A stretch of 56,727 nucleotides of DNA, taken from the NCBI GenBank assembly GCA_964551595.1, contig CAZKCU010000003.1:16030-72756 (forward strand), read 5' to 3'. The notes under the pieces are model-generated. The model saw nothing but the letters and a program-made list of their open reading frames with translations. It was not told the DNA's origin and made no database searches. Source of the stretch: an uncultured Candidatus Saccharibacteria bacterium (lineage in GTDB: Bacteria > Patescibacteriota > Minisyncoccia > Minisyncoccales > CAZKCU01). The position numbers and the translations under genes are program-made. This document shows positions 1-56,727 of the stretch, piece by piece. The number at the start of each line of letters is the position of its first letter. Position 1 is the first letter of the stretch.

Positions 1-370
1 CCTGTTGGTCTTGTAATACAAGCAATTACACCTGTTATTCTCACACCTATTCTGGTAATTACTGTCCTTCAGGAACATATTCAAGCTCTTCTTCCTGCCA
101 GAACAACTGCCAGCAGTCTACAATTACCTGTTGGTCTTGTAATACAAGCAATTACACCTGTTATTCTCACACCTATTCTGGCAATTACTGTCCTTCAGGA
201 ACATATTCAAGCTCTTCTTCCTGCCGGGATGCTTGCGAGGAATCTACAATTAGATGCTGGTCTTGCAATACAAACAATGGTACCTGTTCTTCCCGGACCT
301 ATTCAGGATATTACTGTCCTTCAGGAACATATTCAAGCTCTTCTTCCTGCCGGAGTGCCTGCCAGCCACC
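1..370 (+). repeat. Coding tandem repeat, 126-bp unit, about 3 copies (more may lie upstream of the window)
   Basis: cctgttggtcttgtaatacaagc occurs at 1 and 127, with a diverged third copy from about 253. Confidence 0.95.
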
Positions 371-1010
371 TCCAGACTCTCCTGTATTAAATGTTTCAAA
401 AACTGTCCGAAATATTACTGATAATACTACTTTTCAGAATTCAGTGTCAGCTGATCCTTTAGAGAGATTAGAATTTAAGATAAAAGTTAGCTCTACTGGA
501 AGCATTAGAGCTAAAAATGTAATAGTAAAAGACACTTTGCCTTGGCAGATAACATATCAGAATAATTTAAAGATTAACGGAGTGTCTTCTGCCGGCAATA
601 TTTTGACAGGATTAAATTTAGGAACAGTATATCCTGGTTATTCAAAGATAATCACTTTTGAGGCCAAGGTTGTTTCAGAAGATAAATTTATTTATGGAAT
701 AACTACTTTAACAAATACAGCTATGGCTTATAGTGTAAATACTGAAGATACCGATACAGCCAAGATTGTTGTTAGCAGAAAAGCTGTAGCTGGAGTCGCT
801 ACCGAAGTAAAAACAGGTATTGTTGGTGGGCTTTTAGATTATTTTCTATTTCCTTTGATAATAGCTTTTATAATGATTTTGGTTTTCAAAAATTATTTTA
901 TCTTTTTAAATGAATGGTTCGAAAAAAGAAAAAATGGAGCGATTGAATATCGAGCAAACAAAGACTTGAAAAAAGTTATTTCCCGCATTAAAGCCAGAGA
1001 GAGATTTTAG
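3..1010 (+). CDS. 5'-truncated cell-surface protein: Cys-rich 42-aa repeats, DUF11-like domain, C-terminal TM anchor and basic tail
   Basis: The frame of ORF 444..1010 is open back to the window edge. It encodes repeats TCWSCNTSNYTCYSHTYSGNYCPSGTYSSSSSCQNNCQQSTI, then LNVSKTVRN...FKIKVSSTG...VIVKDTLP (DUF11-like) and hydrophobic YFLFPLIIAFIMILVF. Confidence 0.8.
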   Translation, partial: CWSCNTSNYTCYSHTYSGNYCPSGTYSSSSSCQNNCQQSTITCWSCNTSNYTCYSHTYSGNYCPSGTYSSSSSCRDACEESTIRCWSCNTNNGTCSSRTYSGYYCPSGTYSSSSSCRSACQPPPDSPVLNVSKTVRNITDNTTFQNSVSADPLERLEFKIKVSSTGSIRAKNVIVKDTLPWQITYQNNLKINGVSSAGNILTGLNLGTVYPGYSKIITFEAKVVSEDKFIYGITTLTNTAMAYSVNTEDTDTAKIVVSRKAVAGVATEVKTGIVGGLLDYFLFPLIIAFIMILVFKNYFIFLNEWFEKRKNGAIEYRANKDLKKVISRIKARERF

Positions 1011-1040
1011 AAGAAAAAGGCTTTAAAAATTTAAGAAATT

Positions 1041-1083
1041 AGAAAACTTAAAATCGCCCCTGAGGGGCGATTTTAAGTTTTCT
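1041..1083. terminator. Bidirectional intrinsic terminator-like perfect 20-bp inverted repeat
   Basis: agaaaacttaaaatcgcccc-tga-ggggcgattttaagttttct. Confidence 0.8.
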
Positions 1084-1094
1084 TTTAAGCTACC

Positions 1095-1276
1095 TGTGGA
1101 CGCCACCCACCTACCGCCCTTCAAGGTTGTGGATATCCTGTGGAAAGAAATGAGTTTTTATCTTATTTTTAAGGTATTTTAATTTCGGTTGACTTGGGGC
1201 TATGAAGTGGAATATAGTAAAGGTGAAAGGACAAATTGTGGATAAGAGTGGGATAAAGACCTAAATCTGTGGATAA
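1095..1276 (+). promoter_or_regulatory. mraZ/dcw promoter with phased GTGG boxes and DnaA-box-like TGTGGATAA motifs
   Basis: TTGACT(1189)-18-TATAGT(1213). GTGG at 1207, 1238, 1248, 1269. Perfect TGTGGATAA at 1237 and 1268, near matches at 1095, 1128, 1139. Confidence 0.6.
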
Positions 1277-1314
1277 CTTTAAGTATCTAGAAAAGAAACT
1301 TTTAATAAATTAGC

Positions 1315-1746
1315 ATGTTCATAGGAGAATATAGACATACCATTGATATTAAAAAAAGACTGGCTCTTCCTGCCAAATTCCGAAAGGAACTGGGCAAAAC
1401 TATAATAATTACCCGCGGCTTGGATAATTGTTTAGTTGTTTATACTTTAAAAGAATGGAAGACGATGTCTGATAAGTTAGGGAAGTTGCCAGCAAGTCAG
1501 CTTGAGGCTCGAGGTTTCGCTCGAATTATGTTGGCCGGAGCTATGGCAGTAGAACTCGATAGGTTGGGCCGAATTCTTATTCCGGAGTATTTAAAAACTT
1601 ATGCTAATTTAAAAAAGAATGTAGTAATTTGCGGTCTTTATAATCGATTGGAAATTTGGGATGGTCGAAACTGGGAAATCTATAAGAAAAAAGTAGAAAA
1701 AGAAGTAGGTGATTTCGCAGCTAAATTGGGAGAGCTCGGAATCTAA
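1315..1746 (+). CDS. mraZ: Division/cell wall cluster transcriptional repressor MraZ
   Basis: MFIGEYRHTID.K.RL.LPAKFR and LD..GRILIP motifs; first gene of dcw. Confidence 0.97.
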   Translation: MFIGEYRHTIDIKKRLALPAKFRKELGKTIIITRGLDNCLVVYTLKEWKTMSDKLGKLPASQLEARGFARIMLAGAMAVELDRLGRILIPEYLKTYANLKKNVVICGLYNRLEIWDGRNWEIYKKKVEKEVGDFAAKLGELGI

Positions 1747-1756
1747 TTTAAAGGGA

Positions 1757-2731
1757 ATGAGTCATATCTCCGTATTACAAAAAGAAGTGCTTAGATATCT
1801 TGACCCTAAGCCCAATCAGAATTTTATTGATTGTACAATTGGTGAAGCCGGCCATACTTTAGCAATTTGTTCTCCCTTGGCGAAGAAATCTTCAGCTGAG
1901 CTGAACATTTTAGAAAAAAACAGACCGAAGGGAAAAGTACTTGGTATTGATTGGAGTTCTGAACTAATAAAAAGTTTAGAGTTTAAAGTTAAAAGTTTAA
2001 AGTTAAGTCGGAGACTCATCCTTGTTTGTGATAATTTTGCCAATTTAAAAGAGATTGTTGAAAGAGAAAAATTTAGGCCGATTCAAGGAATTCTATTTGA
2101 CTTAGGAATGTCAAGCTGGCATTTAGAGGAGTCAGGCAGAGGATTCAGTTTTTTGAGAAAAGAACCGCTGGATATGAGATACAATTCTCAAAATCCTTTA
2201 ACGGCAGAAAAAATAGTGAATTATCGGTCAGAATCAGAGATAGAAAAAATTCTAAGAGAATACGGAGAAGAGCGTTTTGCCGGGAAAATTGCCAGGGAAA
2301 TTATTAAGGAGAGAAAAGCAAAGCCAATCAAAAACACATCTCAGTTGATAGAAGTTTTAAAAAGAGCAATTCCTTCCAGATATCAGCATCGGAAAATCCC
2401 CCGAAGGAAAGCCTCCGGCTTCCTACGGGGCAGGCATTTTGCCACCCGAACTTTTCAGGCTTTGAGAATTACTGTTAACGATGAACTAAATAATTTGAGA
2501 AAAGCCTTACATCAAACCTTAGAGATTTTAGAGCCAGGGGGAAGAATAGTAATAATCTCTTTCCATTCTTTAGAAGACAGAATCGTCAAAAATTTCTTCA
2601 GAAACCGGGCCAAAGAAGAATCGCTTAAAATTTTAACTAAAAAACCAATCACACCACGCGAGGAAGAAATTAAAATTAATCCTCGCTCAAGGTCGGCAAA
2701 GTTAAGAGCAGCCAGAAAAGTAAGTTCGTAG
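1757..2731 (+). CDS. rsmH: 16S rRNA m4C1402 methyltransferase RsmH (with two short in-frame insertions)
   Basis: HISVL...DCTIGEAGH, FDLGMSSWHL, LDMR, ATRTFQALRI, ISFHSLEDRIVK, NPRSRSAKLR. ATG 1757 is preferred over the track start. Confidence 0.96.
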   Translation: MSHISVLQKEVLRYLDPKPNQNFIDCTIGEAGHTLAICSPLAKKSSAELNILEKNRPKGKVLGIDWSSELIKSLEFKVKSLKLSRRLILVCDNFANLKEIVEREKFRPIQGILFDLGMSSWHLEESGRGFSFLRKEPLDMRYNSQNPLTAEKIVNYRSESEIEKILREYGEERFAGKIAREIIKERKAKPIKNTSQLIEVLKRAIPSRYQHRKIPRRKASGFLRGRHFATRTFQALRITVNDELNNLRKALHQTLEILEPGGRIVIISFHSLEDRIVKNFFRNRAKEESLKILTKKPITPREEEIKINPRSRSAKLRAARKVSS

Positions 2732-2744
2732 AATATCTACTCAA

Positions 2745-3089
2745 ATGAATATTTTAGCCCTTAATCCATCTGTTCCCGTTATTCGGCCTTTAGCTTTAAA
2801 AAGAAAATTTAGCCTGAAAGCTTTCTGGATTTTGAGTTTTATTTCAATAATATCGCTTTTAATATTTTATATTTTTCAGGTAAATAGCATGATTAGAGAG
2901 ACTTATCTGATTCAAAATTATCAAAGAAAAATAAAGGAGCTGTCTCAGGAAAATAAAACTCTGGAGATTAATTTTTTTCAGGCAAATTCCTTATCTACCA
3001 TTGAGAGTTTAGTAAAAAATCTAAATTTTGAAAAAGTAGAACGAATTCATTATATTCAGGTTTTGGAAAGCCAGGTTGTTGCAAAGTAG
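2745..3089 (+). CDS. FtsL-like bitopic membrane/coiled-coil protein
   Basis: Single TM followed by a coiled coil; position between rsmH and ftsI. Confidence 0.65.
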   Translation: MNILALNPSVPVIRPLALKRKFSLKAFWILSFISIISLLIFYIFQVNSMIRETYLIQNYQRKIKELSQENKTLEINFFQANSLSTIESLVKNLNFEKVERIHYIQVLESQVVAK

Positions 3090-3130
3090 ATAGCAGGAAA
3101 TTTGATAACCGTCAGCTATCGTAAATTAAA

Positions 3131-4828
3131 ATGAAAAGGGGGAGGATAAATCTAATTTTAATTTTAATAATATTATTTGGAGCAGCTATTATAGGGAGGC
3201 TTTTTTTTATTCAGATACTTAATTATGAATATTGGAAGGCTTTGGCTCAAGGTCAGCAAAAATTTTTTGCCCAAATTAAAGGAGAGAGAGGAGAAATTTT
3301 TTTACAGAATAAAGAAGGAAATTTATATACCTTAGCCTCAAATAAAAATTGGGAATTAGCTTATATTTCTCCAGAAGAAATTACTACCAAAGGGCAAGAT
3401 TCAATAGAAATAGCTAAAGCCCTGAGCCAGACATTGAATTTAGATGAAGACTTAATTTTAGAAAAAATTAAAAAAGCAGACAGTCTCTATGAGCTAATAA
3501 AAAGTAAATTAACTCAGGAAGAGATAGAACTTTTAAAAAAATTAAATTTACCAGGAGTTTATTTAGGCTCAGAGACCTTAAGATATTATCCTCAAGAAAC
3601 TCTAGCTTCTCATTTAGTTGGATTTTTAGGGGGAGATAACGTTGGACAATACGGGGTAGAAGGGTATTACAATGACATTCTTAAGGGGTCAGAAGGATTT
3701 CAAGAGGGAGAAAAGGGTGCGCAAGGGTATTTAGTCAAGACGACCTCAGGTGTTGTTAAAGGAGGTGCTGACCTTATTTTAACCTTTGATTACAATATCC
3801 AATTTATGACTGAAAAGCTATTAAGAGAAGCTAAAGAAAATTTAGATATCGAGAGGGGTCAAATTATAGTCGGAGACCCTAATTCAGGAAAAATTTTGGC
3901 TCTGGCTAATTTTCCGAATTTTAATCCCAATCAGTATTGGAAAGAATCGAATTTAGAAATTTTCCAAAATGGGGCAAGCCAGAAGCTTTTTGAACCGGGT
4001 TCGGTTTTTAAACCAATCACTATGGCAGCAGCTTTGAATGAAGAGAAAATAACTCCTCAGACTACCTATATTGACCCGGGAATAATAGAAATCGGAGGTT
4101 GGCCTATTTATAATTACGACCAAAGGGTTTATTCAGGCAAGATAACTATGACCGAGGTTTTGGAAAAATCAATTAATACCGGGGCAGTATTTGCTGAGAG
4201 GCAAATTGCTCACCAGACTTTCTTAGATTATATTGAAAAATTCGGGTTTTTTGAGCCAACCGGAATTGGCTTACAAGGGGAGGTCTCTTCTACGAATTCA
4301 AATTTAAAAAAAGGCTATGAAGTAAACTTTGCTACAGCTTCTTTTGGGCAAGGTATTGAAATGACTCCAATACAATTATTCAGAGCAATTTGTGCCATTG
4401 CCAATGGAGGGAAATTAATTAAACCTTATGTCTTAGAAAATCCTGGCCCTAATTTAGATGAAATAAAAGGAAAGCAGATAATTTCGCAAAAAACAGCCAC
4501 CCAATTAACAGCAATGTTGGTTTCAGTGGTAGAGAATGGTTTTGCCAAGCGAGCTAAGATTCCCGGCTATTATATTGCTGGTAAAACCGGAACTGCCCAG
4601 ATAGCTTTTTCAGCTTTAGGAATTGATAAATCGGGTTATTCTGAAAAAACTATTCAAACTTTTGCTGGATTTGCTCCGGCTTTTAATCCCCGGTTTTTGA
4701 TTCTGATAAAATTAGATAATCCAAAAACCAAAACAGCTGAATATTCGGCTACCCCCATATTTCGAGAACTTGCTAAATATATTATAGATTACTATCAGAT
4801 TCCCCCTGATTATGATTATGAAGAATAA
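3131..4828 (+). CDS. ftsI: Class B penicillin-binding protein (FtsI/PBP2-like)
   Basis: N-terminal TM, RGEI dimerisation-domain start, EPGSVFK (SxxK), KSIN (SxN), GKTGT (KTG). Confidence 0.9.
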   Translation: MKRGRINLILILIILFGAAIIGRLFFIQILNYEYWKALAQGQQKFFAQIKGERGEIFLQNKEGNLYTLASNKNWELAYISPEEITTKGQDSIEIAKALSQTLNLDEDLILEKIKKADSLYELIKSKLTQEEIELLKKLNLPGVYLGSETLRYYPQETLASHLVGFLGGDNVGQYGVEGYYNDILKGSEGFQEGEKGAQGYLVKTTSGVVKGGADLILTFDYNIQFMTEKLLREAKENLDIERGQIIVGDPNSGKILALANFPNFNPNQYWKESNLEIFQNGASQKLFEPGSVFKPITMAAALNEEKITPQTTYIDPGIIEIGGWPIYNYDQRVYSGKITMTEVLEKSINTGAVFAERQIAHQTFLDYIEKFGFFEPTGIGLQGEVSSTNSNLKKGYEVNFATASFGQGIEMTPIQLFRAICAIANGGKLIKPYVLENPGPNLDEIKGKQIISQKTATQLTAMLVSVVENGFAKRAKIPGYYIAGKTGTAQIAFSALGIDKSGYSEKTIQTFAGFAPAFNPRFLILIKLDNPKTKTAEYSATPIFRELAKYIIDYYQIPPDYDYEE

Positions 4829-4864
4829 ATTGTGGAAAGTTCGAAATGGATTTTTCGCTAAATT

Positions 4865-5593
4865 ATGTTTAATTTTTTATCTAAACTTATTTTTTTCTGG
4901 AAAAAGCCCAAAATTATAATTATTACTGGTCAAGGAAAAACTTCTGCTGCTGAAGCTGTTTTTCAGGTTTTAAGGCAGTATTTTAAAGTTGGGAGATTAA
5001 CGAATTTTCCTTCTTCCTTGAGTTTTGAGCAAATTTTAAGTAAACAAATTCTAATTTTTGAAGCTGATTTAAAAAATAATAGCCGAGATTTTGAATTTTT
5101 AGTAAAAAATTCTTCTCTGCCAATTTTACTTGTGACCCATATTGGAGATATTCCTTCTGATAAAGACTTCTTTGCCGGTGATAAGAAAAAAACCAAAGAA
5201 ATTCGAAAATTAGCAAAAATTTTACCTTCCCAAGGTTATTTAATTTTAAATTTTGATGACGAGACAGTCAGAGAAATCAAAGACGAAACTAATTTGCAGG
5301 ACTCCAAACCGCCCATCACCCTCCCGCCAAGGCGGGCCCCTATAACCTTTGGTTTTCAGGAAAGAGCTGATTTTCGAGCCTCAGATATAAGGTTAAACAA
5401 TGGAACGAATTTTAAAGTAAACTATAAAGGAAATATTGTTCCAATTTGGCTAGAGAAACTTTTTGGCAAAGAGCAAATTTACGCCAGTCTTTCTGCTGTT
5501 AGTATAGGAGTAATATTCGATTTAAATTTGGTTGAAATTTCCCAGCTGTTAAAAAATTATCAGGGAATTGCCGGCAAAAGGAATGGTGCTTGA
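4865..5593 (+). pseudogene. Mur ligase (MurF-like) central domain only, lacking the C-terminal domain
   Basis: IIIITGQGKTSAAEAV P-loop and LILNFDD; ends at LKNYQGIAGKR, the usual domain 2/3 linker. Confidence 0.65.
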
Positions 5594-5746
5594 AAATATT
5601 TTTCAATTTGGTATAATGGAAGATAGTAAAACCCGACTCCAAAACGAGATAAGAGACGGTGATTTAATTTTAATAAGGAAAAGAAGGCAAATAGATATTT
5701 TACATAAAAGAAAATAAGATTGAGAAGAAAGGAGAATTAAAATAAA

Positions 5747-5977
5747 ATGGCGCTAATATGTCCATTTTGCACTGACGAGAAGGGAAGAGTTAAACTTAAA
5801 CTATCAAAGAAGCATAAAACTAATAATTGGTTTTTCTGCCCGAAATGTCTCAAAGAATTTCATATTAAACAGAAGCACAACGGTAAGAAAAAAGCCACTT
5901 GCTGCCCTGAAGAACCTAAAGGTAAAACGGGTCATGGAAATGGAAGAGGAATTGACTATCGCTTGTTAGAAGCATAG
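5747..5977 (+). CDS. Small basic Zn-ribbon-like hypothetical protein
   Basis: CPFC...CPKC; own promoter TTGAAA(5590)-16-TATAAT(5612) and AGGAG RBS. Confidence 0.6.
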   Translation: MALICPFCTDEKGRVKLKLSKKHKTNNWFFCPKCLKEFHIKQKHNGKKKATCCPEEPKGKTGHGNGRGIDYRLLEA

Positions 5978-6010
5978 GAGCGGAATTAAAAGAAGTAGTT
6001 CTTTTTTAAT

Positions 6011-6036
6011 AGAGGACAAGCAATTGCTTGTCCTCT
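6011..6036. terminator. Hairpin terminator
   Basis: agaggacaagc-aatt-gcttgtcctct. Confidence 0.7.
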
Positions 6037-6125
6037 TCTATTTAAATGGACAATACTTAAATTCTGTGATATATTTGATAATGGTTCTTATTAAAAAAAG
6101 GTGATGATCCAAAAGGAGGTAAAGA

Positions 6126-6536
6126 ATGGCAAAAAAGAAAAAGATAACAAAGTTGATGCGAAGCGGTTTAAAACGTGTATCAGGTAGCTTGCGAGACGAC
6201 TTTCCTCCGGAAATCGTTCAAAAAATGGATGAGATAATAGAGGGGATATTAACTAATAACCGAGTCTTAGATGAAAAGGAGTTATGGTTAATAAAGTATA
6301 TTGGGACATTTCTCGAATTTCGGGAAGCTAATTGGGAGGGAAAAGTGAGAACTATTAGAAAGGTTAACAAGGCTGTAGCTGTAGCTGTAAAAGAAGGTTA
6401 TCTCACCAATGAAGAAGATGAAGAAATTGGCGGAATTAACCGAGCATTGCTTAAGAAAGAAGAGAAGGCGAATTTTGACTCTTTCAAAAAAAGAGTCAAA
6501 GAAATCAAAGAAAGAAGTAAAAAATATAAAAAATAA
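6126..6536 (+). CDS. Hypothetical protein
   Basis: Promoter TGGACA-17-TATATT with TG extension, AGGAGG RBS; no recognisable family. Confidence 0.7.
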   Translation: MAKKKKITKLMRSGLKRVSGSLRDDFPPEIVQKMDEIIEGILTNNRVLDEKELWLIKYIGTFLEFREANWEGKVRTIRKVNKAVAVAVKEGYLTNEEDEEIGGINRALLKKEEKANFDSFKKRVKEIKERSKKYKK

Positions 6537-6561
6537 CGGATCATCACCTTCTACTCTTTCT

Positions 6562-6637
6562 GGCCCCATCGTCTAGTGGTTTAGGACGCATGGTTCTCAT
6601 CCATGTAACTCGGGTTCAAATCCCGATGAGGCCACCA
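6562..6637 (+). tRNA. tRNA-Glu(CTC), CCA encoded, C5-A68 mismatch in the acceptor stem
   Basis: GGCCCCA...catgg-ttCTCat-ccatg...tcggg-TTCAAAT-cccga-TGAGGCC-A-CCA. Confidence 0.93.
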
Positions 6638-6684
6638 TTTTTGAGAGACTTTTAATCGGTCTCTTTTTTGGATATAATAAATTA

Positions 6685-9264
6685 ATGGGAAAAATCTCCT
6701 GGCATAATCTTACTTGGAAAGAAGTAACAAAATTATTATATTCTGACGTTAAGAAAGGCCTATCTGAGAAAGAAGTAAAATTTCGACAACGAAAATCAGG
6801 CAAAAACTTACTTCCAGAAGAAGAGCCTTTATCTCGATTAAGAATATTTTTAGAGCAATTTAGAAGCCCCCTAATTTATATTTTAGTAATAGCGGGAATT
6901 ATTACTTTGTTTTTGAGAGATTATACCGACGCCATTGTTATTTTCGGCGCTGTTTTTTTAAATACAATTGTTGGATTTTTTCAGGAAGACAAAGCATATC
7001 AAGCTTTAAGAGAGTTAAAAAAAGCGGTTAAACATACAGCTGAAGTTTTAAGAGAAGGAAATTTAAAAATTGTTGGTTCAGAAGAAGTTGTTCCCGGCGA
7101 TATTATTATTTTGAATCCAGGAGATAAAGTCCCGGCTGATGGCAGAATCATTGAATGCCATGATTTAAAAATTAATGAAATGGCTTTGACAGGAGAGTGG
7201 TTATCAGCAAAAAAATTGTCAGAGGTTTTGCCAAAAGAGAAACCTTTAGCTGATAGAGATAATATGGTCTATATGGGTTGTGTAGTTGAAGATGGAACGG
7301 GAAAAGTGATAGTTTCTGAAACAGGGGTTCAAACTGAAATTGGAAAAGTAGCTAAAATAATTAAGGAGACTAGGGAGGAAAAAACTCCCTATCAAAAAAA
7401 ATTAGCCGCTTTTTCTAAAATTGTCGGAATAGTTATTAGTATAATTTGTATTGGAATTTTTATTGAAGGGATGATAACTGGCGGAAAATTTATCGAAATG
7501 TTTACGACAGCCGTGGCAGTGGCAGTAGCAGCTATCCCTGAGGGATTACCAGTGGCAATGACAGTGATTTTAGCTCTCGGAATGCAAAGGATATTAAAAA
7601 AGAAGGGATTGGTGAGAAAATTAGCTTCAGCAGAAACATTGGGGAGCACTTCGGTGATTTGTAGCGATAAAACCGCCACCTTAACCGAGGGAAAAATGAA
7701 AGCTGGAGAAGTAATAGGGGATAAATTTTTAACTTTAAAAGCGGCTACTCTAACTTCAGCGGCTTTTATTGAAAATCCTACAGAGCCAAAAGAAGAATGG
7801 ATTTTCAGAGGGAGACCAACTGATAGGGCTTTACTTGAGGCTGGAATTGAAGTTGGAATTAACCCCAAAAAAAAGTTTGAAAAAAAGAAAATAGCTGAAA
7901 TCTCCTTTAACCCAATAAATAAATTTGCCGCCACTTTGTATAAGGAAAATGAGGGAAGTTTTTTGTATGCTTGCGGAGCTCCAGAGAAAATTTTAGAACT
8001 TTCAAGTTTAAAAAAAGAAGCTAAAGAAAATTTACAAAAAAAATTAGAGGAATTAGCTCAAAAAGGTTTAAGGGTAGTAGCTTCAGCTTACCGAAAAATC
8101 AAATTACCAGAGAACCGTTCTCTGTCTATTGAGGAATTATGTAAGGATTTAACCTTTCTTGGTTTTATCACCTTAAAGGACCCTGTTAGAAAAGAAGTAA
8201 AAGAAGCAATGAAAGTTTGTAGACGGGCAGGAATGAGTCCAATTATTATTACCGGTGACCATAAATTGACGGCAAAAGCTGTAGCTGAGGAGTTGGGTTT
8301 TAAAGTAAAAGAAGGAAATATTATGGAAGGAAGAGAGCTTGATCAACTTTCAGATGAAGAGTTTGAAAAAAAAGTGAAAGACATTCAAATTTATGCCAGA
8401 GTTGAACCAAAACATAAACTTCGTATTATTGAAGCATGGCAAGGAAAAGGAAAAGTAGTGGCGATGACCGGTGATGGAATTAATGACGCTCCGGCGTTAA
8501 AGAAAGCTGACATTGGAGTAGCTTTGGGTTCTGGAACCGAAGTGGCAAAAGAAACTTCAGATTTGATTTTATTAAATGATAGTTTTTCTATTATTGTGGC
8601 GGCAGTTGAAGAAGGGAGGGCAATTATTGATAATATCAGAAAGGTTATTACTTATTTATTATCTGATAGCTTTACCGAAATAATTTTAATCGGAGTGAGT
8701 CTTCTTTTGGGCTGGCCTCTTCCTATTTTAGCTGCTCAAATTTTGTGGGTGAATCTTATTGAAGATGGTCCCCTCGGCCTCTGTTTGGCTTTTGAACCAA
8801 AAGCAAAAGACCTAATGAAGCAGAAACCCCGAGGTCATGATATTCCTCTTTTAACCCGGGAGATGAAGGCCTTAATTTTTATTATCGGATTAGTGACCGA
8901 TCTTTTACTTTTAGGGCTCCTTTTCTGGCTAATAAAATATTCAGGTTATGAAATTCTTCATATCAGGTCAATAATCTTTACAGGACTTACCGTTGATTCG
9001 ATTTTTTATGTTTTCTCTTGTAAAAACTTAAGAAAAAATCTCTGGCAGATAAATCCTTTCTCCAATAAATTTTTAGTTTTTGCCTGGATTTTCGGTGTTA
9101 TAATGTTGATATCCGCTCTTTATCTTCCTCCATTACAAACACTTTTAAAAACAGTTCCCCTAAATCTTTTTGACTGGCAACTAATTTTAGGTTTAGGATT
9201 AATAAATATAATTTTAATTGAAGCAACTAAATGGCATTTTATTGCTAAAAAAGAATATGTTTAA
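6685..9264 (+). CDS. P-type cation-transporting ATPase (type II, Ca2+-ATPase-like) with variant motifs
   Basis: GDKVPAD, AIPEGLP, CSDKTATLT, KGAPE-like CGAPE, ITGD, MTGDGINDAPALK. Confidence 0.93.
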   Translation: MGKISWHNLTWKEVTKLLYSDVKKGLSEKEVKFRQRKSGKNLLPEEEPLSRLRIFLEQFRSPLIYILVIAGIITLFLRDYTDAIVIFGAVFLNTIVGFFQEDKAYQALRELKKAVKHTAEVLREGNLKIVGSEEVVPGDIIILNPGDKVPADGRIIECHDLKINEMALTGEWLSAKKLSEVLPKEKPLADRDNMVYMGCVVEDGTGKVIVSETGVQTEIGKVAKIIKETREEKTPYQKKLAAFSKIVGIVISIICIGIFIEGMITGGKFIEMFTTAVAVAVAAIPEGLPVAMTVILALGMQRILKKKGLVRKLASAETLGSTSVICSDKTATLTEGKMKAGEVIGDKFLTLKAATLTSAAFIENPTEPKEEWIFRGRPTDRALLEAGIEVGINPKKKFEKKKIAEISFNPINKFAATLYKENEGSFLYACGAPEKILELSSLKKEAKENLQKKLEELAQKGLRVVASAYRKIKLPENRSLSIEELCKDLTFLGFITLKDPVRKEVKEAMKVCRRAGMSPIIITGDHKLTAKAVAEELGFKVKEGNIMEGRELDQLSDEEFEKKVKDIQIYARVEPKHKLRIIEAWQGKGKVVAMTGDGINDAPALKKADIGVALGSGTEVAKETSDLILLNDSFSIIVAAVEEGRAIIDNIRKVITYLLSDSFTEIILIGVSLLLGWPLPILAAQILWVNLIEDGPLGLCLAFEPKAKDLMKQKPRGHDIPLLTREMKALIFIIGLVTDLLLLGLLFWLIKYSGYEILHIRSIIFTGLTVDSIFYVFSCKNLRKNLWQINPFSNKFLVFAWIFGVIMLISALYLPPLQTLLKTVPLNLFDWQLILGLGLINIILIEATKWHFIAKKEYV

Positions 9265-10372
9265 AAACGTTAAAACATTCATCTATCCAATAGCTATGCT
9301 TTCTGGAACCATTATTGGCGTTGGGCTTTTTTCTTTGCCTTATATCACCTCAAAGGTTGGCTTTGGGGTAATTCTTGGCTATTTTTTGGTTTTAGGAGCC
9401 GTAGCTATTTTAATTCATTTGTTTTTTGGAGAATTGGCCCTAAAAACTCCGGATTTTAAAAGACTGCCTGGCTTTGCCAAGCTTTATTTGGGGAAATGGG
9501 GTCAAAAATTAGCTTTAATTTCAACCATTTTAGGGCTTTTTGGCGCTATTTTAGCTTATTTGATTGTTGGCGGTGAATTTTTTAAAGAACTCTTGTCTCC
9601 AATTTTCGGGGGAAACACAACTCTTTATACCCTCTTTTATTTTGTAATTGGGGCTAGTATTATTTATTCCGGGATTAAGGCAATTGCCAAAGTGGAATTC
9701 TGGGGATTGATTTTTTTCTTTTTAATTTTGATTGCCATATTTTTCCGTGGTCAAGATTTTTTGAATATCCAAAATCTTTTTCCCGTTCCCGACTGGTCTT
9801 TTATATTTTTGCCTTATGGAATCATTCTTTTTTCTATCTGGGGAGCAGCTTTAATTCCCGAGGCAGAGGAAATGCTGGGGGAAAAGAAAAATTTACTTTT
9901 AAAAATTATCCCTATTGCCATTTTAATTCCGATAGTTGTTTATCTCTTTTTTATCTATCTAATTTTAGGCATTACCGGACCCCAAACCACAGAATCGGCC
10001 TTAACCGGATTGAGAGATGTTTTGGGCGACGGAATAGTTTCTTCGGCTCTCATTTTCGGGCTTTTAACAACTTTTACATCTTTTATTGCCTTAGGCCTTA
10101 CCTTAAAGAAGGTTTTTTGGTATGATTTAAAAATTGGAAAAAATTTGGCCTGGGTAGTTACTTGTTTTTTACCCCTAATTCTTTTTTTAATTGGAGTTAA
10201 AAGCTTTATTCCGGTAATATCTGTTGTTGGTGGAGTGATGCTTGGTATTGATGGCATTTTGATTTTGCTAATGTACCGGAAAATCAGACCTGAAAGAAAA
10301 TTCTTAATTTATCCTTTAGTTTTAATATTTTTCGGAGGGATTATATATGAGATAATATACTTTGTAAAATAA
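9257..10372 (+). CDS. Amino acid permease (aromatic/hydroxy amino acid transporter-like)
   Basis: GTIIGVGLFSLPY motif, about 11 TM segments; ATG 9257 overlaps the ATPase stop. Confidence 0.8.
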   Translation: MFKNVKTFIYPIAMLSGTIIGVGLFSLPYITSKVGFGVILGYFLVLGAVAILIHLFFGELALKTPDFKRLPGFAKLYLGKWGQKLALISTILGLFGAILAYLIVGGEFFKELLSPIFGGNTTLYTLFYFVIGASIIYSGIKAIAKVEFWGLIFFFLILIAIFFRGQDFLNIQNLFPVPDWSFIFLPYGIILFSIWGAALIPEAEEMLGEKKNLLLKIIPIAILIPIVVYLFFIYLILGITGPQTTESALTGLRDVLGDGIVSSALIFGLLTTFTSFIALGLTLKKVFWYDLKIGKNLAWVVTCFLPLILFLIGVKSFIPVISVVGGVMLGIDGILILLMYRKIRPERKFLIYPLVLIFFGGIIYEIIYFVK

Positions 10373-10373
10373 T

Positions 10374-11330
10374 ATGATTTTATTTTATATTTTCATTTTT
10401 TTAACTTCTTTTGCTTTACTTTTTTGGTCGGCGAAATTGTTAGTCGATGCCTTAACTAGAGTGGCTCGATTTTTGGAATGGAGGGAATTTGTGGTAGCTT
10501 TTTTTGTTATGGCAATAGCGGGCTCTTTACCTAATCTTTTCGTTGGCATTTCTTCAGCCCTTCATAAAATTCCTCAACTTTCTTTTGGCGACATAGTTGG
10601 TGGAAATCTCGTTGACCTAACAATGGTTGCAGCTTTAGCGGCTTTAATTGCTAAAGGACTCCCAGCTAGAAGCAGGATGGTTCAAACTTCTTCAATTTTT
10701 ACTATCTGCATTGCCATTTTACCCTTACTTTTAATTTTAGATGGGGTTTTGGGGAGGGGAGACGGAATTTTCTTAATTTTAGTTTTCGCTTTTTACGTCT
10801 TTTGGCTTTTTTCCAAAGAAGAAAGATTTAAAAAAGTCTATGAAGAAAACAAAATTTCTACTGCTAAAGAATTTAAAGTTTTTATAAAAGACCTCGGAAA
10901 AGTAATTTTGGGAATAATCTTTTTATTAGCAGCTGCCGAAGGAATTGTTAAATCAGCCCAATTTTTTGCCGGAAGTTTTAATTTACCAATAGCCATAATT
11001 GGAATTTTAATTATTGGATTAGGGAATGCTCTACCTGAAGCCTATTTTGCAATTGCCTCTGCCAGAAAGGGCCAGACCTGGATGATTCTCGGTAATTTGA
11101 TAGGTTCAATTATGGTTCCAGCCACCCTGGTACTCGGGATTGTCGCTCTAATTTGTCCAATTGAGATTGTTGATTTTTCACCATTTGCCATAGGCCGGCT
11201 CTTTCTGGTAATTTCAGCTATATTTTTCTTGTGGGTTGTCCGAAGCGGTCAGAAAATTACCAAAAAAGAAGCCTTATTTCTATTAGGAACTTATATTCTC
11301 TTTGTCATAGTTGAAATTTTGATGAAGTAG
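10374..11330 (+). CDS. Ca2+/Na+ (CaCA family) antiporter
   Basis: Two alpha-repeat-like motifs, AGSLPNL...GDIVGGN and GNALPE...GNLIGS. Confidence 0.85.
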   Translation: MILFYIFIFLTSFALLFWSAKLLVDALTRVARFLEWREFVVAFFVMAIAGSLPNLFVGISSALHKIPQLSFGDIVGGNLVDLTMVAALAALIAKGLPARSRMVQTSSIFTICIAILPLLLILDGVLGRGDGIFLILVFAFYVFWLFSKEERFKKVYEENKISTAKEFKVFIKDLGKVILGIIFLLAAAEGIVKSAQFFAGSFNLPIAIIGILIIGLGNALPEAYFAIASARKGQTWMILGNLIGSIMVPATLVLGIVALICPIEIVDFSPFAIGRLFLVISAIFFLWVVRSGQKITKKEALFLLGTYILFVIVEILMK

Positions 11331-11400
11331 TGTTAATATACGTTAATCTCTACTCCAAAATTGCTTTCACAATTTTGGACGCCCCGACCGAGACTACAAC

Positions 11401-12405
11401 ATGAACAATTCCCTTTTTGTTTTAATATTATTTCTAATTGTGGCTGGAGGAGCGGCAATTTGGCTTTTTTACATTAGAAAATCAGCAATTGACCGCAGCC
11501 AGACAACAGCAATAAGAGATTTAGAAAGACGATTAACTGATTTAATGACTAACCAATTAAAGGAGATTCGAGGAAATGTAGATGGGACCTCTCGGGCAAT
11601 GCATGAACAAATTTCTTCTTTTACAAAAGAAACAGTTCAAATTCGTCAAGAATTAAAACAAGTTCAGGAGACAATGAAGGGTATTTCCTCTTCCCAGGAG
11701 ATTTTTAAATCCCCGAAACTTAGAGGGCAATGGGGAGAAGCTTCTTTAGAGCACATCTTGAGCCAGCATTTCCCCAAAGAACTTTATCAAACTCAATATC
11801 TTTTTTCTTCTGGAGAACAAGTTGATGCAGTATTAAAACTCCCTGATGGCAAATTGTTGCCAATTGATGCTAAATTTTCCTCTGTCAATTTTGAAAAAAT
11901 GAAAGAAGCTGAATCTGATAAAGAAATAGCTCTTTTCCGCAAAAAATTTATTGGAGACGTGAAATTTAATATAGATAAAATTTCTTCAAAATATATTTTA
12001 CCCTCAGAAGGTACTCTCGATTACGCTTTAATGTATATTCCGGCAGAAGCTATTTATTATGAAATAATGGCAAAAGAAATAGATTTAATAAAATATGCTC
12101 AAGAAAAAAAGGTTACTTTAGCCTCACCTAATACTTTTTATTCAGCTTTGCGAACAATCGAACATTGGTTTCGAAGTATGCGGATTTCTCGCCAAACTCA
12201 GCAAATTCTAAAAAGACTTGACCGTGTTTATCAAGATGCTCAAAAATTAAAGAACGATTTTAGAAAACTGGGAAACCATTTAAGAGATGCTTCATCAAGC
12301 TATGATACTTCAGGAAAACGACTTTCTTTACTTGGAGAAAGAATAGAAAGATTAGCCGAGGTTGACGAAACTAAAAAATTAAAAAAAGGAAAACAAAACT
12401 CGTAG
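11401..12405 (+). CDS. rmuC: DNA recombination protein RmuC
   Basis: N-terminal TM, coiled coil, RGQWGE, VDAVLKLPDG..LPIDAKF, YALMYIPAEAIY. Confidence 0.92.
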   Translation: MNNSLFVLILFLIVAGGAAIWLFYIRKSAIDRSQTTAIRDLERRLTDLMTNQLKEIRGNVDGTSRAMHEQISSFTKETVQIRQELKQVQETMKGISSSQEIFKSPKLRGQWGEASLEHILSQHFPKELYQTQYLFSSGEQVDAVLKLPDGKLLPIDAKFSSVNFEKMKEAESDKEIALFRKKFIGDVKFNIDKISSKYILPSEGTLDYALMYIPAEAIYYEIMAKEIDLIKYAQEKKVTLASPNTFYSALRTIEHWFRSMRISRQTQQILKRLDRVYQDAQKLKNDFRKLGNHLRDASSSYDTSGKRLSLLGERIERLAEVDETKKLKKGKQNS

Positions 12406-12408
12406 AAT

Positions 12409-12720
12409 ATGTTAGCTATTATTAAAACCGGGGGCAAGCAATATCTTGTTAAGCCCGGCGACAAAATAAAAATTGAGAAAATTGATAAAAAAGAAGGTTC
12501 TGAAATCACCTTTAAAGAAGTTTTATTACTGGAAAAGGGCAAAAAAATGGACATCGGATATCCATTAATTAAGGGGGCAAAGGTTACCGGGAAAATTACT
12601 GGCCAAGGCAAAGGTAAAAAAATAATCATTTTTAAATACAAACCAAAAACCCGCTACAAAGTAAAAAAAGGCCATCGTCAGCCCTTTACAGAAGTAGAGA
12701 TATTGAAAATTGAAAATTGA
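12409..12720 (+). CDS. rplU: 50S ribosomal protein L21
   Basis: AIIKTGGKQYLV; KGHRQPFT. Confidence 0.98.
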   Translation: MLAIIKTGGKQYLVKPGDKIKIEKIDKKEGSEITFKEVLLLEKGKKMDIGYPLIKGAKVTGKITGQGKGKKIIIFKYKPKTRYKVKKGHRQPFTEVEILKIEN

Positions 12721-12723
12721 AAA

Positions 12724-13374
12724 TTATCTTCGGCTTTCTAAAGCCGAAGATAGCGTTTCTTCGTCAGCGTATTCTAATTCCCCGCCAACTGGCAAGCCCC
12801 GACCTAGCCGGGTAATTTTTTTATTTAAGGGCTTTAAAAAACGTTCGAGATATAAAGCCGTGGCTTCGCCCTCATTAGTAGGATTGATGGCAATAATGAT
12901 TTCTTTAAAATCAGTTTTCGGAAGCCCAAAAATTTCAGGATTTTTTATTCTTTCTTCTAATTCTTTTATTTTTAGTTTTTTAATATTTTCCTTCCTAAGT
13001 TTTGAAATCATTCCTCCCAAAATAAAATAAAGGCCCTTATATTTTTTTGTTTTTTCAATTGAAACTAAATCAGTTTCTTTCTCAATCACACAAAGAAGCG
13101 TTCTATCTCTTGAGGCATCTTGGCAGATGGGACAGAGGACTGTTGCAGCTTTAGCTGGCGGTGAAATTTCTCTAGTGCCTATCTCGAAAGAATTAAAACA
13201 AAAAGAGCAAATCTTTACTGCTTCTTTGAGATTAGAAATTGATTTTATTAAATCATTAATTTCCTCTTTTGGTTTTCTAATTAAATAAAAAACAAAACGG
13301 GCAGCAGTTCGCGGCCCAACCGTTGGAAATTTAGAGAAGATATCAATGAGTTTTTGGATAGATTTAGGATACAT
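12724..13374 (-). CDS. recR: Recombination mediator RecR
   Basis: FPTVGPRTAAR HhH, C4 zinc finger, Toprim NPTNEGEATA, GLPVGGELEYAD. Confidence 0.97.
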   Translation of the reverse strand: MYPKSIQKLIDIFSKFPTVGPRTAARFVFYLIRKPKEEINDLIKSISNLKEAVKICSFCFNSFEIGTREISPPAKAATVLCPICQDASRDRTLLCVIEKETDLVSIEKTKKYKGLYFILGGMISKLRKENIKKLKIKELEERIKNPEIFGLPKTDFKEIIIAINPTNEGEATALYLERFLKPLNKKITRLGRGLPVGGELEYADEETLSSALESRR

Positions 13375-14740
13375 CGTGTTCTTTTTCTAAATTTCTAAAA
13401 CTGACTCGTCTTTCATCGAAATATAATTCAATTTTTCCCACTGGACCATTGCGATGCTTAGCTATAATTATATCTGCAATATTTTTCCTTGAAGTATCCG
13501 GGCGATAACGATCCTCCCTGTGAATAAATAAAACAACGTCTGCATCCTGTTCCAGCGCGCCAGTTTCTCTCAAGTCAGATAATCTTGGAATTTGAGGAGA
13601 ACGCTGCTCTACTGCCCGTGATAATTGCGATAAAGCCAAAACTGGAACATTAATTTCTCTGGCTAAAGCTTTTAAAGAACGAGAAACCTCGGTCATCTGT
13701 TGAACCATATTGACTGTAGGATTTCTCGGCTCCATCAATTGTAAATAATCAACAATAATTAGCCCCAGTCCTTTTTCTACCTGCAATCTGCGGGCCATTG
13801 CCCTCATTTGTAAAATGTTTGAAATAGCGGCATCATCAATATAAATTGGGGCCTCAGATAAAATAGCCAGAGCCTGTTGAATTCTTGAAAAATCATTATC
13901 TTCGCCCTCATCAGAAAGTCTGCCCGTCCTCAATCTCCATAAGTCAACATTAGCCAGCCCGGCAATTAATCTGTCTACCACCTGGTCTTTTGACATTTCA
14001 AGCGAAAATATACCAACCGGCAGCTTATCGTTCGTAGTAATGTTAGCAGCAATGTTCAAAGCCATGGCGCTTTTGCCAAGGCTGGGTCTGGAAGCCAAAA
14101 TAATAAGGTCAGATTTTTGAAGACCAGCCAGAATGTTATCTAAATCGGCAAAACCAGTAGGAAGTCCCCGGGGAGCTCCCTGGTGCTTGGATAATCTGTC
14201 AATTCTTTCAAAAGCTTCTTCCAAGGCTTCTTTAACAGGTAAAAAATTTTGAGTTAAGCTTTTTTGAGCAATGCTGAAAATTCTTTTTTCAGCTTTATCT
14301 AATAAAATATCAACATCTTCTGACTCATTATAACCCATGTTGCCAATTTCTTGACTGGCTTCAATCAAATCTCGGAGGATTCTTTTTCTCTGAACAATCT
14401 TGGCGTAGTTTAGGACGTGGCTGGCAGTGGGAACGCAATTAATAAGCTCTGTTAAATAACTTGCCCCACCAATTTCTTCAAGGAGATTTTTTTCTTTTAA
14501 GCGGGTGGAAGTTGATAACAGGTCAATGGGCTCTCCTTTTTCAAAAAGTTCAATTATTGCTTGATAAATTTGCTGATGAATTTTTTTATAAAAATCTCGA
14601 GTTTGCAAAAAATCAGCCACTCGAATTATGGCATTTTTATCAAGAAGTAAGCAGCCGAGCAGCGATTTCTCAGCTTCAATGCTTTGAGGAGGAAGTTTTT
14701 CCGGTAATTCACTTTTTGAAAATTCATTATCCATATCCAT
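13364..14740 (-). CDS. dnaB: Replicative DNA helicase
   Basis: PPQSIEAE, ASRPSLGKS, FSLEM, IIVDYLQLM, LSQLSRAVE, DLRETGALEQDAD, AKHRNGP. Confidence 0.98.
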   Translation of the reverse strand: MDMDNEFSKSELPEKLPPQSIEAEKSLLGCLLLDKNAIIRVADFLQTRDFYKKIHQQIYQAIIELFEKGEPIDLLSTSTRLKEKNLLEEIGGASYLTELINCVPTASHVLNYAKIVQRKRILRDLIEASQEIGNMGYNESEDVDILLDKAEKRIFSIAQKSLTQNFLPVKEALEEAFERIDRLSKHQGAPRGLPTGFADLDNILAGLQKSDLIILASRPSLGKSAMALNIAANITTNDKLPVGIFSLEMSKDQVVDRLIAGLANVDLWRLRTGRLSDEGEDNDFSRIQQALAILSEAPIYIDDAAISNILQMRAMARRLQVEKGLGLIIVDYLQLMEPRNPTVNMVQQMTEVSRSLKALAREINVPVLALSQLSRAVEQRSPQIPRLSDLRETGALEQDADVVLFIHREDRYRPDTSRKNIADIIIAKHRNGPVGKIELYFDERRVSFRNLEKEHDVS

Positions 14741-14794
14741 CGATTACCCGAGCCACAGGCGAAGGGTAAAGAAGAGATTTATCTCTTCGATTAC
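14741..14794 (-). repeat. Dispersed hairpin element flanked by a 7-bp direct repeat (CGATTAC), immediately upstream of dnaB
   Basis: Minus strand reads gtaatcg-aagagataaatctcttc-tttacccttcg-cctgtgg-ctcgg-gtaatcg-ATG. Confidence 0.75.
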
Positions 14795-14885
14795 AGTATA
14801 GCAAATGGAAGAAAGGTTGGCAACGAGTTGACAATTTTATTTGAAGTTGCCATAATAAAAACATAAAAGGGAGAGAGGAAAAACA

Positions 14886-15224
14886 ATGTATAAAACAGAT
14901 ATTAGAACTTTAAAAAAGGAGACAGAGGTTTTTAGATTCGGAGCTTCTACCAAAGGAGGCCAGAGAGCCAACAAAAAAGAGACCGGAATCCATCTTCGTC
15001 ATATTCCTTCCGGAATAAAAGTTAGAGTGATTGAAGAGAGATCTCAGGCTCGAAATTTAGCAATTGCGTTTGAACGGCTTCGAGAAAGACTTGAGCAATT
15101 AAACCGACCAGAAACACCCAGAATTCCTACAAAAGTCCCCAAGTCTGCCAAAAGAGAAAGACTGAGGGAAAGAAAAGCGCATTCCGAAAAAAAGAAGCTA
15201 CGGAAAAAACCAATTTTGGGATAG
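14886..15224 (+). CDS. Peptidyl-tRNA hydrolase / release-factor-like protein (ArfB/YaeJ type)
   Basis: GGQ motif (STKGGQRANK), HIPSGIKV, ERSQARN, basic C-terminal tail; own TTGACA-17-CATAAT promoter. Confidence 0.85.
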   Translation: MYKTDIRTLKKETEVFRFGASTKGGQRANKKETGIHLRHIPSGIKVRVIEERSQARNLAIAFERLRERLEQLNRPETPRIPTKVPKSAKRERLRERKAHSEKKKLRKKPILG

Positions 15225-15227
15225 AGA

Positions 15228-15251
15228 AAGGCACCTTTCCTAAGGTGCCTT
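15228..15251. terminator. Bidirectional terminator between convergent genes
   Basis: aaggcacctt-tcct-aaggtgcctt. Confidence 0.75.
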
Positions 15252-15268
15252 CTTTTCATAATTCACCA

Positions 15269-16660
15269 TTACAACTTCTTAATTTTCGTTCCCTCTTTTG
15301 TATCTTCGGCCCAATAGCCCTTCTTCTTTATTTTTTTCCTGATTTCATCAGCTTTTTGCCATTGTTTTTTTTGACGGTATTCCTCTCTTGCTTTTACTAA
15401 TCTTAAAATATTTTCAGGGATTTTCTTTTTTTCCGGTCTTCCCCAAAATATAAAATTAAAAACTTCGTCAATCTTCCTTAATCGCTTCAGGATTTCTTTG
15501 GCATTTTCGGGGCTTAATTTATTTTGAGCAATCAGAGAATTTCCTTTATTAATTAAATTAAAAACTGAAGCTAAGGCTTTTGAAGTATTGAAATCATTAT
15601 CCATGGCTTTTTCAAATTCCTTTTCATATTTTGAAATTTGAAATTTGGATTTATTTTGGATTTTGGATTTTGTGCTTTGGATCTTTTCTATAAATTCGTC
15701 TATTTTCTCCAATTCTCTTTTTGTTTGCAAAATTAAATTATCATTATAATCAAGAGGAGAGCGATAATGAGTTTTTGTCACCAAAAGCCGTAAAAGGCGA
15801 GGGGAGTGCTCTTTCAGAAACTCTCTTATGGTAATAAAATTACCTAAAGATTTTGCCATCTTTTGGCTTTTTACAGTTAGAAAACCTGAATGAATCCAAT
15901 ATTTGACCATAGGTTTTCTTTTAGATATAGCTTCCATTTGAGAAATTTCAGCTTCGTGGTGAGGGAAAATCAAATCTTTGGCTCCACCGTGAATATTATA
16001 TTGGAAACCGAAATATTTTTCAGTGATAGCTGTATCTTCAATATGCCAACCGGGTCTGCCATGCCCGAAAGGACTTGGCCATTTTGGCTCACCGGGTTTG
16101 GAAAATTTCCAGAGACAAAAATCTCCTTTGTTTCTCTTTTCTTCAGCTGTATCAATTCTGGAAACACCATCTTCAGCCTGCAAAACCGTTCTTCTTGACA
16201 ACTTTCCGTAATCTTTAAATTTCAAAATGTCATAGTAAATACCATCTTTTATTTGATAGGCGTAACCTTTTTTCAAAAGCCTTTCAACCTGACTTATAAT
16301 TTCTTTAATATGGTCTGTAGCTCTGGCGTATTTTGTTACACTATCAATTTTCAAACTTTTCATATCCTTCAAATATTCTTTTTCAAAAAGTAAAGCTAAT
16401 TTTCTTGGAGTCGTTTTTTTCTCTTTTGCTCTAGCGATTATCTTGTCATCAATATCAGTAATATTTTGAAGATAAAAAACATTAAACTTTTTCTCTCTCA
16501 GATATTTTGCAATCACATCAAAAACAATATAGGTCCTGGCATGCCCAATATGGGAGAAATCGTAAACCGTTGGTCCACAGACAAACATATTTACTTTCTT
16601 TGCTTTTTTTGGTCTGAAGATTTCTTTTTTTCGAGACAGAGTATTATAAAGTTTGAGCAT
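15269..16660 (-). CDS. cysS: Cysteine--tRNA ligase
   Basis: CGPTVYDFSHIGHAR, GRPGWHIE, DLIFPHHE, KMAKSLGN. Confidence 0.97.
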   Translation of the reverse strand: MLKLYNTLSRKKEIFRPKKAKKVNMFVCGPTVYDFSHIGHARTYIVFDVIAKYLREKKFNVFYLQNITDIDDKIIARAKEKKTTPRKLALLFEKEYLKDMKSLKIDSVTKYARATDHIKEIISQVERLLKKGYAYQIKDGIYYDILKFKDYGKLSRRTVLQAEDGVSRIDTAEEKRNKGDFCLWKFSKPGEPKWPSPFGHGRPGWHIEDTAITEKYFGFQYNIHGGAKDLIFPHHEAEISQMEAISKRKPMVKYWIHSGFLTVKSQKMAKSLGNFITIREFLKEHSPRLLRLLVTKTHYRSPLDYNDNLILQTKRELEKIDEFIEKIQSTKSKIQNKSKFQISKYEKEFEKAMDNDFNTSKALASVFNLINKGNSLIAQNKLSPENAKEILKRLRKIDEVFNFIFWGRPEKKKIPENILRLVKAREEYRQKKQWQKADEIRKKIKKKGYWAEDTKEGTKIKKL

Positions 16661-16679
16661 AATATTCTATTAAACTATT

Positions 16680-17516
16680 TTACCATAATTCAAGATATCT
16701 TTCAGCTCGATCTGGTAAAACAGTTACTACGTTTTTGTATTTTTTACTTAATCTTAGAGCAGCCAAGACATTTGCTCCCGAAGAAATACCAACCAATAAT
16801 CCTTTCTTTTTGGCTAATTTTTTAGTTATTAAAACAGCATCCTTGCTTTTTATTTTAATTATTTCATCAATTAGGCTAAAATCCAAAATTTTTGGTACTA
16901 TTCCATCACTAATTCCTTCTATTTGATGAGGTGATTCAACAGCTTCCACCCCAATTATTTTTACTTTTGGGAATTTCTCCTTTAGAGTTTTGGTCACCCC
17001 TATTAATGTTCCTCCGGTTCCGATCCCGGCTACAAAAGCATCAATTTTATCAACTTGTTTTAAAATTTCTTTACCTAAACCTCTTCTATGAGCTTTAACA
17101 TTATCAGGATTTTCAAATTGCCTTGGTAACCAAACTTTCTCATATTTTTCCGCTAACTCCTTTGTCTTCTTAATCGCCCCAGATAAATTCTCTTTTTTGG
17201 GAGTTAAAATAAAATTTGCCCCAAATAAACTCATCAGTTTTAGTTTTCTTTTACTTATGTTCTCTGGCACTACTGCTATCATTTTAAACCCTTTTATTGC
17301 TGAAATCATAGCAAAACTAACTCCGGTGTTTCCCGAGGTGGCTTCAATTATTGTATAACCTTTTTTGAGTTCTTCTCTTTCTTCTGCTTTTTCTACCATA
17401 TACTTTGCCATTCTGTCTTTAATGCTACCACTTGGATTAGTGGTTTCTAACTTAGCGTAAATTCGCCCGATTTTAATTAAAGGTGTATTGCCAATTGTAT
17501 CTAAAATATTTTGCAT
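16680..17516 (-). CDS. cysK: Cysteine synthase (PLP-dependent, CysK/CysM family)
   Basis: IGNTPL, AKLETTNPSGSIKDR, EATSGNTG, QFENPDN, GIGTGGT, GISSGAN. Confidence 0.92.
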   Translation of the reverse strand: MQNILDTIGNTPLIKIGRIYAKLETTNPSGSIKDRMAKYMVEKAEEREELKKGYTIIEATSGNTGVSFAMISAIKGFKMIAVVPENISKRKLKLMSLFGANFILTPKKENLSGAIKKTKELAEKYEKVWLPRQFENPDNVKAHRRGLGKEILKQVDKIDAFVAGIGTGGTLIGVTKTLKEKFPKVKIIGVEAVESPHQIEGISDGIVPKILDFSLIDEIIKIKSKDAVLITKKLAKKKGLLVGISSGANVLAALRLSKKYKNVVTVLPDRAERYLELW

Positions 17517-17523
17517 AGTGCTT

Positions 17524-17620
17524 AAACAAAAAGACCTCTCAGAAGAGGCCAGTTGGTTAAGAATTTTATATAAAATTAACTTTATCTAAAAACCAAACTA
17601 ACCTCTTCTCTTAGAGAGGT
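17524..17620 (-). promoter_or_regulatory. Transcription attenuator (protector 1:2, antiterminator 2:3, terminator 3:4)
   Basis: Terminator ggcctct-tctg-agaggtc-tttttgttt (17550-17524). Antiterminator aagaggttagtttggtt pairs with aaccaactggcctctt. Confidence 0.8.
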
Positions 17621-17668
17621 GCAACAATCGCAACAACTAATAGATTTGGGGTTAATCTGAATTTTCAT
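17582..17668 (-). CDS. Cys-rich leader peptide MKIQINPKSISCCDCCTSLREEVSLVFR (28 aa)
   Basis: Four Cys codons in five positions; upstream TTGACA(17707)-17-TAATCT promoter with TG extension; directly upstream of cysK. Confidence 0.8.
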   Translation of the reverse strand: MKIQINPKSISCCDCCTSLREEVSLVFR

Positions 17669-17736
17669 AATCTGTTTTTAGATTAACAACTTCAAGATTA
17701 GTTGTCAAGAACCTTAATTTGTGATAGGATAAAAAA

Positions 17737-18330
17737 ATGAAAAAAGTAGACGCGATAATCAGTATTATAATTGGTTTTTTAATAGGAGTTTTTTTCTTTA
17801 TTGGCTTGAAAAATATCGGAAAAAGCTTTCCTTATAGCTGGGTGCTTTTGATTATTTTTCCTCCCCTTGCCTTACTTGGAATGTTCCTTGCTTCCTATAT
17901 TGGTAAAAAGCTTTTAATTATTTACCAGGCAGCAAAATTTGTTTTGGTAGGGGCTCTTAATACTTTTATTGATTTGGGAGTGCTAAATGGATTAATCTGG
18001 GTTTCAGGAATTGCCACCGGTCTTTCCTTTTCGGTCTTTAAAGGAATCTCTTTTTTGCTCGCAACCTTAAATAGTTATTTCTGGAATAAACACTGGACTT
18101 TTCGCAAAAGAGAGAAAGTTTTTGCTCCCAGGGAATTTTCTAAGTTTTTGGTAGTAACTAGCATTGGTCTTTTTATTAACGTGGGAATTGCTTCTTTTGT
18201 GGTGAATATTATCGGACCTCAATATGGCATAGCAGAGAAAATGTGGGCAAATGTTGGAGCATTCGCTGCCGTTTTATTTGCCTGGGTCTGGAATTTTTTA
18301 GCATCCAAATTTATTGTATTTAAAAAGTGA
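17737..18330 (+). CDS. GtrA family membrane protein
   Basis: KFVLVGALNTFIDLGVLN and NSYFWNKHWTF motifs. Confidence 0.88.
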   Translation: MKKVDAIISIIIGFLIGVFFFIGLKNIGKSFPYSWVLLIIFPPLALLGMFLASYIGKKLLIIYQAAKFVLVGALNTFIDLGVLNGLIWVSGIATGLSFSVFKGISFLLATLNSYFWNKHWTFRKREKVFAPREFSKFLVVTSIGLFINVGIASFVVNIIGPQYGIAEKMWANVGAFAAVLFAWVWNFLASKFIVFKK

Positions 18331-19451
18331 TGACAAATTTGGTCCTTTATCGCAAATACAGACCGCAAACTTTTGCTGAAATTATCGGTCAAGAACATAT
18401 TGTTCAGACTTTAACCAATGCCATTTCAACAGGGATGATTTCCCATGCCTATTTGTTTTCCGGGCCTAAAGGATCAGGAAAAACGACAATTGCCAGGCTT
18501 TTAGCAAAAGCAGTTAATTGCGAAAATCGAAAAGATGACCAATATGAGCCCTGTAATAAATGCTCTTCATGCCTTGAGATTATGGAAGGGAGGTCTATGG
18601 ATTTAATTGAAATTGATGCCGCTTCCCATCGGGGAATTGATGAAATGAGAGAATTGAAAGATGGGATTAGATTTGTGCCTACAAAGTCAAAATATAAGGT
18701 ATTTATAATTGACGAAAGTCATCAGCTTACGAAAGAAGCTGCCAATGCCCTCTTAAAAACTTTAGAAGAACCGCCAGCTCACGCTGTTTTTGTTTTAGCC
18801 ACCACCGAAATCCATAAAATGATTCCAACCATTATTTCTCGCTGCCAAAGATTTGATTTCAGAAAACTAACTTTGCCAGAAATCATCAAAAGATTAGAAA
18901 TTATTTCCAAGAAAGAAAAAGCTAAAATCGAAAAAGCGGCCTTAGAATTAATTGCCTTGAATTCTGGAGGTTCAATTAGGGATGGTGAGAGCTTATTAGA
19001 CCAGATTCTAACTTTCGCCGGAACTTCTGGGGAAGGGAAAGAAATAAAAGCTGAAGACATTAAAGATTTACTGGGATTGGTTGAAATAAATTTAGTGAGC
19101 AATTTTTGCGATTTTATTGCCGAAAAAAAAGTTTCAAAAGCTATTACTTTTTTAAACGATACAATTGATAAAGGATTAGACCTTCAAAACTTTACCAAAG
19201 CTCTGATTAATTATTTAAGACAAACTTTAATTTTAAAAATGACCGGCGGAGGAAAAGGAAATTCAATAATTACCGGATTAACCAAAGAGGAGTTTCAAAA
19301 ACTTGAAAAGCAAGCAACTTTCTTTAAAGAAGATGAGCTTCGAAATATTTTAGAGCTCTTCTTGGAAGCCGAAAATAAAATGAAATATTCCTCAATACCC
19401 CAATTACCCCTGGAATTAGCAATAATTGAAGCAATCGGAGCAGGGGAGTAA
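18327..19451 (+). CDS. dnaX: DNA polymerase III subunit gamma/tau (short form)
   Basis: LYRKYRPQTF, GPKGSGKTT, EIDAASHRG, IIDESH, LLKTLEEPP, SRCQRF. Confidence 0.97.
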   Translation: MMTNLVLYRKYRPQTFAEIIGQEHIVQTLTNAISTGMISHAYLFSGPKGSGKTTIARLLAKAVNCENRKDDQYEPCNKCSSCLEIMEGRSMDLIEIDAASHRGIDEMRELKDGIRFVPTKSKYKVFIIDESHQLTKEAANALLKTLEEPPAHAVFVLATTEIHKMIPTIISRCQRFDFRKLTLPEIIKRLEIISKKEKAKIEKAALELIALNSGGSIRDGESLLDQILTFAGTSGEGKEIKAEDIKDLLGLVEINLVSNFCDFIAEKKVSKAITFLNDTIDKGLDLQNFTKALINYLRQTLILKMTGGGKGNSIITGLTKEEFQKLEKQATFFKEDELRNILELFLEAENKMKYSSIPQLPLELAIIEAIGAGE

Positions 19452-19455
19452 TTAT

Positions 19456-19526
19456 TCCGGGGTCGTCTAATGGTAGGACATCACCCCTTGGAGGTGACTA
19501 TCTTCGTTCGAATCGAAGCCCCGGAG
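19456..19526 (+). tRNA. tRNA-Gln(TTG) with C at position 33, CCA not encoded
   Basis: TCCGGGG/CCCCGGA acceptor with U1-A72; anticodon arm tcacc-ccTTGga-ggtga; T arm cttcg-TTCGAAT-cgaag. Confidence 0.88.
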
Positions 19527-19661
19527 CCCGAATAATCAGATACGAACTCGTTTTCTTGAACCAAAACTAAACTTTGATGTAAGCTAAAATATTTAACTCC
19601 GCGAACTTTATTTGGAACTGAAAGTTCTTTAAAAACCATTTAAAAACCAAAGGAGGTTGTT

Positions 19662-20039
19662 ATGTCTGATATTCAGAAAAAACCATGGTGGCGCCGTGAG
19701 CTCTATTTTATTGTGGGCTCCTTGCTATATGTTTTAGCAAATTGCTTTGACTACTACTGCACCGTCTGGGGGATTAGAGTAACCACTATGCCCGAAGGAA
19801 ACCCTATTATTCGAAATTATATGGAATTTTTAGGGGTCAAGGAAGGTCTATTCGTCTATAAGCTGATTGGAGTGTTTCTCGTTATAGCCCTAGTTAAATT
19901 AATTGAAATAGCGGCCAGAATAAAAAAGCTTCCTAAGTCCCCACTATTGAAAAAAATTTCTTACGGCGTATTGTATACCGGGACAGTTATTACAGTTTTA
20001 GCCGGGTCATCCTGGATAATTTTTGACTTTTACTCGTAG
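19662..20039 (+). CDS. DUF5658-like small membrane protein
   Basis: ANCFDYYCTVWG...EGNPII pattern, several TMs, AGGAGG RBS. Confidence 0.6.
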   Translation: MSDIQKKPWWRRELYFIVGSLLYVLANCFDYYCTVWGIRVTTMPEGNPIIRNYMEFLGVKEGLFVYKLIGVFLVIALVKLIEIAARIKKLPKSPLLKKISYGVLYTGTVITVLAGSSWIIFDFYS

Positions 20040-20146
20040 CGAACAACGCTACGAGTAATTTATTACTGAAAAGTTCTAAATATTTCACAGCCCCAGCCTT
20101 TTAATTTACATGTGACAAAATAAGACATTTGGTATACAATGAAAAT

Positions 20147-20335
20147 ATGGATAAATTGTTAACCCTAAAAGAAACAGCTAAAATATTGCGAGTTAGTGAA
20201 CGTACCATAATGCGCTATCTTAAATCCGGGAAGCTCAAAGCTTCAAAGCTCGGCCAATGGAGAATTAAACAAAGCGACCTTAATAAATTTTTAGAAAAAC
20301 ACTTAAATGTCAAAAGAAAATCCAGGAAAAAATAA
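20147..20335 (+). CDS. Excisionase-type (HTH_17/MerR-like) DNA-binding protein
   Basis: LLTLKETAKILRVSERTIMRYLKSGKLKASKLGQWRI; leaderless promoter GTGACA-17-TACAAT, 6 nt before ATG. Confidence 0.88.
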   Translation: MDKLLTLKETAKILRVSERTIMRYLKSGKLKASKLGQWRIKQSDLNKFLEKHLNVKRKSRKK

Positions 20336-20530
20336 GATAAAAGACCTGCCCAAAAAACGGCCTCCCTGGACTTTATCCAAGAAAAAATCAGTTAAAATTG
20401 CCAGGCAAATTCGCCGGTTTTGGGGTTTAGCCACAAGATTAGAGCATAGAAGAATCAAAAGCAAGAAAAAATGAAACTCCGCAACCCTTCGTCGCAAATT
20501 TAAACCTCGGTGTGTGCCTGTTGAATTAAT

Positions 20531-20656
20531 ATGACGAAAAAAGAACAAAAACTTTATAGAAAATTAAGCAGGAGGAAGAAAAAGGAGATTAATAAATTCG
20601 TTCATAAAGTGGTTAAAGAATACGGAGAAACTTTAAAAATGTTAAGTAAAAATTAA
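20531..20656 (+). CDS. Small basic hypothetical protein (41 aa), not in the ORF track
   Basis: MTKKEQKLYRKLSRRKKKEINKFVHKVVKEYGETLKMLSKN; stop overlaps the next ATG (TAATG). Confidence 0.55.
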   Translation: MTKKEQKLYRKLSRRKKKEINKFVHKVVKEYGETLKMLSKN

Positions 20657-20721
20657 TGAAACTAAAATCTTTGCCAAAAATCGAAAGACCGAGAGAAAAA
20701 CTAATTTTTAGAGAATATTAG
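20656..20721 (+). pseudogene. RadC (UPF0758) N-terminal stub
   Basis: MKLKSLPKIERPREKLI matches the RadC N-terminal signature; stop after 21 codons. Confidence 0.7.
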
Positions 20722-20882
20722 AGATAAATTCAAAGATAAAATTCTGGGATTTTCAAAATCAAAAAAATATAAAATTACTGGAGTACCATTTTATCAGAGT
20801 GAAAATGAAAATGAGTTTAAAAGAAAATTGTTTGAAACCATAGATATAAAGTCGAAGAATTAACTGAGAAAAAAATAAAATT

Positions 20883-21392
20883 ATGGATATAAAAGAAGTT
20901 ATTCAAAAAAGATATAGCTGCCGGAGTTATAAAGATACTCCAGTGCCAGATGAGAAATTAAAAAGTATTCTTGAGGCAACTCGACTTGCTCCTTCAGCTT
21001 CGAATCGTCAGCCATACAAATTTATTATTGTCAAGGATAAAGAAAAACGGGAAAAATTGGCTGAGGCAGCTGGTCAAAATTTTATTGCTGAAGCTGCAAT
21101 TATTATTGCCGGTGTTTCTTTAGAACCGGAAAGAATAATGAGTTGCGAAGTCCCAACTTATGCAGTTGATGTAGCAGTTGCAATGGAACATATAGCCCTT
21201 CAAGCTTGCGCGGAGGGCCTTGGAAGCTGTTGGATTGGAGCATTTGCTCAACAAGAAACAAAGAAGATTCTTGAAGTTCCGGAAAAATATAAAGTAGTTA
21301 CTTTAATGCCTATTGGCTATCCAGCAGATTCTTCTGGACCAAAAGACAGAAAGAGTTTAGGTGAGTTAGTTTCTTATGAAAAATTTGATTAG
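20883..21392 (+). CDS. Nitroreductase family protein
   Basis: RYSCRSY, APSASNRQP, GLGSCWIGAF, LMPIGYP. Confidence 0.93.
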   Translation: MDIKEVIQKRYSCRSYKDTPVPDEKLKSILEATRLAPSASNRQPYKFIIVKDKEKREKLAEAAGQNFIAEAAIIIAGVSLEPERIMSCEVPTYAVDVAVAMEHIALQACAEGLGSCWIGAFAQQETKKILEVPEKYKVVTLMPIGYPADSSGPKDRKSLGELVSYEKFD

Positions 21393-21449
21393 ATAAATAA
21401 TCAAAATTTAGGCCGAAGTTGAGGGAAATTTAAAAACTATATAAAGATT

Positions 21450-22013
21450 ATGGCATTAAAAGTAGGTATAATTGGACCCGCTAATATTCCGAAAATAAGT
21501 AAAATTGTTGGGAAACCAGTAGGTTTTTTTCTTGAGAGGGGTGATAAGATTGGAGAAATTTTAGCCGAAACTGGTTGTGAATTGTGGGTAAATAGTGATA
21601 AAGGTATGCTGGCTAAAATTGCCAGAGCTTATAAGAAAAATAATGGTAAAAAATTAGTTATTCTATATCCTGGTAAAGGCGAGCCATGGCCTAAAGATCA
21701 TGCCGAATTATACAGAAAATACGGAGATGAAATCAGAAAAGAACTTAACTGGTTTTGGTCAAATTATAATGTAGTTTCATTACCAGATGTTTATATTTGT
21801 GTAGGATTAAGCGCTGGTGGTTTGAGTGAATTGGCATATATTAAATGGAATTACTCATTGAAATGTGGGAATTTAAAAAAATTAATTGCAATAAAAGAAA
21901 TGTTAAGAGGTGGTAAGTTACCACCAGAAATTGAATTTGACATCCAAAAAATATTAATATACGTCAATAAAGCTGAGGAATTAAAGGAACTTTTAGAAAA
22001 ACTTTCTAAATAA
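21450..22013 (+). CDS. Hypothetical protein, possible LOG/SLOG-type Rossmann fold
   Basis: KVGIIG start, GEILAETG, VGLSAGGLSE segments. Confidence 0.5.
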   Translation: MALKVGIIGPANIPKISKIVGKPVGFFLERGDKIGEILAETGCELWVNSDKGMLAKIARAYKKNNGKKLVILYPGKGEPWPKDHAELYRKYGDEIRKELNWFWSNYNVVSLPDVYICVGLSAGGLSELAYIKWNYSLKCGNLKKLIAIKEMLRGGKLPPEIEFDIQKILIYVNKAEELKELLEKLSK

Positions 22014-22059
22014 ATCTTTTTAGTTAAAAAAAAGCCCACCGCTGGGCAATTTTTATTTA

Positions 22060-22088
22060 TCGCCAAGGTTGCGGTTTTTTGGTAGAAT
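22060..22088 (+). promoter_or_regulatory. Portable hairpin-promoter TCGCCA-17-TAGAAT, leaderless
   Basis: tcgcca-aggttgcggttttttgg-tagaat-aaagt-ATG; same unit at 48594, 49258 and 56681. Confidence 0.7.
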
Positions 22089-22093
22089 AAAGT

Positions 22094-22798
22094 ATGATTG
22101 ACCCTAATAAATTTGAAGTTTTAAGTTTTGATTGTTACGGAACACTTATTGATTGGGAAAGTGGTATTTTGGCGGCACTAAAGCCAGTTTTGTTGAGCTA
22201 TAATAAAGAACTTGACGAGAAGCAGATTCTTGAACTCTATGCGGAAACTGAATCAAAGATAGAAAAAGGTGAATTTATTAAGTACAAAGATGTCCTAAGA
22301 AGGGTGATGCAGGAGATCGGTATTAAACTTGGGTTTAATATTTCTTTCTCTCAACGAGAATGTCTTGTCGATTCATTAAAAAATTGGGAGCCATTTCCAG
22401 ATACGGTAGAAGCATTGCAAAATCTCAAGAAAATGTTTAAGTTGGCGGTTATTTCTAATATTGACAATGACCTTTTCTCTTCATCTGTAAAACACCTAAA
22501 AGTTGAATTTGACTATTTAATCACGGCTGAACAGATGGGAAGCTACAAACCATCATTGAATAACTTCAAGTTTGCTATAGAGAAAATAGGTGTTTCACCC
22601 GAAAAGATTCTACATATTGCACAAAGTATTTATCATGATATTATTCCAGCAAAAACATTGGGTTTATCGACTGTTTGGGTTAACAGAAGGAAGGGTAAAG
22701 AAGGAAGCGGGGCGACTCCTCCAGCAAGCGGCCAACCTGACCTTGAAGTACCTGATTTAAAGAAGTTAGTTCAGATTATAGACTTAGAGTTGAAATAA
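22094..22798 (+). CDS. HAD-superfamily hydrolase, haloacid dehalogenase type II-like
   Basis: FDCYGTLIDWESGI, ISNIDND, SYKPS, HIAQSIYHDIIPA. Confidence 0.9.
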   Translation: MIDPNKFEVLSFDCYGTLIDWESGILAALKPVLLSYNKELDEKQILELYAETESKIEKGEFIKYKDVLRRVMQEIGIKLGFNISFSQRECLVDSLKNWEPFPDTVEALQNLKKMFKLAVISNIDNDLFSSSVKHLKVEFDYLITAEQMGSYKPSLNNFKFAIEKIGVSPEKILHIAQSIYHDIIPAKTLGLSTVWVNRRKGKEGSGATPPASGQPDLEVPDLKKLVQIIDLELK

Positions 22799-22925
22799 GA
22801 AGAGAAAAGCTTGACAAATTTTATAGGATATGCTATTCTAAAAAAAGAAACGAGAATTACTTGTTTCTTTTAGTAGCAACTTAAAATAAAAATACTGGAC
22901 GTAGCAAGAGTGAAAGGAGTAAAAA

Positions 22926-23357
22926 ATGAAGAAAAATCATAGAAAAAGAGTAGTCAGTGTCAATGAAGTGTTTGTTGTTGTGATAGGTTTGATTATTGTA
23001 ATCTTCGCTGTATTGTGTAAGTTTGGACTAATAAGTGGAGATATCGAGATAGAAATACCTCGCAATGATGTTGCTTTTAGAGCTAAGAGAATGTATAGTG
23101 AAGATCTACCAATAATTCCGGTAAGTCGAGAGGAATTCAAGAAGATTGATTTAACTGATGAAGAAAAATTAGTCTTCTTAGATGTTTCTGATTTTCAGTC
23201 TGGTTTGGAGGTTATTAAAATTTGGATCATGGCTGAGGGGAAAATCTTCTTTTACGTAGAAGAGATAAAGGGTTATCCTCTTTTAACGAGTATCAGTGAT
23301 ATTGATGTTCGTTTTTTTTCTCACATAAACAAGATGAAGATAATCTTATATAGGTAG
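22926..23357 (+). CDS. Hypothetical bitopic membrane protein
   Basis: N-terminal TM; promoter TTGACA(22811)-17-TATTCT and AGGAG RBS. Confidence 0.7.
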   Translation: MKKNHRKRVVSVNEVFVVVIGLIIVIFAVLCKFGLISGDIEIEIPRNDVAFRAKRMYSEDLPIIPVSREEFKKIDLTDEEKLVFLDVSDFQSGLEVIKIWIMAEGKIFFYVEEIKGYPLLTSISDIDVRFFSHINKMKIILYR

Positions 23358-23604
23358 ATATTTTGCCTGTGGGGGCTTTTTTATAAAAGTATGGTAATTT
23401 TGTGATAGCGAGTATTATTATTATCTTGCTATCAAACACTATCTAATTTTATTTTCTCTTAAGAAAATCGCCAAAAAGGCGATTTTTAATTAGAAAAATT
23501 GACTTATTTTTGAGTCAGTGCTAAAGTTAAAAAGTGGAGGGCTAATTGAAAGCTCTTTTTATATATATAATTTCTAGCAAATGATAGTAAATAAAGGAGA
23601 CAAA

Positions 23605-24471
23605 ATGAATGTAAGGAAAGGGATTTTAATTATTCTGCTAATAGGGGTATTATTGTTTTTGACAATACCCGGCTGTGCAAGAGAAGGTGATGATGAACCA
23701 GACTTATCCATAGGAACTCCGGGAGAAAATCCAGACGATGAATTACAGATACCAATAGGAACTCCAAGTGATTATTTCCCAATTGATACAGGAAGAGAAT
23801 GGACTTATGAGATAAAAATAGGAGGATCTGAGTCTATATATTATTACGAGACTTCATGGCCATTAGGAGAAGGAAGACTGGTTCAATCTACGACAGGTCG
23901 TTTCATGCCGCTTCTTGAAGATGGACCTCCAAAAAGTTTCCTTCTTAAAATAAGAGTAAAGGGACCTGCAGCTCAACAAGGACCTCTTGAATATCCAACC
24001 GGAGTAGAATTGAAGATTGAAGAAGATGAACTTGGCATTTTTGAATATCACGAGGAAGTCTTTTGGGCGATTACAAACTCGCAAGGATTTATGGCTCAAC
24101 AGGTAGTTACTTTCGCACCCGATACTCTAGGCGCTCCGACCGGAACTTGGGGCAGCTGGGGACAAGAAAAAGGTTATTCAATAAGATTGTTGCTTTTTGG
24201 AGAAGAGCCAGGAATTGGTATAGGATTTGAGAATTCTCCAGATATACTCTATTTCAACGGAATTGAAACCGATGTTCCCGATTACAGGGAAATCCCTTGT
24301 CTTCATTTCCAAAGAGTAGTGAATTTAAAAAAATTAGGAGATGAGGATGAAACTGGTTATACTCTAAACAAAGACTTTACCGAAGATACCTGGTTTGCCA
24401 AGGGAATAGGGCTTGTTCGGCTCGAACAAAAAGTAGAAGGAAAGAGCTCAATGACCTGGATACTTAAATAA
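23605..24471 (+). CDS. Predicted lipoprotein, beta-rich
   Basis: Signal peptide ending LTIPGC; AGGAG RBS before ATG 23605; C-terminal TWFAKGIGLVR motif. Confidence 0.7.
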   Translation: MNVRKGILIILLIGVLLFLTIPGCAREGDDEPDLSIGTPGENPDDELQIPIGTPSDYFPIDTGREWTYEIKIGGSESIYYYETSWPLGEGRLVQSTTGRFMPLLEDGPPKSFLLKIRVKGPAAQQGPLEYPTGVELKIEEDELGIFEYHEEVFWAITNSQGFMAQQVVTFAPDTLGAPTGTWGSWGQEKGYSIRLLLFGEEPGIGIGFENSPDILYFNGIETDVPDYREIPCLHFQRVVNLKKLGDEDETGYTLNKDFTEDTWFAKGIGLVRLEQKVEGKSSMTWILK

Positions 24472-24473
24472 AC

Positions 24474-24522
24474 TAAGAGAAAATCCCTGGGTCTCAAATG
24501 AGATTCAGGGATTTTTATTTTT
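24474..24522. terminator. Bidirectional terminator, copy 1 of a twin pair
   Basis: taagagaaaatccctg...attcagggatttttatttttt. Confidence 0.7.
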
Positions 24523-24988
24523 TGGTCGCTATCGAGGAAAGCTTTTCTTTTTTCAAAGCTTTTTTGAATTTAGAAATATTATCTTTGTCTTTCTGGGTAG
24601 CTTTCAACTCATTCAAAGAATTAAAAACTAAAAAGAGGTCAGACTCAGTACGTTTATCATGAGGAAAATAATAAAACAATATATGGCGACAATTATTGGA
24701 TAATACAGTACCTGCATGAGTCCATACAGCAGAAACATGAAAAGCTCTTTCCCAGGCAGATAAAATTTCTCTCCATAATTCCTTATCATTGGGGAGACTA
24801 TACTGTTGTATCCATTCTCTTCTATCAAAAACCCTTCCTTCCTCTTTGAGCACCCCATTCTTAGAAAAATATATAAGAGAACGAGGTCTGACATAGAAGA
24901 TATATCCGTCAGGAGTTTCTATAATAAAGTCAGTAGCTTCTTTATTGAAAAATTCAATTTTCTTGCAGATAAGACATTTATTATTCAT
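24515..24988 (-). CDS. Hypothetical protein
   Basis: Start MNNKCLICKK at 24988 overlaps the upstream stop (ATGA); the track extends it with a spurious N-terminus. Confidence 0.6.
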   Translation of the reverse strand: MNNKCLICKKIEFFNKEATDFIIETPDGYIFYVRPRSLIYFSKNGVLKEEGRVFDRREWIQQYSLPNDKELWREILSAWERAFHVSAVWTHAGTVLSNNCRHILFYYFPHDKRTESDLFLVFNSLNELKATQKDKDNISKFKKALKKEKLSSIATKK

Positions 24989-25248
24989 CTTTTTCTCACT
25001 CTCCTTTCTTTTTTCAAATTCTTTATGAGGCTTGAAGTCTCTTTGTCGACGATTCCAGTAAAGTAACGAGCGGTGAGAACAGTTAAAATAAGACCCGGGA
25101 TAAGAAAAGCTAACCCTAAAAACCAAATTTTTTCCGGAAAATTACAGACTACTGTTATAAAACCGGCCACTAATAAAGCAAGACCAGCTAAAAACCCAAA
25201 GATTGAAAAAATAGATTTCCTAAATAGATTATTCATTTCTTCTTTCAT
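24985..25248 (-). CDS. Small two-TM hypothetical protein
   Basis: GGAGG RBS; two hydrophobic helices. Confidence 0.6.
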   Translation of the reverse strand: MKEEMNNLFRKSIFSIFGFLAGLALLVAGFITVVCNFPEKIWFLGLAFLIPGLILTVLTARYFTGIVDKETSSLIKNLKKERRVRKR

Positions 25249-25260
25249 ACCTCCTTTTTC

Positions 25261-25395
25261 TTAATTAGTTTTTTTATCATCTCCATCATCCGTTTCTTCA
25301 GCTTCAGAAGAACCGCATGACAAAAGCTCTATTATCGCTGTTTTCTTTTTCTCGTCATCAAATATCTTTCTTCTTATCTTTATTTTTTCAAACAT
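25261..25395 (-). CDS. Small hypothetical protein (44 aa), not in the ORF track
   Basis: MFEKIKIRRKIFDDEKKKTAIIELLSCGSSEAEETDDGDDKKTN; AAAGGA RBS and upstream TTGACT...CATAAT promoter. Confidence 0.4.
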   Translation of the reverse strand: MFEKIKIRRKIFDDEKKKTAIIELLSCGSSEAEETDDGDDKKTN

Positions 25396-25523
25396 TTTTC
25401 AGTCCTTTCTGTTAAGGTTAATATTTAATTTTTGAAGAACAACATCAACTAATTTTAATTATGATATAAAAGGAAATAAAGTCAAATTGGGAGAAGGTTT
25501 TTAGAAAAGAAAATTGTCCGCTA

Positions 25524-25566
25524 TAAGAGAAAATCCCTGAACTTTATTCAGGGATTTTTATTTTTT
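25524..25566. terminator. Terminator, copy 2 of a twin pair
   Basis: taagagaaaatccctgaactttattcagggatttttatttttt. Confidence 0.7.
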
Positions 25567-25600
25567 TCTCGTTTTCCCTTATTTTAATTTTGGCCAGGCT

Positions 25601-25900
25601 CTATTCGAAAGAATCAGGATTTTTCTTATATTTCTTATAATTTTTAATCCACAAAGGCACAAATGCACCGAAAGAAATAATCAAAACAAACAATACAATA
25701 GATGAAAGAATAAGATTATAAAGCGAGAAGCAATACACATTTACCTCTTGTACCTCTTGGACAATCGAATAAATAAAAACGCCTATCATTGAAGGTAAAA
25801 CCACAAACCCTAATACTGACCACCAAATAAATTTTAAGGCTGACTTTTTCACTTTTTTCCTCACTCCTTTCTTAATATTTCTTACTACAAAGTCAGACAA
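25601..25900 (-). CDS. Two-TM hypothetical protein, start uncertain (possible 1-nt frameshift after the GGAGG-ATG at 25920)
   Basis: Hydrophobic helices; the RBS-linked ATG is out of frame by one base. Confidence 0.45.
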   Translation of the reverse strand: MSDFVVRNIKKGVRKKVKKSALKFIWWSVLGFVVLPSMIGVFIYSIVQEVQEVNVYCFSLYNLILSSIVLFVLIISFGAFVPLWIKNYKKYKKNPDSFE

Positions 25901-25909
25901 AGAGATTCA

Positions 25910-26056
25910 TCAGGCAACATTTTTTCCCTCCTTTTTATTCTTTTTCTTATCTTTTGCTGGAGAGTAATATCTACCCATTTGCCTTTCATACTGCCGTGTT
26001 ATTGACCAGGTTAAAGCTCCTAAAGCCATAACACCTATTAAAACAAACCAGATCAT
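25910..26056 (-). CDS. Small single-TM protein (48 aa), not in the ORF track
   Basis: MIWFVLIGVLWLLGALTWSITRQYERQMGRYY...; AGGAG RBS; TTGACG...TAAAAT promoter near 26200. Confidence 0.55.
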   Translation of the reverse strand: MIWFVLIGVMALGALTWSITRQYERQMGRYYSPAKDKKKNKKEGKNVA

Positions 26057-26233
26057 TTTCTTGTCTCTCCTTTCTTGAATAAATTTAAATATACAATAAT
26101 AATAGATAACTTAAATAATATCAGTAAAGCCCAATTATTCCATTGTTAAAGAAACTATTCAATATAATATATTTTACCATAAATTAGCAGATTTCGTCAA
26201 GACTCGTTGACGGATTTCATAAAAAGAAATTTT

Positions 26234-26797
26234 TTACTCGATTCTTCTTACATACTGGCCGGTTTGGGTATTTACCTCAACAATATCTCCCTCTTTAATG
26301 AATAGGGGGACGCTTATTGTGGCTCTGGTTCCCAAAGTAACTTGTTTAGTTCCGGCTTCTGCTCGGCCGGCCCTGATTCCTGGTGGGGCTTCAACAACTT
26401 TTAAATGAACCTTAACTGGTAAAGAAATATTAACAATTTTCCCTTTATAAGCCAGGACTTCAATAGTCTGCTCTGGCTTTAGAAATTGGGACTGAGGGCC
26501 AATTTGACTTTGACTCAAATTAAATCTCTTAGCTGGCTGGTCAACTTCTGAAAAAAAATATTGACTGCGATGAGCATACAAAAACTTTGCCTGAAGTTTC
26601 TTTAATTCTGCCTCTTCAAAAATATCTGAGGGGTGAAAAGTCTGGGAAATTACATTCCCGGTAATCAAATTTTTAATTTTTGCTTGCAAAACAGAATGAC
26701 CTCTTCCTTTAAAAAGAGGCCGAGCTTCCAAAATTTCGTGGGGTTCTTTATTTAAAATAATCCTTAATCCTTTTTTGAGTTCGCTGTAAGAAATCAT
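26234..26797 (-). CDS. efp: Translation elongation factor P
   Basis: KGRG loop, VVEAPPGIRAG, ISVPLFIKEGDIVEVNTQTGQYV. Confidence 0.95.
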   Translation of the reverse strand: MISYSELKKGLRIILNKEPHEILEARPLFKGRGHSVLQAKIKNLITGNVISQTFHPSDIFEEAELKKLQAKFLYAHRSQYFFSEVDQPAKRFNLSQSQIGPQSQFLKPEQTIEVLAYKGKIVNISLPVKVHLKVVEAPPGIRAGRAEAGTKQVTLGTRATISVPLFIKEGDIVEVNTQTGQYVRRIE

Positions 26798-26803
26798 TAT
26801 GAG

Positions 26804-27775
26804 TTATTTGAGCACTAAACCGATGAGTTTTAAGTGGCCCCTTAAAAATTCTTCAGAACTCATTGGTTTTTTCCCCTCAAGTTGAAGTTTTTCAATTACA
26901 AGAAAATCTTTTCCAGCCTGAACGGCAATTTTATCATCGGGAGCTAAATAAGTCTTCCCAGGAACACCAAAGGGACCATTTTTTGTTTGCTTTAAAACAT
27001 CAGCTTTTAATATCTTTAATTTTTGAGACTTTTGATTTGAAATTTCTAACTCAGAGAAACTTCCTGGCCAGGGTTGAAAAGCCCTAATTTGCCGCTCAAT
27101 ACATTCTGCTGGTTTTTTCCAATCAATTTTCCCATCTTGTTTCTTAAGAATTTTTATATAAGTTGACCTTGAGTCATCTTGGGGTTTTGGCTCAATTTCA
27201 CCATTTACCCATTTTGGAATAGTTTCTAGAAGGAGTTTAGCTCCTAACTCTGCTAATTTTTGAGAAAGTTCTGGATAAGTAATTTTCTCATTGGAAATTG
27301 GAAATTGGAAATTGGAAATTACCTTGCCCTGGTCCAGTTTCTCTGTCATTAGAATTATTGTTACACCGGTTTCTTTTTCACCATTTAAAATAGTGTATTG
27401 GATTGGAGAGCTACCGCGATATTTTGGTAATAATGAAGGATGAACATTAAGAGAACCATACTGAGGAATATCTAATATATCATTAGATATTATTTGACCA
27501 TAAGCTGCTGCTATAATTAAATCGGGATTTAATTTTTTAATTTTCAATTTATAATTTTCGATTTTATCGGGCTGACAAACTTCAATATTATATTTTTTAG
27601 CTGAAATTTTGACTGGTGGGAGAGTGATGATTTGTTTACGGCCAACCGGTTTGTCAGGCGCAGTTACAACTAAAACTGGCTTAAAATTTGCCTTAATAAG
27701 CTCTTCCAAAATAATTACTCCAAATTCTGGAGTACCCAGAAAGATAATTTTCAATTTACAATTTTCAGTTTTCAT
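26804..27775 (-). CDS. fmt: Methionyl-tRNA formyltransferase
   Basis: IIFLGTPEFG, PDKPVGR, AAYGQII, NVHPSLLPKYRG, IRAFQPWP; ATG 27775 preferred. Confidence 0.96.
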   Translation of the reverse strand: MKTENCKLKIIFLGTPEFGVIILEELIKANFKPVLVVTAPDKPVGRKQIITLPPVKISAKKYNIEVCQPDKIENYKLKIKKLNPDLIIAAAYGQIISNDILDIPQYGSLNVHPSLLPKYRGSSPIQYTILNGEKETGVTIILMTEKLDQGKVISNFQFPISNEKITYPELSQKLAELGAKLLLETIPKWVNGEIEPKPQDDSRSTYIKILKKQDGKIDWKKPAECIERQIRAFQPWPGSFSELEISNQKSQKLKILKADVLKQTKNGPFGVPGKTYLAPDDKIAVQAGKDFLVIEKLQLEGKKPMSSEEFLRGHLKLIGLVLK

Positions 27776-27804
27776 TAAAATTTTCAATTTTATAATTTTC
27801 AAAC

Positions 27805-28470
27805 TTACTTTATCACTCGCCATTCTATTTCTTCTTTTTTTCCTGCAAATTCTAGCCAATCGCCTTCCGGGCTAATTACATACCATTTTCTCTTAGTTTC
27901 TGACCAAACCATTGGATTGTTTTGATAGTAAGGTTTCTTAACAATTTCTTTTGGTTTTAATCTATCTAATTCTAACCATTTTTTAAAAACGGTCTCAATA
28001 GCATAATCTAAGTTCCTTGATTTTGCCCATTCAGCCACTTTATCTATTGCTTTTTTGGCTTTTTTTATTGAACCAGCTAGCTCGAGCAGCTGTTTTGCCG
28101 GCCTGGTAAATCTCGAATAAATTATTTTTCTTTTTTTAGCGTTTCTTTTTAATTCATATAGGCTCAACCCTTTAGTTTTAAAATAATAAGTAATAATTTG
28201 ACGGATCGCTGTTTCTTTTTTTAGCTCTTCGTAATACTTAATTTTTCCTTTTTTTAGATACTTTTCAATTTTCTTAGCAATGCTTTTGCCTATTCCTGGA
28301 ATTTTTTCAATTCCCTTAATGCCTTCTTCTCTATAAATTAAAGAAATATCCTTTTTTAAACTTTCCAAAGCTCCAGCTGCCCTTCGGTAAGCTCTGGGCT
28401 TAAAAGCCACCCCTTTTATTTCCAAAAGTTCGGCTATTTTATAAAATATCTTTGCAATTTTTTTCTTCAT
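27805..28470 (-). CDS. Fusion of a PolX/Pol-beta N-terminal HhH domain to an uncharacterised C-terminal domain
   Basis: IAELLEIKG...RAYRRAA...IPGIGKSIAKKI...ELK; no polymerase palm follows. Confidence 0.75.
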   Translation of the reverse strand: MKKKIAKIFYKIAELLEIKGVAFKPRAYRRAAGALESLKKDISLIYREEGIKGIEKIPGIGKSIAKKIEKYLKKGKIKYYEELKKETAIRQIITYYFKTKGLSLYELKRNAKKRKIIYSRFTRPAKQLLELAGSIKKAKKAIDKVAEWAKSRNLDYAIETVFKKWLELDRLKPKEIVKKPYYQNNPMVWSETKRKWYVISPEGDWLEFAGKKEEIEWRVIK

Positions 28471-28471
28471 T

Positions 28472-29035
28472 TTATTGATATTTCTTTACAGTAAACCTAT
28501 AAATTATAATTTTTTCTTTTTTAGGGTCTATTCTTCCTTTCTGGCAGGCAATAGAAATTTGTTTTTCAATTGTATCTATTCCTTCTAAATCCGGCAGCAA
28601 GAGAGCGGATTTTTCTACAGCGTGACCGTTAAAAACCACGTCTGTCCTATTGGGTGAGAGAATGGGGGTTGTTTTGACAATAATACCATATTTTTTAGAG
28701 TCTAACTCGTTTATATTTTTTACTAACTCTGGCTCGCTCAGAATATAAACAGTATAGGAAAGATAGGGGAGCTCAGTTTTTTGAATTGGCCCGAAACGGT
28801 AATCCTCGGTGACAGTGGCAATAGCATTATGAATTATTTCTTCAGCAATATTCTCTTTTGTCGGCAGGTAAGTCCCAATACACCCCCGCAATTGGCCATT
28901 TTTCTCAATAGTAACAAAAGTGCCGGCTTTTCGGTCTTGTATCTCTTTTACTAAATCATTTGGTACCTCAATAATTTCTCCTTTTTCAACATAACTTTCC
29001 ACCGTTTGTTTAGCAAGTGAAGCTAAAAGGTTCAT
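28472..29035 (-). CDS. amrA: AmmeMemoRadiSam system protein A (AMMECR1 family)
   Basis: GTFVTI...LRGCIG, DYRF, YGIIV, LLLPDLEG. Confidence 0.92.
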   Translation of the reverse strand: MNLLASLAKQTVESYVEKGEIIEVPNDLVKEIQDRKAGTFVTIEKNGQLRGCIGTYLPTKENIAEEIIHNAIATVTEDYRFGPIQKTELPYLSYTVYILSEPELVKNINELDSKKYGIIVKTTPILSPNRTDVVFNGHAVEKSALLLPDLEGIDTIEKQISIACQKGRIDPKKEKIIIYRFTVKKYQ

Positions 29036-29041
29036 AGGCTA

Positions 29042-29350
29042 TTATCTTTTTAATATTTGTTTAATTCTTTTTACTTCGGCTTCTACGACCTTGCCTTCAT
29101 ACTCCCCAGCGTGGGCTGGAGCCCCTTTATAAATGGGCTTTTTCTGATCAAGGTGCAAGTTAATAAATATCTCTCCGGTCTTTTTATTTTCTTTGAGGTA
29201 AATATGGAATCGGGGATAGTTGTTTGGACCAAGAGAGCGGGTGAAAGTTAATTCCTCTTTTTCCTTGTTTATTCCTTGGAAATGATAACCAATCTCCCTC
29301 ATTAAATTTATAACATTCTCCCCAGATTTATTTTTTACAACAAATTTCAT
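29042..29350 (-). CDS. Conserved-looking hypothetical protein within the AmmeMemoRadiSam cluster
   Basis: YPRFHIY...NLHLDQKKP.Y.G..AH.GEY pattern; overlaps its neighbours. Confidence 0.7.
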   Translation of the reverse strand: MKFVVKNKSGENVINLMREIGYHFQGINKEKEELTFTRSLGPNNYPRFHIYLKENKKTGEIFINLHLDQKKPIYKGAPAHAGEYEGKVVEAEVKRIKQILKR

Positions 29351-29982
29351 TTTAAATTGAAACTAGCTACTAAATATCCGACTCCAAAAGGGCCTTCGTA
29401 AGATAAAATTTCTGGTTGCCAATTTGCACCCGAAGCCTCTAAAATTCCCAAAAGAAAACAAAATGACCTCAAACCACATTCGCCAGCTTCAGGATACATT
29501 TCGTCTAATTTTAGAATACTTTCTACGTCTTTATTTTTTAAAAATTCTATCAAGGCCTTATCAAATTTTGGACCATCAGGATGGAAACCATAAGGACCCT
29601 CTTCTTTTAGACAATGAGAAAGGTCTCCCGACGCGATAACGGCGATTTTGGGTTTTAGATTTGATTTGTCATTTGGATTTTGGATTTTAGATTTGTAGAC
29701 CTTTTTACCTTCTTCGAAATAAAATTGCGGTGATTCTAAACCAATTAAACTTTCTTTAATTTCGCCCTTAAACTCTTTTGCTAAAAAGTACAAAGGGACA
29801 TTAAACCCCCAGTCCGGATGAGGAGAGGAAATAATAATTGTATCTGGTTTCTTTTTCTTTAATCTTTTCCCCAATTTTTCCAAGGACTCAATTATATCTT
29901 TAACTTGAGCTCGATCTTCGAGTGAACCAACTGTTGGCAAAATTATTGGTGGATGAGGAGAAATTACGGCAAAAATTAACAT
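29347..29982 (-). CDS. amrB: AmmeMemoRadiSam protein B / MEMO-LigB-like protein (short)
   Basis: SPHPP, IISSPH, IASGDLSH, GECG, YEGPFGVGYLVA. Confidence 0.75.
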   Translation of the reverse strand: MLIFAVISPHPPIILPTVGSLEDRAQVKDIIESLEKLGKRLKKKKPDTIIISSPHPDWGFNVPLYFLAKEFKGEIKESLIGLESPQFYFEEGKKVYKSKIQNPNDKSNLKPKIAVIASGDLSHCLKEEGPYGFHPDGPKFDKALIEFLKNKDVESILKLDEMYPEAGECGLRSFCFLLGILEASGANWQPEILSYEGPFGVGYLVASFNLK

Positions 29983-29986
29983 AATT

Positions 29987-30889
29987 TTATTCTGTGTTTA
30001 GTCCTGGAATATTTCCAATATGGACATATTTCAAACCAACTTTTTTACCTATTCGATATGCTTTTTTAAGGGTTTCAACTGACGTATTGGAGAGATGTTG
30101 AAGCTTCCAGGAAATTGCTCCACAAAATTGACTAATATGCCATGGGGTTTCGGGCCCCAACTCTTCTTTTATAAACTTGGCGATTTTTTTAAAGTTTTCT
30201 TCGGAATCATTTAAGGTTGGGATAACTAAAGTTGTTATTTCCAACCAAATTTTTTTCTGCTTTATTCTTTTCAAGGTATCTAAAACAGGTTGGAGCCGGC
30301 CGCCACAATATTTAATATAAAATTCATTAGTAAAACCTTTTAAATCAATATTGGCTGCATCCAAATAAGGAGAAATTAAATCGAAAAGTTCTTTTGACCA
30401 AAACCCGTTGCTCACCCAGTTATTTTTTAAACCTGCTTTTTTGGCTAATTTCATGGTATCTAAAGCATATTCGGAAAAGACTCCAGGCTCAGTATAGGTA
30501 TAAGAAATACTGGGTAATTTGTTTTTTAAGGCTATTTGGACAAGTTTTTTTGGAGAAATGTCTTCTCCTTCAATCCTTCCGGTTAATTGAGGCATCTGGG
30601 AAATATCATAGTTCTGGCAGGTCATGCATTTGAAATTACAGCCAACAGTAGCAACTGATAAAGAATAAGTTCCCGGTAAAAAATGGAAAAATGGTTTCTT
30701 TTCAATTGGGTCAATATTTAAAGCAATAGCTTTACCATAAACCAAAGAGTAAAGTTTTCCATTATGATTTTCTCGAACTCCGCAAATCCCTCTTTTAGCA
30801 TTTTCAATAATACAATAATGAGCACAATTTCGGCATTGGACTCTTTTATTAAAGAGTTTTTTATATAAATAAGCTTCTTTCATATTCAA
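29987..30889 (-). CDS. amrS: AmmeMemoRadiSam system radical SAM enzyme
   Basis: VQCRNCAHYC...GICGVR, DPIEKKP, GCNFKCMTCQNYDISQ (CxxxCxxC), YTYTEP, NIDLKGF. Confidence 0.93.
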   Translation of the reverse strand: MNMKEAYLYKKLFNKRVQCRNCAHYCIIENAKRGICGVRENHNGKLYSLVYGKAIALNIDPIEKKPFFHFLPGTYSLSVATVGCNFKCMTCQNYDISQMPQLTGRIEGEDISPKKLVQIALKNKLPSISYTYTEPGVFSEYALDTMKLAKKAGLKNNWVSNGFWSKELFDLISPYLDAANIDLKGFTNEFYIKYCGGRLQPVLDTLKRIKQKKIWLEITTLVIPTLNDSEENFKKIAKFIKEELGPETPWHISQFCGAISWKLQHLSNTSVETLKKAYRIGKKVGLKYVHIGNIPGLNTE

Positions 30890-30979
30890 TTTATTTTATC
30901 ATTTATCGTTATTTTTTAAAAGAAAAAGGCTCAGGTTCCAAAGAATCTGAGCCTTTTATTAGCGATAAGATAATTAATT

Positions 30980-31321
30980 CTAATCTTCAAGCTTTTTTAC
31001 GGTAACTACCCAGGGACTAGAAGTAAACTTACCGGTAGAAATATCATTCCCCACATATCGTTTTTGTCCATCTCCTATTTTAAGCATAGAGAATTGAAAA
31101 GAGATATTCTTTTCTTTTCTTTTAATAATACATTGGAGATGGTCAGAATAGTCGGATCGTACATTGATTTCTAGGCTATTGCCTCCTTCTCCAAAAAGAA
31201 GAAAGGGCTTGAGCATTCCATCACTCTTTATCTCGATGGCTTTAGTAAATAGCATCCCTATGATTCCAGCAAATAATACAGTTCTTATTTCTTTATCTCT
31301 AACATAAACTCCTACTTTCAT
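30980..31321 (-). CDS. Hypothetical protein
   Basis: Own TTGACA promoter near 31386, AGGAGG RBS, terminator at about 30926-30954. Confidence 0.65.
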   Translation of the reverse strand: MKVGVYVRDKEIRTVLFAGIIGMLFTKAIEIKSDGMLKPFLLFGEGGNSLEINVRSDYSDHLQCIIKRKEKNISFQFSMLKIGDGQKRYVGNDISTGKFTSSPWVVTVKKLED

Positions 31322-31414
31322 TCTCCCTCCTTATGAAATTATTTAATAACCGATTCCAGTTTATATCACCAAGAAATCTTTGTCAAACAAAAAAATTATG
31401 TTAAAATATTCTTA

Positions 31415-31984
31415 ATGAGGCATCGGATTTTTATTGCCATAAATCTGCCGGAAGAAATAAAAAGGAGACTTTCAGAATATGAGGGAAAATGGCCAGAGCT
31501 TCCTATAAGATGGACAAAAGAAGAAAATCTCCATATTACTTTAATTTTTCTTGGTTATCTTTCAGATGAAGAACTTTTGGAAATCTGTAAAATTACCAAA
31601 GAGGTAGCCTCAAGAAATCAATCTTTTTCAATAAATTTAAATAAAATTTGTTATGGCCCTCCTAAAAAGATACCACCTCGAATGATTTGGGTTAACGGAG
31701 AAAAATCTCGAGAATTCACTACTTTAAAAGATGATATAGAAAAATCTTTAGGTACTTCAGAAAGGGTAAGTTTTTCTCCGGAAAAGCGAGTTTTCTCACC
31801 TCATATCACTCTGGGAAGAATTAGAGCCTGGGAATTTCGGCAAATTGAACCTGAAGAAAGGCCGGAAGTTGATGAAGATATCGGTTTAAGTTTTGAAGTA
31901 AATTCAATTGAAGTTATGGAAAGCCAACTAAAAAGAGGAGGACCTAATTACACGGTGCTAGAATCAGTACCCTTAAAATCCTAA
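31415..31984 (+). CDS. thpR: RNA 2',3'-cyclic phosphodiesterase
   Basis: RIFIAI, NLHITLIFLG and PHITLGR (two HxT motifs). Confidence 0.92.
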   Translation: MRHRIFIAINLPEEIKRRLSEYEGKWPELPIRWTKEENLHITLIFLGYLSDEELLEICKITKEVASRNQSFSINLNKICYGPPKKIPPRMIWVNGEKSREFTTLKDDIEKSLGTSERVSFSPEKRVFSPHITLGRIRAWEFRQIEPEERPEVDEDIGLSFEVNSIEVMESQLKRGGPNYTVLESVPLKS

Positions 31985-31996
31985 TTTCTAAACAAA

Positions 31997-33307
31997 ATGA
32001 AGATACATTTTATTGGCATTGGGGGAATTGGTGTTTCCGCCCTTGCCAAATATTACCTAGAAAAGGGGCACAAAATTAGTGGTTCTGATTTAATTTCTTC
32101 TGAAATTACTGAAGCCCTTAAAAAATTAGGAGCCAAAATTTATATTGGCAAACATAAAGCCAAAAACTTACCAGAAGACACTGATTTGGTAATTCATAGT
32201 CTGGCAGTACAACCAAACAACCCCGAACTTATTAGTGGACATCGGATGTCTACCATATTGAGTTATCCTCAGGCATTGGGAGAACTGACAAAACAATACT
32301 TTACTATCGCTGTTTCTGGAACTCATGGGAAAAGCACAACGACAGCGATGATTGGTTTAATTTTAGTTAAAGCCGGATTAGACCCTACGGTAATTGTTGG
32401 AACAAAACTTAAGGAATTCGGGAATTCCAATTGCAGAGTAGGGAAGGGTAAACATTTAGTGATTGAGGCTGATGAGTGGCAAGCCTCTTTTTTAAATTAC
32501 TGGCCCAAGCTAATTGTTTTAACAAATATTGAAAAAGAACATCTGGATTACTACAAAGACTTGAGGCATATTCTCAGGACTTATCGAGAATTTGTTAGCC
32601 ATTTGCCAAGAGATGGGATTTTAGTAACAAATAGAGAGGACAAGAATATCCGAAAAATAATTTTCAATCAATTCTCAATTTTCAATTTTCAAAAAGATAA
32701 ATCTAAAAACAAACAAAAACTTAAAAAACTACTCAAAGTTCCCGGGGAACATAATGTTCTGAATGGGTTAGCGGCTTTGACAACAGTTCGAGCTTTAAAA
32801 ATTCCTGATAAAATCTCCCTCAAGGCCCTTTCAGAATATAAGGGTTGCTGGCGTCGCTTTGAAGAAAAAACTATTAAGCTAAAAGCTAAAGGCTGTAAGC
32901 TGATAAGCGATTATGCTCATCATCCGACAGAGATAAAAGCGACATTAAAAGTAATCCGAGAAAAATTTTCGGGAAAAGAAATCTGGTGTATTTTTCAACC
33001 CCATCAATATCAAAGAACATTTTATTTATTCGACGATTTTGTAAAAGTTTTTAAAGAAGCTTCAATTGATAGATTAATTATTACCGATATTTACGACGTT
33101 GCTGGCAGAGAAAACAAAAAAATAAAGAAAAAAATAAGCGCAAGAAAATTAATTAAAGCAATTAACAAACCTCAAGCAATTTATATTTCCACAATTAAAA
33201 AAGCAGCTGATTATCTAAAGAAAAATCTTCAGGGTAGGGAAGTGGTAATAATTATGGGCGCAGGAGATATTTATAAATTGGGTGAACAATTGAACAATTT
33301 TAAATAG
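31997..33307 (+). CDS. murC: UDP-N-acetylmuramate--L-alanine ligase
   Basis: IHFIGIGGIGVSALA, SGTHGKSTTT, EADE, DYAHHPTEI, FQPHQY, MGAGDI. Confidence 0.96.
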   Translation: MKIHFIGIGGIGVSALAKYYLEKGHKISGSDLISSEITEALKKLGAKIYIGKHKAKNLPEDTDLVIHSLAVQPNNPELISGHRMSTILSYPQALGELTKQYFTIAVSGTHGKSTTTAMIGLILVKAGLDPTVIVGTKLKEFGNSNCRVGKGKHLVIEADEWQASFLNYWPKLIVLTNIEKEHLDYYKDLRHILRTYREFVSHLPRDGILVTNREDKNIRKIIFNQFSIFNFQKDKSKNKQKLKKLLKVPGEHNVLNGLAALTTVRALKIPDKISLKALSEYKGCWRRFEEKTIKLKAKGCKLISDYAHHPTEIKATLKVIREKFSGKEIWCIFQPHQYQRTFYLFDDFVKVFKEASIDRLIITDIYDVAGRENKKIKKKISARKLIKAINKPQAIYISTIKKAADYLKKNLQGREVVIIMGAGDIYKLGEQLNNFK

Positions 33308-33397
33308 CTCTTATCTATCCACTTGACAAAGGAAAGATAAAAAGACAAAATAAAATAAGAAGTTTTCTTCTTTAAAAGGTCGCAACAATTAAGACCA

Positions 33398-33490
33398 AAT
33401 AGCCAATTCCCAATAACCAATAAAAATAGTAGTTAGAGTTTAGAGAATTGGGATTCAATTAAAAATTGGTGCTTGGGATTGGGATTTTTA
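33398..33490. repeat. Inverted heptamer-like arrays (ccaat-type / attgg-type) forming an intergenic hairpin
   Basis: aatagccaattcccaataaccaata ... gaattgggatt...aattggtgcttgggattgggatt. Confidence 0.6.
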
Positions 33491-33496
33491 ACTATT

Positions 33497-33616
33497 ATGA
33501 CTCTTTTTTGGATAATCGTAGCTATTGTGGTGGTAGGATTAATAATCTGGTTTTTAAAAGGAAAAAAGAAAAAAGGATCAGGGATTTCACCACCATCGGG
33601 AGGCCCGACAGTTTAA
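33497..33616 (+). CDS. Small single-TM protein (39 aa), not in the ORF track
   Basis: MTLFWIIVAIVVVGLIIWFLKGKKKKGSGISPPSGGPTV; positive-inside topology; upstream TTGACA promoter. Confidence 0.65.
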   Translation: MTLFWIIVAIVVVGLIIWFLKGKKKKGSGISPPSGGPTV

Positions 33617-33743
33617 ATTCTCAATTCAGAAAGAAAAATTAAAATAAAAAGCAGGGGCTGTTTTAATGGTCCCTGCTTTATTTTTGTAACCAATTGATTC
33701 CGGGCGTCTTTTCAAGTAATAAAAAATTTACTATAATTAATTT

Positions 33744-35141
33744 ATGGAAAGAATTTTAAATAAGCAAACGCCTAATTATCTCGGGAAACCAGTCAAGGTC
33801 TGCGGTTGGGTAAAAACTATAAGGTCTCATGGTAAGATTATTTTTATTGATCTTCGGGATAGAAGCGGGATTTTGCAATTAGTTTTTACCCCAAGGACTC
33901 CTTCTTTATATGCAAGGGCTCAACAATTGAGACCAGAGTGGGTAATTGCCGCTGAAGGTAAAATCAAAGAAAGACCAAAAGAAATGATAAATCCTAAATT
34001 GGAAACTGGCAAAATAGAACTTCAGCCAGGAAAATTAGAAATTTTTTCTCAGGCAAAAACTCTGCCTTTTTCTATTGATACTTCAGGCTATGAAATAACA
34101 GAAGAAAAGAGGCTAAAATACAGGTATCTTGATTTGAGAAGAGAGAGAATGAGAAAAAATTTACAATGGCGCCAGAAAGTTATTCAGTTTATGAGAGATT
34201 TTCTCCAGAAAGAAGGATTTATAGAAGTGGAAACGCCAATTTTAACCAAATCAACGCCAGAGGGGGCCAGGGATTTCTTGGTTCCATCAAGATTGCAACC
34301 TGGTAAATTTTACGCTCTTCCCCAATCGCCCCAGCAATATAAACAATTATTAATGGTTGCTGGAATAGAAAAATACTTTCAAATAGCCAGATGTTTAAGA
34401 GACGAGGACCCGAGGGCAGATAGACAAGCAGAGCATACCCAATTAGATATTGAAATGGCATTTACTTCCCAAGAAGAGATTTTAGATTTAGTCGAGAGAT
34501 TATATATAGTTTTAGCTAAGAAATTATTTCCCGAAAAGAAAATTACAAAAATTCCTTTCCCCAAAATAAATTATAAAGAGGCAATTAAAAAATACAGCTC
34601 TGATAAACCCGATCTACGAAAAAATAAAAAAAATCCAGATGAACTTGCCTTTTGCTTTATTGTTGATTTCCCAATGTTTGAATGGCATAAAAAGGAAAAA
34701 AGATGGGGAGCAGTGCATCATCCTTTTACCAAACCCCAAACCGAGAATATCTCTGAGATTAAAAAGCATCCAGAAAGAATTTTGGCTTACCAATATGACT
34801 TTGTTTTAAACGGCTCTGAAATTGCCGGCGGCAGTCTAAGAACCACTAATTTAGACGTATTAACCGCCGTCTTTGAGGTTTTGGGTCATAAAAAACAGGA
34901 GATTAGAAAACTGTTTAGTAATTATTTTGAAGCATTTAGTTATGGAGTTCCGCCTCATGGCGGGATTGCTCCAGGTATTGATAGATTTTTGGCAGTTCTC
35001 TTAGCAGAACCCAATATTCGAGAAGTAATGGCTTTCCCTAAAACCGGAGACAATCGAGACCTAATGATGGACCTACCATCGGAGGTTTCTAAAGAACAGT
35101 TAAAGGAATTGTATATTAAAATTGAGAAAAAGAAAAAATGA
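33744..35141 (+). CDS. aspS: Aspartate--tRNA ligase, short form without the GAD domain
   Basis: RSHGKIIFIDLRD, STPEGARDFLVP, LPQSPQQYKQ, RDEDPRADRQAEHTQLD, PPHGGIAPG. Confidence 0.96.
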   Translation: MERILNKQTPNYLGKPVKVCGWVKTIRSHGKIIFIDLRDRSGILQLVFTPRTPSLYARAQQLRPEWVIAAEGKIKERPKEMINPKLETGKIELQPGKLEIFSQAKTLPFSIDTSGYEITEEKRLKYRYLDLRRERMRKNLQWRQKVIQFMRDFLQKEGFIEVETPILTKSTPEGARDFLVPSRLQPGKFYALPQSPQQYKQLLMVAGIEKYFQIARCLRDEDPRADRQAEHTQLDIEMAFTSQEEILDLVERLYIVLAKKLFPEKKITKIPFPKINYKEAIKKYSSDKPDLRKNKKNPDELAFCFIVDFPMFEWHKKEKRWGAVHHPFTKPQTENISEIKKHPERILAYQYDFVLNGSEIAGGSLRTTNLDVLTAVFEVLGHKKQEIRKLFSNYFEAFSYGVPPHGGIAPGIDRFLAVLLAEPNIREVMAFPKTGDNRDLMMDLPSEVSKEQLKELYIKIEKKKK

Positions 35142-36103
35142 GCAGGAATTTTAAATTTTTTTTAGTAACTCTTGTTTTAAGTTTGCCTTTTTGGTGGGGG
35201 ATAAATGTTTTGGAAGAAAGATTGGAAAATTTTTTTTATTGGCAAGAATTAAGTCAAAATGCTCAAATTTTCACTGCTCAAATAGGCCTTGAAGAGAGAT
35301 TAAACGAATTAAAACCTATTCGTCATGGAAATGTGAAAGATTTAGAGTTAAAAGCGACATCAGCAATTTCAGTTTTCTTAGATAATAAGGGTAAAGAAAA
35401 AATTCTTTTTGAAAAAGAAAGTGGCAAAATTTTACCGATTGCAAGCTTAACTAAACTGATGACAGCAAATGTTGTTTTAGAAAACTACGGCCTTTCAAAA
35501 GAAATTAAAATTTCTGAAAAAGCAGTGGAACAACCAGAAGATCTCGGAAAATTAGCGGCTGAAAGAATTTTCCCGGTAAAATATCTTCTTTATCCATTAC
35601 TAATGGAATCAAGTAACGATGCGGCTTTTTCCCTGGCTAATGATTATGATGGCATGACAATAGAAAAATTCGTTGCATTGATGAATTCCACGGCTCAAAA
35701 GTTAAATCTTAACGATACTTTTTTTGTAAATCCTAGCGGCCTCGACCCGGAAGAAAATAAACCTAAAACTAAGATAAATTATTCAACTACAAGCAACTTA
35801 GCAAAACTCACTAAAGAATTATTAAAAAAACCCTTAATTTGGGAAATTCTCTCTACTCCAAAATATGACTCCTATGGTCCAAAGCTTATAAATACTAATG
35901 AACTTTTAGGAGAAATTCCGGGAATAGTTGGAGGAAAAACCGGCTATACCTATGCGGCCGGGGGCTGCATAATTTTGGTGACAATCGCCCCAAAAGATGC
36001 AGGTTTCTTAGTAAATATAATTTTAGGAGCAGATGGACAAAACGGCAGATTTGGCGAAATGGAAAAATTAGTAAATTGGTTAAATACGGCTTATAAATGG
36101 TAA
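35138..36103 (+). CDS. D-alanyl-D-alanine carboxypeptidase (peptidase S11)
   Basis: PIASLTKLMTA (SxxK), SSNDAA (SxN), GGKTGYT. Confidence 0.92.
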   Translation: MSRNFKFFLVTLVLSLPFWWGINVLEERLENFFYWQELSQNAQIFTAQIGLEERLNELKPIRHGNVKDLELKATSAISVFLDNKGKEKILFEKESGKILPIASLTKLMTANVVLENYGLSKEIKISEKAVEQPEDLGKLAAERIFPVKYLLYPLLMESSNDAAFSLANDYDGMTIEKFVALMNSTAQKLNLNDTFFVNPSGLDPEENKPKTKINYSTTSNLAKLTKELLKKPLIWEILSTPKYDSYGPKLINTNELLGEIPGIVGGKTGYTYAAGGCIILVTIAPKDAGFLVNIILGADGQNGRFGEMEKLVNWLNTAYKW

Positions 36104-36116
36104 TCCACAAGCTATT

Positions 36117-37184
36117 ATGTATTTACCGGAAGCAGCTATAGACGTTATCAAAATCTTTGCTTTGGGAGCAGTTGCTTTTATTGTAGCTTTTTTATTTACG
36201 CCAATTTTGACCCGTTTTTTATATAAATATAAATTCTGGAGAAAAGAAGTAAGAAATAAATCTTTAGATGGTAAAGAAGTACCGATTTTCCAGAAATTTC
36301 ATTCTGAGGGTGAAACTAATATTCCAAGACTTGGCGGGCTTTTAGTTTGGGGAACAACTTTAATTTTAATTTTTTTATTTTTTGGAATCTCTCAGATTAC
36401 TGACATTTGGTGGCTAAAAAAACTTAATTTTTTAAGCAGAAGCCAAACCTGGCTTCCTTTATTTGCCTTAGTGGCTGCTTCTTTGTTGGGCTTAGTTGAT
36501 GATGTTTTACAGATTTTTGGCAAGGGAAAATATATCGGTGGGGGATTGAGTTTAAAAAAACGCCTCCTCTTAGTTGCCTTAATTGGTTTAATTGGAGCTC
36601 TGTGGTTTTATTTTAAATTGGATTGGCACACAATTCATGTTCCCGGGATGGGGGATTTTGGGATTAATGGCTGGTATATCCCACTTTTCGTTTTTGTTAT
36701 GATGGCTGTTTATTCAGGCGGAGTTATTGATGGGATAGACGGTTTGGCAGGCGGCGCTTTTGCCTCAATTTTCGCAGCCTACGCCGGAATTGCTTTGTTT
36801 TTGGGCCAAATTGATATAGCCGCTTTTTGCACTGTCATTTTAGGGGCTTTGTTGGCTTTTCTATGGTTTAATATTCCTCCAGCCAGGTTTTATATGGGAG
36901 AAACTGGAATGTTAGGTCTTTGCGCCTCTTTAACTGTTGTCGCCTTTTTAACTGATTCAGTTTTAGTTTTGCCAATAATTGGATTTTTATTAGTGATTGA
37001 ATCGGGATCAGTGATTTTGCAACTTCTTTCAAAAAAATTTTGCCATAAAAAACTGTTTTTAGCTGCTCCCCTTCATTACCATTTTGAAGCAAAAGGCTGG
37101 CTTCATTATAAAGTTACTATGAGATTCTGGGTAATTGGAGTGATTATGGCAATCATGGGGGTTACTATAAGATTATTAGGATAA
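36117..37184 (+). CDS. mraY: Phospho-N-acetylmuramoyl-pentapeptide transferase
   Basis: GLVDD, DGIDGLAGG, FLWFNIPPARFYMGETG, APLHYHFE. Confidence 0.92.
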   Translation: MYLPEAAIDVIKIFALGAVAFIVAFLFTPILTRFLYKYKFWRKEVRNKSLDGKEVPIFQKFHSEGETNIPRLGGLLVWGTTLILIFLFFGISQITDIWWLKKLNFLSRSQTWLPLFALVAASLLGLVDDVLQIFGKGKYIGGGLSLKKRLLLVALIGLIGALWFYFKLDWHTIHVPGMGDFGINGWYIPLFVFVMMAVYSGGVIDGIDGLAGGAFASIFAAYAGIALFLGQIDIAAFCTVILGALLAFLWFNIPPARFYMGETGMLGLCASLTVVAFLTDSVLVLPIIGFLLVIESGSVILQLLSKKFCHKKLFLAAPLHYHFEAKGWLHYKVTMRFWVIGVIMAIMGVTIRLLG

Positions 37185-37188
37185 ATAT

Positions 37189-38493
37189 ATGAAATTTTCA
37201 AGATTGAGAAAAAAATATCCAAGGTTTACTTACGAAAAATATTCCTACAAAATCTCTGGTAAAAATTTAGAGATTTTTTTTGATTTTTTAATAGGGATTA
37301 AAATTAAATTTAGACCAAAAATAATAATCGAAAATATTGATAAATCCCAGATTGACAAAATAGAGGAGAGGATATTGAATAATTTAATTTTTAATCTAGG
37401 ATTGATGGAAATTCCCACTTATTGGAAAGTAACTTGTTCGCCAGAAATTATAATTAAAGCTGGCTTTTTAAATTCAGAGCAAGTCAACTTTTGGAAAGAT
37501 TTGATAATACAAGGTATGGGCCAGTTTTTTTACGAAAACAGAATTAACTTTAAAAAATTAGCATTTTTGGACATCCGATGTCCAAAATCGAATCAATTAT
37601 CGAGGTCCGATCTCGATAGATTTAATGGTAAATTGAAAAATCGATTTCTGGTGCCAATAGGAGGAGGGAAAGATTCAATAGTTACTTTAGAAATCTTAAA
37701 AAAAGCTAAAAAAGAGATATGCTCCTTTTTGGTAAATCCTACTAAAGCAGCTAAAAAAGTAGTAAAAATTGCTGGAATTAAAAAGCCAGTTATTGTCCAG
37801 AGAAAAATCGACCCCTTCTTATTGAAACTTAATAAAAAAGGTTATCTCAATGGCCACACTCCCTTTACCGCTGTTTTATCATTTTTAAGTGTCTTTTGTG
37901 CAGTTTTATTTGATTATAAAAATATTGCTTTTTCCAATGAAAAAAGCGCTGATGAGGGCAATGTTAAATATTTGGGCAAGATAATCAACCATCAATATTC
38001 AAAAACCTCTGAATTTGAAAGAAAATTCAAAAATCATTGCAAAAAATATTTGGCAAAAAATATAAATTATTTCAGTTTTTCGCAACCTTATACCGAATTG
38101 GAAATCTCAAAAATGTTTACAAAATATCCCGAATATTTTTTAGTTTTTTCCAGTTGTAATCGGGCATCAAAAATAGGAGAAAGGTGGTGCGGAAATTGCC
38201 CGAAGTGTTTATTCATTTACACCGCCTTGTATTCTTTTTTAGAAAAAAAACAACTTTTGAAAATTTTTGGACAAGACTTATTCAAAAAAAAAGAATTATT
38301 ACCAATAATGCAAGAACTGATAGGGGAAAGGGGATTCAAACCTTTTGAATGCGTGGGAACAAAAAAAGAAAACCTAATTGCCTTCTATTTAAGTTGGAAA
38401 AAATACAGGGGTCGGGTTGCGGTTAAGCTTCCTTTCCTATTGGAATATTTTGAAAAGAAAATATTACCTAAAGAGTTTGGGGGAATATTTTAA
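37189..38493 (+). CDS. murL: UDP-MurNAc-L-Ala-L-Glu epimerase (MurL-like)
   Basis: VPIGGGKDSIV, NGHTPFTA, SNEKSADEGN, NHQYSKTSEFE, FSSCN, WCGNCPKC, KPFECVG; located between mraY and murD. Confidence 0.8.
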   Translation: MKFSRLRKKYPRFTYEKYSYKISGKNLEIFFDFLIGIKIKFRPKIIIENIDKSQIDKIEERILNNLIFNLGLMEIPTYWKVTCSPEIIIKAGFLNSEQVNFWKDLIIQGMGQFFYENRINFKKLAFLDIRCPKSNQLSRSDLDRFNGKLKNRFLVPIGGGKDSIVTLEILKKAKKEICSFLVNPTKAAKKVVKIAGIKKPVIVQRKIDPFLLKLNKKGYLNGHTPFTAVLSFLSVFCAVLFDYKNIAFSNEKSADEGNVKYLGKIINHQYSKTSEFERKFKNHCKKYLAKNINYFSFSQPYTELEISKMFTKYPEYFLVFSSCNRASKIGERWCGNCPKCLFIYTALYSFLEKKQLLKIFGQDLFKKKELLPIMQELIGERGFKPFECVGTKKENLIAFYLSWKKYRGRVAVKLPFLLEYFEKKILPKEFGGIF

Positions 38494-38558
38494 AAACCTT
38501 ACCATTGACAGAAATAGAATAATATGCTATTATTACAGTATAAGGAAAGGTTAATTTG

Positions 38559-38604
38559 CAGTGAGATGTCTAAATACTAACTAAAAAGAGTAGACATCTC
38601 ACTG
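38559..38604. promoter_or_regulatory. Perfect 14-bp inverted repeat in the leader after promoter TTGACA(38505)-17-TATTAT
   Basis: cagtgagatgtcta-N18-tagacatctcactg. Confidence 0.55.
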
Positions 38605-38641
38605 GAGATGTTTGCTCTTTAAAAAAGAAAGGAGAAAAAAC

Positions 38642-38908
38642 ATGGAAAAGAGCGAGATTGGAGGATATATTTTAGAGAAGGATGGAGGGAAAATTATTGC
38701 AATAACCCCAGCCGGTTCTACACACACGATTAGAGTTGGGCAGGAAGTCGTTGCGAATGGCCGTATGTTTTTCCCCGCCGGAACAAAAGGTAAGGTTATA
38801 AAAATATATGAACCACATGCCGAGAGACTAACAAGCGATGTTATCGGGGTTCAATTTGAGGGTGAATCGTGCTGTTCTTTTATGAAGTTCAAAGATCTTC
38901 TATCTTAA
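38642..38908 (+). CDS. Hypothetical small beta-barrel-like protein
   Basis: AGGAG RBS before ATG 38642; VGQEVVAN...GTKGKVIKI...GVQFEG. Confidence 0.65.
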   Translation: MEKSEIGGYILEKDGGKIIAITPAGSTHTIRVGQEVVANGRMFFPAGTKGKVIKIYEPHAERLTSDVIGVQFEGESCCSFMKFKDLLS

Positions 38909-38909
38909 T

Positions 38910-39249
38910 CGCTGGAGCGCTAGATACGACCTCTGATATCGTCGTTCTTGGAGAAGCAAATAGCTTATCTGTAATCCCAAAAAAAAGGAGAAGGCAGGGT
39001 TGAACCGTAAGGTTCCTAAAAAGGTAATTGAACTTCCTTTGTAAAAGTTACAAAGTAAAGGCAGAACAAGAACTTTTCCTCCCTTCTCCCCACGCCTGAA
39101 TTTAAATTGTAGCTTTATCGAGCTTCGGCTCGAGACAGATCGATCCTATATTGGAGAGTTAGAAAAAATCTTTCCAGATGTTGGAAACCATCTTAAATGT
39201 TTCTACCTCTGAAATCGAAAGATTTTCTCCTTCCTCTCCTATTTTTTTT
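38910..39249 (+). ncRNA. Candidate structured RNA (unassigned)
   Basis: Long-range ggagaagg/ccttctcc and ggagag/ctctcc helices, GTAA and cTTCGg tetraloop hairpins, terminal T-run. Confidence 0.25.
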
Positions 39250-39280
39250 GGTTTAAATTTGTGGTATTCTAAAAGTAGAG

Positions 39281-39337
39281 GTCGAAGAGAACTTTGTTCT
39301 CTTCTTTCACCTTTATTTTCGCTACGCGAAAACTCGG
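39281..39337 (+). repeat. Dispersed double-hairpin element immediately upstream of murD
   Basis: gtc-gaagagaac-ttt-gttctcttc-tttcaccttta-ttttcgctacgcgaaaa-ctcgg-t-ATG. Confidence 0.8.
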
Positions 39338-39338
39338 T

Positions 39339-40661
39339 ATGAAATTAAAAGAATTAAAAGACAAAAGCGTGCTAATTTTGGGTTTTAGCAGGGAAGGGAT
39401 GGACAGTTTTAAATTTTTGAGAAAACTTTTTCCGAAAAAGATTTTAGGAATAGCAGACAGAAACGAAAATGTCAAATGTCAAATGTCAAATGTCAAATGT
39501 TATTTGGGTAAAAATTATCTTAAGGCACTTAAAAATTATGATGTTATAATTAAGTCACCGGGAATCTCGCCAAAAGTTATAGCTCCTTTTATCAGCAAAA
39601 GGCAGAGAATTACCTCCCAAACCGAAATTTTCTTTGAAAATTTTCCTGGAAAAATTATCGGCATCACCGGTACCAAGGGAAAAGGCACAACCAGCTCTTT
39701 AATCTACAGAATTTTAAAGGAAGGGGGATTCAAGGCCTATTTGGTTGGCAATATTGAAAAACCGGTTTTATCAACACTCTTTAAGGCTAAGGATGATGAT
39801 ATCTTTGTCTATGAACTATCCAGCCATCAACTATATAATCTTAAAAGGAGCTGCCAAATTGCTGTTTTTTTAAACCTTTTTGCGGCCCATTTAGATTATT
39901 ACAAAAATTTTAGAGAATATATTAATGCTAAGGCAAATATAACCCGTTATCAGGCAAATCGAGACTATTTAATTTTTAATTCTCAAGATAAGCTTGTTAA
40001 AAAAATTGCCAAAAGTTCCCGAGCTAAAAAAATTCCAATCCCTACGAGTTACGAATATCTTACAAATATACGAATTCCTCTGATAGGTAAATTTAACTTA
40101 AAAAATGTAATGGCGGCAGTGGTGGTGGGGGAGTTGCTTAATATTCCCAAGAAAAAAATAAGAGAGGCAATAAAATCTTTCAAACCCTTACCTCATCGCT
40201 TAGAATTTATTAGCAAATACAGGGGAATAGAATTTTATAATGATTCTTTAGCAACTGTTCCTCAGGCGGTTGAGGCGGCATTGGAGGCCTTAGAAAATAA
40301 TAAAGTAAAAACTCTGATTTTGGGCGGCTATGACCGCGGAAGCATTGATTTTGCTTCCCTAGCAAAAAAGATTTTAGAAAGCAAAATAAGGACTCTTATT
40401 TTTCTCTCGCCTGGCACCGCTGAAATAATCTGGCAGAAAATTTTATCTTTAAAAACAAAAAGAAGAAGTTTACCTGAAGCATTTTTTGTCTCCTCAATGA
40501 AAGAAGCAGTTAAGCTCGCTTATCAAAAAACAAAAAAGGGAGAAACTTGCCTGCTTTCACCGGCCAGCCCGAGTTTTAATCTTTTCCGAGATTACAAAGA
40601 AAGAGGCAATTTATTTAAAAAATATGTAAAAAAGTATGGTAAGAAATCCTATTCGTCCTGA
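39339..40661 (+). CDS. murD: UDP-MurNAc-L-Ala--Glu ligase (MurD, possibly the L-Glu-using MurD2 type)
   Basis: SPGI, GITGTKGKGTT, ELSSHQL, HLDY, FYNDSLAT, LILGG, LLSPASPSF; ATG 39339. Confidence 0.93.
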   Translation: MKLKELKDKSVLILGFSREGMDSFKFLRKLFPKKILGIADRNENVKCQMSNVKCYLGKNYLKALKNYDVIIKSPGISPKVIAPFISKRQRITSQTEIFFENFPGKIIGITGTKGKGTTSSLIYRILKEGGFKAYLVGNIEKPVLSTLFKAKDDDIFVYELSSHQLYNLKRSCQIAVFLNLFAAHLDYYKNFREYINAKANITRYQANRDYLIFNSQDKLVKKIAKSSRAKKIPIPTSYEYLTNIRIPLIGKFNLKNVMAAVVVGELLNIPKKKIREAIKSFKPLPHRLEFISKYRGIEFYNDSLATVPQAVEAALEALENNKVKTLILGGYDRGSIDFASLAKKILESKIRTLIFLSPGTAEIIWQKILSLKTKRRSLPEAFFVSSMKEAVKLAYQKTKKGETCLLSPASPSFNLFRDYKERGNLFKKYVKKYGKKSYSS

Positions 40662-41754
40662 TTATATTTTAGCTGGAGTTATAATGATTTTGTTGATTTT
40701 GGGAATTTTAATCCTATCTAGTGTTTCAGCTACCCTTTCTCAGGAAAGATTTGGCACTACTTTTTACTTTTTAAATCACCAAATCTTTTTCGGATTAATT
40801 CCGGGGATAATCTTAGCTTTTCTATTTTTTAAGATTAAATTGGGTTTTTTAAAAAAATGGTCTCCGGTCTTACTTTTAATAAATTTAGGGCTAGTAGGAA
40901 TGATTTTTTTACCTAAAATTGGAACTGGAGCTGGAGGGGCAATGAGATGGATTTCAGCAGGTCCAATTTCCTTTCAGCCTTCAGAATTTTTAAAACTTAC
41001 CTTTATCTTATATTTAGCAAGTTGGTTAACCAGCAAGGCCAAAAAAACTATACCAAGTAAAAAACCAAAAGTATTCAGTGAAGCCTTAATTGCTTTCTTA
41101 ATAATAATCGGGATAATAAGTTTGTTTTTAATTTTTCAGCCAGATATTAGCACCCTGGGAATAATTGTTTTAGTGGCAGCCTTAATGTATTTTATATCTA
41201 GTACTCCTTTGTGGCATAGTATCTTAATATTTTTAGTTGCTTCAGGAAGTCTATTGGCTTTAATAAAAATTGCTCCTTATAGAGCCAACCGTCTTTCAGT
41301 TTTTTTAAACCCTTTGCTCGATCCAATGGGAAAAGGTTATCAGATAAAACAGGCCCTGATTACTGTGGGGTCGGGAGGAATATCTGGTTTAGGCCTTGGA
41401 ATGAGTCTCCAAAAATTTGGGTTTTTACCCCAATCAATGTCAGATACAATTTTTGCCATATTTGCTGAAGAAACAGGATTTATTGGATGTTTAATTTTAA
41501 TTTTTCTATTTTTAATTTTTTTCTGGCGGGGATTTAAAATTGGGAAATCCACTCAAGATAAATTTTCTCAATTAATCGCTATGGGAATTAGTTCCTGGAT
41601 TGTCCTTCAAGGATTTATTAATATCGGAGCTATGATTGGAATTTTACCCCTAACTGGCGTTCCCTTGCCTTTTATCAGTTATGGAGGATCGCATGTAGTT
41701 GTCGAGTTAATTGGAATTGGAATCTTACTTAATATTTCAAAACACAAAGCATGA
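40636..41754 (+). CDS. ftsW: SEDS family peptidoglycan glycosyltransferase
   Basis: GAMRWI, FQPSEFLK, QPDIST, GYQIKQALI..GSGG, DTIFAIFAEE, GVPLPFISYGGS. Confidence 0.92.
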   Translation: MVRNPIRPDYILAGVIMILLILGILILSSVSATLSQERFGTTFYFLNHQIFFGLIPGIILAFLFFKIKLGFLKKWSPVLLLINLGLVGMIFLPKIGTGAGGAMRWISAGPISFQPSEFLKLTFILYLASWLTSKAKKTIPSKKPKVFSEALIAFLIIIGIISLFLIFQPDISTLGIIVLVAALMYFISSTPLWHSILIFLVASGSLLALIKIAPYRANRLSVFLNPLLDPMGKGYQIKQALITVGSGGISGLGLGMSLQKFGFLPQSMSDTIFAIFAEETGFIGCLILIFLFLIFFWRGFKIGKSTQDKFSQLIAMGISSWIVLQGFINIGAMIGILPLTGVPLPFISYGGSHVVVELIGIGILLNISKHKA

Positions 41755-42884
41755 GAATTTTATTTACCGGTGGAGGCACCGGAGGCCATATTTTTCCAAT
41801 AATCGCCCTTGTGAGAGAGATAAGAAGAGTTTTTCCAAACTCAGAAAAACTGGAGTTTTACTATATTGGCCCGAAAGATGAAATTTCCGCGATTTTACTT
41901 TCTCAGGAGGAAATTAATGTTAAAAGAGTTTTAACCGGAAAAATTCGGCGGTATTTCGGATTTCTTGCAATCTTGCAAAATTTTATAGATGTTTTATTTA
42001 AAATCCCAATAGGTATAATTCAGGCTCTTTTTTATATTTTCTTTCTGGCTCCTGACCTTATTTTCAGCAAAGGAGGATATGGTTCAATTCCAGCCGTAAT
42101 CTCTGGCCGGCTTTTGGCAGTCCCGATTTTTTTACATGAATCAGATATTGCTCCAGGTCTTGCTAATAGATTTTTAAGTCGATTTGCTCTGGAAATTTTT
42201 GTTTCTTTTCCAGTTCAAAAAACTGAATTTTTTTCACCAAAAAAAATGATTTCAGTTGGCAACCCAATCAGGAAAGAACTATTGGAGAGTTCAAAAGAAA
42301 CAGCCAAAAAAACATTTAAATTGACAGGAGAAAAACCGATAATTTTGGTTCTAGGCGGTTCTCAGGGAGCCCAAAGAATTAATGATATGTTGCTTCAAAT
42401 TTTACCTCAAATCTTGCTAAATTTTGAAATAATTCATCAAACAGGTCTAAAAAATTTCAAAGAGGTTGAGGCTGAAGCAAATATTGTAATAAGCAAAGAA
42501 TTAAAAAGGTATTATCATCCTTTCCCGTTTTTAGAAGAAACAAATCTCAGCCAGGCCTACCAGGCTGCAGATTTAGTTGTAGCAAGAGCGGGATCTGGAA
42601 CTATTTTTGAGATTTCAGCTGTAGGAATACCAAGTATTTTAATTCCCTTACCTGAATCTGCCCAAAACCATCAAGTAAAAAATGCCTATTTATATGCTGA
42701 AACAGGAGCTGCTTTAGTGCTTGAGGAGGAAAATTTAACTCCCCATTTTTTCTTTGAAAGACTAGAATATTTATTTTCTCATCCAGAAGAGCTGGAAAAA
42801 ATGAGAAGAGAAGCCAAAGAATTTTCCAAACCCCGAGCGGCTCGAGTAATTGCCGAATACATTGGGGAATATTTAACTCAATAG
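41751..42884 (+). CDS. murG: Undecaprenyl-PP-MurNAc-pentapeptide GlcNAc transferase
   Basis: TGGGTGGHIFP, KGGYGSIP, HESD..PGLANR, GGSQGA, RAGSGT, HQVKNA. Confidence 0.96.
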   Translation: MRILFTGGGTGGHIFPIIALVREIRRVFPNSEKLEFYYIGPKDEISAILLSQEEINVKRVLTGKIRRYFGFLAILQNFIDVLFKIPIGIIQALFYIFFLAPDLIFSKGGYGSIPAVISGRLLAVPIFLHESDIAPGLANRFLSRFALEIFVSFPVQKTEFFSPKKMISVGNPIRKELLESSKETAKKTFKLTGEKPIILVLGGSQGAQRINDMLLQILPQILLNFEIIHQTGLKNFKEVEAEANIVISKELKRYYHPFPFLEETNLSQAYQAADLVVARAGSGTIFEISAVGIPSILIPLPESAQNHQVKNAYLYAETGAALVLEEENLTPHFFFERLEYLFSHPEELEKMRREAKEFSKPRAARVIAEYIGEYLTQ

Positions 42885-42888
42885 AAAA

Positions 42889-44499
42889 ATGAATCCCGAA
42901 GACTTTAAATTAAAAAAACCAGGAGAAATAAGGACGCGATTTGCTCCCTCACCAACCGGTTTTTTGCATGTTGGCGCTGCCAGAACTGCTCTTTTTAACT
43001 ATCTCTTCGCTAAAAAAAATCAGGGTATTTTTGTCTTAAGGATTGAAAATACCGATATTAAAAGGTCTAGCCGTCTGTTTGAAAAAGACATTATAGAAAG
43101 CTTAAAATGGCTGGGAATTGAATGGGATGAAGGCCCAGTCGAAAGTCAAAAGTATTTAGGAGAATACGGACCTTACAGACAAAGTGAGAGGCTAAATATC
43201 TACAAGAAATACTTAGAAAAATTATTAAAAGAAGATAAGGCTTATCATTGTTTTTGTTCGGAAGAAGAACTGGAAGCTCAAAGGCAATACCAAATGAGTA
43301 TTGGCCAGCCTCCTCGCTATAATGGGAAATGCCGAGATCTTTCCTCAAAAACAATAAAAAAGTATTTAGCTGAAGGAAAAAAGTCTGTCATCAGATTTAA
43401 GGTTTTACCAAAAAAAGTAAAGTTCGAGGATATGATCCGGGGTCAGATAGAATTCGATGCCAGTTTGCTTGGAGATATTACCATTGCTAAAAATTTAACT
43501 GCGCCTCTCTATAATTTCGCCGTAGTAGTAGATGACTTTGAGATGAAAATTACTCATATAATTAGGGGAGAAGACCTTCTTTCCAACACCCCAAAACAGA
43601 TTTTGATTCAAGAGGCTCTAAGCTTCCCGCCGTTAAAATATGCTCATCTGCCCCTAATTTTAGGTCCAGACAGAGCTAAATTATCAAAAAGGCATGGAGC
43701 AATAGCTATTGCTGATTATAGAAAAGCAGGTTATCTGCCAGAAGCCTTAATCAATTTTATGGCTTTTTTGGGTTGGAATCCGGGCGAGGAAAGAGAAATT
43801 TATTCCCTTCTATCTCTGATTAAAGAATTTTCAATTGAGAGATGTCAAAAAGGAGGAGCAATTTTTAACATTAAAAGGTTAGACTTTTTAAACGGTTTTT
43901 ACATCCGTCAGCGGTCAATTGAAAAATTAACAAAAATCTGCCTTCCTTATTTATTGGAAGCTGAATTAATAGAAGGATGCAAACCATCTACAGCTATCTA
44001 CCCGAAGAAGACTCCAAAGAGAGGAAATCCTGAAACACTAAAGCTTATTTCAGAAACCGAGCCAAAATTTAAAATCAAAGAAACCGGAGAAATTATAGGC
44101 TTAGATGAATTAGAAAAAATTGTTTCAATTTATCAAGAAAGATTAAAGAAATTGTCTGAAATTTCCGAATTAACTGATTTTTTCTTTAAAGAGAAATTAG
44201 AATATGATAAAAATTTATTGAGATGGGAAAAAATGTCAGATAAAGAAATAAGACATTCTCTTGACAAATTAGAAAAAATATTATCTAAAATAGAAGAGGA
44301 AAATTGGTCAAAAGAAAATTTAGAAAAAGTTTTAATGCCAGAAGCAGAAAAAATAGGGGATAAGGGAAATCTTTTGTGGCCCTTAAGGGTTGCTTTAACC
44401 GGTAAAGAAGCCTCGGCTGGACCATTTGAAATAGCCGAAATATTGGGAAAAGAGAAAGTGTTAAAAAGAATAAAAGAAGCTAGGGGATTAAGTCGATGA
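42889..44499 (+). CDS. gltX: Glutamate--tRNA ligase
   Basis: RTRFAPSPTGFLHVG, YRQSER, IRGEDLL, KLSKRHG, LRVALTG. Confidence 0.96.
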   Translation: MNPEDFKLKKPGEIRTRFAPSPTGFLHVGAARTALFNYLFAKKNQGIFVLRIENTDIKRSSRLFEKDIIESLKWLGIEWDEGPVESQKYLGEYGPYRQSERLNIYKKYLEKLLKEDKAYHCFCSEEELEAQRQYQMSIGQPPRYNGKCRDLSSKTIKKYLAEGKKSVIRFKVLPKKVKFEDMIRGQIEFDASLLGDITIAKNLTAPLYNFAVVVDDFEMKITHIIRGEDLLSNTPKQILIQEALSFPPLKYAHLPLILGPDRAKLSKRHGAIAIADYRKAGYLPEALINFMAFLGWNPGEEREIYSLLSLIKEFSIERCQKGGAIFNIKRLDFLNGFYIRQRSIEKLTKICLPYLLEAELIEGCKPSTAIYPKKTPKRGNPETLKLISETEPKFKIKETGEIIGLDELEKIVSIYQERLKKLSEISELTDFFFKEKLEYDKNLLRWEKMSDKEIRHSLDKLEKILSKIEEENWSKENLEKVLMPEAEKIGDKGNLLWPLRVALTGKEASAGPFEIAEILGKEKVLKRIKEARGLSR

Positions 44500-44606
44500 A
44501 GACTTTGTCCTCATCTTCACCTTCGCTTTTGCTACACAAAAGCTTGCTGGTCGATGAAACTAACGTTTCATCTTCATCTTCGTTTTTGTTGCGCAAAAAC
44601 TTGCTC
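44492..44606 (+). repeat. Two tandem copies (58-bp period) of the double-hairpin element
   Basis: gtcgatgaagactttgtcctcatc-ttcaccttcg-cttttgctacacaaaag-cttgct, then gtcgatgaaactaacgtttcatc-ttcatcttcg-tttttgttgcgcaaaaa-cttgct. Confidence 0.85.
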
Positions 44607-44607
44607 T

Positions 44608-45015
44608 ATGAAGAAAACAATAACAATTTTAATCCTATTTGGGCTTTTATTGCCAGGTTTTTATTTTGTTCAGGGAGTTAATCAATCTCCCCAACCACCG
44701 GAAACTTTAAAAGAAGCAGAAGTTGTTGGAGGGAAGGTTTTAAGACTTCTTCCTGAGGCCTTAAAAAAAGTCTGGCAGGAGGCTTCGGAAATTTGGCAAA
44801 TAATGGGGGAGAAGGTTAAAAATTTCTGGAATTCTTACATTTTGCCCTGGTTTCAAAATATCTGGCAGAAAATCCAATCTTCCTTTGGAAAAGAAATAGA
44901 AGAAAGAAAACCAGTTATTGAAGAAGAATTTAAAAAAGAAAAAGAGGAAATGAAAACTGATTTACCAAAAGTTGGAGAATCGCTCTGGGAAAGGTTTAAG
45001 GAATTAATAAAGTAA
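44608..45015 (+). CDS. Secreted/membrane hypothetical protein with Trp-rich amphipathic helices
   Basis: Signal-like MKKTITILILFGLLLPGFYFVQG at ATG 44608; the track N-terminal extension is repeat-derived. Confidence 0.7.
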   Translation: MKKTITILILFGLLLPGFYFVQGVNQSPQPPETLKEAEVVGGKVLRLLPEALKKVWQEASEIWQIMGEKVKNFWNSYILPWFQNIWQKIQSSFGKEIEERKPVIEEEFKKEKEEMKTDLPKVGESLWERFKELIK

Positions 45016-45179
45016 AAAAAGAGGGACTAGTATTTTTATTTTATCAGTTAAGTCAATCTGGGATTGACTTTTTTGAAAAGAAATATATAATCTTTTTAGG
45101 ACACAAGCGCTGATTTATTCAGCCCCCTGACCTGACAAAAATCAGGCAGGTAAAATAAAAAAAAGAAAAGGGAGGAGTT

Positions 45180-45464
45180 ATGGAAGTATCAGGACCCAAA
45201 ATCTTGATAATAAGGGTTCCCACAAAAGAACTCTATGAAGAAGTTGTAAAAAAGGCAATTAAGGAAGGCTGCAGTTGGCGCGATGGTAACGGTAATAAAG
45301 ATAAAAAAATAAACCAACGTTATTGGGACTATTGGAACTATGTGGGAAAAAATACTGTAATATACATAAGAAAGAAAGTGCTAACGTATGGCAGCTTCGA
45401 GCGTAAAAGAGATAATAATAGCTATATTATTCTGACAGCGCAGGAGTATCTACAGAGAAAATAA
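45180..45464 (+). CDS. Hypothetical protein
   Basis: Own TTGACT...TATAAT promoter, GGAGG RBS, downstream hairpin agcgccc/gggcgct. Confidence 0.65.
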   Translation: MEVSGPKILIIRVPTKELYEEVVKKAIKEGCSWRDGNGNKDKKINQRYWDYWNYVGKNTVIYIRKKVLTYGSFERKRDNNSYIILTAQEYLQRK

Positions 45465-45582
45465 TATTTTTTTGTAAAATCAAAAGGTTTTAGTAGCGCC
45501 CATTAGCCGTGGAGAAATCCTAAAGGGCGCTTTATTATTTAAAAATAAAAAAGTCTTACCATCTCTAACTACGGGGGAGTAC

Positions 45583-45650
45583 TTGACAGAGGTCTTTGCC
45601 CCCTTTATTATTAAGATAGATATAGTCGGACAATGTAGGTAAAGCGACGC
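45583..45650 (+). promoter_or_regulatory. Recombinase promoter with a 28-bp dif-like site in the leader
   Basis: TTGACA(45583)-17-TATTAT(45606), then TAGTCGGACAA-TGTAGG-TAAAGCGACGC (45623-45650). Confidence 0.7.
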
Positions 45651-45694
45651 TTTATAGATAGCCAAAAGAGACTCTTAACCAGTCCCCTATAAAT

Positions 45695-46651
45695 ATGAAA
45701 AAATCTAATATACCAATAATAAAACATATCCCCGACTTTTTAGATTATTGTGAAGTTGAAAAAGGTTTAGCAGATAGAACTCAAGAAAATTATCAGCACT
45801 ATCTCCAAAAGCTCGTCTCCTGGCTGAAAAAGACTAAAAAAGAGACTCTCCTACCGCATGAGCTTACGGCTGAGGATATCTGGGCTTACCGCCTATATTT
45901 ATCTCGTTATACAGACGAAAAGGGCCGTCCCTTGAAGAAAGTCACTCAGAACTACTATTTAATCGCTCTAAGAGCCCTCCTGGGTTATTTTACTGCCAAG
46001 GACGTGATTTCGCTCCCTGCTGATAAAATAGCCCTTCCAAAGGACGCCAGAGCCGAAAAAACGGTAAAATTCCTTAATTTAGACCAGGTTGAGAAGCTTT
46101 TACTGGCTCCCAATACCAGTACCCCAATCGGCTTAAGGGACAGGGCTATTTTGGAATCTCTTTTTTCAACCGGTCTTAGAATAGCCGAACTGGTAGCCCT
46201 AAACCGAGAACAGTTTACCAATATAAAAGATAAAAAGGATCTGGAGCTTGGCATTATTGGTAAAGGGGCTCATCCCCGGACAGTTTACTTTTCTGAAAGA
46301 GCTCTTTCTTGGGTTAAGAAATATCTGGATACCCGCAAGGATAAAGAAAAACCATTATTTATACACTATAGAGCCAGACAAAATGCCGAGCCTCGTCTCA
46401 CGGCCCGCTCAATAGAAAGAATCGTCAAAAAATATGCCATCTTAGCTGGCGTTCCTATCTTCACCACTCCCCACACCCTTCGCCACAGCATGGCAACTGA
46501 TCTTTTAACTCAAGGTGTTGATTTAAGAACCATTCAGGAATTTTTAGGTCACAGAAATATTGTCACAACTCAAATATATACCCACGTAACAAACAAACGC
46601 CTCCGCGACATCCACCGCCAGTTCCACAGCGGCAAAAATTTAAAAGAATAA
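45695..46651 (+). CDS. Xer-family tyrosine recombinase
   Basis: SAM-like N-domain; LRDRAILESLFSTGLRIAEL (R), GKG (K), TPHTLRHSMAT (HxxR), LGH, TTQIYTHV (Y); no IntI-specific insertion. Confidence 0.95.
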   Translation: MKKSNIPIIKHIPDFLDYCEVEKGLADRTQENYQHYLQKLVSWLKKTKKETLLPHELTAEDIWAYRLYLSRYTDEKGRPLKKVTQNYYLIALRALLGYFTAKDVISLPADKIALPKDARAEKTVKFLNLDQVEKLLLAPNTSTPIGLRDRAILESLFSTGLRIAELVALNREQFTNIKDKKDLELGIIGKGAHPRTVYFSERALSWVKKYLDTRKDKEKPLFIHYRARQNAEPRLTARSIERIVKKYAILAGVPIFTTPHTLRHSMATDLLTQGVDLRTIQEFLGHRNIVTTQIYTHVTNKRLRDIHRQFHSGKNLKE

Positions 46652-46657
46652 AAAGAG

Positions 46658-46681
46658 GCCTATCGATTTCTTGATAGGCCC
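46658..46681. terminator. Terminator between convergent genes
   Basis: ggcctatc-gatttctt-gataggcc. Confidence 0.7.
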
Positions 46682-46706
46682 CATATACCTAGAGCTTTAT
46701 ACTCCA

Positions 46707-47216
46707 TTACTTCTTCAAGCCCTTTAAAAGCTCTTTCTTCTCAATTACCTCACTAATAAGGTGAATCTCCCATCCATAAAGAGTGTTAGGAAACTGTAGG
46801 CTGGCGAATTCTATCGCATCTTTCTTGTTAACAAAATAAAAATAAGAAAGAAATGCTCGAGGGTTTAAACCGACCCGGCCATCGGCCACAATCTCCCAGT
46901 TTCCTTCTGGTTGAAAAGAAAGAATCCCAAGGGTCATTAGAATATGATGGAATCTTTCTTTTCGGTCTGAAAAGCGACTTTCCGAGAAGAAATCTTGATA
47001 ATGCGGCCAATTTACTGTTGGCTTGCCGGATTTTGATATTTTAATGAACTCCTTGACCTTTCCTTCAAAATCCTGTACCCATAATTCCTTAGCACATTCC
47101 TCACACGTCAGACCGTCTTTAGATATTTTCACGGTCATGCCCAGATAAGTAAAAGAAATATCTTCATACTTTCCGGGGCTATTCTGCTTGCATCTATAAC
47201 ACAATCTCTTTTCCAT
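46707..47216 (-). CDS. Hypothetical protein with an N-terminal CxxC...CxxC zinc finger
   Basis: LCYRCK...TCEECAK; GGGGG RBS. Confidence 0.7.
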   Translation of the reverse strand: MEKRLCYRCKQNSPGKYEDISFTYLGMTVKISKDGLTCEECAKELWVQDFEGKVKEFIKISKSGKPTVNWPHYQDFFSESRFSDRKERFHHILMTLGILSFQPEGNWEIVADGRVGLNPRAFLSYFYFVNKKDAIEFASLQFPNTLYGWEIHLISEVIEKKELLKGLKK

Positions 47217-47256
47217 CTTTTCCCCCTTATCTTTATATTAAGAACTTATAAATAAA

Positions 47257-47288
47257 ATATCGCATAAATATAATTAAATGTCGCACAA
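47257..47288 (+). other. Two tandem recombinase half-site-like boxes
   Basis: ATATCGCATAA (47257) and ATGTCGCACAA (47278). Confidence 0.55.
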
Positions 47289-47319
47289 TATTATCTACTT
47301 TTTTGCCTATGTTTTATGT

Positions 47320-47799
47320 TTAAGGTAGGGTCTCACATGCTAGGCCATCATTATCTCTATCAAGATCATGTATGTCATTATTTATTCCTCCACAATATTC
47401 AAAAGCCTCTTGAGCTTCTGCATGGGTTCTAAAATCGGAACAATTATATGCATTATAGGAACAAATTATTGTTTTAACTGGCGATGAAGGTGCCGTAGAT
47501 GGCGGCTCTAGTTCGGGTTCATATAAGGGTTCTGGTTCTGAGATGGGTTCGGGTTCAGGTTCGAGTTCAAGTTGGGATTCGGCTTCTGGGATTTGATTTT
47601 CGGTTCTTTGTGATTCCTCTTGTTCTGTTGTTTTGAGCTCCTCGTCAGACTCATCCTCTCTTAACGGCTCAGAGACCGAAGCTGGAAGTTTAGGAATAAT
47701 TTCTTCTTGAGTTGTGTTGTCACCAGATAAAGCAATAATAACAAAAACAATAATAAATCCTCCAAATCCAATAAGTGCTAATTTTAAAATTTTCTTCAT
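47320..47799 (-). CDS. Membrane-anchored protein with Pro/Glu linker and Excalibur Ca-binding domain
   Basis: N-terminal TM, EPEPEP linker, YNCSDF...AQ...[14 protein letters not shown]. Confidence 0.85.
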
Positions 47800-47893
47800 A
47801 ATTTTATCTTATAGCTCTTTAGAAAATTGGCGGTCTACCCTCAATCTGACCCCATTTTAAAAGAATGTCAAGGTAATAAAAAACCGCCGGAAT

Positions 47894-47921
47894 ACGACGA
47901 ACAGTACGCCTTGTGCGACAT
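47894..47921 (-). other. 28-bp dif-like site (degenerate)
   Basis: Minus strand: ATGTCGCACAA-GGCGTA-CTGTTCGTCGT. Confidence 0.55.
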
Positions 47922-47944
47922 TTTCCTCAACTTCGGGCTAAATT

Positions 47945-48586
47945 TTAATTCCATAAATCTTTTTCTATGACCGTCCAGTCTTTCCGCCTCTTTAAAGATT
48001 TCTCTACTTTTTTAAAGTGCCCTCTTTTTTCAATAAATCCATCTCCGCTTATTTCTTTTCCTTTTTTAGTAAAGAAATCTTTGTTTGTATATTTTCTTTT
48101 AAGAATAAATTGAGCCCACTCTTCTATTGGTCTTTTTAATTCATATTGGGCCCGATAAGTGGAAAACATACCTCCAATTCCACTTTTCTCCAATAAATCA
48201 GCATCAAAGACAATTTTAGATTCTAATGTTTCTTGCGCTCCTCTTTCTTTATGAAGTTTTACGCAATAAGCAATTTGTTCAATTTCTTTCTTTGTATAAC
48301 CCATTTTAGATAAGTCTCGTTTCGTTATTCTAGCACCTACTTCTGCATGTTTTTTATAATCTCTAGCCTCAGTAACTCCGATATCATGAAGAATAATCGC
48401 TGGAATTAAAACAGAATAATCAACGTCCTTAATTGTTTCAGCAATAACTAATCCCCTATATAAATCCCTTATTATATGTTCCCAATTATGCTGAGGTTTG
48501 TTTGCTTTTAAATATTTCTTCTTTGCGTAGTTATAAACCCTCTTAATCCTTTTGTCTTTTTTAATAAAATAGTTAATTTTTTTCAT
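47945..48586 (-). CDS. HD-domain phosphohydrolase
   Basis: HNWEHIIR, IILHDIG, HAEVGA, VFDADLLE; ATG 48586 lies 7 nt after the -10 box. Confidence 0.88.
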   Translation of the reverse strand: MKKINYFIKKDKRIKRVYNYAKKKYLKANKPQHNWEHIIRDLYRGLVIAETIKDVDYSVLIPAIILHDIGVTEARDYKKHAEVGARITKRDLSKMGYTKKEIEQIAYCVKLHKERGAQETLESKIVFDADLLEKSGIGGMFSTYRAQYELKRPIEEWAQFILKRKYTNKDFFTKKGKEISGDGFIEKRGHFKKVEKSLKRRKDWTVIEKDLWN

Positions 48587-48593
48587 ATTATTC

Positions 48594-48626
48594 ATTCTAA
48601 CAAAAAACTGCCTTCTTGGCGATTTT
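48594..48626 (-). promoter_or_regulatory. Portable hairpin-promoter, leaderless
   Basis: tcgcca-agaaggcagttttttgt-tagaat-gaataat-ATG. Confidence 0.7.
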
Positions 48627-48675
48627 TTTTGAATTTAGCTCCGGGGACTAGACTATATTAAAATCTGTTTGAGAC

Positions 48676-49251
48676 TTATTGTTCTTCATGTTTTACTTCT
48701 TCTGGAAACAATAACTGAAATGGATAACCTACGTAATTTCTTTTTATTTGTCCACAACCAACGCTTTTAAGAAAATCAATCATTTCTTCTGTAATCTTTT
48801 TTGGGTCCACCTTTTCTTCTTTCCCAATATACTCAATTTCTACAAAATCTCCAAGCCCTTTTACTGAATCTACGGCAATCTCATAATCCTTATATGTCCA
48901 AACTTTTCTTAATTTGTCTACTTTAACAAGAGGCTTAAAATTAAGAACATCTAATATCTTCCTTAATTGAGTTAAATCTTCTATTTTGGTTTCGTATTCA
49001 TCACAATACTGACTTCTACCATTTTCATCATAATGCCAGTTTTTATAATTTATAGAATATTTACCGCCAGAATCTCTTAACCTCAACCACTTCTTAACTG
49101 GACGAACATCAATAAAATTACGATGAATTGGAGAAAAATATTCATCTATTTGCTGTCTTTCTTTTTGAAAGTCAGCATTCTTTTCTAAAAATTCTATTAA
49201 GGGTTTACCATTTTCAATAGTAACTTGAATTTCTATTTCAATGTCTTTCAT
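48676..49251 (-). CDS. CYTH-domain protein (class IV adenylate cyclase-like)
   Basis: EIEIQV, QIDEYF, LRLR, EYETKI, KLRKVW, GDFVEIE. Confidence 0.88.
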   Translation of the reverse strand: MKDIEIEIQVTIENGKPLIEFLEKNADFQKERQQIDEYFSPIHRNFIDVRPVKKWLRLRDSGGKYSINYKNWHYDENGRSQYCDEYETKIEDLTQLRKILDVLNFKPLVKVDKLRKVWTYKDYEIAVDSVKGLGDFVEIEYIGKEEKVDPKKITEEMIDFLKSVGCGQIKRNYVGYPFQLLFPEEVKHEEQ

Positions 49252-49257
49252 GTTTTC

Positions 49258-49290
49258 ATCTTACCAAAAAACCGCCTACTTGGCGATTTT
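49258..49290 (-). promoter_or_regulatory. Portable hairpin-promoter, leaderless
   Basis: tcgcca-agtaggcggttttttgg-taagat-gaaaac-ATG. Confidence 0.7.
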
Positions 49291-49331
49291 ATATTTATAT
49301 CCCCTACTCTTTTGTACCCTTTGTCTATTTT

Positions 49332-49388
49332 TATACCTAGTCTGATTATTTTGCGACCCTGAGTCATCAATCCCATATTGTCTGACTA
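49332..49388 (-). other. Composite dif-like site with an adjacent accessory box
   Basis: Plus strand: TTTTGCGACCC-t-GAGTCATCAAT-CCCATA-TTGTCTGACTA, same layout as 54946-54985. Confidence 0.55.
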
Positions 49389-49411
49389 TCCATAACTTAT
49401 TTCGCCCTGTC

Positions 49412-50368
49412 TTATTTCAAGTATTTCTCAATATTTTGTAGATGTTCCTCGTAGGTCTTGGCAAGATGAGTTATTCCCTCGCTATCGTGCAGATAATACA
49501 AATATTCGCTGTCTTCGGAGTTTATCACGGCGTCAATCGCCGCCAATCCCGGATTGCAGATCGGAGACGGCGGGCGACCTTTGTGGATATAGGTATTATA
49601 AGGAGAATCGATTTTATAATCATCCGGCTTTATAACTGGCCACCAATTTCCCGGATCTCCTAAAGCGTACTGTATAGTTGCATCTATTTGGAATGGCATG
49701 TCTTTCAGCCATCTGTTCCAGATTACCCCGGCGATTAAGGGCATCTCCTCTTCATTTGCGACTTCTCTCTGAACTAAAGATGCCAAAACTATCAGAGTAT
49801 CGTTTTTTATGTTTTTTTCTGCAGCTTCTTTGAATAAATCTGTCGTTTTCTCATTAAATTGGTTTTTCATTCTTTTTGCAACATCCGCACCTGTAAAATC
49901 TAAATTTAAAAGGTAAGTGTTGGGAAAGAGATAACCTTCGTTTGCTTCAACAAGAAATTCTCCTTTTGCAAGATTACTCCAGTTCAGTTCTTTTTGCAGT
50001 TTTTCTGCGATTTCTGTCGCCCGCAGCCCTTCGGGTATAACCAGCCATTTTTGATATGCATGATTCACAAGTGTATCCGCCAACTGCCAAGCATCCATTG
50101 CTTTGGAAGCCATATATCCGCCCGGCTCTATTTTCCCTTCCCACCCTTTTCTTTTTAATACAAACTTAAATGCCCATTCGCTTCTTATATATCCTTGCTC
50201 TTTTAATTTGGGAATAAGTTCTTCTTCGGTTGTGTCAAGATTGATAACAATTCTCTCCATTTCTAATTCTCTTTCCGGTGCCGAAAACAAAAAATAATAT
50301 ATTCCAATGGGAATTCCTATCAGTAATACTATTGCACCTACTATTACGATTTTCTTATTTCTACTCAT
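49412..50368 (-). CDS. mltG: Endolytic transglycosylase MltG family protein
   Basis: N-terminal TM, IPEG, EGYLFPNTY, LASLVQRE, LQIDAT-like FQIDATIQY, SPYNTY..GRPPSPICNPG. Confidence 0.9.
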   Translation of the reverse strand: MSRNKKIVIVGAIVLLIGIPIGIYYFLFSAPERELEMERIVINLDTTEEELIPKLKEQGYIRSEWAFKFVLKRKGWEGKIEPGGYMASKAMDAWQLADTLVNHAYQKWLVIPEGLRATEIAEKLQKELNWSNLAKGEFLVEANEGYLFPNTYLLNLDFTGADVAKRMKNQFNEKTTDLFKEAAEKNIKNDTLIVLASLVQREVANEEEMPLIAGVIWNRWLKDMPFQIDATIQYALGDPGNWWPVIKPDDYKIDSPYNTYIHKGRPPSPICNPGLAAIDAVINSEDSEYLYYLHDSEGITHLAKTYEEHLQNIEKYLK

Positions 50369-50486
50369 AGTTTCTTAATAAAACGGCACTTTTTGTTGGC
50401 ATATAATTATTCTCGATATACTGTCTGATAATATACCAAAACCATCTTTTGAGAAATCGATCGAAATCAGCTCTCTTAACAATAAT

Positions 50487-50663
50487 CTATTTACTTAAAA
50501 TCTCAAAAGCTTGATAGACTAAAAATGCTGGCCAGACCAAAGCTTTTAAAAAACCAAGAACCCCCATCCAAAATGTTTCAGAATGACTGATAAAATAGAC
50601 GGCTGCGCCGATAAGTCCCAGGCCGTAAACCGCGCTGGCCCCGCCTTTATGAATGTTGCACAT
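50487..50663 (-). CDS. Small membrane protein (58 aa), not in the ORF track
   Basis: MCNIHKGGASAVYGLGLIGAAVYFISHSETFWMGVLGFLKALVWPAFLVYQAFEILSK. Confidence 0.75.
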   Translation of the reverse strand: MCNIHKGGASAVYGLGLIGAAVYFISHSETFWMGVLGFLKALVWPAFLVYQAFEILSK

Positions 50664-50745
50664 AGTTTTTTATTTCGAGCGAAGCGAGAAAAAATGTTCT
50701 GCCTCGCAGGTTCTTATTAATTATTTTTACACTTCGACCTAAATT

Positions 50746-51273
50746 TTATTTTATAAGACCCTTTTCTTTAGCTAATAATATTGCCGCAATGGTTGTCATA
50801 CATTTAATTTTCCCTTGCTTTATTAATTTCAACACGCTACCAATTTTTAAAAATTTAATCTTTTTTTTACGCTCCGCCAAATCATTATTGATTTTCTTTT
50901 TTTTCAATTTCTTAACATCTCTAACAAGGAATATCGTGCATTTATCAGTGACTCTTGTAGGGTTCGAAAATGCATTACCTATATTTTTAAAATCGTCTCC
51001 TATAAAACCAGCTTCTTCTTTTAATTCTCTTTTAGCTGCTTCTTCTGCGCTTTCTCTTTTATCAATTCTTCCCCCCGGTAAATTAATAATTTTCTTATTT
51101 ACCGCAGGACGAAATTGTTCTATAAATATTAATTCTTCTTTTTTTGTTAAAGCAACTACTACTGTCCCTCTTGGGCAAAAAGTTATCACAGAATACTGGA
51201 TTCCTTTTGGTTTTTTATAAAGGTTATGTTTTAGCACTAAATATGTATCTTCTATCTCCCATTCTTTGCTCAT
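50746..51273 (-). CDS. NUDIX hydrolase (ADP-ribose pyrophosphatase-like)
   Basis: LPGGRIDKRESAEEAAKRELKEEAG Nudix box; EQFRPAV. Confidence 0.92.
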   Translation of the reverse strand: MSKEWEIEDTYLVLKHNLYKKPKGIQYSVITFCPRGTVVVALTKKEELIFIEQFRPAVNKKIINLPGGRIDKRESAEEAAKRELKEEAGFIGDDFKNIGNAFSNPTRVTDKCTIFLVRDVKKLKKKKINNDLAERKKKIKFLKIGSVLKLIKQGKIKCMTTIAAILLAKEKGLIK

Positions 51274-51317
51274 AATCTTAAAAATTTTTTCCAGCTTCGG
51301 CCAAAATTTTGATTATT

Positions 51318-51779
51318 TTATACTAAAATTCCGCCGGCGTAGAAAAACGTATAAATTTCTTTATCTCTCTTGAGAATCTTTTCCGCGCCAGCTAACTCAT
51401 CAATAGAACCTTTAAAATCCGGCTGGCAAATATATTTATAATCATCTTTCTCCTATTCTACTTTTTTCCAAATTCTTACATTTTGCCAATTTGCTATAAG
51501 TGCTTTCCTTAAAATTTTATCCATTTCCTCTTCGGACATCCCTTTATAGTTTCCATAATACGACATTGACCAAACAGCTTTCTCCTGATAATAAACAGCT
51601 TCCAGTCCCATAAAAATTCCCTTTCCATTATAATAAACATCCCGATAAAACCAATCCCCTTCTCTATATTCAAGTTGATCTGAACCCTTAAAAACCGGCT
51701 TTACTTTTCCACCAGCTCCGGCATAAGTTTTCGTCCTCGCATTTAATAAAAATTGTAAGAGTTTCTCTTTATCTACCAT
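51318..51779 (-). pseudogene. DUF5680-like protein interrupted by an in-frame TAG at 51455-51453
   Basis: FLLNARTKTYAG...YRDVY.G...F.G.E; the frame continues 44 codons after TAG to YTFFYAGGILV. Confidence 0.75.
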
Positions 51780-51824
51780 TTTTTATTTTTATTATCCCCT
51801 ACTCTTTTATATTTGGGCTAAATT

Positions 51825-52106
51825 TTAATTATTTCCGAAACCAATCTTTTCTTGCCCTCCAGTTTCTCTTTTTTCGAGAAGCTGAGTTTCAAGTGGACCA
51901 AATTTCTTTTCGTATTCATTAAGAGATTTACCCAGAAGTAAATAAATTCGCTTTGCATGTTTCGGTGATACTTGAAACTGACGACCTTGATTCCCTGAAA
52001 TCAATAGGAAATCAAAAACTTCTTCCCCAAAGCGTATATTAACGTTAGAGAGCGCGTAAAGAATCGGATCAAGATTAATTTTAATTTGTTTTTGTTCTTC
52101 TGCCAT
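51825..52106 (-). CDS. DUF3467-like hypothetical protein
   Basis: SPKHAKRI...LNEYEKKFG pattern. Confidence 0.6.
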   Translation of the reverse strand: MAEEQKQIKINLDPILYALSNVNIRFGEEVFDFLLISGNQGRQFQVSPKHAKRIYLLLGKSLNEYEKKFGPLETQLLEKRETGGQEKIGFGNN

Positions 52107-52173
52107 ATTTTCAAAAATTTAATTTTAATTAATTCTTCGACTTTTTTTAAATTCCCTTTAACTTCGGGCTAAA

Positions 52174-52215
52174 TTATTCTTCAGTTGAAACTCTGGCTAA
52201 AATTAAAGCTTTCAT
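52174..52215 (-). pseudogene. Serine recombinase N-terminal stub MKALILARVSTEE
   Basis: Matches the resolvase N-terminal YARVST motif; stop coincides with the shared junction motif. Confidence 0.6.
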
Positions 52216-52242
52216 AAATTGTATAATTATTCCACAGTAACA

Positions 52243-52701
52243 CTAAAAGAAGATACGCAAAGTGCCCTGTATCCATTTTATAGCTCGTTTCAATATGCTC
52301 ACTTTCTCATTCATCATTCCCATACTGGAATTACATTGTCTACAAACCCATCCCCTTATCTCGCCAGTTTCGGAGTTGTGGTCTAATACAACATCGTTTT
52401 TATATTGCCTGATTATCGTTCTATCACAAACGGGGCAATGAAAAGGCTTACCTATAGGTGGTCGTGGGTGTGTTTTTTCATACTCAATCCTTATTTTGAT
52501 GGGTATGGGTTTTCTCCACTTGCGGCATTCCTTACACTCACCTCTTCTTGAGACTTTGCCTCTAATAGTTCTTTGATTCTTTTCAAACTCAAAAATGCTT
52601 TTCCGTTGTTGGCAAGTGCGGCATATTTTTGTTTCGTTGAAACAGGAATCACAAAACTTTCCATGTGTCGCCTTATTACGATTACATTCAATACATTTCA
52701 T
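52243..52701 (-). CDS. Hpy99I-like beta-beta-alpha-Me (endonuclease VII type) restriction endonuclease
   Basis: KICRTC...FEKNQ...CKECRK, FHCPVC, LDHNSETGEIRGWVCRQCNSSMG. Confidence 0.75.
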   Translation of the reverse strand: MKCIECNRNKATHGKFCDSCFNETKICRTCQQRKSIFEFEKNQRTIRGKVSRRGECKECRKWRKPIPIKIRIEYEKTHPRPPIGKPFHCPVCDRTIIRQYKNDVVLDHNSETGEIRGWVCRQCNSSMGMMNEKVSILKRAIKWIQGTLRIFF

Positions 52702-53522
52702 AAAAGATTCTTAATTCTTTTTTGTGCTATCTTATAATACTTATTAGATAATTCACTACCTATATATTTTCTATTGTTGAGAATAGCCATTTTTGCTGTC
52801 GTGCCACTACCTATGAAGGGGTCGTATACAATATCACCTTTATTACTCCATGAGATTATATGGTCTTGTGCCAACTTTTCTGGGAATATGGCGGGATGTT
52901 CATAAGCAATTTTATCACTTGCGGAGTGCCCCTTTCCTATAAGATATTTCCACACATTTGTTCGCCTGCCGTATTTAGAATATCCAGCCCTACTTTGTTT
53001 CAATAGTGAGCCATCATACAGCCGTTTTGTGCCGTTATCGCCACCTCGCTCCTCTTTATTCTCCCTGTCTTTTATAAGATTTATTGTCTTTGGTGTATCT
53101 TTGCTTAATATGAACATATACTCAAATGTCTGCCAGTATGTTTTATTATTTCCAACTGCTCCTCGTGGTGTTTTAAGGTATATCATTGTGTCAAAAAGAT
53201 TAAAACCTATCTGTTTGAAATATAGAGCGTGTCTGAAAGACGTTCCTGTTTCGTTTCCCTTAACTGTTTGATCTCCGACAACCCACACAACTACACCCCC
53301 CCTTTTAGTAACACGATATAGCTCTTGTGCTATCAATTCAAATTCACTAAAAGTGTCGCCACCATATTTTCGTATATTATCATACGGAGGCGAGGTTATT
53401 GTTAAATCAACAAAATTGTTAGGCATTTTTGCCATAGTGTATAGGCAATTTTCATTATAGATTTTGTTTAATTTAAGACCCCTCTCCTTTATTGGACTTT
53501 TGTTTTTATTTTGTCTTTGCAT
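52698..53522 (-). CDS. N4-cytosine/N6-adenine DNA methyltransferase (beta class)
   Basis: TSPPY, HPAIFP, VYDPFIGSGTT; overlaps the endonuclease start. Confidence 0.92.
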   Translation of the reverse strand: MQRQNKNKSPIKERGLKLNKIYNENCLYTMAKMPNNFVDLTITSPPYDNIRKYGGDTFSEFELIAQELYRVTKRGGVVVWVVGDQTVKGNETGTSFRHALYFKQIGFNLFDTMIYLKTPRGAVGNNKTYWQTFEYMFILSKDTPKTINLIKDRENKEERGGDNGTKRLYDGSLLKQSRAGYSKYGRRTNVWKYLIGKGHSASDKIAYEHPAIFPEKLAQDHIISWSNKGDIVYDPFIGSGTTAKMAILNNRKYIGSELSNKYYKIAQKRIKNLL

Positions 53523-53631
53523 ATTCTAGAAATCTGTTTAATTCCTTTTTATCAATTCTAAACTCTTTGCCTATTTTGTAGGCTTTCAATACTAATTCCC
53601 TTACAAGGTAGAATTTTTTTTGGTCATTCAT
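53506..53631 (-). pseudogene. HTH_17 excisionase-like gene with the central helices deleted (41 aa)
   Basis: MNDQKKFYLVREL//VLKAYKIGKEFRIDKKELNRFLEY. Confidence 0.6.
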
Positions 53632-53646
53632 GATTGTAAGTATTCA

Positions 53647-54039
53647 TTATTTAATTTCTTCTTCAATTTCTTCGTCAATTTTAGCTAAAGATTTTTTCAT
53701 TTCTTTTATAATTAAAAAAAAGAGCATTTTCTTGTTAAACTCCCTTTCTTCCTTGCCTGTTATTATTTTTTCAAAGGATTGAAAAACTTCCTTAGGAAAA
53801 TAAAATTGAAGATCGCTTATCATATCTATGTCATAACTGTTCTTTGTCATCCCGTCTAATATTTCTTTTTTGGCCTTATTAAACACTTGCTCTAATTTAT
53901 CTCGCCTCAATCTTAAGTGTTGAATTTTTATTTCTTTTTTCCATTTTCGGTAGTTTAAAAAATGTGTAATAAATTGAGCAACAGTTACGATGAGGCCACC
54001 AATTATAACACCAATTAAACCGATTATAGCTTCTGACAT
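53647..54039 (-). CDS. Hypothetical protein with an N-terminal TM
   Basis: IIGLIGVIIGGLIVTVAQFI followed by a charged helical domain. Confidence 0.7.
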   Translation of the reverse strand: MSEAIIGLIGVIIGGLIVTVAQFITHFLNYRKWKKEIKIQHLRLRRDKLEQVFNKAKKEILDGMTKNSYDIDMISDLQFYFPKEVFQSFEKIITGKEEREFNKKMLFFLIIKEMKKSLAKIDEEIEEEIK

Positions 54040-54126
54040 AGTTTTAATAATTTAATTTATGTTTCAACACTGCTTTCATTATACTTTACAATTATTTACA
54101 GGACAATGGAGCAAATATAAGTTTAA

Positions 54127-54224
54127 ATGTCGCACAAGATGCGTAGTGCGACGTAAAAAACCACTTTCTTGAGAGAGCGGCGGCCGAAATCGGGACTACT
54201 GCCCTAGTTAGACAATATTAGAGC
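54127..54224 (+). repeat. Cassette trailer copy A, with a symmetric 28-bp site
   Basis: ATGTCGCACAA-GATGCG-TAGTGCGACGT, terminator-like hairpin, ccctagttagacaatattagagc. Confidence 0.75.
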
Positions 54225-54238
54225 TTGTTTAGTGCGGG

Positions 54239-54622
54239 TTATTTATTTTTTGCTTTGTATTTTGCAACTAGAAAACCAATCTGTTGCCCGACGGCTAACG
54301 ATAATAAGAGTATGGTAATTTTTTTATTGCTCCCAATAATGCCCTCGATTATATAAGAAATTATGGCAAAAATTAATAAAAAAATAAAAAGGGCGTTTCT
54401 TTTTTGTCTATTGGCAAATTTATCGCCAATATATTGTCCAATGTTCAATACAAAGAAAAACATACTAATATTTTTTTCTTTTCCAGTGATACTTTCAAGT
54501 ATATAAAAAAATATAGTAAAAATTAATAAAAAAATCGAAAGAAAGTTTTTTCTTGTTACAATATATATTGATTTTTGATACCACTTAGTCATATAGTTGT
54601 TTACTTTTATAATTTTATTCAA
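54239..54622 (-). CDS. Membrane protein with two internal ~49-aa repeats, start uncertain
   Basis: IFLLIFTIFFYILESITG...IGQYIG versus IFLLIFAIISYIIEGIIG...VGQQIG. Confidence 0.6.
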   Translation of the reverse strand: MNKIIKVNNYMTKWYQKSIYIVTRKNFLSIFLLIFTIFFYILESITGKEKNISMFFFVLNIGQYIGDKFANRQKRNALFIFLLIFAIISYIIEGIIGSNKKITILLLSLAVGQQIGFLVAKYKAKNK

Positions 54623-54928
54623 AAAAACCTACCTGCCTAATAAAATCAACCAGCTTTGAAATATAACCATAGGCTAATTACTATATATATCTAGCAATAA
54701 GAGGCCAAACAAAACACAAAATCGCAAGTATTCTTAAAATCCATTTTTCTGAATTTTTTGTCGCTTTTGTGCAAAATATAAAAAAACAACTCCTACAATC
54801 CAAGAACCAAAAACTGCTATAACCATAAATTAGTTCAATATTTAATCTTATGAATTTGACCTTTCTTCTCTAATCCTACCAAAAAACCGTCTAAGTAAAT
54901 AGGCGGAATTCCCGGATCCGCGGGTAAG

Positions 54929-55085
54929 ATTCTAACTAATACAAATTATGCGACATTGACTCCTCATTCATAGATTGTGAGACAAGATAAGCTTTTGACT
55001 CCTCATTGATGCGTAGTGCGACGTAAAAACCGCCTTCTTGAGAAAGCGGCTGAACTGATCTCCCCTAGCTGGACGATGTTAGAAC
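54929..55085 (+). repeat. Cluster of three 28-bp dif-like sites plus cassette trailer copy B
   Basis: Sites at 54929-54956, 54958-54985 and 54997-55024, then aaaaaccgcc hairpin and ccctagctggacgatgttagaac. Confidence 0.75.
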
Positions 55086-55101
55086 CTGTTTTTAAAAGAT
55101 G

Positions 55102-55128
55102 AGAGAGCGTTCGTTAGGAACGCTCTCT
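55102..55128. terminator. Hairpin terminator
   Basis: agagagcgttc-gttag-gaacgctctct. Confidence 0.7.
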
Positions 55129-55149
55129 TGAGAAAATCCTCTTGGCTGA

Positions 55150-56055
55150 TTAATGTTCGAATATCCTTATACTAAGCTTTCCTCCGTGCTCTGTCGCTTC
55201 TTTTATTGAGTGCAACCAAAATACTTCCTGAAACGATTTAGATTCTTTTTCGGCTTCCCGCATATAATCTACTATTTGCTTTGTGTATTCTCGTAGACTG
55301 ATGGCGAAAATTCTGGATAGTTCATCGTTAACAAATCCTTCCAAAAATGAGTCTGTTCCTCTCAGAAATCTTTTCCTAGATTGTCTTTGGCGAGTTAGAA
55401 CTTCTGCCATATCTCTAAGTATACAAAGTATATCGCTAACCATTCCAGTTAAGACTTTTGATACCTCATGAGCTTTTTCGAGGTTTTGGTTGACCTTTTT
55501 CCACTTAATACTTGAAATCGAATCATATTGGGGAATTAAATCAATTCTTACGGCTTCCTCGCCGTTATACATATAATTCTGCAACTTACTATCTCCAGGA
55601 ATAACTCCCTTTAAGCAAAAGAGGTAAACTGTCTTGCCCAGGGCTTTCAATTCTTTATGCGGTATTACTACCCGGAAAAAGGAAATCCCTTCATCAGCTA
55701 AGATAATTTCTTTATAATCTCTCCCGTTTATTCTATCGATTATTACTATGTCTCCTACGTTGTCATTGTTCACGCCCATTGCTACAGGGTTCTCTACGGG
55801 TAATCCTAGGCTCTGGCAGTACTTTAAGAATCCAAAAGATTCGGGAGGGTAAAATTTAAGCAAATATCTTCCGAATCTATATGTGTGTTCTGTTAGTATT
55901 TCGGGCTCAAGGCTCGAAAGATAACCTAAAATTACCGCCAAATCTATACCTTTAGGTGAATAAAAGTCTTTTATTCCTATCTTTTTCAAATCCCCCTTAG
56001 CCTTCATTCTGTGATACTGACCTACGAATTCTGTGCCTATTATTTTATTTTTCAA
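55150..56055 (-). CDS. Hypothetical protein, probable atypical kinase fold (Kdo/WaaP/RIO-like)
   Basis: YLLKFY, GLPVENP, GVIPGDSKLQNYM, VRIDL; TTGACA-17-TATAAT promoter and AGGAGG RBS. Confidence 0.55.
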   Translation of the reverse strand: MKNKIIGTEFVGQYHRMKAKGDLKKIGIKDFYSPKGIDLAVILGYLSSLEPEILTEHTYRFGRYLLKFYPPESFGFLKYCQSLGLPVENPVAMGVNNDNVGDIVIIDRINGRDYKEIILADEGISFFRVVIPHKELKALGKTVYLFCLKGVIPGDSKLQNYMYNGEEAVRIDLIPQYDSISSIKWKKVNQNLEKAHEVSKVLTGMVSDILCILRDMAEVLTRQRQSRKRFLRGTDSFLEGFVNDELSRIFAISLREYTKQIVDYMREAEKESKSFQEVFWLHSIKEATEHGGKLSIRIFEH

Positions 56056-56222
56056 GGTGCCCTCCCTCCTTATTATTGACTTATGATTTATTTTTTATGA
56101 TTTATTTTTTAGTTAATTTAGAATTCTTAATTATACAATTCATATTTAATTTTGTCAATAAAAAGCGGCATAGTGGCTTAAAATATTTTGCTCCAGAGGT
56201 AAGGCTCGAACCAATAAAAATC

Positions 56223-56312
56223 TTGACTCCTCATTGATGCGTAGTGCGACGTAAAAAACCGCCCAAATAAATAGGCAGAATCTCGGCTCCCTTGGCTGGA
56301 CGATGTTAGAAC
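56223..56312 (+). repeat. Cassette trailer copy C, with a 28-bp site identical to 54997-55024
   Basis: GACTCCTCATT-GATGCG-TAGTGCGACGT, hairpin, ccttggctggacgatgttagaac. Confidence 0.8.
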
Positions 56313-56317
56313 TTTTT

Positions 56318-56674
56318 TTATTTAGATTTCATAATCTTACTAACTTTAACCAATATAGCGCCTTTGGCGGGCAGTCCTCTATTTTCTTTTAATTTCTTTA
56401 CATATTGAATCCATTTCCCTTTTTTAAAATATTTACACCTACCAAGAAATTGGTATCCTTCCCACTTCTTATCCCAAACTATTAATGCAACATTATTGTT
56501 TTTAAGAATGTTTTCTACTGTAATCTTCATAAAACTATCGGTTACCAATATCTCATCGTTGCCCATAACCTTACAACAAGCGACAGCGATAGCATAAGGT
56601 TTACCATCTCTAACAGTGGCGAGGGTCATAGGGTTTTCTTCAACTATCTTTTTAATCTTTGGGGTAATTTTCAT
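56318..56674 (-). CDS. Pyridoxamine 5'-phosphate oxidase-like FMN-binding protein
   Basis: LATV..GKPY, D.FM..T.ENILKNNNVALIVW, GYQFLG. Confidence 0.85.
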   Translation of the reverse strand: MKITPKIKKIVEENPMTLATVRDGKPYAIAVACCKVMGNDEILVTDSFMKITVENILKNNNVALIVWDKKWEGYQFLGRCKYFKKGKWIQYVKKLKENRGLPAKGAILVKVSKIMKSK

Positions 56675-56680
56675 ATTTCC

Positions 56681-56714
56681 ATTCTACCAAAAAATCGCCT
56701 TCTTGGCGATTTTC
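56681..56714 (-). promoter_or_regulatory. Portable hairpin-promoter, leaderless
   Basis: aaaa-tcgcca-agaaggcgattttttgg-tagaat-ggaaat-ATG. Confidence 0.72.
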
Positions 56715-56727
56715 TGAAGCTAACTCC

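Follow-up and report, generated by a model that had tools for sequence, protein, structure and literature searches.

The leader that precedes cysK and cysS in this genome can with good confidence be read as a ribosome-mediated, cysteine-specific transcription attenuator, built around a leader peptide and governing a uORF-cysK-cysS operon in a bacterium of the CPR/Patescibacteria. This reading draws on sequence comparison and modelled RNA folding, and on the same grounds these minimal bacteria very probably sense cysteine supply through their ribosomes. The CPR/Patescibacteria have tiny genomes and few recognisable regulators, they mostly lack amino-acid biosynthesis, and to our knowledge their gene regulation has not been studied experimentally. 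An attenuator of this kind would link cysteine synthesis and tRNA(Cys) charging to the speed of the ribosome, by means of a protein-free regulatory device which is kept throughout a clade and whose logic can be read from sequence.

The window, meaning the whole analysed stretch of 56,727 nucleotides, comes from an organism which two genes place in the CPR/Patescibacteria, as the first-pass annotation of this DNA had supposed. The parts of the element and the genes that follow it are listed below in the direction of transcription.

17703 to 17708, minus strand: -35 hexamer TTGACA, matched exactly or with one deviating letter at the corresponding position of 16/16 homologous leaders
17680 to 17688, minus strand: extended -10 TGtTAATCT, 17 nt 3' of the -35
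17582 to 17668, minus strand: leader uORF MKIQINPKSISCCDCCTSLREEVSLVFR, 28 codons plus TAA, with its ATG at 17668 and its stop at 17584-17582
17621 to 17635, minus strand: putative regulatory codons TGT TGC GAT TGT TGC (Cys-Cys-Asp-Cys-Cys)
17613 to 17620, minus strand: region 1 ACCUCUCU, immediately 3' of the last Cys codon, able to pair with region 2 or with region 4
17592 to 17609, minus strand: region 2 AGAAGAGGUUAGUUUGGU, the 5' arm of the antiterminator, within the uORF and just 5' of its stop
17559 to 17591, minus strand: variable spacer, containing the uORF stop and a small A/U hairpin
17541 to 17558, minus strand: region 3 AACCAACUGGCCUCUUCU, serving the antiterminator as its 3' arm and the terminator as its 5' arm
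17533 to 17540, minus strand: region 4 GAGAGGUC, which forms the terminator's 3' arm with region 3 or pairs with region 1 instead
17550 to 17533, minus strand: terminator GGCCUCU-UCUG-AGAGGUC, with the U-tract directly 3'
17524 to 17532, minus strand: U-tract UUUUUGUUU, followed by 7 nt and then the cysK ATG at 17516
16680 to 17516, minus strand: cysK-like first gene (cysteine synthase family protein, 278 aa), with its ATG at 17516
15269 to 16660, minus strand: cysS, the second gene (cysteine--tRNA ligase, 463 aa), 19 nt 3' of cysK

Much of this layout had been proposed by the first-pass annotation, which described a TTGACA-17-TAATCT promoter, a 28-aa leader with CCDCC at 17635-17621, an antiterminator formed by regions 2 and 3, a terminator hairpin whose U-tract ends 7 nt before the cysK ATG, and a leader stop lying between regions 2 and 3. 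All of these are present on the minus strand where it had put them, the TAA at 17584-17582 falling between 17592 and 17558. It left the extended -10 unmentioned, and its pairing of region 1, which does adjoin the Cys codons, with region 2 was only part of the picture: that helix is indeed 94.5% paired among the homologs, but a second one, between regions 1 and 4, had been missed.

The product of the first gene falls just short of the NCBIfam cysK/cysM cut-offs (TIGR01136 cysKM, 328 bits vs a cut-off of 344; TIGR01139 cysK, 317 bits), and its PF00291 homologs carry the name cysteine synthase. The product of the second gene reaches 497 bits against TIGR00435, for which the cut-off is 340. No terminator was seen when one was looked for between cysK and cysS, no cysE was seen within the window, and no tRNA-Cys gene lies beside the locus, the two tRNAs of the window being Glu and Gln. 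Since the gene upstream of the leader is divergently oriented, the terminator cannot be attributed to a preceding gene.

In the promoter, TAATCT occupies 17685-17680 and is preceded by a TG at 17688-17687, which makes it an extended -10, and the pattern TGn+TAAnnT is found again in most homologs. It had escaped a generic promoter scan because TAATCT fits TATAAT at only 4/6 positions. The uORF has no Shine-Dalgarno (SD) sequence upstream of it, and its ATG lies 11 nt after the -10 in the window and in most members, giving a predicted 5' UTR of about 4-5 nt; with the start site so predicted, the uORF would be neither classically leadered nor strictly leaderless. An SD-like 4-mer precedes just 8/47 long ORFs of the window and the genome is SD-poor overall, and the missing SD was for this reason rejected as an argument against translation of the uORF.

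The composition of the uORF is exceptional, with four cysteines in five codons vs a Cys share of 0.94% among the residues of the window's long ORFs, and no other small ORF in the window's 56.7 kb packs 4 or more Cys into 6 residues. Across 507 kb and both strands, 26 small ORFs reach this density, and 24 of them are either the element or L043, lying directly 5' of cysK. The conserved run thus makes this a uORF rich in the cognate codons. Among homologs, positions 1 and 2 of the Cys codons are invariant and position 3 changes only between T and C, as synonymous wobble, while the codon inside the run changes non-synonymously (D/N/A/E). The run itself occurs as CCDCC, CCNCC, CCACC, CCNNCC, CCECCC, CCNCCNCC and CCCCC, with 4 to 6 Cys, and the ORF from ATG to Cys run is kept in frame in 19 relatives, all length differences being whole codons.

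Such a peptide could in principle be a functional Cys-rich micropeptide, for instance a ligand of metals, a redox ligand or the precursor of a modified peptide, with the stems serving as a mere terminator or stabiliser. Its CCxCC pattern does resemble metal-binding motifs, and some residues outside the run recur (N-Q-I/T-N, SL-K/R-E-G-V). However, the product varies from 16 to 31 residues among members, its stop falls either before or after region 2, and the number and spacing of its cysteines change. The residues conserved beyond the run are those that regions 1 and 2 encode, which points to constraint on the RNA, the 28-aa peptide matches no Pfam or NCBIfam family, and the element sits between promoter and terminator before cysteine genes in every case; a micropeptide function is accordingly judged highly improbable.

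The attenuator reading was put to a test set beforehand, namely conservation in relatives. Sixteen distinct homologous leaders were recovered 5' of cysK in CPR/Patescibacteria contigs (CysK 71-94% identical), all keeping the Cys codons and the stems, and in 3 diverged leaders besides (CysK 59-69% identical), likewise 5' of cysK in CPR/Patescibacteria contigs, these features are recognisable. A Cys-run uORF precedes cysK in 13/15 of the first loci with CysK at least 71% identical, in 2/8 loci at 56-62% identity and in 0/~39 at 51% or below. In all 16 leaders the last Cys codon abuts region 1 and lies 19 nt from the end of the region 2 core; the N-terminus, the spacer and the C-terminal tail of the leader vary. 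The spacer is conserved neither in length nor in sequence, and many relatives have a repeat devoid of G there.

Base pairs were counted on a gapless block alignment anchored on invariant motifs and on an alignment derived from a covariance model (CM); plain MAFFT alignments of the leaders, which slip by one register at the terminator loop and spacer, were left out of these counts. On the block alignment the 2:3 helix comprises 18 pairs, is 85% paired and shows changes on both sides at 11/18 of them, a level found in 0/500 shuffles, and slid registers are only 38-65% paired. The unspliced CM alignment gives compensatory changes at 12/24 pairs, again with 0/500 shuffles as good. Cognate regions 2 and 3 also form better duplexes than non-cognate ones (p about 5e-5), significantly so under either rule for anchoring region 3. 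The 1:4 helix is 96% paired, with 3 compensatory pairs (2/500 shuffles). The 1:2 helix shows no covariation; it and the 3:4 helix are nearly invariant, so neither can lend support of this kind. The terminator lies between uORF and structural gene, with a run of at least 5 T directly after the stem in 16/16 core leaders and a distance to the cysK ATG of 9 to 62 nt, and it excludes the antiterminator, and is excluded by it, through the shared region 3.

The strong conservation of the four core segments, purine- or pyrimidine-rich and containing GGA as some motifs of RNA-binding proteins do, could instead suggest that a trans-acting factor (an RNA-binding protein, a tRNA or a metabolite) works the switch by acting on the CCUCUU/AAGAGG repeats, with the Cys-rich uORF incidental; translation of the uORF is, after all, something that we infer. 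Yet the need for four mutually complementary segments already accounts for the conserved cores, and the region matches no T-box or riboswitch family. The Cys codons, moreover, carry a coding-type pattern (wobble-only variation, whole-codon indels, a start codon that is kept), and the Cys run grows and shrinks while staying adjacent to region 1. Action by such a factor is thus very unlikely, and a translating ribosome is retained as the probable sensor.

Folding agrees with this reading. Checked as the first-pass annotation had advised, the leader has a minimum free energy (MFE) of -40.9 kcal/mol vs -27.8 +/- 3.5 in shuffles (z -3.78), and 0/200 shuffles are as good. Through the additional pairing of regions 1 and 4, the MFE structure without constraints becomes a single long hairpin, 1:4 around 2:3, ending at the U-tract. 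Terminator stems were located by U-tract anchoring and ViennaRNA folding, and three states were then compared by footprint-masked folding, a thermodynamic and not a kinetic model. In 16/16 core leaders region 4 is mostly paired when the RNA is free (probability 0.73-0.99) and when a ribosome stands at the stop (0.66-0.99), but hardly ever when the last Cys codon occupies the A site (0.00-0.13). The masked folds are thus on for the last Cys codons only, and off for free RNA and at the stop, and the Cys codons and the stop are so placed that ribosomes there would mask region 1 and region 2, respectively. The window's predicted switch score of 0.76 exceeds the maximum of 0.58 in 400 shuffles, beating 400/400. 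The trp/his-type geometry that had been claimed for the element therefore holds up as trp-type logic in every core member, and in the model only a ribosome held at one of the last two Cys codons is predicted to relieve termination. Some members have a weak 3:4 hairpin (-3.8 to -9 kcal/mol), which leaves the efficiency of termination uncertain there; weak terminator stems were seen in L028, L082, L084 and L038.

The one long hairpin of ribosome-free RNA, followed directly by a U-tract, is also what would be expected of a constitutive structure that senses no amino acid, whether a leaky terminator or a 5' stabilising hairpin which fixes the level of expression. A fixed hairpin, however, needs neither the conserved alternative 3:4 pairing nor an in-frame Cys run at its 5' arm, nor a stop at or around region 2, and the chance that the element is of this kind appears slight in the extreme.

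In the ribosome-mediated attenuator as we infer it, transcription would start at the extended -10 promoter and a ribosome would begin the 28-codon leader almost at the RNA 5' end. When Cys-tRNA(Cys) is plentiful, this ribosome would pass CCDCC, reach the UAA stop and cover region 2, whereupon 3:4 would pair and RNA polymerase would terminate at the U-tract, 7 nt before cysK. RNA without a ribosome would fold 1:4 and 2:3 into the one long hairpin ending at the U-tract, and would be off as well. When Cys-tRNA(Cys) is scarce, the ribosome would stall once the third or the fourth Cys codon has entered the A site, and its footprint would cover region 1, which starts at the next nucleotide; with region 1 masked, 2:3 would pair, region 4 would stay single-stranded, no terminator would form and the polymerase would enter cysK and cysS. 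The signal would be charged tRNA(Cys), and the element would therefore answer to both cysteine supply and CysRS activity, feeding back on both. Since cysS is an essential gene, some transcription must pass the terminator or start at a second promoter; a weak promoter-like match was seen at the cysK-cysS junction.

A further account places the control mainly or additionally in translation: region 4 (AAGAGG) would be the SD of cysK, masked in 3:4 or 1:4 and exposed only by ribosome stalling at the Cys codons, in the manner of the polycysteine short ORFs (sORFs) of mycobacteria. It is favoured by the single-stranded state of region 4 in the stalled fold, by the SD-like region 4 ending 9-12 nt before the cysK ATG in 11/19 leaders, and by the fact that the only Cys uORFs studied experimentally act on translation (10.1101/834739). 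In the other 8 leaders, however, region 4 and the ATG are 15-62 nt apart, the window included (16 nt from the stem end), and the Cys codons do not pair with the start region of cysK. The stem is invariably followed at once by 5 or more T, which masking of an SD would not require, and the genome rarely uses SD sequences (8/47 long ORFs). Control of this type is considered unlikely, and transcription attenuation remains the preferred account. Regions 2 and 4 (AAGGAAGGGG and AAGAGG) are nevertheless SD-like, and the ACCUCUU of regions 1 and 3 is similar to the anti-SD end of 16S rRNA. It is conceivable, if rather improbable, that the same switch also hides and exposes the cysK ribosome-binding site, or pauses ribosomes by SD mimicry, and so acts at two levels at once; if true, a two-level switch would be run by a (near-)leaderless uORF in a genome otherwise largely without SD sequences.

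With the classical attenuators of Proteobacteria (trpL, hisL, pheL, thrL, leuL and the pheST leader) the element shares a promoter-proximal short ORF with a run of cognate codons, four segments forming 1:2, 2:3 (the antiterminator) and 3:4 (the intrinsic terminator with its U-tract), and a stop codon placed for an unstalled ribosome to block region 2; with the pheST leader it further shares the control of a tRNA synthetase via the charging of its own tRNA. It differs in its amino acid, cysteine, in its covarying 1:4 pairing, in its CPR host and in a uORF which lacks an SD and starts 11 nt after the -10. No sequence or Rfam relation to the classical leaders was found: none of the families Trp_leader, His_leader, Phe_leader, Thr_leader and Leu_leader reaches its gathering threshold, the best being Phe_leader at 20.8 bits vs a gathering score of 55 (E 0.66).

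In Firmicutes, cysE-cysS or cysK are preceded by T-box leaders specific for Cys, which bind uncharged tRNA themselves by way of a specifier loop and the T-box motif. The types of regulated gene, the tRNA-Cys charging signal and the output of terminator versus antiterminator are common to both, whereas the sensor in the CPR element would be the translating ribosome, and specifier loop and T-box motif are absent. An Rfam scan of the region (E <= 10) returned no T-box, riboswitch or leader family above its gathering threshold and no T-box match at all, the leader 3' of the uORF is only about 60 nt long, and a scan of the whole window at gathering thresholds returned two tRNAs only.

Closest in amino acid are the actinobacterial systems. 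Cys leader peptides have been predicted in Actinobacteria, where no terminators were found (Seliverstov et al. 2005, PMC1262725), and the polycysteine leaderless short ORFs of mycobacteria (Ms5788A and others) regulate translation (Canestrari et al. 2020, 10.1101/834739), their Cys tract pairing with and hiding the Shine-Dalgarno of the next gene (10.1101/834739). The earlier remark that Cys-rich leaders are known mainly from Actinobacteria can be sharpened, as in the literature searched they are reported for Actinobacteria only (PMC1262725; 10.1101/834739). Both kinds of leader have consecutive Cys codons in an unannotated uORF before genes of cysteine metabolism and (in the CPR element, by prediction) little or no 5' UTR and a stalled ribosome which remodels the pairing of downstream RNA. 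In contrast to the actinobacterial leaders, the CPR element has a conserved intrinsic terminator, a U-tract and a covarying antiterminator, shows no sequence similarity to them and belongs to an unrelated phylum. Nor does its Cys tract hide a downstream SD or start in place of a terminator: in every fold the Cys codons stay single-stranded or pair just locally, and it is the terminator with its U-tract that is conserved. A terminator-type attenuator for cysteine was not found in the literature searched, and within that literature this would, going by its sequence features, be the first intrinsic-terminator-type cysteine attenuator and the first leader-peptide attenuator reported for CPR, extending classical attenuation to a new amino acid and a new major lineage.

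The distribution of the leader follows that of cysS. Among loci with at least 65% CysK identity it is present in all those where cysS follows cysK and absent from all those where it does not, and every leader locus with enough sequence has cysS downstream of cysK. The leader is absent, and the gene context different, at the cysK of a Nealsonbacteria-type genome (63%), of another CPR (64%) and of Staskawiczbacteria (62%). When the window together with 91 loci (535 kb) was searched with the CM for second copies or a wider regulon, the copies upstream of cysK were the only hits apart from their own antisense echoes. That the leader is so strictly tied to cysS suggests charged tRNA(Cys) homeostasis, and not cysteine synthesis alone, as the defended quantity. 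At about 190 nt, the element is also a compact part with which the promoters of CPR, the initiation of translation without an SD, and termination could be studied in cell-free systems or heterologous hosts.

The promoter, uORF with its CCDCC run, pairing regions, terminator, U-tract and cysK spacing that the first-pass annotation described upstream of cysK were all found at the minus-strand positions it gave. Region 1 directly follows the Cys codons and the leader stop lies between regions 2 and 3, as had also been claimed.

Elements of the cysK leader in the window (promoter and uORF by sequence reading)
17708-17703, minus: -35 hexamer TTGACA
17685-17680, minus: extended -10 element, TAATCT preceded by TG, 17 nt after the -35
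ATG 17668, TAA 17584-17582, minus: leader uORF of 28 codons, MKIQINPKSISCCDCCTSLREEVSLVFR
17635-17621, minus: CCDCC run of the uORF
17620-17613, minus: region 1, ACCUCUCU, beginning at the nucleotide after the last Cys codon
17609-17592, minus: region 2, 5' arm of the antiterminator
17558-17541, minus: region 3, 3' arm of the antiterminator and 5' arm of the terminator
17550-17533, minus: terminator GGCCUCU-UCUG-AGAGGUC, its 3' arm being region 4
Directly after the terminator, minus: U-tract UUUUUGUUU, then 7 nt, then the cysK ATG at 17516

The gtrA-like upstream gene (17737-18330, plus strand) is divergent from the leader and cysK, hence the terminator cannot serve a preceding gene. The start of cysS is located 19 nt past the end of cysK, and no terminator was found between the two in the window. 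A promoter-like match at this junction (TTGAAT, 18 nt, TAGAAT; 16664-16693, minus) ends 3 nt before the cysS ATG and, as placed, is too close to serve it, though it is worth checking as a candidate source of basal cysS expression.

The leader folds with a minimum free energy of -40.9 kcal/mol over 167 nt, compared with -27.8 +/- 3.5 in dinucleotide shuffles (z -3.78, 0/200). Cysteine accounts for 0.94% of residues in the long ORFs of the window, where the uORF is the sole small ORF with at least four Cys in six residues. Rfam scans of the leader region and of the whole window gave the leader no family match and returned no T-box or riboswitch, the best score for the leader being 20.8 bits for Phe_leader against a threshold of 55.

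Conservation was assessed in 91 fetched loci encoding CysK relatives. Of the first 15 loci at 71% or more CysK identity to the window, 13 have a Cys-run uORF in front of cysK; two of eight have one at 56-62% identity, and it is missing from all of the roughly 39 loci that reach no more than 51%. Loci fetched later brought further examples. The search of CPR cysK upstream regions proposed by the first-pass annotation thus yielded conserved Cys-codon uORFs, with 16 distinct core leaders (runs CCDCC, CCNCC, CCACC, CCNNCC, CCECCC and CCNCCNCC) and three diverged ones (L085 CCICHPC, L086 CCCCC, L003 CC...C). A count over both strands of 507 kb gave 26 small ORFs with four or more Cys in six residues, 24 of them being these uORFs. 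A covariance model (R1) built from eight leaders recovered 8/8 held-out leaders, the window among them, with scores of 64-103 bits (for the window 64.5 bits at an E of about 5e-13), and placed the three diverged leaders where expected at 25-31 bits; the window contained no second copy, and loci lacking the uORF gave no match. Two more distant Patescibacteria cysK loci at 59-61% carry different Cys uORFs, which may be independent or strongly diverged versions: in L043 (491-556) the uORF ends CCCC-stop, with no terminator and a good SD before cysK, while L003 (335-461; 29 bits with R1) has CC...C, a second CCC run and a terminator. The contig of L002 (DATKUR010000002.1) is labelled Candidatus Humimicrobiaceae (Actinomycetota) and has the same leader-cysK-cysS locus as L037 and CPR contigs; it is probably mis-binned or mislabelled.

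Among homologous uORFs, positions 1-2 of the Cys codons are invariant and position 3 changes only between T and C; either purine at that position would create a stop or Trp codon. The codon within the run varies freely (GAT, GAC, AAT, AAC, GCT, GAG), the spacing between ATG and run shifts by whole codons only (8, 9, 10 or 11), and some lineages have enlarged the run to 5-6 Cys. The uORF is thus under constraint as a coding frame, and at the Cys codons in particular. The peptides measure 16-31 residues, varying in length because the stop moves, and match no family in Pfam or NCBIfam, including the NCBIfam leader-peptide models. The last Cys codon always adjoins region 1, and a constant 19 nt separates that codon from the end of the region 2 core; such fixed spacing amid variable flanks is a requirement of a footprint-based sensor.

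Pairing was counted in A2, a gapless block alignment of leaders anchored on invariant motifs.

Pairing and covariation of the leader helices (cells paired; compensatory pairs; shuffles reaching the observed value)
2:3, antiterminator: 85%; 11 of 18 (27 cells); 0/500
1:4: 96%; 3 of 8; 2/500
3:4, terminator: 94%; 2 of 8; not significant
1:2: 94.5%; 0 of 8; not significant

The expectation of covarying stems was therefore borne out strongly for 2:3, and was not for 1:2 and 3:4, which are almost invariant and so neutral to the case. In slid registers, pairing of 2:3 falls to just 38-65%, and an alignment-free comparison favours cognate partners: each region 2 extension forms a more stable duplex with the region 3 of its own leader (-4.5 kcal/mol) than with region 3 from other homologs (-2.6 kcal/mol; p about 5e-5). 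Helix 1:4, absent from the first-pass annotation, covaries for example in L028 (AUCUCUUU with AAAGAGAU); the nested 1:4 and 2:3 structure is 92% paired in the unspliced covariance-model alignment, with 12 of 24 pairs compensatory (0/500). The four regions are of two sequence types, CCUCUU-like in 1 and 3 and AAGAGG-like in 2 and 4, and the cores are nearly invariant because each region must fit two partners. The spacer between regions 2 and 3 is in many homologs a G-free tandem repeat of units of about 8 nt (CTAATTTC, TAATTCC, TAATAAC), with TAA in several frames (L001 160-195, L028 ~815-845, L029 ~180-225, L030 ~2555-2590; also L032, L033, L077 and L081); the window has a small A/U hairpin instead.

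For folding, the RNA under the ribosome footprint, taken to extend 10 nt past the first nucleotide of the A site, was masked, and what remained was folded up to the U-tract. Across the 16 core leaders, the probability that region 4 is paired was 0.73-0.99 in free RNA, about the same when the A site held the first Cys codon, 0.00-0.13 when it held the last and 0.66-0.99 when it held the stop codon; the window gave 0.78 free, 0.01 at the last Cys and 0.97 at the stop, a switch equalled by 0/400 dinucleotide shuffles. By these values termination is predicted in all states but one, that of a ribosome stalled at the distal Cys codons, in 16/16 core leaders. In this model, the leader follows trp/his-type logic with an extra 1:4 lock on untranslated RNA: a ribosome held at the distal Cys codons would leave region 4 unpaired and prevent termination. 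The sensor would read charged tRNA(Cys), the joint product of both controlled enzymes. Downstream of the 1:2 hairpin comes a U-rich stretch, and the hairpin might act as a pause site synchronising ribosome and polymerase.

A run of at least five T directly after the stem is invariant, whereas stem and cysK ATG lie anywhere from 9 to 62 nt apart, which favours transcription termination as the conserved output. SD masking may add to termination in 11 leaders, those in which 9-12 nt separate the end of the SD-like region 4 from the ATG. The predicted terminators are modest hairpins, which would fit a need for basal cysS expression. Together, uORF conservation, 2:3 covariation and footprint-masked folding support the attenuator proposed by the first-pass annotation, and we consider it likely that the leader is a cysteine-responsive, ribosome-mediated transcription attenuator.

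At CysK identities of at least 65%, the leader is present at every locus with cysS after cysK, despite an intervening GNAT gene, antisense ORF or insertion within cysS, and absent at every locus without it (L031, L039, L079/80). In L031 (~2925-3000; CysK 74%), which lacks the downstream cysS, the uORF and the terminator, 'aaggaggttagcttggtt' behind the promoter is similar to the window's region 2 and probably the remnant of a decayed leader, one that may have been lost once the operon had come apart. The closest relative (L073 3355-5313 / L074 2497-4455) has CysK at 94%, GtrA at 93% and a near-identical leader; its cysK and cysS are separated by a gene for a 181-aa GNAT acetyltransferase, and its CysRS is just 38% identical to that of the window (15269-16660). 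CysRS falls across the family into two types, at 36-47% and 63-82% identity to the window's; their occurrence behind the same leader and cysK implies that cysS has been swapped. In L081 (3382-5851) a 308-aa ORF without Pfam match splits cysS in two, and in L086 (3358-4281) cysK and cysS are separated by an antisense ORF matching PF00382 (TFIIB).

The predicted mechanism is that of the classical proteobacterial leader-peptide attenuators and, as regards a controlled synthetase, of the pheST leader; the cysK-cysS leader belongs to none of the Rfam leader families. A 2010 survey reported leader peptides only in Proteobacteria, Actinobacteria and one Firmicutes His case (PMC2965389). In agreement with the first-pass view of Cys leaders as mainly actinobacterial, Cys-rich leader peptides have been predicted in Mycobacterium, P. 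acnes and B. longum "without obvious terminators" (PMC1262725), and those of M. smegmatis act on translation by hiding the SD of the next gene, the authors stating that uORF-mediated cysteine attenuation had not previously been described (10.1101/834739). For cysteine genes, a 2026 paper cites only this translational SD-hiding mechanism (PMC13236596). Among the literature matches listed for attenuation, leader peptides or riboswitches in Patescibacteria/CPR, nothing was relevant, in line with the earlier unawareness of any CPR description. On this basis, the cysteine specificity, the terminator type and the CPR host are new here, leader-peptide attenuation itself being well known.

As for the regulated genes, the second is a bona fide cysS (TIGR00435, 497 bits, cut-off 340) and the first encodes a cysteine-synthase-family PLP enzyme scoring just below the curated cysK/cysM cut-offs (328 vs 344); no cysE is visible within the window. 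The closest named relatives are Patescibacteria, Nealsonbacteria and Staskawiczbacteria for CysK, and Pacebacteria (72-78%) and Nealsonbacteria (69-71%) for CysRS. The window, with a G+C content of 34.6%, is a CPR/Patescibacteria genome fragment. An SD-like 4-mer occurs within 22 nt of the start in only 8 of its 47 long ORFs. Many of the ORFs show a TAnAAT-like box positioned 5-9 nt ahead of the ATG, a sign that the genome may make frequent use of leaderless mRNAs. The leader uORF likewise has no SD, its ATG lying 11 nt from the -10, and would fit a genome in which, from its sequence, SD-less starts appear to be the rule. A further cassette recurs directly upstream of genes (22059-22075 and 23467-23483, plus; 49271-49287 and 56694-56710, minus), consisting of a hairpin ATCGCC-AAGnA-GGCG(A/G)T, T5-6 and an extended -10-like GGTA(A/G)(A/G)AT with the ATG 5-8 nt on; it may represent either a combined terminator and promoter or an operator occupying the -35 position.

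Follow-up and report, generated by a model that had tools for sequence, protein, structure and literature searches.

A candidate terminator-promoter unit preceding predicted leaderless genes in Patescibacteria

Four copies of a short unit and their relatives

Four unrelated genes in the window (the whole 56,727-nt stretch of DNA that was analysed) are each preceded by a unit of 33-35 bases. The initial annotation had described this unit as TCGCCA, 17 nt and TA(G/A)(A/G)AT with a TG extension, placed 5-7 nt before the ATG of HAD, HD, CYTH and PNPOx-like genes, and both the pattern and its position hold, with Pfam assignments in agreement. TCGCCA-N17-TARRAT matches the window exactly four times, against 0.03 matches expected from shuffles (four or more in 0/100 shuffles), and all four copies carry the TG extension (TGG or TGT before TA). 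They have in common TCGCCAAG, 7 nt and TTTTTTG[G/T]TA[G/A][A/G]AT. Beyond these four headers, TCGCCAAG occurs only twice in the window, both times within coding sequence; generic promoter-like matches in the AT-rich window DNA showed no enrichment over shuffles.

Table 1. Features of the window that bear on the unit.
Feature	Position	Strand	Details
Hairpin-only relative, longer stem	1050..1074		AAAATCGCCCC-TGA-GGGGCGATTTT; -23.7 kcal/mol; 3' of ORF 444-1010; followed by no -10 box
Like architecture, unrelated stem	6643..6687	+	GAGAGAC...GTCTCTC hairpin after tRNA-Glu, T6, GGA, TATAAT, 6 nt, ATG of 859-aa ORF
Separate intrinsic-terminator-like hairpin	22026..22054	+	GCCCA-CCGC-TGGGC + AATTTTT; immediately 5' of header copy 1
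Header copy 1	22052..22096	+	Pattern match 22060-22088; A/T-rich lead-in; TCGCCA 22060-22065 (-35-like), degenerate right arm TTGCGG, T6 22075-22080, GG, TAGAAT 22083-22088 (-10); 5 nt, then HAD gene ATG at 22094
HAD-family hydrolase gene, predicted leaderless	22094..22798	+	Pfam HAD_2 1.5e-16
Hairpin-only relative, perfect	23464..23496	+	AAAATCGCC-AAAAA-GGCGATTTTT; -12.9 kcal/mol; decayed -10 (TTAGAAA)
Separate promoter-like site	23499-23527	+	TTGACT-17-TAAAGT; 3' of hairpin 23464-23496
HD-domain phosphohydrolase gene, predicted leaderless	47945..48586	-	Pfam HD 4.2e-08; start is the ATG 7 nt past the -10 box
Header copy 2	48584..48630	-	Pattern match 48594-48622; A8 tract, TCGCCA 48622-48617, loop AAGAA, right arm GGCAG, T6, GT, TAGAAT 48599-48594; 7 nt, then HD gene ATG 48586-48584
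Upstream module, diverged copy	48631..48670	-	aaaCA GGTTCTAACATCGTCC ... GGAGCTAA; between CYTH stop codon and header copy 2
CYTH-domain gene, predicted leaderless	48676..49251	-	Pfam CYTH 9e-21
Header copy 3	49249..49290	-	Pattern match 49258-49286; AAAA, TCGCCA, loop AAGTA, GGCGG, T6, GG, TAAGAT; 6 nt, then CYTH gene ATG 49251-49249
Membrane-peptide ORF, 30 codons	54734-54826	-	After the 46-nt leader
Leader, 46 nt	54827-54872	-	AAAGGTC near its 5' end; 3' of variant header
Variant header, different weak stem	54873..54906	-	CCGCC...GACGG; -7.3 kcal/mol, z -1.7; T6, GG, TAGGAT (GGTAGGAT)
PNPOx-like gene, predicted leaderless	56318..56674	-	Pfam PNPOx_N 6e-12
Header copy 4, perfect form	56672..56713	-	Pattern match 56681-56709; AAAA-TCGCC-AAGAA-GGCGA-T6-GG-TAGAAT; 6 nt, then PNPOx-like gene ATG 56674-56672

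The spacer had been described as a GC hairpin plus T6. The T6 is present in every copy, but the hairpin is not contained in the spacer alone: the '-35' hexamer contributes its first five bases and the spacer supplies the remainder, and the fold is good only in copies 2, 3 and 4 (-7.7, -10.5 and -16.6 kcal/mol; z-scores -3.4, -4.1 and -7.0). The stem has a GC core of just 4-5 bp, and a simple terminator scan did not call copies 2-4, because the T-run of perfect copies is mostly paired with the A-run. In copy 1 the hairpin is at the level of shuffled sequence (-3.5 kcal/mol, z -0.25). The separate hairpin next to it, which is preceded by a SLOG/LOG-like gene (21450-22013), reaches -8.8 kcal/mol (z -1.76; equal folding in 10/200 shuffles), and the same pairing of separate hairpin and header is found in four other loci (L043, L076, L115 and L117). 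Copy 1 appears to have lost its own hairpin and to rely on the separate terminator. An assembled contig (48435-48731) from a single RNA run with low-depth contigs spans copy 2 uninterrupted, and represents either read-through or contaminating DNA.

Three relatives of the unit had also been listed. Two proved to be hairpins with a decayed -10 box or none, as described, whereas the third, near the membrane-peptide ORF, has a different, weak stem. The like architecture after tRNA-Glu, built on an unrelated stem, indicates that this genome generally tends to merge terminators with leaderless promoters.

Promoter spacing and position of the start codon

Among strict copies followed by an ORF of at least 40 aa, 27 have the ATG 6 nt past the -10 box, and gaps of 7, 8 and 9 nt account for 11, 9 and 5 more, respectively. 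In 626 ORFs of the comparison loci, which are crude longest-ORF calls from loci chosen for carrying the motif, TAnnAT showed a peak 6 nt before the ATG (65 versus a background of ~10), as did TGnTAnnAT (42 versus 1-2). Since an ATG 6 nt past the -10 box coincides with the expected start site, leaderless messages look general in these genomes.

A -10 motif located 6-7 bp before ORFs has been shown experimentally to drive leaderless genes in Deinococcus (PMC12340547; also PMC3160421). Leaderless genes of Deinococcus-Thermus and Actinobacteria (PMC12340547, PMC3160421) likewise have a TAnnnT-type -10 box 6-7 nt before the start codon and no Shine-Dalgarno site, and are numerous within a genome. 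The present case differs in its extended -10 box (TGnTAGAAT) in a Patescibacteria genome of 35% G+C, and in that roughly half of the same-direction junctions have this box fused with the conserved hairpin and its T-run.

Loss of the 17-bp spacing in additional copies had been named beforehand as evidence against the terminator-plus-promoter reading; among copies not chosen by spacing, 29/36 have TCGCC and the -10 box 17 nt apart. TCGCCA matches TTGACA at only 4/6 positions, a point against a -35 role. The left arm retains T, G, C and A of this hexamer at 17 bp, and TTGCC variants come nearer to the -35 consensus at the price of a wobble pair. In copy 1, TCGCCAAG is perfect despite the lost hairpin and the separate upstream terminator, which counts for a -35 role.

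The hairpin and the direction of the upstream gene

The upstream neighbour points in the same direction in 122/125 header copies, compared with a baseline of 560:66 (binomial p = 6e-4). Candidate leaderless promoters have a T-run in 59/114 cases with a same-direction neighbour versus 2/16 divergent ones (Fisher p = 0.003), and several divergent promoters consist of plain TTGACA-like boxes ~17 nt from a -10 box of TGnTAnAAT type. The combination of hairpin and T-run is therefore found almost only at junctions with a same-direction upstream gene. Across 120 strict copies, hairpin energy has a median of -11.5 kcal/mol.

Pairing of the arms was analysed at 102 sites anchored on the T-run and -10 box only. 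The first base of the left arm is T in 74% of these, and the partner position holds A in 45 sites and G in as many; T-A closes the stem in 35, T-G in 34 and C-G in 4. Equal use of A and G as closing partner points to RNA-type pairing. The two arms tend to be present together (odds ratio 10.9, p = 3e-7), sites that seemed to have a right arm only mostly have a displaced complementary left arm and a longer loop, and variant stems still pair (TCGCT/AGCGA, CTACC/GGTGG, CTGCCC/GGGTAG).

These patterns bear on an alternative raised in the initial annotation, namely that the palindrome AAAATCGCC-N5-GGCGATTTT is a regulator operator defining a regulon. In a more specific form of this idea, a dimeric repressor would bind across -40 to -16 of the promoter and control 'house-cleaning' phosphohydrolases (HAD, HD, CYTH, NUDIX, Maf). 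The palindrome covers the promoter core, its stem and loop letters are kept more than pairing requires, the unit is retained by orthologues across species, and these families do recur among the 65 proteins downstream of headers (CYTH 4, NUDIX 3, HD 3, HAD 3, Maf 2). However, the same 65 proteins comprise 91 Pfam families, and no candidate regulator was identified. The half-sites are also asymmetric, the left T being fixed and its partner equally A or G, which is acceptable for RNA pairing but would not be for a symmetric DNA site; where stems carry paired changes, or a displaced arm and longer loop, the hairpin is retained and the sequence is not; and dependence on the direction of the upstream gene is unexpected of an operator. 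We regard this alternative as quite unlikely.

We consider it reasonably probable, instead, that in this unit an intrinsic terminator and an extended -10, housekeeping-type promoter occupy the same 33-35 bases, with the 5' arm of the stem also serving as the -35 box. In the RNA of the upstream gene, AAAA-UCGCC-AAnnn-GGCG(A/G)-UUUUUU would fold into a hairpin with a GC core and a trailing U-run, ending the transcript. At the DNA level the A-run would occupy the position of an UP-like element, TCGCCA would act as a GC-enriched -35 box in which T1, G3, C5 and A6 of TTGACA are kept, the 17-bp spacer, ending in TTTG, would consist of the remaining hairpin and the T-run, and TGnTAGAAT would be the extended -10 box. 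Transcription would then start ~7 nt downstream, at the A of the ATG, and the mRNA would therefore have neither a leader nor a Shine-Dalgarno site. Such double use would explain why the sequence is so constant: sigma-factor contacts would constrain the left arm, the need to pair with it the right arm, and termination plus the -16 region the T-run. The unit would be placed where a stand-alone gene follows a same-direction gene, as a standard and partly propagating part in Nealsonbacteria-like Patescibacteria. The idea of one part serving both to insulate a gene from upstream transcription and to initiate a leaderless mRNA thus survives at its core as the best explanation, because the ATG lies at the expected start, the 17-bp spacing is kept, the hairpin is tied to same-direction neighbours and the closing pair is of RNA type, although the function itself is read from sequence.

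Intrinsic (Rho-independent) terminators, including symmetric A-tract/T-tract forms, likewise have a GC-cored stem-loop, T6 and an upstream A-run after a same-direction gene. Ordinary ones keep pairing alone, whereas the stem sequence of the unit is nearly invariant across species, its 5' arm sits exactly at the -35 position of the next promoter, and its T-run lies in the spacer of that promoter. Some 20 TCGCC-AAGAA-GGCGR hairpins in forward orientation have stem and loop exactly preserved but no intact -10 box, and TCGCC stems make up the majority of all hairpin-plus-T5 sites in the comparison genomes; the stem may therefore be constrained by something other than -35 function.

Distribution across Patescibacteria and evidence for mobility

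In a scan of a genome collection, a stricter 29-nt pattern matched more than 117 stretches from at least 76 assemblies, nearly all of them, among the matches listed, Patescibacteria (Nealsonbacteria/Paceibacteria). Strict copies often number 2-4 per 8 kb on the same strand. The shared form, AAAA-TCGCC-AAnnn-GGCGR-T6-GnTAGAAT, is kept almost letter for letter across at least 76 species. As the initial annotation had asked, orthologues elsewhere were inspected, and the header recurs before orthologous CYTH, HD, Maf and RlmE-like methyltransferase genes in different species (HD orthologues, 3/4 loci; CYTH family members, 4/7 loci). The unit therefore does not bear out the proposed local 'cassette header' for accessory genes; it appears to be a clade-wide promoter architecture, with nothing special to the window.

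Correia elements of Neisseria and REP/ERIC-type repeats are short palindromes repeated between genes; they can provide promoters and can also terminate or stabilise transcripts. The hairpin could be a REP-like repeat, either a self-propagating or gene-converted extragenic palindrome or a protein-bound 3' stabiliser of the upstream mRNA, with the promoter co-opted secondarily. The prevalence of TCGCC-type stems, some lacking a -10 box, fits this idea, as do genome-specific variants repeated before unrelated genes (twice each in L034 and L027), a near-identical stretch (one mismatch) from upstream hairpin through ATG that is present twice in L088, and the slightly greater likeness of copies from the same genome. 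Yet copies are as alike between the at least 76 species as within genomes, which selection fits better than recent spread. Every copy is oriented as its flanking genes and sits at an exact distance from the ATG, and the unit has no terminal inverted repeats, target duplication, inverted doublets or transposase; no IS200/RAYT-type gene was seen among 30 window ORFs scanned, and the motif was absent from 2.9 million viral contigs. We judge a REP-like origin unlikely.

Putative mobile promoters (Matus-Garcia, Nijveen and van Passel 2012; PMC3575422), for which Correia, ERIC and REPIN elements are named as carriers, likewise comprise highly similar sequences before unrelated genes, within and between genomes, without a known mobile element. 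The criterion for them was a stretch of 50 nt or more with at least 80% identity, located from -150 to -50, whereas the unit of 33-35 nt lies at -45 to -6 from the ATG and its similarity would be explained largely by function and not by recent copying.

A recombinase could also move single-gene, self-promoted cassettes in an integron-like exchange, with the header and a preceding GGTTCTAAC...GGAGC module as their edges. This module, whose window copy was compared with about 45 copies in other loci, follows header genes six times more often (16/90 versus 27/777, p = 1.3e-6). Identity of 97% with a complete Nealsonbacteria genome stops precisely where header copy 1 has its first base (22060), with other genes beyond; a 96%-identity block shared with L014 (55093-56199) has modules at its bounds; four genomes have a header after tRNA-Asn; and the window contains a tyrosine recombinase gene (45695-46651). 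In integrons, too, the gene cassettes with attC sites are small and unrelated, stand in same-direction arrays and each have a conserved imperfect palindrome as their boundary. The 3' end of the unit, G[G/A/T]TA[G/A]AAT, nevertheless agrees with a -10 box but departs from the integron core site GTTRRRY, every cassette would have a promoter of its own, and a divergent intI-attI-Pc platform is lacking. The recombinase is convergent with the array, which has the housekeeping gene YceG inside it; clean presence or absence of cassettes was not seen in the dominant strains of four metagenomes; and the sides of the reported joints measure 20-48 nt, as short shared repeats would give. Such cassettes seem very unlikely.

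Portability, as first proposed, is supported in part: the genome-specific variants before unrelated genes and the homology breaks at the edge of the unit speak for it, and the retention of the unit by orthologous genes across species speaks against it. That the unit is discrete is seen from the segment 56681-56713, which alone is matched by 9-12 contigs in each of two metagenomes, where both flanks differ.

Structure of the header in the window

The window has a G+C content of 34.6% and contains two tRNAs and the housekeeping genes for CysS, DnaX, EF-P, Fmt and YceG, together with those for GltX, MurG, FtsW and a Mur ligase (the last four from Pfam labels on the source contig, which is identical). 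Salt-marsh and sediment metagenomes contain identical or near-identical DNA, and the complete Candidatus Nealsonbacteria genome CP179888 matches parts of the window at 89-97% identity. Judging from these genes and matches, the window comes from the chromosome of a member of the Patescibacteria with a small genome.

The initial annotation had described a pattern, TCGCCA-17-TA(G/A)(A/G)AT with a TG extension, located 5-7 nt upstream of the ATG of four unrelated genes. Each element of this description was recovered: TCGCCA-N17-TA(G/A)(A/G)AT matches the window exactly four times (0.03 matches from shuffles), the spacing to the ATG is as described, and Pfam assigns the four products to different families. 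The three decayed or hairpin-only relatives listed with these copies all exist. Common to the four copies, hereafter headers, is TCGCCAAG followed by 7 nt and TTTTTTG(G/T)TA(G/A)(A/G)AT, and TCGCCAAG has just two further occurrences in the window, both within genes. The -10 box is TAGAAT or TAAGAT and is preceded in all four copies by TGG or TGT, as in extended -10 promoters. TCGCCA agrees with TTGACA at 4/6 positions at a distance of 17 bp from the -10 box, and is a candidate -35 box.

A GC hairpin had been placed in the spacer. This hairpin is real in copies 2-4 (z -3.4 to -7.0), which have the stem-loop and T-run of an intrinsic terminator, but it draws on bases 1-5 of the '-35' hexamer as well as on the spacer, and copy 1 (z -0.25) does not have the stem-loop of a terminator. 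An independent terminator hairpin lies just 5' of copy 1. The stem has a short GC core, and pairing between the A-run and the T-run is possible; a simple terminator rule applied to the window did not call copies 2-4, because the stem reaches into the T-run.

A -10 box also precedes the ATG by 6-7 nt in many other window genes, and an unrelated hairpin with T6 that follows tRNA-Glu is fused likewise to TATAAT. Predicted leaderless starts and merged signals are therefore a habit of the whole genome.

Features of the window associated with the header, and neighbouring elements
Feature	Position	Strand	Details
Header copy 1	22060	+	-10 to ATG 5 nt; HAD_2; hairpin -3.5 kcal/mol
Header copy 2	48594	-	-10 to ATG 7 nt; HD; hairpin -7.7 kcal/mol
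Header copy 3	49258	-	-10 to ATG 6 nt; CYTH; hairpin -10.5 kcal/mol
Header copy 4	56681	-	-10 to ATG 6 nt; PNPOx_N; hairpin -16.6 kcal/mol
Header relatives	23464; 1050		
Header copy with leader	54873	-	also listed as a relative
Leader	54827-54872	-	
ORF after leader	54734-54826	-	
Independent terminator hairpin	22026-22054		
Hairpin, T6 and TATAAT	6643-6687	+	after tRNA-Glu
Other -10 boxes 6-7 nt before ATG	17737; 31415; 33744; 47320; others		
Module	48631-48670; 55060-55086; 56286-56313	-	
tRNA-3'-end-like fragment	56189-56212	-	GGTTCGAGCCTTACCTCTGGAGCA
30-nt repeat	54995-55024; 56223-56252	-	ACGTCGCACTACGCATCAATGAGGAGTCAA
Motif before SLOG/LOG-like, NUDIX and 93-aa genes	21404-21428 (+); 51285-51309 (-); 52151-52175 (-)		AAATTTAGGCCGAAGTTGAGGGAAA
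Short repeat	49298-49311	-	AAGAGTAGGGGATA; upstream of copy 3
Short repeat	51793-51806	-	AAGAGTAGGGGATA; upstream of DUF5680 gene
Tyrosine recombinase gene	45695-46651	+	
Phage-like gene cluster	51453-53522	-	DUF5680, endonuclease VII, N6/N4 DNA methylase
Block shared with CP179888 (L028)	21422-22060		97%, 639 bp
Block shared with L014	55093-56199		96%, 1.1 kb
Block shared with L063	26230-29350		89%, 3.1 kb

Distribution, start codons and proposed termination

A genome-wide scan for TCGCCAAG-N7-TTTTTTGNTANNAT, as had been proposed, was performed on a collection with one genome per species and returned at least 117 stretches, mostly in Patescibacteria (loci from other genomes are labelled L006-L122). 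About 15 of the listed matches are in Firmicutes and other phyla and were treated as chance, since most of them are without a TCGCC/GGCGR hairpin. The remaining listed matches, from at least 76 assemblies, belong to Nealsonbacteria, Paceibacterota/Parcubacteria, Minisyncoccales and unnamed Patescibacteria. Among the matches listed, many 8-kb loci carry 2-4 copies on one strand only, and the seven free bases are nearly always nnGGCG(A/G), giving the consensus AAAAA-TCGCC-AAGnn-GGCGR-TTTTTT-G(G/A)-TAGAAT; the -10 variants in 131 of these listed copies (TAGAAT, TATAAT, TAAAAT, TAAGAT, TAGGAT) fit TAnAAT. A second search of those loci, with the T-run and -10 box alone fixed, gave 226 sites, comprising 120 strict copies and 106 others, about 60 of which are of a relaxed form, with ATCGCC or ATTGCC, a changed loop, or a different stem in which pairing is kept. 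A phage origin was rejected, as the header pattern had no match in 2.9 million viral contigs. Some contigs labelled Aenigmatarchaeota, Gammaproteobacteria or Saccharibacteria (L049, L062, L070, L097 and 'Saccharibacteria' binchicken loci) carry headers and modules (the second intergenic motif described below) as in Nealsonbacteria genomes, which suggests mis-binning or coarse labels.

The 17-bp spacing, on which the original proposal depended, is kept in additional copies: TCGCC lies 17 bp from the -10 box in 29/36 copies not chosen for spacing. TTGACA-like boxes occur in several hairpin-free promoters of the same loci, and several divergent promoters have a plain TTGACA-like box about 17 nt from a -10 box of the TGnTAnAAT type, which shows the form of the -35 box in these organisms. 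Among the matches listed, the gap between the -10 box and the ATG has its mode at 6 nt in 135 strict copies, and the first ATG opening an ORF of at least 40 codons follows the strict -10 box at 6 nt (n=27), 7 nt (n=11), 8 nt (n=9) or 9 nt (n=5); with a 6-nt gap, the canonical start site is predicted to coincide with the A of the ATG. Over the 626 ORFs of the loci, TAnnAT is likewise most frequent 6 nt before the ATG (65 versus a background of about 10), as is TGnTAnnAT (42 versus 1-2). An ATG at the predicted start, as expected of leaderless genes with no Shine-Dalgarno site, was thus found after the four window copies and marks the most frequent -10 spacing in the 135 strict copies and the 626 ORFs, and the leaderless arrangement holds generally in the clade. 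In Deinococcus, the same arrangement of -10 box and ATG was first predicted (PMC3160421) and later found by experiment to give leaderless mRNAs (PMC12340547). The region was found in one metatranscriptome only, as contigs of depth 2-6, and one contig from an RNA run spans copy 2. A generic promoter scan gave promoter-like matches not above those in shuffles.

If the hairpin and T-run end an upstream transcript, they are expected only where the upstream gene has the same direction. Among the matches listed, the upstream neighbour is transcribed towards the hairpin in 122/125 copies, compared with a baseline of 560:66 for all ORFs (p = 6e-4), and the median hairpin energy over 120 copies is -11.5 kcal/mol. 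At candidate leaderless promoters, a T-run is present at 59/114 same-direction junctions versus 2/16 divergent ones (p = 0.003).

Hairpin arms and the genes served

The palindrome had alternatively been proposed to be a regulator operator defining a regulon. A dimeric repressor would constrain both half-sites alike, and we therefore compared the arms at 102 sites anchored on the T-run and -10 box alone. This symmetry was absent: T opens the left arm in 74% of sites, whereas the base opposite is divided equally between A (45) and G (45) (closing pairs T-A 35, T-G 34, C-G 4). In RNA, U pairs with A or G, and so the right arm varies as one side of an RNA stem would; the fixed T at left calls for another cause, and T1 of a -35 box fits. 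The two arms co-occur (odds ratio 10.9), most 'right-arm only' sites have a displaced complementary left arm, and some variant stems are altered on both sides, so that the hairpin is kept. Copy 1 has retained TCGCCAAG despite the decay of its hairpin. Taken together, these patterns favour a stem arm that may double as the -35 box, and the operator of a dimeric repressor is disfavoured.

In Nealsonbacteria-like Patescibacteria, the header is probably a terminator merged with a promoter and used across the clade for leaderless genes. In this merged unit, the stem arm TCGCCA would double as the -35 box, keeping the T-G-CA of TTGACA with positions 2 and 4 changed to C for stem strength, and the U-run of the terminator would double as the promoter spacer, with the hairpin and T-run ending the upstream transcript. 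The mechanism originally put forward, in which the header insulates a gene and starts a leaderless mRNA, is the best supported, by the leaderless gap and the orientation of neighbouring genes, although it is restated as clade-wide and not specific to accessory genes. The unit combines known kinds of element, namely intrinsic terminators, extended -10 promoters, leaderless genes and promoter reuse. A literature search found neither an earlier description of the merged unit nor an account of promoters or terminators in Patescibacteria, a clade that is mostly uncultivated. If correct, this reading would provide a sequence rule by which, in hundreds of small genomes, the borders of transcription units and the correct start codons could be located, and would make leaderless translation common in the clade. 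It would also represent a compact natural case of double use (stem as -35 box, U-run as spacer), and the 35-bp 'stop, start, no leader' part could be useful as an insulating expression part.

Among the matches listed, 65 downstream proteins match 91 Pfam families, and those that recur are methyltransferases and small phosphohydrolases: CYTH (4), class I methyltransferases (4), NUDIX (3), HD (3), HAD (3) and Maf (2). The comparison with orthologous genes elsewhere that had been suggested found the header, among the matches listed and in several species, in CYTH (4/7), HD (3/4), Maf (2/3) and RlmE-like enzyme (4/12) family members. It was never present at housekeeping operon genes in the loci compared, and synteny around header genes was not kept across the sampled species. 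These observations indicate that the header is for the most part passed on together with the gene behind it and is a mark of stand-alone genes; as a tag it is not confined to accessory genes. Among the matches listed, 16 copies, including one in the window, are followed by an AT-rich leader of about 30-45 nt with AAAGGTC(G) near its 5' end; 15 of these copies are from other loci. In this subclass, many ORFs have a start resembling that of a small membrane or secreted protein, and their ATG lacks a nearby Shine-Dalgarno site.

Portability and neighbouring repeats

The idea of a portable unit is borne out in part. Genome-specific variants stand before unrelated genes (twice each in L034 and L027), and L088 contains a near-identical stretch twice, with one mismatch, from the upstream hairpin through the ATG. 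The block shared with CP179888 ends exactly at the first base of copy 1, and what follows in CP179888 is a TTGACT-17-TAAAAT promoter of the plain type, plus other genes. Two metagenomes each contain 9-12 contigs whose match is confined to 56681-56713, with both flanks different, and these alignments define a discrete 33-nt unit. Such edges raise the idea that these units ease the shuffling of single genes. However, copies from the same genome are barely more alike than copies from different species; we therefore conclude that dual-function selection accounts for most of the resemblance, to which duplication or gene conversion has added some local spread. Putative mobile promoters have been defined as at least 50 nt, at least 80% identical and within -150 to -50 of unrelated genes (PMC3575422), whereas the shared unit here is 33 nt at -45 to -6, and longer genome-specific variants reach about 58-65 nt (L088) in some cases only.

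The hairpin may instead be a REP-like element or the target of a protein reading the hairpin, since the exact stem and loop recur in about 20 hairpins that have no -10 box, and TCGCC stems dominate all hairpin-plus-T5 sites. REP/REPIN elements, however, are recognized by inverted doublets together with a RAYT (IS200-like) gene, whereas header copies are co-oriented with genes and form no inverted doublets, and no RAYT gene was found among the 30 window ORFs scanned.

A second conserved motif, the module aaaCA GGTTCTAACATCGTCC N7-10 GGAGC(A/T)A, lies just past stop codons and often directly before a header, with about 100 copies in L006-L122 among the matches listed. We regard it as improbable that headers and GGTTCTAAC...GGAGC modules border self-promoted single-gene cassettes recombined among Patescibacteria, partly at tRNA-Asn, which would amount to an integron-like system without a common promoter. 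The module is indeed six times more frequent after header genes than after others; however, in four DNA metagenomes the joints that could reflect cassette presence or absence have sides of only 20-48 nt and arise from further copies of the short repeats instead of from deletions. Integron attC sites, with GTTCTAAC upstream and G(G/T)TAGAAT downstream as inverse and core sites, were also rejected: most copies have GGTA or GATA, not GTT, with a 3' end of G[G/A/T]TA[G/A]AAT, and no covariation was seen between the two ends. Integron cassettes have RYYYAAC...GTTRRRY core sites, are promoterless and lie next to intI, whereas each header gene has its own promoter. The tyrosine recombinase gene of the window adjoins the array and is convergent with it.

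The module had no Rfam match at E up to 10. ARAGORN found no tRNA or tRNA-like RNA at modules, only true tRNA-Asn genes before some headers. A coding relic was likewise rejected, as the short conserved peptides that its reverse strand encodes on paper (L...DDVRT...IP.L) lie in frames never longer than 108 codons and have no Pfam match; the codon-position test was ambiguous, with position 2 varying least and position 1 similar to position 3.

In L009, L019, L036 and L085, a tRNA-Asn(GTT) gene is directly followed by a header. The window contains a tRNA-3'-end-like fragment but no tRNA at that place, and pseudo 3' ends in L085 and L057 are followed by the same sequence as the real tRNA, like attachment-site duplicates. 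The 30-nt repeat follows a hairpin and T-run at both of its places in the window and is also present in L014 and L041; about 40 nt beyond the first-listed copy there is a third, partial one, ATGAGGAGTCAA. The motif AAATTTAGGCCGAAGTTGAGGGAAA directly abuts the header in L006, L027 and L047. At the DNA level the window is a mosaic: three blocks align with other genomes, that shared with L014 being bounded by GGTTCTAAC modules, and most of the window has no alignment to other species.

Follow-up and report, generated by a model that had tools for sequence, protein, structure and literature searches.

A putative Xer-based gene-shuffling and capture island beside xer at the replication terminus of a CPR bacterium

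The xer gene, dif, and the replication terminus

The window, meaning the whole 56,727-nucleotide stretch of DNA analysed here, comes from a tiny-genome bacterium of the CPR (a Nealsonbacteria/Paceibacter-like Parcubacterium) in which the gene for the housekeeping, chromosome-unlinking Xer recombinase is placed at the replication terminus. This gene, xer (45695..46651, plus strand), encodes a 318-aa Xer-family tyrosine recombinase (Pfam Phage_integrase, 1.9e-37) in which the catalytic motifs GLR, GKG, HTLRH, and GH..IYTH are legible. In NCBIfam the protein scored 213 bits for XerD and 210 bits for XerC, each under the equivalog cut-off, along with a partial match of 102 bits to the XerS model, and its top match in the PDB is E. 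coli XerD (1a0p). The integron integrase IntI was rejected as an identity, with 88.7 bits against a cut-off of 265 and only the C-terminus aligned. The Xer assignment made in the preliminary description of this DNA therefore stands. Neither the window nor the array contigs of related genomes (L204, L237, and L206) yielded a further recombinase or transposase gene.

The xer promoter (TTGACA-17-TATTAT, 45583..45611, plus strand, 11 of 12 consensus positions matched) sits just upstream of the probable chromosomal dif, TAGTCGGACAA-TGTAGG-TAAAGCGACGC (45623..45650, plus strand), so dif lies inside the xer leader. Orthologous sites of the form ATGTCG(C/T)A(C/A)AA-TGTAGG-T(A/T)AAGCGAC(G/A)T occur 50-200 bp 5′ of xer in ∼35 related species. 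Initially counted among the sites of a cassette system, this one is instead the dif of the chromosome terminus, conserved within the xer leader, and bounds no cassette. Of 51 species, 46 switch both their gene orientation and their GC skew at xer; across this set, 95% of coding sequence upstream of xer is on the plus strand versus 20% downstream, and GC skew is +0.088 upstream versus -0.092 downstream. These flips identify the dif/xer locus as the replication terminus, a reading tempered by the complete genome CP179888.1, where xer lies ∼30 kb from the record start and no replication origin could be placed. The gene order murG-gltX-g153-xer is kept in more than 30 species, and synteny is kept upstream of xer and lost downstream, even where Xer identity is 92%.

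Gene content of the island

Beyond xer lies an island of ∼10.5 kb that runs from the xer stop codon to purM, on the end of the other replichore, with 15 genes on one strand. Many of its modules have their own promoter and terminator, and several borders carry 28-bp dif-like sites. All of the following genes are on the minus strand. Between xer and the first half-sites is g169 (46707..47216), an ORF for a CxxC zinc-ribbon protein with no Pfam match and only a weak MqsA-like match. It is followed by cassettes for a secreted protein with an Excalibur domain (47320..47799, from a domain search) and, by Pfam, HD (47945-48595), CYTH (48676-49251), and MltG/YceG proteins (49412..50368; YceG, 5e-74). 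MltG is likely a housekeeping gene, and its presence among the island genes counts against a cassette reading. The cassettes g58, Nudix, DUF5680, and g93 (50487..52106, Pfam) are joined by a linker motif, AATTTAGCCCGAAG, and precede a type II restriction-modification pair (52243..53522) composed of an HNH/EndoVII restriction endonuclease-like gene (52243-52701) and an N4/N6 methyltransferase gene (52698-53522). The membrane-protein cassette g127 (54239..54622), an ORF without a match in family searches, lies between the site at 54127 and a site cluster at 54929-55024. The g301 cassette (55150..56224) contains a promoter (56158-56130) that matches the consensus at 12 of 12 positions, a gene whose product has a protein-kinase-like fold in its predicted structure, and a terminator. 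A PNPOx cassette (56318..56674, domain search) completes the series. The HD, CYTH, MltG, Nudix, methyltransferase, endonuclease-like HNH, and PNPOx genes named in the preliminary description were thus all recovered, and its "kinase-like" label for g301 agrees with the predicted fold.

Architecture and distribution of the Xer-like sites

The sites are built from a good arm, A(T/C)GTCGCA(C/T)(A/T)A, a 6-bp centre, and a second arm, 28 bp in total. The good arm agrees with the arms of the conserved dif beside xer and, judged by sequence, is a canonical XerC-type arm. The second arm varies, being Xer-like in near-palindromic sites, of a conserved AATGAGGAGTC type in others, or degenerate. The common AATGAGGAGTC arm is unlike an Xer arm (symmetry 2-3/11); another protein may be needed there, which counts against a simple Xer reading. 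The spacer classes CGCATC, TCTATG, GGTATA, and TTTGTA recur across genomes, and sites often form tandem clusters, of which those with 3-7 sites spaced 1-12 nt apart are unforeseen by a simple cassette model. Spacers TGTAGG, GGCGTA, TATGGG, TTTGTA, and TCTATG are each unique in the window and hence have no same-spacer partner there, which counts against exchange between equal spacers.

All of the 11-6-11 sites and half-sites listed earlier can be read as given, at the same coordinates and between ORFs. The xer-proximal island edge is marked by two direct half-sites, ATATCGCATAA and ATGTCGCACAA-TATTAT (47257..47288, plus strand, starting at 47257 and 47278). In relatives, ATGTCGCACAA-TATTAA or tandem copies of it follow the xer stop at a distance of 10-300 bp, so these half-sites, although present as first read, belong to a conserved xer-flanking architecture. 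A 30-nt direct repeat (family D17) joins this stretch to 54111-54140. On the minus strand follow ATGTCGCACAA-GGCGTA-CTGTTCGTCGT (47894..47921; left arm exact, arm symmetry 7/11) and TAGTCAGACAA-TATGGG-ATTGATGACTC (49361..49388), the latter kept along with MltG in L237. Two degenerate GGTATA-spacer sites, also on the minus strand, were absent from the earlier list: TAATCAGACTA-GGTATA-AAAATAGACAA (49321..49348), where homology with L237 stops right after GGTATA in both genomes, and the hybrid AAGATGGTTTT-GGTATA-TTATCAGACAG (50421..50448). From 49.4 to 54.1 kb the window has no 11-6-11 site with a good arm.

The next site, at 54127..54154, is a near-palindromic member of the CGCATC class (arms 9/11), read as ATGTCGCACAA-GATGCG-TAGTGCGACGT on the plus strand and ACGTCGCACTA-CGCATC-TTGTGCGACAT on the minus strand, and is also present in L093/L204 and L220. 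A tandem cluster of three minus-strand sites (54929..55024) consists of ATGTCGCATAA-TTTGTA-TTAGTTAGAAT (54929-54956), TTGTCTCACAA-TCTATG-AATGAGGAGTC (54958-54985), and ACGTCGCACTA-CGCATC-AATGAGGAGTC (54997-55024). The first 19 nt of its TTTGTA site, ATGTCGCATAA-TTTGTA-TT, are identical to the dif of ∼30 betaproteobacterial genomes. The CGCATC site recurs as ACGTCGCACTA-CGCATC-AATGAGGAGTC at 56225..56252 (minus strand), and the two copies lie inside identical 35-nt direct repeats (family D1), 1228 bp apart. The sites had been described as lying in both orientations; the well-formed two-arm sites of the array from 54.1 kb on share one orientation, with 54127 read on the minus strand, and are therefore direct repeats.

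Within the 56.7-kb window, the arm motif is limited to 47.2-56.3 kb. The 7-mer GTCGCAC occurs six times, always within 47.28-56.25 kb and never in 1-45 kb, and 15 half-sites with at most two mismatches from ATGTCGCACAA were observed versus 6.3 in Markov simulations, 12 of them in the last 10 kb. Five distinct full two-arm sites (six matches) were counted versus 0.025 expected, a test that is partly circular because the model was built from those very sites. Across 80 species loci there are 75 exact copies of TGTCGCACAA, ∼60 of them within 2 kb of xer, and in relatives the motif reaches a density of 22-26 per 10 kb at distances of up to 300 bp from xer versus 0.15 per 10 kb farther upstream. 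The motif is thus clustered at xer and not scattered. Most half-sites near xer have no conserved second arm. The metagenome CGCATC set was gathered by searching for that very site and carries an ascertainment bias; a search of IMG/VR did not find the sites.

Cassette movement and the position of junctions

A comparison of cassette order, proposed in the preliminary description, revealed the same cassettes in other orders and contexts elsewhere. Five blocks with 92-98% nucleotide identity are reordered in L237/L238/L239 with their orientation unchanged. Among these, the MltG block (50437-49332) is 97.6% identical to L237 6-1111 at a different array position, the g58/Nudix/DUF5680/g93 blocks are 92.7-97% identical to L237 in changed order, and PNPOx (92% nucleotide identity) has different neighbours in L237. 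The g301 module has 96% nucleotide identity to L204/L093 over 1108 bp and travels there with the adjoining site cluster, whose sequence, starting with the CGCATC spacer and running through the far edge of the final arm, is 94% identical. The PurL sequences of these two contigs are 53% identical in amino acids and 66% in nucleotides. Cassette movement is directly visible in these alignments, and the g301 module has evidently been transferred horizontally. A larger homologous version of the three-site cluster occurs in L005. In the strain pair L211/L218, flanks that are 97-98% identical enclose a ∼2-kb segment between two sites that has been swapped for unrelated genes. The 1218-bp contig L232 contains one g301 homologue and has a 29-nt terminal redundancy that covers the spacer and right arm, consistent with either a circle or a unit bounded by sites.

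Several synteny breaks fall exactly at arm/spacer junctions. At 50421..50448, the left half is identical to the L237 site that follows g58, and the right half to the one that precedes MltG, making this a three-way recombinant joint whose crossover, as read from the alignment, is inside the GGTATA spacer; just 9 nt are shared there between otherwise unrelated flanks. Homology with L204/L093 breaks at the left-arm/spacer junction of the site at 55024, while in L206 direct repeats part at a spacer/right-arm junction and inverted repeats start within a spacer. Some homology ends 7-36 nt off a site, outside the spacer, which counts against crossover at the sites. About half of the informative junctions between the window and L237 are at the linker motif or a conserved ATCGCC..GGCGAT hairpin and not at 11-6-11 sites, so the expectation that synteny breaks map to the sites stood in part, and a second, repeat-based route contributes too.

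Proposed mechanism and alternative explanations

As the same genes appear in other orders or with other neighbours in relatives, the region looks like one of gene shuffling and capture. On balance, and with moderate confidence, it is probably an Xer-based island of horizontally exchanged modules beside xer at the terminus. The adjacent Xer, as the presumed catalyst, would bind the good arm and swap strands in the centre between sites of equal spacer class (CGCATC, TCTATG, GGTATA, or TTTGTA), with spacer identity governing the choice of partner. Direct repeats of one class would release a module as a small circle, predicted at 1228 bp for g301, and such circles could re-enter at any site of the same class in their own genome or a different one, for instance following DNA uptake. 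The outcome would be an island of the dif-module or IMEX-like kind whose effects resemble those of an integron.

The island could also be shuffled by ordinary repeat-mediated recombination, whether RecA-dependent or by template switching, acting on the linker motif, the hairpin, a T-loop-like box, or the Xer-like sequences, with Xer bound at the sites for regulation, dimer-resolution back-up, or terminus organisation. Several window/L237 junctions at the linker TAAAATAATCAAAATTTAGCCCGAAG or the ATCGCCAAGAAGGCGAT hairpin, which are near-identical among cassettes and genomes, agree with this account, as do the half-sites near xer that have no conserved second arm and the tandem arms of Staskawiczbacteria-type relatives, which overlap a -35 box 17 bp before TATAAT like an operator. 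It is nevertheless rather unlikely, given that the GGTATA joint lies exactly at the cut position of a tyrosine recombinase and its 9 shared nt are too short for RecA-type exchange. Several breaks are also within 2 nt of arm/spacer junctions, discrete conserved spacer classes would be needless for a binding-only site, and the sites form tandem clusters after terminators and not at a fixed distance from promoters.

In XerC/XerD systems, each of the two differing arms has its own protein, and the conservation across genomes of a second arm, AATGAGGAGTC, so unlike an Xer arm could mean that another enzyme uses the sites or is also needed, with the adjacent xer resolving dimers at its own dif only. 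Candidates would be a second Xer paralogue, a partner protein that recognises the AATGAGGAGTC arm, or a mobile element with Xer sites as its target, as a preprint describes for IS1202-group elements (bioRxiv 10.1101/2022.12.17.520857). The genome sequence inspected amounts to 56.7 kb + 2.7 kb, which leaves room for such a gene, but this explanation is distinctly unlikely given the lack of one in the window, L204, L237, and L206, the match of the good arm to the arms of the xer-adjacent dif, and the concentration of the motif near xer in 80 species. The sites might instead be scars of decayed selfish elements, IMEX-like phages or plasmids once integrated at terminal dif-like sites, with no current exchange. 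IMEX attachment sites, such as those of CTX, TLC, and the gonococcal island, typically have one good and one degenerate arm, as here, and the terminal location, the restriction-modification pair, the genes of unknown function, and the many unique spacers would also suit scars. This is very unlikely, however, since a domain search of the window found no genes for the replication, structure, or transfer of phages or plasmids, a search of IMG/VR did not reveal the sites, and xer stands between the array and dif. Blocks that are 92-98% identical but permuted, together with the identical flanking 35-nt repeats, point instead to recent, repeated exchange of single-gene units.

Comparison with known systems

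A literature search found no description of such an island in CPR, in line with the preliminary description; its novelty is limited by chromosomal islands of Xer-site modules known in Acinetobacter (PMC12907356). There, XerC/XerD sites flank genes in pdif modules and chromosomal "dif module islands" (PMC6449649, PMC12907356, PMC11705084). In both cases, 28-bp 11-6-11 Xer-type sites bound modules of unrelated function, one module occurs in different contexts, sites are grouped in linear multi-module islands, and the central-region sequence appears to set site compatibility. Unlike in Acinetobacter, the present island belongs to a CPR bacterium whose "Cand"-type Xer is about equidistant from XerC and XerD and was seen in one copy, and it occupies a chromosomal position at the terminus, adjoining xer and dif. 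Its sites are mostly direct rather than alternating, a conserved non-Xer-like sequence frequently serves as the second arm, tandem clusters combine differing spacers, and resistance genes and IS elements are absent.

The XerS/difSL system of streptococci and lactococci is described as a single recombinase with dif beside its gene (Nolivos et al. 2010, as cited in PMC8138268). The locus resembles it in having dif directly 5′ of the recombinase gene, the pair at the terminus, and presumably a single Xer; it differs in a protein that fits the XerC/XerD models better than the XerS model (102 bits, partial) and a 28-bp dif with a 6-bp centre. To our knowledge, no cassette island lies beside xerS.

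Like IMEX arrays at dif (TLC-CTX-RS1 in Vibrio cholerae and the gonococcal genetic island), the units have no recombinase of their own, are located at the terminus, and are flanked by dif-like sites with a good and a poor arm, and tandem accretion is possible. Unlike IMEX, each unit is one gene that has no phage or plasmid function, the spacer classes are many, and dif itself is not the insertion point, given that xer separates it from the array.

Sedentary chromosomal integrons (IntI, attI, attC) likewise combine a tyrosine recombinase gene with an extended array of small genes, all on one strand, whose functions are unrelated or unknown, and their array content can be wholly different in close relatives. 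The integron-like character claimed at the outset holds for the reordered, horizontally shared cassettes but not for their structure, as these, in contrast to integron cassettes, come with promoters and terminators of their own. The recombinase also has no IntI signature, the sites are short double-strand Xer-type sequences and not folded attC sites, and the array is convergent with the recombinase gene, whereas integron arrays are divergent.

Xer recombinase and the putative dif

The window, AT-rich at 34.6% GC, comes from a Parcubacterium, and the xer gene (45695-46651, + strand) encodes a 318-aa product with the Pfam Phage_integrase domain and a SAM-like N-terminal domain. The translation carries the catalytic set GLR, GKG, HTLRH, and GH..IYTH typical of the recombinase of a Xer/dif system, the best PDB match is E. 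coli XerD (1a0p), and the NCBIfam models for XerD and XerC score 213 and 210 bits, with neither equivalog cut-off being reached. Judged from its sequence, the protein is a Xer-family tyrosine recombinase. The preliminary description had proposed a Xer-type enzyme and no IntI, which is borne out: the integron integrase model TIGR02249 aligns with no more than the final 70 residues (234-303), its 88.7 bits falling short of the cut-off of 265, and no insertion lies between GKG and HTLRH, so the extra attC-binding domain of IntI-type integrases was not found. The closest public relatives, at 88-92% identity, are from Candidatus Paceibacter normanii and Nealsonbacteria MAGs, and Xer-related recombinases of candidate phyla have already been given a subgroup name, 'Cand' (PMC8138268).

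Inheritance of xer is vertical, the gene order murG-gltX-g153-xer being kept in more than 30 species. In about 35 of these relatives, xer is preceded, at a distance of 50-200 bp, by a full site with two 11-nt arms and a 6-bp spacer, ATGTCG(C/T)A(C/A)AA-TGTAGG-T(A/T)AAGCGAC(G/A)T, whose orthologue in the window (45623-45650, + strand) is placed between the xer promoter and start codon. Of the 51 species with enough flanking DNA, 46 show a switch in gene orientation at xer; in this set, 95% of the coding sequence upstream of xer is on the + strand vs 20% downstream, and GC skew passes from +0.088 to -0.092. The window shows the same flip in orientation and skew, which is the signature of a replication terminus. 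Owing to this signature and to the conservation of the site upstream of xer, 45623-45650 is read as the chromosomal dif, in keeping with the 28-31 bp length, two inverted arms, and terminus position of such sites, rather than as the cassette boundary it had been taken for.

Distribution of the arm motif and sites

All of the 11-6-11 sites in the preliminary description were recovered at the coordinates given there, and all lie between ORFs. The heptamer GTCGCAC occurs six times in the window, always within 47.28-56.25 kb, and half-sites with at most two mismatches from ATGTCGCACAA number 15 against 6.3 expected, with 12 of the 15 falling within the final 10 kb. For full two-arm sites, a scoring model built from these same sites gives an excess of about 200-fold over expectation. 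The g301 cassette (55150-56224, - strand), whose protein product has a kinase-like predicted fold, is flanked by two CGCATC-spacer sites, ACGTCGCACTA-CGCATC-AATGAGGAGTC, each embedded in a copy of a 35-nt direct repeat; the two copies are identical and lie 1228 bp apart. This clustering, the excess of half-sites and full sites, and the identical repeats around g301 argue that the sites are not chance occurrences.

Array sites are direct repeats, with either both arms of one type or one Xer-type arm paired with AATGAGGAGTC; arms of the AATGAGGAGTC type are the commonest second arm and are conserved yet unlike the Xer arm. Spacer classes recur across genomes, most spacers in the window are unique within it, and GGTATA counts by themselves are not significant. 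Tandem site clusters are frequent (three sites at 54929-55024 in the window, about seven in the related locus L005, and between two and four per cluster in metagenome contigs), and the number of units differs between strains. The first 19 nt of the cluster site at 54929-54956 are those of the dif of about 30 betaproteobacterial genomes, ATGTCGCATAA-TTTGTA-TTATGT[CA]AA[AG]T, and 18 of its 28 positions match E. coli dif. No sites with good arms were found between 49.4 and 54.1 kb of the window.

The arm is of the Xer kind and goes with xer: the loci of 80 species contain 75 exact copies of TGTCGCACAA, of which about 60 lie within 2 kb of that gene. Arm density per 10 kb is 26 in the 200 bp before xer, 22 in the 300 bp after it, and 2.4 within 2 kb, falling to 0.15 further upstream and 0.73 further downstream. 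Scattering of the motif throughout the genome, which would have spoken against recombination sites, is thus not what was observed. Because the strand polarity of the arm flips at xer, a DNA-uptake sequence, a KOPS-like motif, and a genome-wide transcription-factor box were all considered as explanations; each is unlikely given that the arm is concentrated within 2 kb of xer and is near-absent further upstream. Repeats derived from a known RNA were rejected, as ARAGORN found no tRNA or tmRNA in the island or in eight related loci and Rfam gave nothing above chance. A prophage was likewise rejected, as phage genes are lacking and the sites do not occur in IMG/VR, and a defence island was rejected after PADLOC gave only a restriction-modification pair and a weak Nudix match. 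A 15-mer scan of genome contigs was swamped by chance matches in high-GC genomes; among the matches listed, five were from CPR.

In Staskawiczbacteria-type relatives, the arm motif TTGTGCGACAA also lies within coding sequence, at homologous positions of gltX (L032 9250, L036 8409, L037 8631, and L041 9326) and of another upstream gene, with other upstream positions at L018 3383, L030 1375, and L046 1596. The motif is always directed toward xer, with 27 copies on the - strand and 4 on the + strand upstream, and 40 on the + strand and 4 on the - strand downstream.

Content and extent of the island

Of 80 species representatives, none has anything in common with the window downstream of xer, not even where the Xer proteins are 92% identical. 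The block ends at purM/purL, as seen in L083, another contig from this organism that reaches past the window. The island thus measures about 10.5 kb and comprises 15 genes, each on the minus strand and convergent with xer. Their functions are unrelated: a zinc-ribbon protein, an Excalibur-domain protein, HD, CYTH, MltG, Nudix, DUF5680, a type II restriction-modification pair, two small membrane proteins, the kinase-like-fold protein, and PNPOx. Many have their own promoter and terminator, the g301 promoter being a 12/12 consensus match, and upstream of several the order is hairpin, TTTTTTGGTAGAAT, ATG. A family search of the window genes found no recombinase encoded by the cassettes, and a search for intraspecies variants found none, all contigs of the window species carrying the same array.

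An unannotated stretch of about 240 bp (54640-54880, - strand), between g127 and the three-site cluster with its GGTAGGAT promoter-like box, may encode a small hydrophobic peptide. The g301 family comprises only nine clusters among 5.8 billion proteins, and relatives at 40% identity occur in DPANN-like archaeal contigs (L207-L210), adjoining pyruvate kinase and near a XerA-like integrase.

Movement of cassettes between genomes

The g301 module (56199-55093) has 96% DNA identity to its counterpart in two related contigs, L204 and L093, and the adjoining three-site cluster 94%, with different neighbours in the window and in those contigs. PurL of the genome carrying that counterpart is only 53% identical in protein and 66% in DNA to PurL of the window organism; it was taken as the divergence baseline in place of purM, which at 30% identity is probably not orthologous. 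A g301 homologue (73% aa identity) lies between other genes in L206, where the array also converges on a xer whose product is only 60% identical to the window Xer. L237, and likewise L238 and L239, has five blocks in common with the window at 92-98% DNA identity, in one orientation and in a different order: PNPOx ... g93, DUF5680, Nudix+g58, MltG in the window and MltG, PNPOx, g93, Nudix+g58, DUF5680 in L237, with extra genes interspersed. The comparison of cassette order proposed in the preliminary description thus reveals permuted blocks as well as g301 in other contexts. In the strain pair L211/L218, flanks that are 97-98% identical enclose about 2 kb of unrelated genes, bounded by a CGCATC site and a palindromic GATAAG site, and L227 carries one cassette flanked by CGCATC sites.

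Crossover points

The window junction between g58 and MltG, AAGATGGTTTT-GGTATA-TTATCAGACAG, has as its left half the L237 site after g58 and as its right half the L237 site before MltG (..CACAA-GGTATA-TTATCAGACAG), with only GGTATATTA shared; in both loci the MltG block ends directly after ...TAATCAGACTA-GGTATA. At the CGCATC site 54997-55024 (- strand), homology to L204 restarts exactly at the left-arm/spacer junction and continues to the far edge of the cluster's final arm, and in L206 75-bp direct repeats part exactly at the spacer/right-arm junction. Tyrosine recombinases cut at the positions observed here, and homologous recombination would need longer shared stretches than these.

A gene for a 243-aa protein without family match (L206 2498-3441) lies between 64-bp inverted repeats that start inside the spacers of two inverted sites with unlike outer arms, and it may be a unit beside xer that inverts or has been transposed. 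A 1218-bp contig, L232, has a 29-nt terminal redundancy across a site, which hints at a circle.

Junctions other than 11-6-11 sites

The expectation that synteny breaks map to the sites held in part: several fall exactly at arm/spacer junctions, but about half of the window/L237 junctions lie elsewhere, at a linker motif (TAA-AATTTAGCCCGAAGTTGAGG-ATG) or at the near-invariant hairpin AAAATCGCCAAGAAGGCGATTTTTT. The linker, as TAA-AATTTAGCCCGAAGTTGAGGAAA-(N)-ATG, fills the gap from one stop codon to the following start codon and marks several cassette junctions. Copies lie on the minus strand of the window at 47944, 50745, 51308, 51824, and 52175, with one in its core part at 21405 (+ strand), and there are many in the islands of L003, L004, L005, L008, L133, L216, and L237. 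The palindrome AAAATCGCCAAGAAGGCGATTTTTT (48601-48626, 49265-49290, and 56689-56714) is followed by GGTAGAAT and, 6-8 nt on, ATG; the combination resembles a terminator joined to an extended -10 promoter whose transcript would be nearly leaderless. Its sequence is kept across many CPR genomes, a conservation that a plain terminator would not require.

A conserved element of about 90 nt also recurs in the islands, GACCGAG..TT(R)TGAGACAGCCC..AAAAAGCC..CCCTTAAAAC..GGTTC(G/T)AGACCGACTAGGGGAG, holding a half-site-like TTGTGAGACA and a T-loop-like GGTTCGAnnCC. It was located just past the window end, upstream of PNPOx (L083 2632-2720), and in L204 (6939-7028 and 7731-7819), L133 (2498-2586), and L005 (12598-12689 and 20261-20351). 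A T-loop-like 'box1' (GGTTCTAACATCGTCCAGC.AGGGGAG) after PNPOx, g301, g127, and CYTH looks like the 3′ part of this element; the element has no Rfam match, and neither it nor box1 gave a consensus fold.

Interpretation and significance

Comparative support for a Xer-site cassette island is good, and a mechanism can be inferred from it. Some features sit poorly with a simple cassette model, namely the junctions at the linker and hairpin, the lack of good arms from 49.4 to 54.1 kb, the mostly unique spacers, the commonest second arm with its sequence unlike that of a Xer arm, and the tandem clusters. Tentatively, and with somewhat more doubt than confidence, Parcubacteria may possess a Xer-based gene-capture platform at the terminus, where a single housekeeping Xer moves modules via spacer-class sites and between distant CPR lineages. 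The recombinase, with dif in its own leader, would both resolve chromosome dimers and move modules into and out of the adjacent island. The modules would be single-gene, promoter-bearing units moved through double-strand dif-like sites, the 6-bp centres would define compatibility classes, tandem multi-spacer clusters would serve as landing pads, and exchange would reach CPR lineages that are only distantly related. Which Xer sites are compatible is known to be set by the central region in Acinetobacter (PMC11705084).

The genomes of CPR bacteria are tiny and contain few recognisable mobile elements, and their gain and loss of accessory genes is poorly understood. If the reading is true, the island is a functional analogue of the integron made from dimer-resolution machinery. 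Confirmation would identify the dif of a large part of the Parcubacteria next to xer, a practical terminus marker in MAGs, and would mean that Xer machinery with a single recombinase can sustain, outside Proteobacteria, a cassette economy like that of integrons. Numerous metagenome and MAG contigs terminate at or inside the sites, or at xer, including L231 (a 260-kb contig with a site at position 32), L237 (which starts with CACAA), L221, L222, and L011 (within xer). In CPR genomes, the sites appear to be places where assemblies break, which, if confirmed, would account for the recurrent breaks in CPR MAGs and for genes missing from them.

Comparison with known systems

The preliminary description knew of no such system in CPR, and literature searches covering CPR and metagenome Xer systems and Acinetobacter pdif modules turned up no account of Xer-site cassettes, or of a dif, in CPR. 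In XerS/difSL, difSL adjoins xerS, and the putative dif of the window likewise adjoins its recombinase gene. Shufflons (Rci/sfx) work by inversion between inverted sites with one conserved arm, whereas the five L237 blocks keep their orientation and only one inverted-repeat case was seen, in L206. IMEX lack their own recombinase and integrate in dif itself; the window cassettes also lack a recombinase, but they are single genes in an array that starts beyond the xer gene, about 1.6 kb from dif, and so are not classical IMEX.

The integron-like character earlier proposed stands as to arrangement, in that a same-strand array of unrelated cassettes, variable between relatives, adjoins a recombinase gene. 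Integron cassettes, however, are promoterless and transcribed from a common Pc next to attI, whereas g301 has its own promoter and the array converges with xer. As to attC sites, which are imperfect palindromes of 55-140 bp recombined as folded single strands, the recurring junction elements in the window look, by inspection, like 28-bp 11-6-11 sites. Given cassettes with promoters and no IntI signature, the island is not an integron. It agrees with pdif and dif modules, in which genes bounded by 28-bp Xer-type sites occur in several contexts, since g301 lies between identical CGCATC sites and elsewhere in L204 and L206, and the L227 cassette and the L211/L218 swap follow the same pattern. Typical pdif arrays have distinct XerC and XerD arms in alternating orientation, and the single Xer-type arm and direct orientation found here depart from this. 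The nearest known systems are the pdif modules and chromosomal dif-module islands of Acinetobacter (PMC12907356), IMEX arrays at dif, and, in outcome, sedentary chromosomal integrons.

Follow-up and report, generated by a model that had tools for sequence, protein, structure and literature searches.

A putative dif site directly upstream of a XerD-like recombinase gene at the probable replication terminus of CPR/Patescibacteria

The DNA analyzed here (the window) is a stretch of 56,727 nucleotides from an uncultured Candidatus Saccharibacteria bacterium (GCA_964551595.1 CAZKCU010000003.1:16030-72756). It harbours a xer gene preceded by a promoter and, between promoter and start codon, a site of 28 bp in which two inverted 11-bp arms flank a 6-bp centre, the format of a dif site (Table 1). 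All genes from 42.9 kb through xer are located on the plus strand and all genes from 46.7 to 56.7 kb on the minus strand. Further sites with related arms are found in the latter region.

Table 1 Coordinates of the promoter, the 28-bp site, xer and the related arm sites in the window
Feature	Position	Strand	Remarks
-35 hexamer TTGACA, xer promoter	45583..45588	+	promoter scan 11/12, 17-nt spacer
-10 hexamer TATTAT, xer promoter	45606..45611	+	ends 11 nt before the site
dif-like site, left arm TAGTCGGACAA	45623..45633	+	family consensus atGTCGcAcAA
dif-like site, central region TGTAGG	45634..45639	+	presumed strand-exchange region; conservation equals that of the arms
dif-like site, right arm TAAAGCGACGC	45640..45650	+	family consensus TaAAgCGACnt
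xer, 318 aa, XerD-like tyrosine recombinase	45695..46651	+	open reading frame and domain searches
Terminator-like hairpin	46655..46682	-	where the plus-strand genes ending in xer meet the minus-strand genes
Half-site ATGTCGCACAA+TATTA, left arm only	47278..47293	+	consensus left arm, right arm absent
Full site ATGTCGCACAA GGCGTA CTGTTCGTCGT	47894..47921	-	left arm 11/11, right arm 7/11 compared with 54127; similar site in L008
Reference site of the initial annotation, ATGTCGCACAA GATGCG TAGTGCGACGT	54127..54154	+	consensus left arm and inverted left-type arm
Partial site: unrelated left part, GATGCG, TAGTGCGACGT	54997..55024	+	within ~95-nt repeated element
Partial site, second copy	56225..56252	+	35 nt identical to the copy at 54995

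The Xer protein contains the Pfam Phage_integrase domain (PF00589, 1.9e-37) and an N-terminal SAM-like domain. Its best matches among the NCBIfam models were the generic tyrosine recombinase model, XerD (213.2 bits, cutoff 329.6) and XerC (210.5 bits, cutoff 335.2); these XerD and XerC scores, as well as that for archaeal XerA (180.6 bits, cutoff 220), were all below the equivalog cutoffs. The protein does not belong to the XerS family (102.5 bits against a cutoff of 267; the models searched included no XerH), and integron-integrase models matched residues 234-303 only (88.7 bits against a cutoff of 265). The nearest solved structure is XerD of E. coli (1A0P, 1.8e-38), and alignment with 1A0P showed that the catalytic R, K, H-x-x-R, H and Y residues are all conserved (GLR, IGKG, HxLRH, GH and IYTH). 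These comparisons classify the enzyme, by sequence, as a XerD-like recombinase of a separate lineage and not as an IntI. A second Xer-like gene was found neither in the window nor in 80 orthologous loci of ±10 kb. Two of the orthologous reading frames are unusual. The xer frame of L048 (L numbers designate individual loci or contigs) encodes 586 aa owing to an in-frame insertion past about residue 266, which could be an intein, and that of L010 has a stop after 87 codons, which could reflect a frameshift or an assembly error.

The initial annotation had noticed the site at 45623 by its likeness to the symmetrical site at 54127, with 8 of 11 positions shared in each arm and an equal 6-bp spacing, and an arm-by-arm scan of both strands returned the same values. 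At least 16 matches over the 22 arm positions were found in the 56.7-kb window only at 45623, at 54127 itself and at 47894 on the minus strand. In 1000 Markov-1 shuffles such matches occurred with a mean of 0.084 per window, or 0.033 if both arms had to match at 8 positions or more, so that the likeness to 54127 is by itself merely suggestive. Weak when taken alone, the argument nevertheless pointed in the right direction, because the 54127 site bears the consensus left arm of the family. A weight matrix derived solely from 14 sites upstream of orthologous genes in other genomes gave the 45623 site 41.2 bits, with the 54127 site as runner-up in the window at 21.4 bits.

The 29 protein-anchored sites yield the consensus atGTCGcAcAA TGTAGG TaAAgCGACnt, from which the left arm in the window deviates at 3 of 11 positions. 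The central six bases carry 1.4-2.0 bits per position and are conserved like the arms. In the outer 7 nt the right arm mirrors the left, so a single protein could read both arms, whereas the inner 4 nt differ consistently (ACAA versus the mirror of TAAA), which makes the site polar. Complementarity between the arms follows the same division: pairs 3-6 are complementary in 93-100 % of the sites, pair 10 in about one third and pairs 8-9 never.

It had been put forward as decisive for the proposal whether the motif occurs upstream of orthologous CPR xer genes. The ortholog set comprised 80 listed loci of ~20 kb each, on contigs taken from one genome per species, with 56-92 % identity. All 80 belong to CPR/Patescibacteria (Paceibacter, Nealsonbacteria, Staskawiczbacteria, Magasanikbacteria, Falkowbacteria, Buchananbacteria and others), and the motif was present in most of them, standing out right before xer against diverged intergenic surroundings. 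When each ~20-kb locus was scanned in full, the highest-scoring matrix hit (29-47 bits) was located 5-236 nt ahead of xer, on the xer strand, in 23 of the 28 closest loci. Among the 52 loci that did not contribute to the matrix a hit was obtained in 29, located at most 300 nt upstream in 20 of them, 0.3-3 kb upstream in 8 and elsewhere in one. Most loci missed by the matrix still show diverged 11-6-11 sites when inspected by eye, for example GGTTCGCATAA TAATAC TTAAGCGAACC. The right arm is degraded in L010, L014, L017 and L026, of which L014, L017 and L026 have an intact xer. Scanning with the matrix showed no other full site of the 45623 type in the window or in any ~20-kb locus.

The converse search started from the site. 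Metagenome contigs were searched with the pattern GTCGNANAATGTAGGTWAAGCGAC, which gave at least 118 matching stretches, 80 of which were kept as loci. A xer gene lies directly downstream on the same strand in 73 of these 80 (gap 1-334 nt, median 43); in one, L156, it is adjacent but inverted, and in the remaining six the contig is too short. L156 (metagenome contig Ga0209542_10034182) is the sole locus with a gene divergent from the site. Thus xer adjoins the site in all 74 readable loci, and a site without xer was found in none of the 80, indicating that site and gene are strictly linked. As far as sampling shows, the site appears to be single-copy. Viral contigs contained zero matches to the dif pattern. 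The presence of the motif upstream of the orthologs and its adjacency to xer in the site-first loci bear out the view of the initial annotation that the motif belongs to the recombinase: in most of the ortholog set and in all readable loci of the site-first set the gene adjoins the site, as in a linked Xer/dif module. The 0.03-0.08 matches expected per shuffled window would, on their own, not overwhelmingly argue against a functionless chance likeness to 54127, but conservation in well over 100 independent loci and the strict linkage to xer refute it, and the probability left for such a coincidence is negligible.

The position of the site relative to the promoter is also conserved. A promoter scan placed the start of the 45623 site exactly 11 nt past the -10 box, just as had been claimed. 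From the -10 box, transcription is predicted to start at about 45617-45620, so the site would begin ~5 nt into the xer transcript; the open reading frame follows 44 nt past the site. The site is thereby located in the predicted early transcribed region of xer, which is the geometry of an autoregulatory operator. Among the 102 distinct loci with sufficient upstream sequence, 81 showed a strong sigma-70-type promoter (TTGACA-16/18-TATTAT) in the 80 nt preceding the site, and in 71 of these 81 the end of the -10 box is 9-13 nt from the site, the distance being 11 nt in 38 loci, 13 nt in 18 and 10 nt in 10. The sequences of the promoter spacer differ among loci, and the distance from site to ATG ranges from 1 to 334 nt. 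In distant lineages inspected by eye a -10-like box immediately precedes the site, flipped sites included; in others the promoter is located downstream of the site. The operator geometry is not shared by all lineages, since there are distant ones in which the site is flipped or 0.6-3 kb away. In one metatranscriptome run a contig starts at 45609 and the preceding contig ends at 45563, the gap spanning the -35 box and the promoter spacer. This break is consistent with the predicted start, at a depth of ~5x, in contig-based data that contain further gaps.

Several other features of the xer promoter and leader were noted. The spacer between the -35 and -10 boxes is often an inverted repeat, CAGGnn-TTTT-nnCCTG, followed by TTATTAT (L003, L004, L012, L086, L095, L114 and others), with compensating changes between genomes; it may be a terminator that belongs to the upstream gene and overlaps the xer promoter. 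A C-rich box, CCA(C/G)TCCCCTAtAAAT, abuts the xer start codon at 45676-45694 and is also present in L003, L004, L005 and L011; a GGAGG-type ribosome-binding site is absent.

As the site lies within the predicted transcript and its outer arms could pair, the conserved sequence might act as RNA, forming a stem-loop in the 5' leader of the xer mRNA with an effect on its stability or translation. The leaders of L007, L009, L027, L029, L035, L042 and L046 contain inverted copies of the right arm and spacer that would form long hairpins, in keeping with this explanation; a second hairpin in these leaders carries a left-arm-like sequence. However, only four arm pairs are reliably complementary, and these are invariant, while pairs 1, 2 and 7 change with no compensating substitution and pairs 8-9 never form. 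The presumed loop is conserved like the stem. The leader in the window folds no better than shuffled sequence (z = -0.49), and no Rfam match was obtained at the gathering score, nor at E <= 1. Furthermore, in L156 and in distant orthologs the orientation of the site with respect to xer is reversed, or the site precedes the promoter. A role as leader RNA is considered very improbable.

The genomic surroundings of xer point to the replication terminus. The cumulative GC skew of the window peaks at 44-48 kb, with smaller plus/minus switches elsewhere in the window. In the loci with at least 5 kb on each side, GC skew is positive upstream and negative downstream of xer in 41 of 48, and the reverse was never seen; the coding strand is plus for 96 % upstream and 16 % downstream, with a switch in 39 of 48, skew (judged over ±10 kb per genome) and gene orientation being mutually dependent. 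The site-first metagenome loci, which were retrieved separately, showed the orientation switch in 8 of 9 scorable cases. Upstream of xer synteny is kept across genomes (mur genes, ftsW, murG and gltX), and in 80 other CPR genomes the DNA within 10 kb of xer contains no homolog of any of the 14 downstream genes of the window (46707-56674, all on the minus strand). The terminus flank downstream of xer is hypervariable. Retention of the convergent switch beside non-homologous DNA argues that it is a structural feature, probably the terminus.

The dif site of E. coli is GGTGCGCATAATGTATATTATGTTAAAT (PMC2731167). It is matched at 13 of 28 positions by the window site and at 15 of 28 by the family consensus, and two distant CPR sites linked to xer, ACTTCGCATAATGTAGATTAAGCGAAGT and ACTTCGCATAATGTATATTAATACACGT, reach 20 of 28 and 19 of 28, respectively. 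The core CGCAnAATGTA is common to E. coli dif and CPR sites. On these alignments the window site would be the diverged end of a graded series that begins near classical dif.

Taken together, the 11-6-11 architecture, the position at the switch in orientation and skew, the graded similarity to dif and the XerD-like enzyme argue that the sequence at 45623-45650 is likely to be the chromosomal dif of a CPR/Patescibacteria bacterium, located at the replication terminus directly upstream of the recombinase gene. It had been proposed earlier to be either an autoregulatory site or a primary, dif- or attI-like site. The same evidence upholds the dif part of that proposal; the attI part fell, with an enzyme that is not IntI and a site without abutting cassettes. 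By analogy with difSL/xerS and difH/xerH, in which dif is linked to the gene of a single Xer (PMC5357621, PMC2731167), the site is probably a dif genetically linked to the gene of what is probably the only Xer. What we infer for this system is that Xer binds and recombines the site, depends on FtsK, acts as the sole recombinase and represses its own gene. Xer monomers would bind both arms, one protein reading the alike outer 7 nt. A chromosome dimer at division would bring two copies of dif together, and a Xer tetramer would exchange strands across TGTAGG to give monomers. Bound to dif ~5 nt past the predicted transcription start of xer, Xer would also hinder RNA polymerase and keep its own expression low. 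The conserved spacing of promoter and site makes such autoregulation plausible, and repression of xer by its product via the site in the leader is likely, to judge from this arrangement.

The fixed spacing of promoter and site might equally be expected if the site were solely an operator for xer, bound by Xer or by another protein, and dimers were resolved at a site elsewhere. Left-arm copies also overlap the promoters of a neighbouring LAGLIDADG gene in several genomes, as an operator might, and the scans for other full sites covered the window and loci of ~20 kb. Such an exclusive operator function is nonetheless held to be improbable. An 11-6-11 site with a conserved 6-bp centre suits recombination and exceeds what a repressor needs; moreover, the site is located at the orientation and skew switch and grades into canonical dif. 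No other full site of its type was found in any locus, and xer is adjacent in every readable locus retrieved by the site.

Several known systems resemble this arrangement. In streptococci and lactococci dif likewise adjoins the gene of its recombinase, the single XerS; it lies at the terminus and forms one genetic module with xerS (PMC5357621, PMC2731167), but difSL is 31 bp long with an 11-bp centre, whereas the CPR site has the classical 11-6-11 format and its protein is not XerS. For xerS, PMC2965235 and PMC5357621 yielded no mention of a fixed spacing between promoter and dif. XerH of Helicobacter and Campylobacter is a single recombinase, with dif linked to its gene in most species (PMC2731167), and XerH dosage appears to be tightly controlled (PMC3325230). 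However, difH (..TGAAAAC...TTTTCAAA..) is unrelated to the CPR site and the CPR enzyme is nearer to XerD and XerA. The XerC/XerD-dif system of E. coli and B. subtilis shares the 28-bp 11-6-11 format, its site lying at the skew maximum (PMC2731167), and XerD (1A0P) is the best structural match of the CPR enzyme. The classical system differs in having two paralogous recombinases that read different arms and whose genes are far from dif; in the CPR system the outer arm halves are the same and the only xer seen adjoins the site. Archaeal XerA/dif and Legionella XerL/dif are single-recombinase systems with 28-bp-type sites (PMC2958812; 10.1101/2021.09.12.459815), but the XerA model scores the CPR enzyme below its cutoff (see above). 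In integrons the primary recombination site attI abuts intI in a comparable way; the CPR enzyme lacks the IntI signature, however, and the site has no neighbouring attC cassettes. Identification as an integron attI was rejected on the basis of the protein models, the conserved flanks (housekeeping genes on one side and xer on the other) and the lack of adjoining cassettes. In Tn3-family transposons res overlaps the promoter region of TnpR, and binding of TnpR represses its own gene. The likeness lies in a recombinase target that overlaps the promoter region of the recombinase; TnpR is a transposon serine recombinase acting on a res of three subsites, in contrast to the tyrosine recombinase and chromosomal dif-like site of CPR. 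What sets the CPR case apart is that a putative dif of the classical 28-bp format is combined with a XerD-like enzyme and holds a fixed position at the start of the xer transcript. In the full-text literature on dif/Xer in combination with CPR, Patescibacteria, Parcubacteria or Saccharibacteria the system was not found to be described, an absence that is no proof.

If correct, CPR would be a third lineage with the linked arrangement known from XerS and XerH, and a very large radiation of reduced genomes would appear to resolve dimers with a probably single XerD-like enzyme encoded beside a classical-format dif. The site would provide a sequence-defined terminus marker for CPR/Patescibacteria genomes, helpful for quality control of closed metagenome-assembled genomes, for the placement of replichores and for the interpretation of replication-rate measures. 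The fixed spacing of promoter and dif makes autoregulation of the recombinase simple to test. A 28-bp site with one small enzyme could furthermore aid marker excision in the few Patescibacteria that can be manipulated, and the neighbouring half-sites hint where mobile DNA may enter CPR genomes.

These neighbouring sites are confined to the region downstream of xer. The window contains six copies of the heptamer GTCGCAC/GTGCGAC, always between 47.28 and 56.25 kb, and the exact consensus left arm of the family, ATGTCGCACAA, is present in the sites at 47278, 47894 (minus strand) and 54127. Most close orthologs (L003-L046) have the 16-mer half-site on the plus strand within the first 1.5 kb past xer, at a density of 0.37 per kb compared with a background of 0.02-0.05 per kb (~10x). 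GATGCG followed by TAGTGCGACGT is common to 54127, 54997 and 56225 and lies within the ~95-nt repeated element, which combines this arm with a minus-strand terminator hairpin and the conserved box CTCCCCTAGCTGGACGATGTTAGAAC. Full sites of the GATGCG type are also present in L004 and L008. The half-site, or its variant TTGTCGCACAATAAAA, is often located directly past the xer stop codon, and it marks a border at which conserved DNA ends and non-syntenic DNA begins. Arm sites with other centres (TACGCC, GATGCG) stand between single genes over the 10 kb after xer; examples in orthologs are L003 14945-15025, L004 12573-12639 and ~16840, L006 12761-12835 and L008 15590-15645. The two types of site are 4 nt apart in L008 and 6.2 kb apart in the window. 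Their location between genes may represent a cassette-like or pdif-module-like organisation.

The sites downstream give some weight to an explanation in which 45623-45650 is a primary integration site of the attI or attB kind that captures cassettes or Xer-exploiting elements, instead of or besides resolving dimers. Further copies of the arm motif are restricted to the hypervariable 10 kb downstream of xer, some being half-sites of hybrid appearance, none of the 14 genes there is syntenic elsewhere, two phi29-like phage contigs carry a full related site, and integrative elements are known to exploit dif sites (10.1101/2021.09.12.459815). On the other hand, the enzyme is no integron integrase and nothing variable is inserted at 45623 itself, where conserved housekeeping synteny forms the left flank and xer the right. 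The secondary centres GATGCG, TACGCC and TATTAT differ from TGTAGG and should bar full exchange of the related sites with dif. Recombination junctions were not observed between 44.0 and 56.7 kb in four DNA metagenome runs and one RNA metagenome run. A primary integration site of this kind is quite improbable, slightly more so than a pure operator. Two further candidates for mobility were rejected. Contig 'joints' that resembled excision or inversion extend over just 20-48 nt on one side and connect repeated intergenic elements, and were ascribed to branch points of the assembly. An interpretation of the full site, xer and the downstream half-site as attL and attR of one element is incompatible with the orientations of the arms and with the central regions.

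A broader role of the arm motif, exceeding that of dif, can be imagined, in which Xer would repress, besides its own gene, neighbouring genes with promoters composed of arm half-sites, the motif would organise single-gene units in a hypervariable terminus region and phages would mimic the site. This remains a rather doubtful proposal. If true, units bounded by Xer sites with several classes of central region would be a Xer-driven counterpart of integron cassettes and of the pdif modules of Acinetobacter.

Some observations on mobile DNA near xer and on phages can be added. A gene for a LAGLIDADG endonuclease of ~165 aa (PF00961) is located just after xer in L026 (~7594-8290), L030 (~10995-11570), L034, L036, L041 and L048, and in several genomes its promoter appears to be formed by tandem arm half-sites (TTGTCG-17-TATAAT). 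The phi29-like phage contigs L246 and L238, IMG/VR contigs with genes for collar and connector proteins, contain in non-coding DNA the full 11-6-11 site ATGTCGCACAA TATTAR TTTTACGACRT (L246 88-140, contig of 16.7 kb; L238 80-103, contig of 15.8 kb). Beside the full site, L246 has a half-site consisting of the left arm and TGTAGG. These phage sites could be mimicry of the host Xer site. Among viral contigs the 17-mer of the half-site gave 18 matches, with the full site in L238 and L246 only, and a degenerate pattern retrieved no full sites on viral contigs beyond these two. Another 29 viral matches, to GATGCGTAGTGCGAC, were dismissed as chance, being located in coding DNA of unrelated phages, mostly of high GC content.

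At the end of the window (56669-56727) many differing contig continuations begin at 56681-56713 in several metagenomes. This stretch lies within a repeated start-of-gene/terminator element that is also present at 48582 and 49246, which is probably why the assembly ends there. Within the variable region, a gene for an endonuclease-VII-like His-Me finger protein and one for an N6/N4 DNA methylase overlap on the minus strand (52243-53522), and the two look like a mobile or restriction-modification-like pair.
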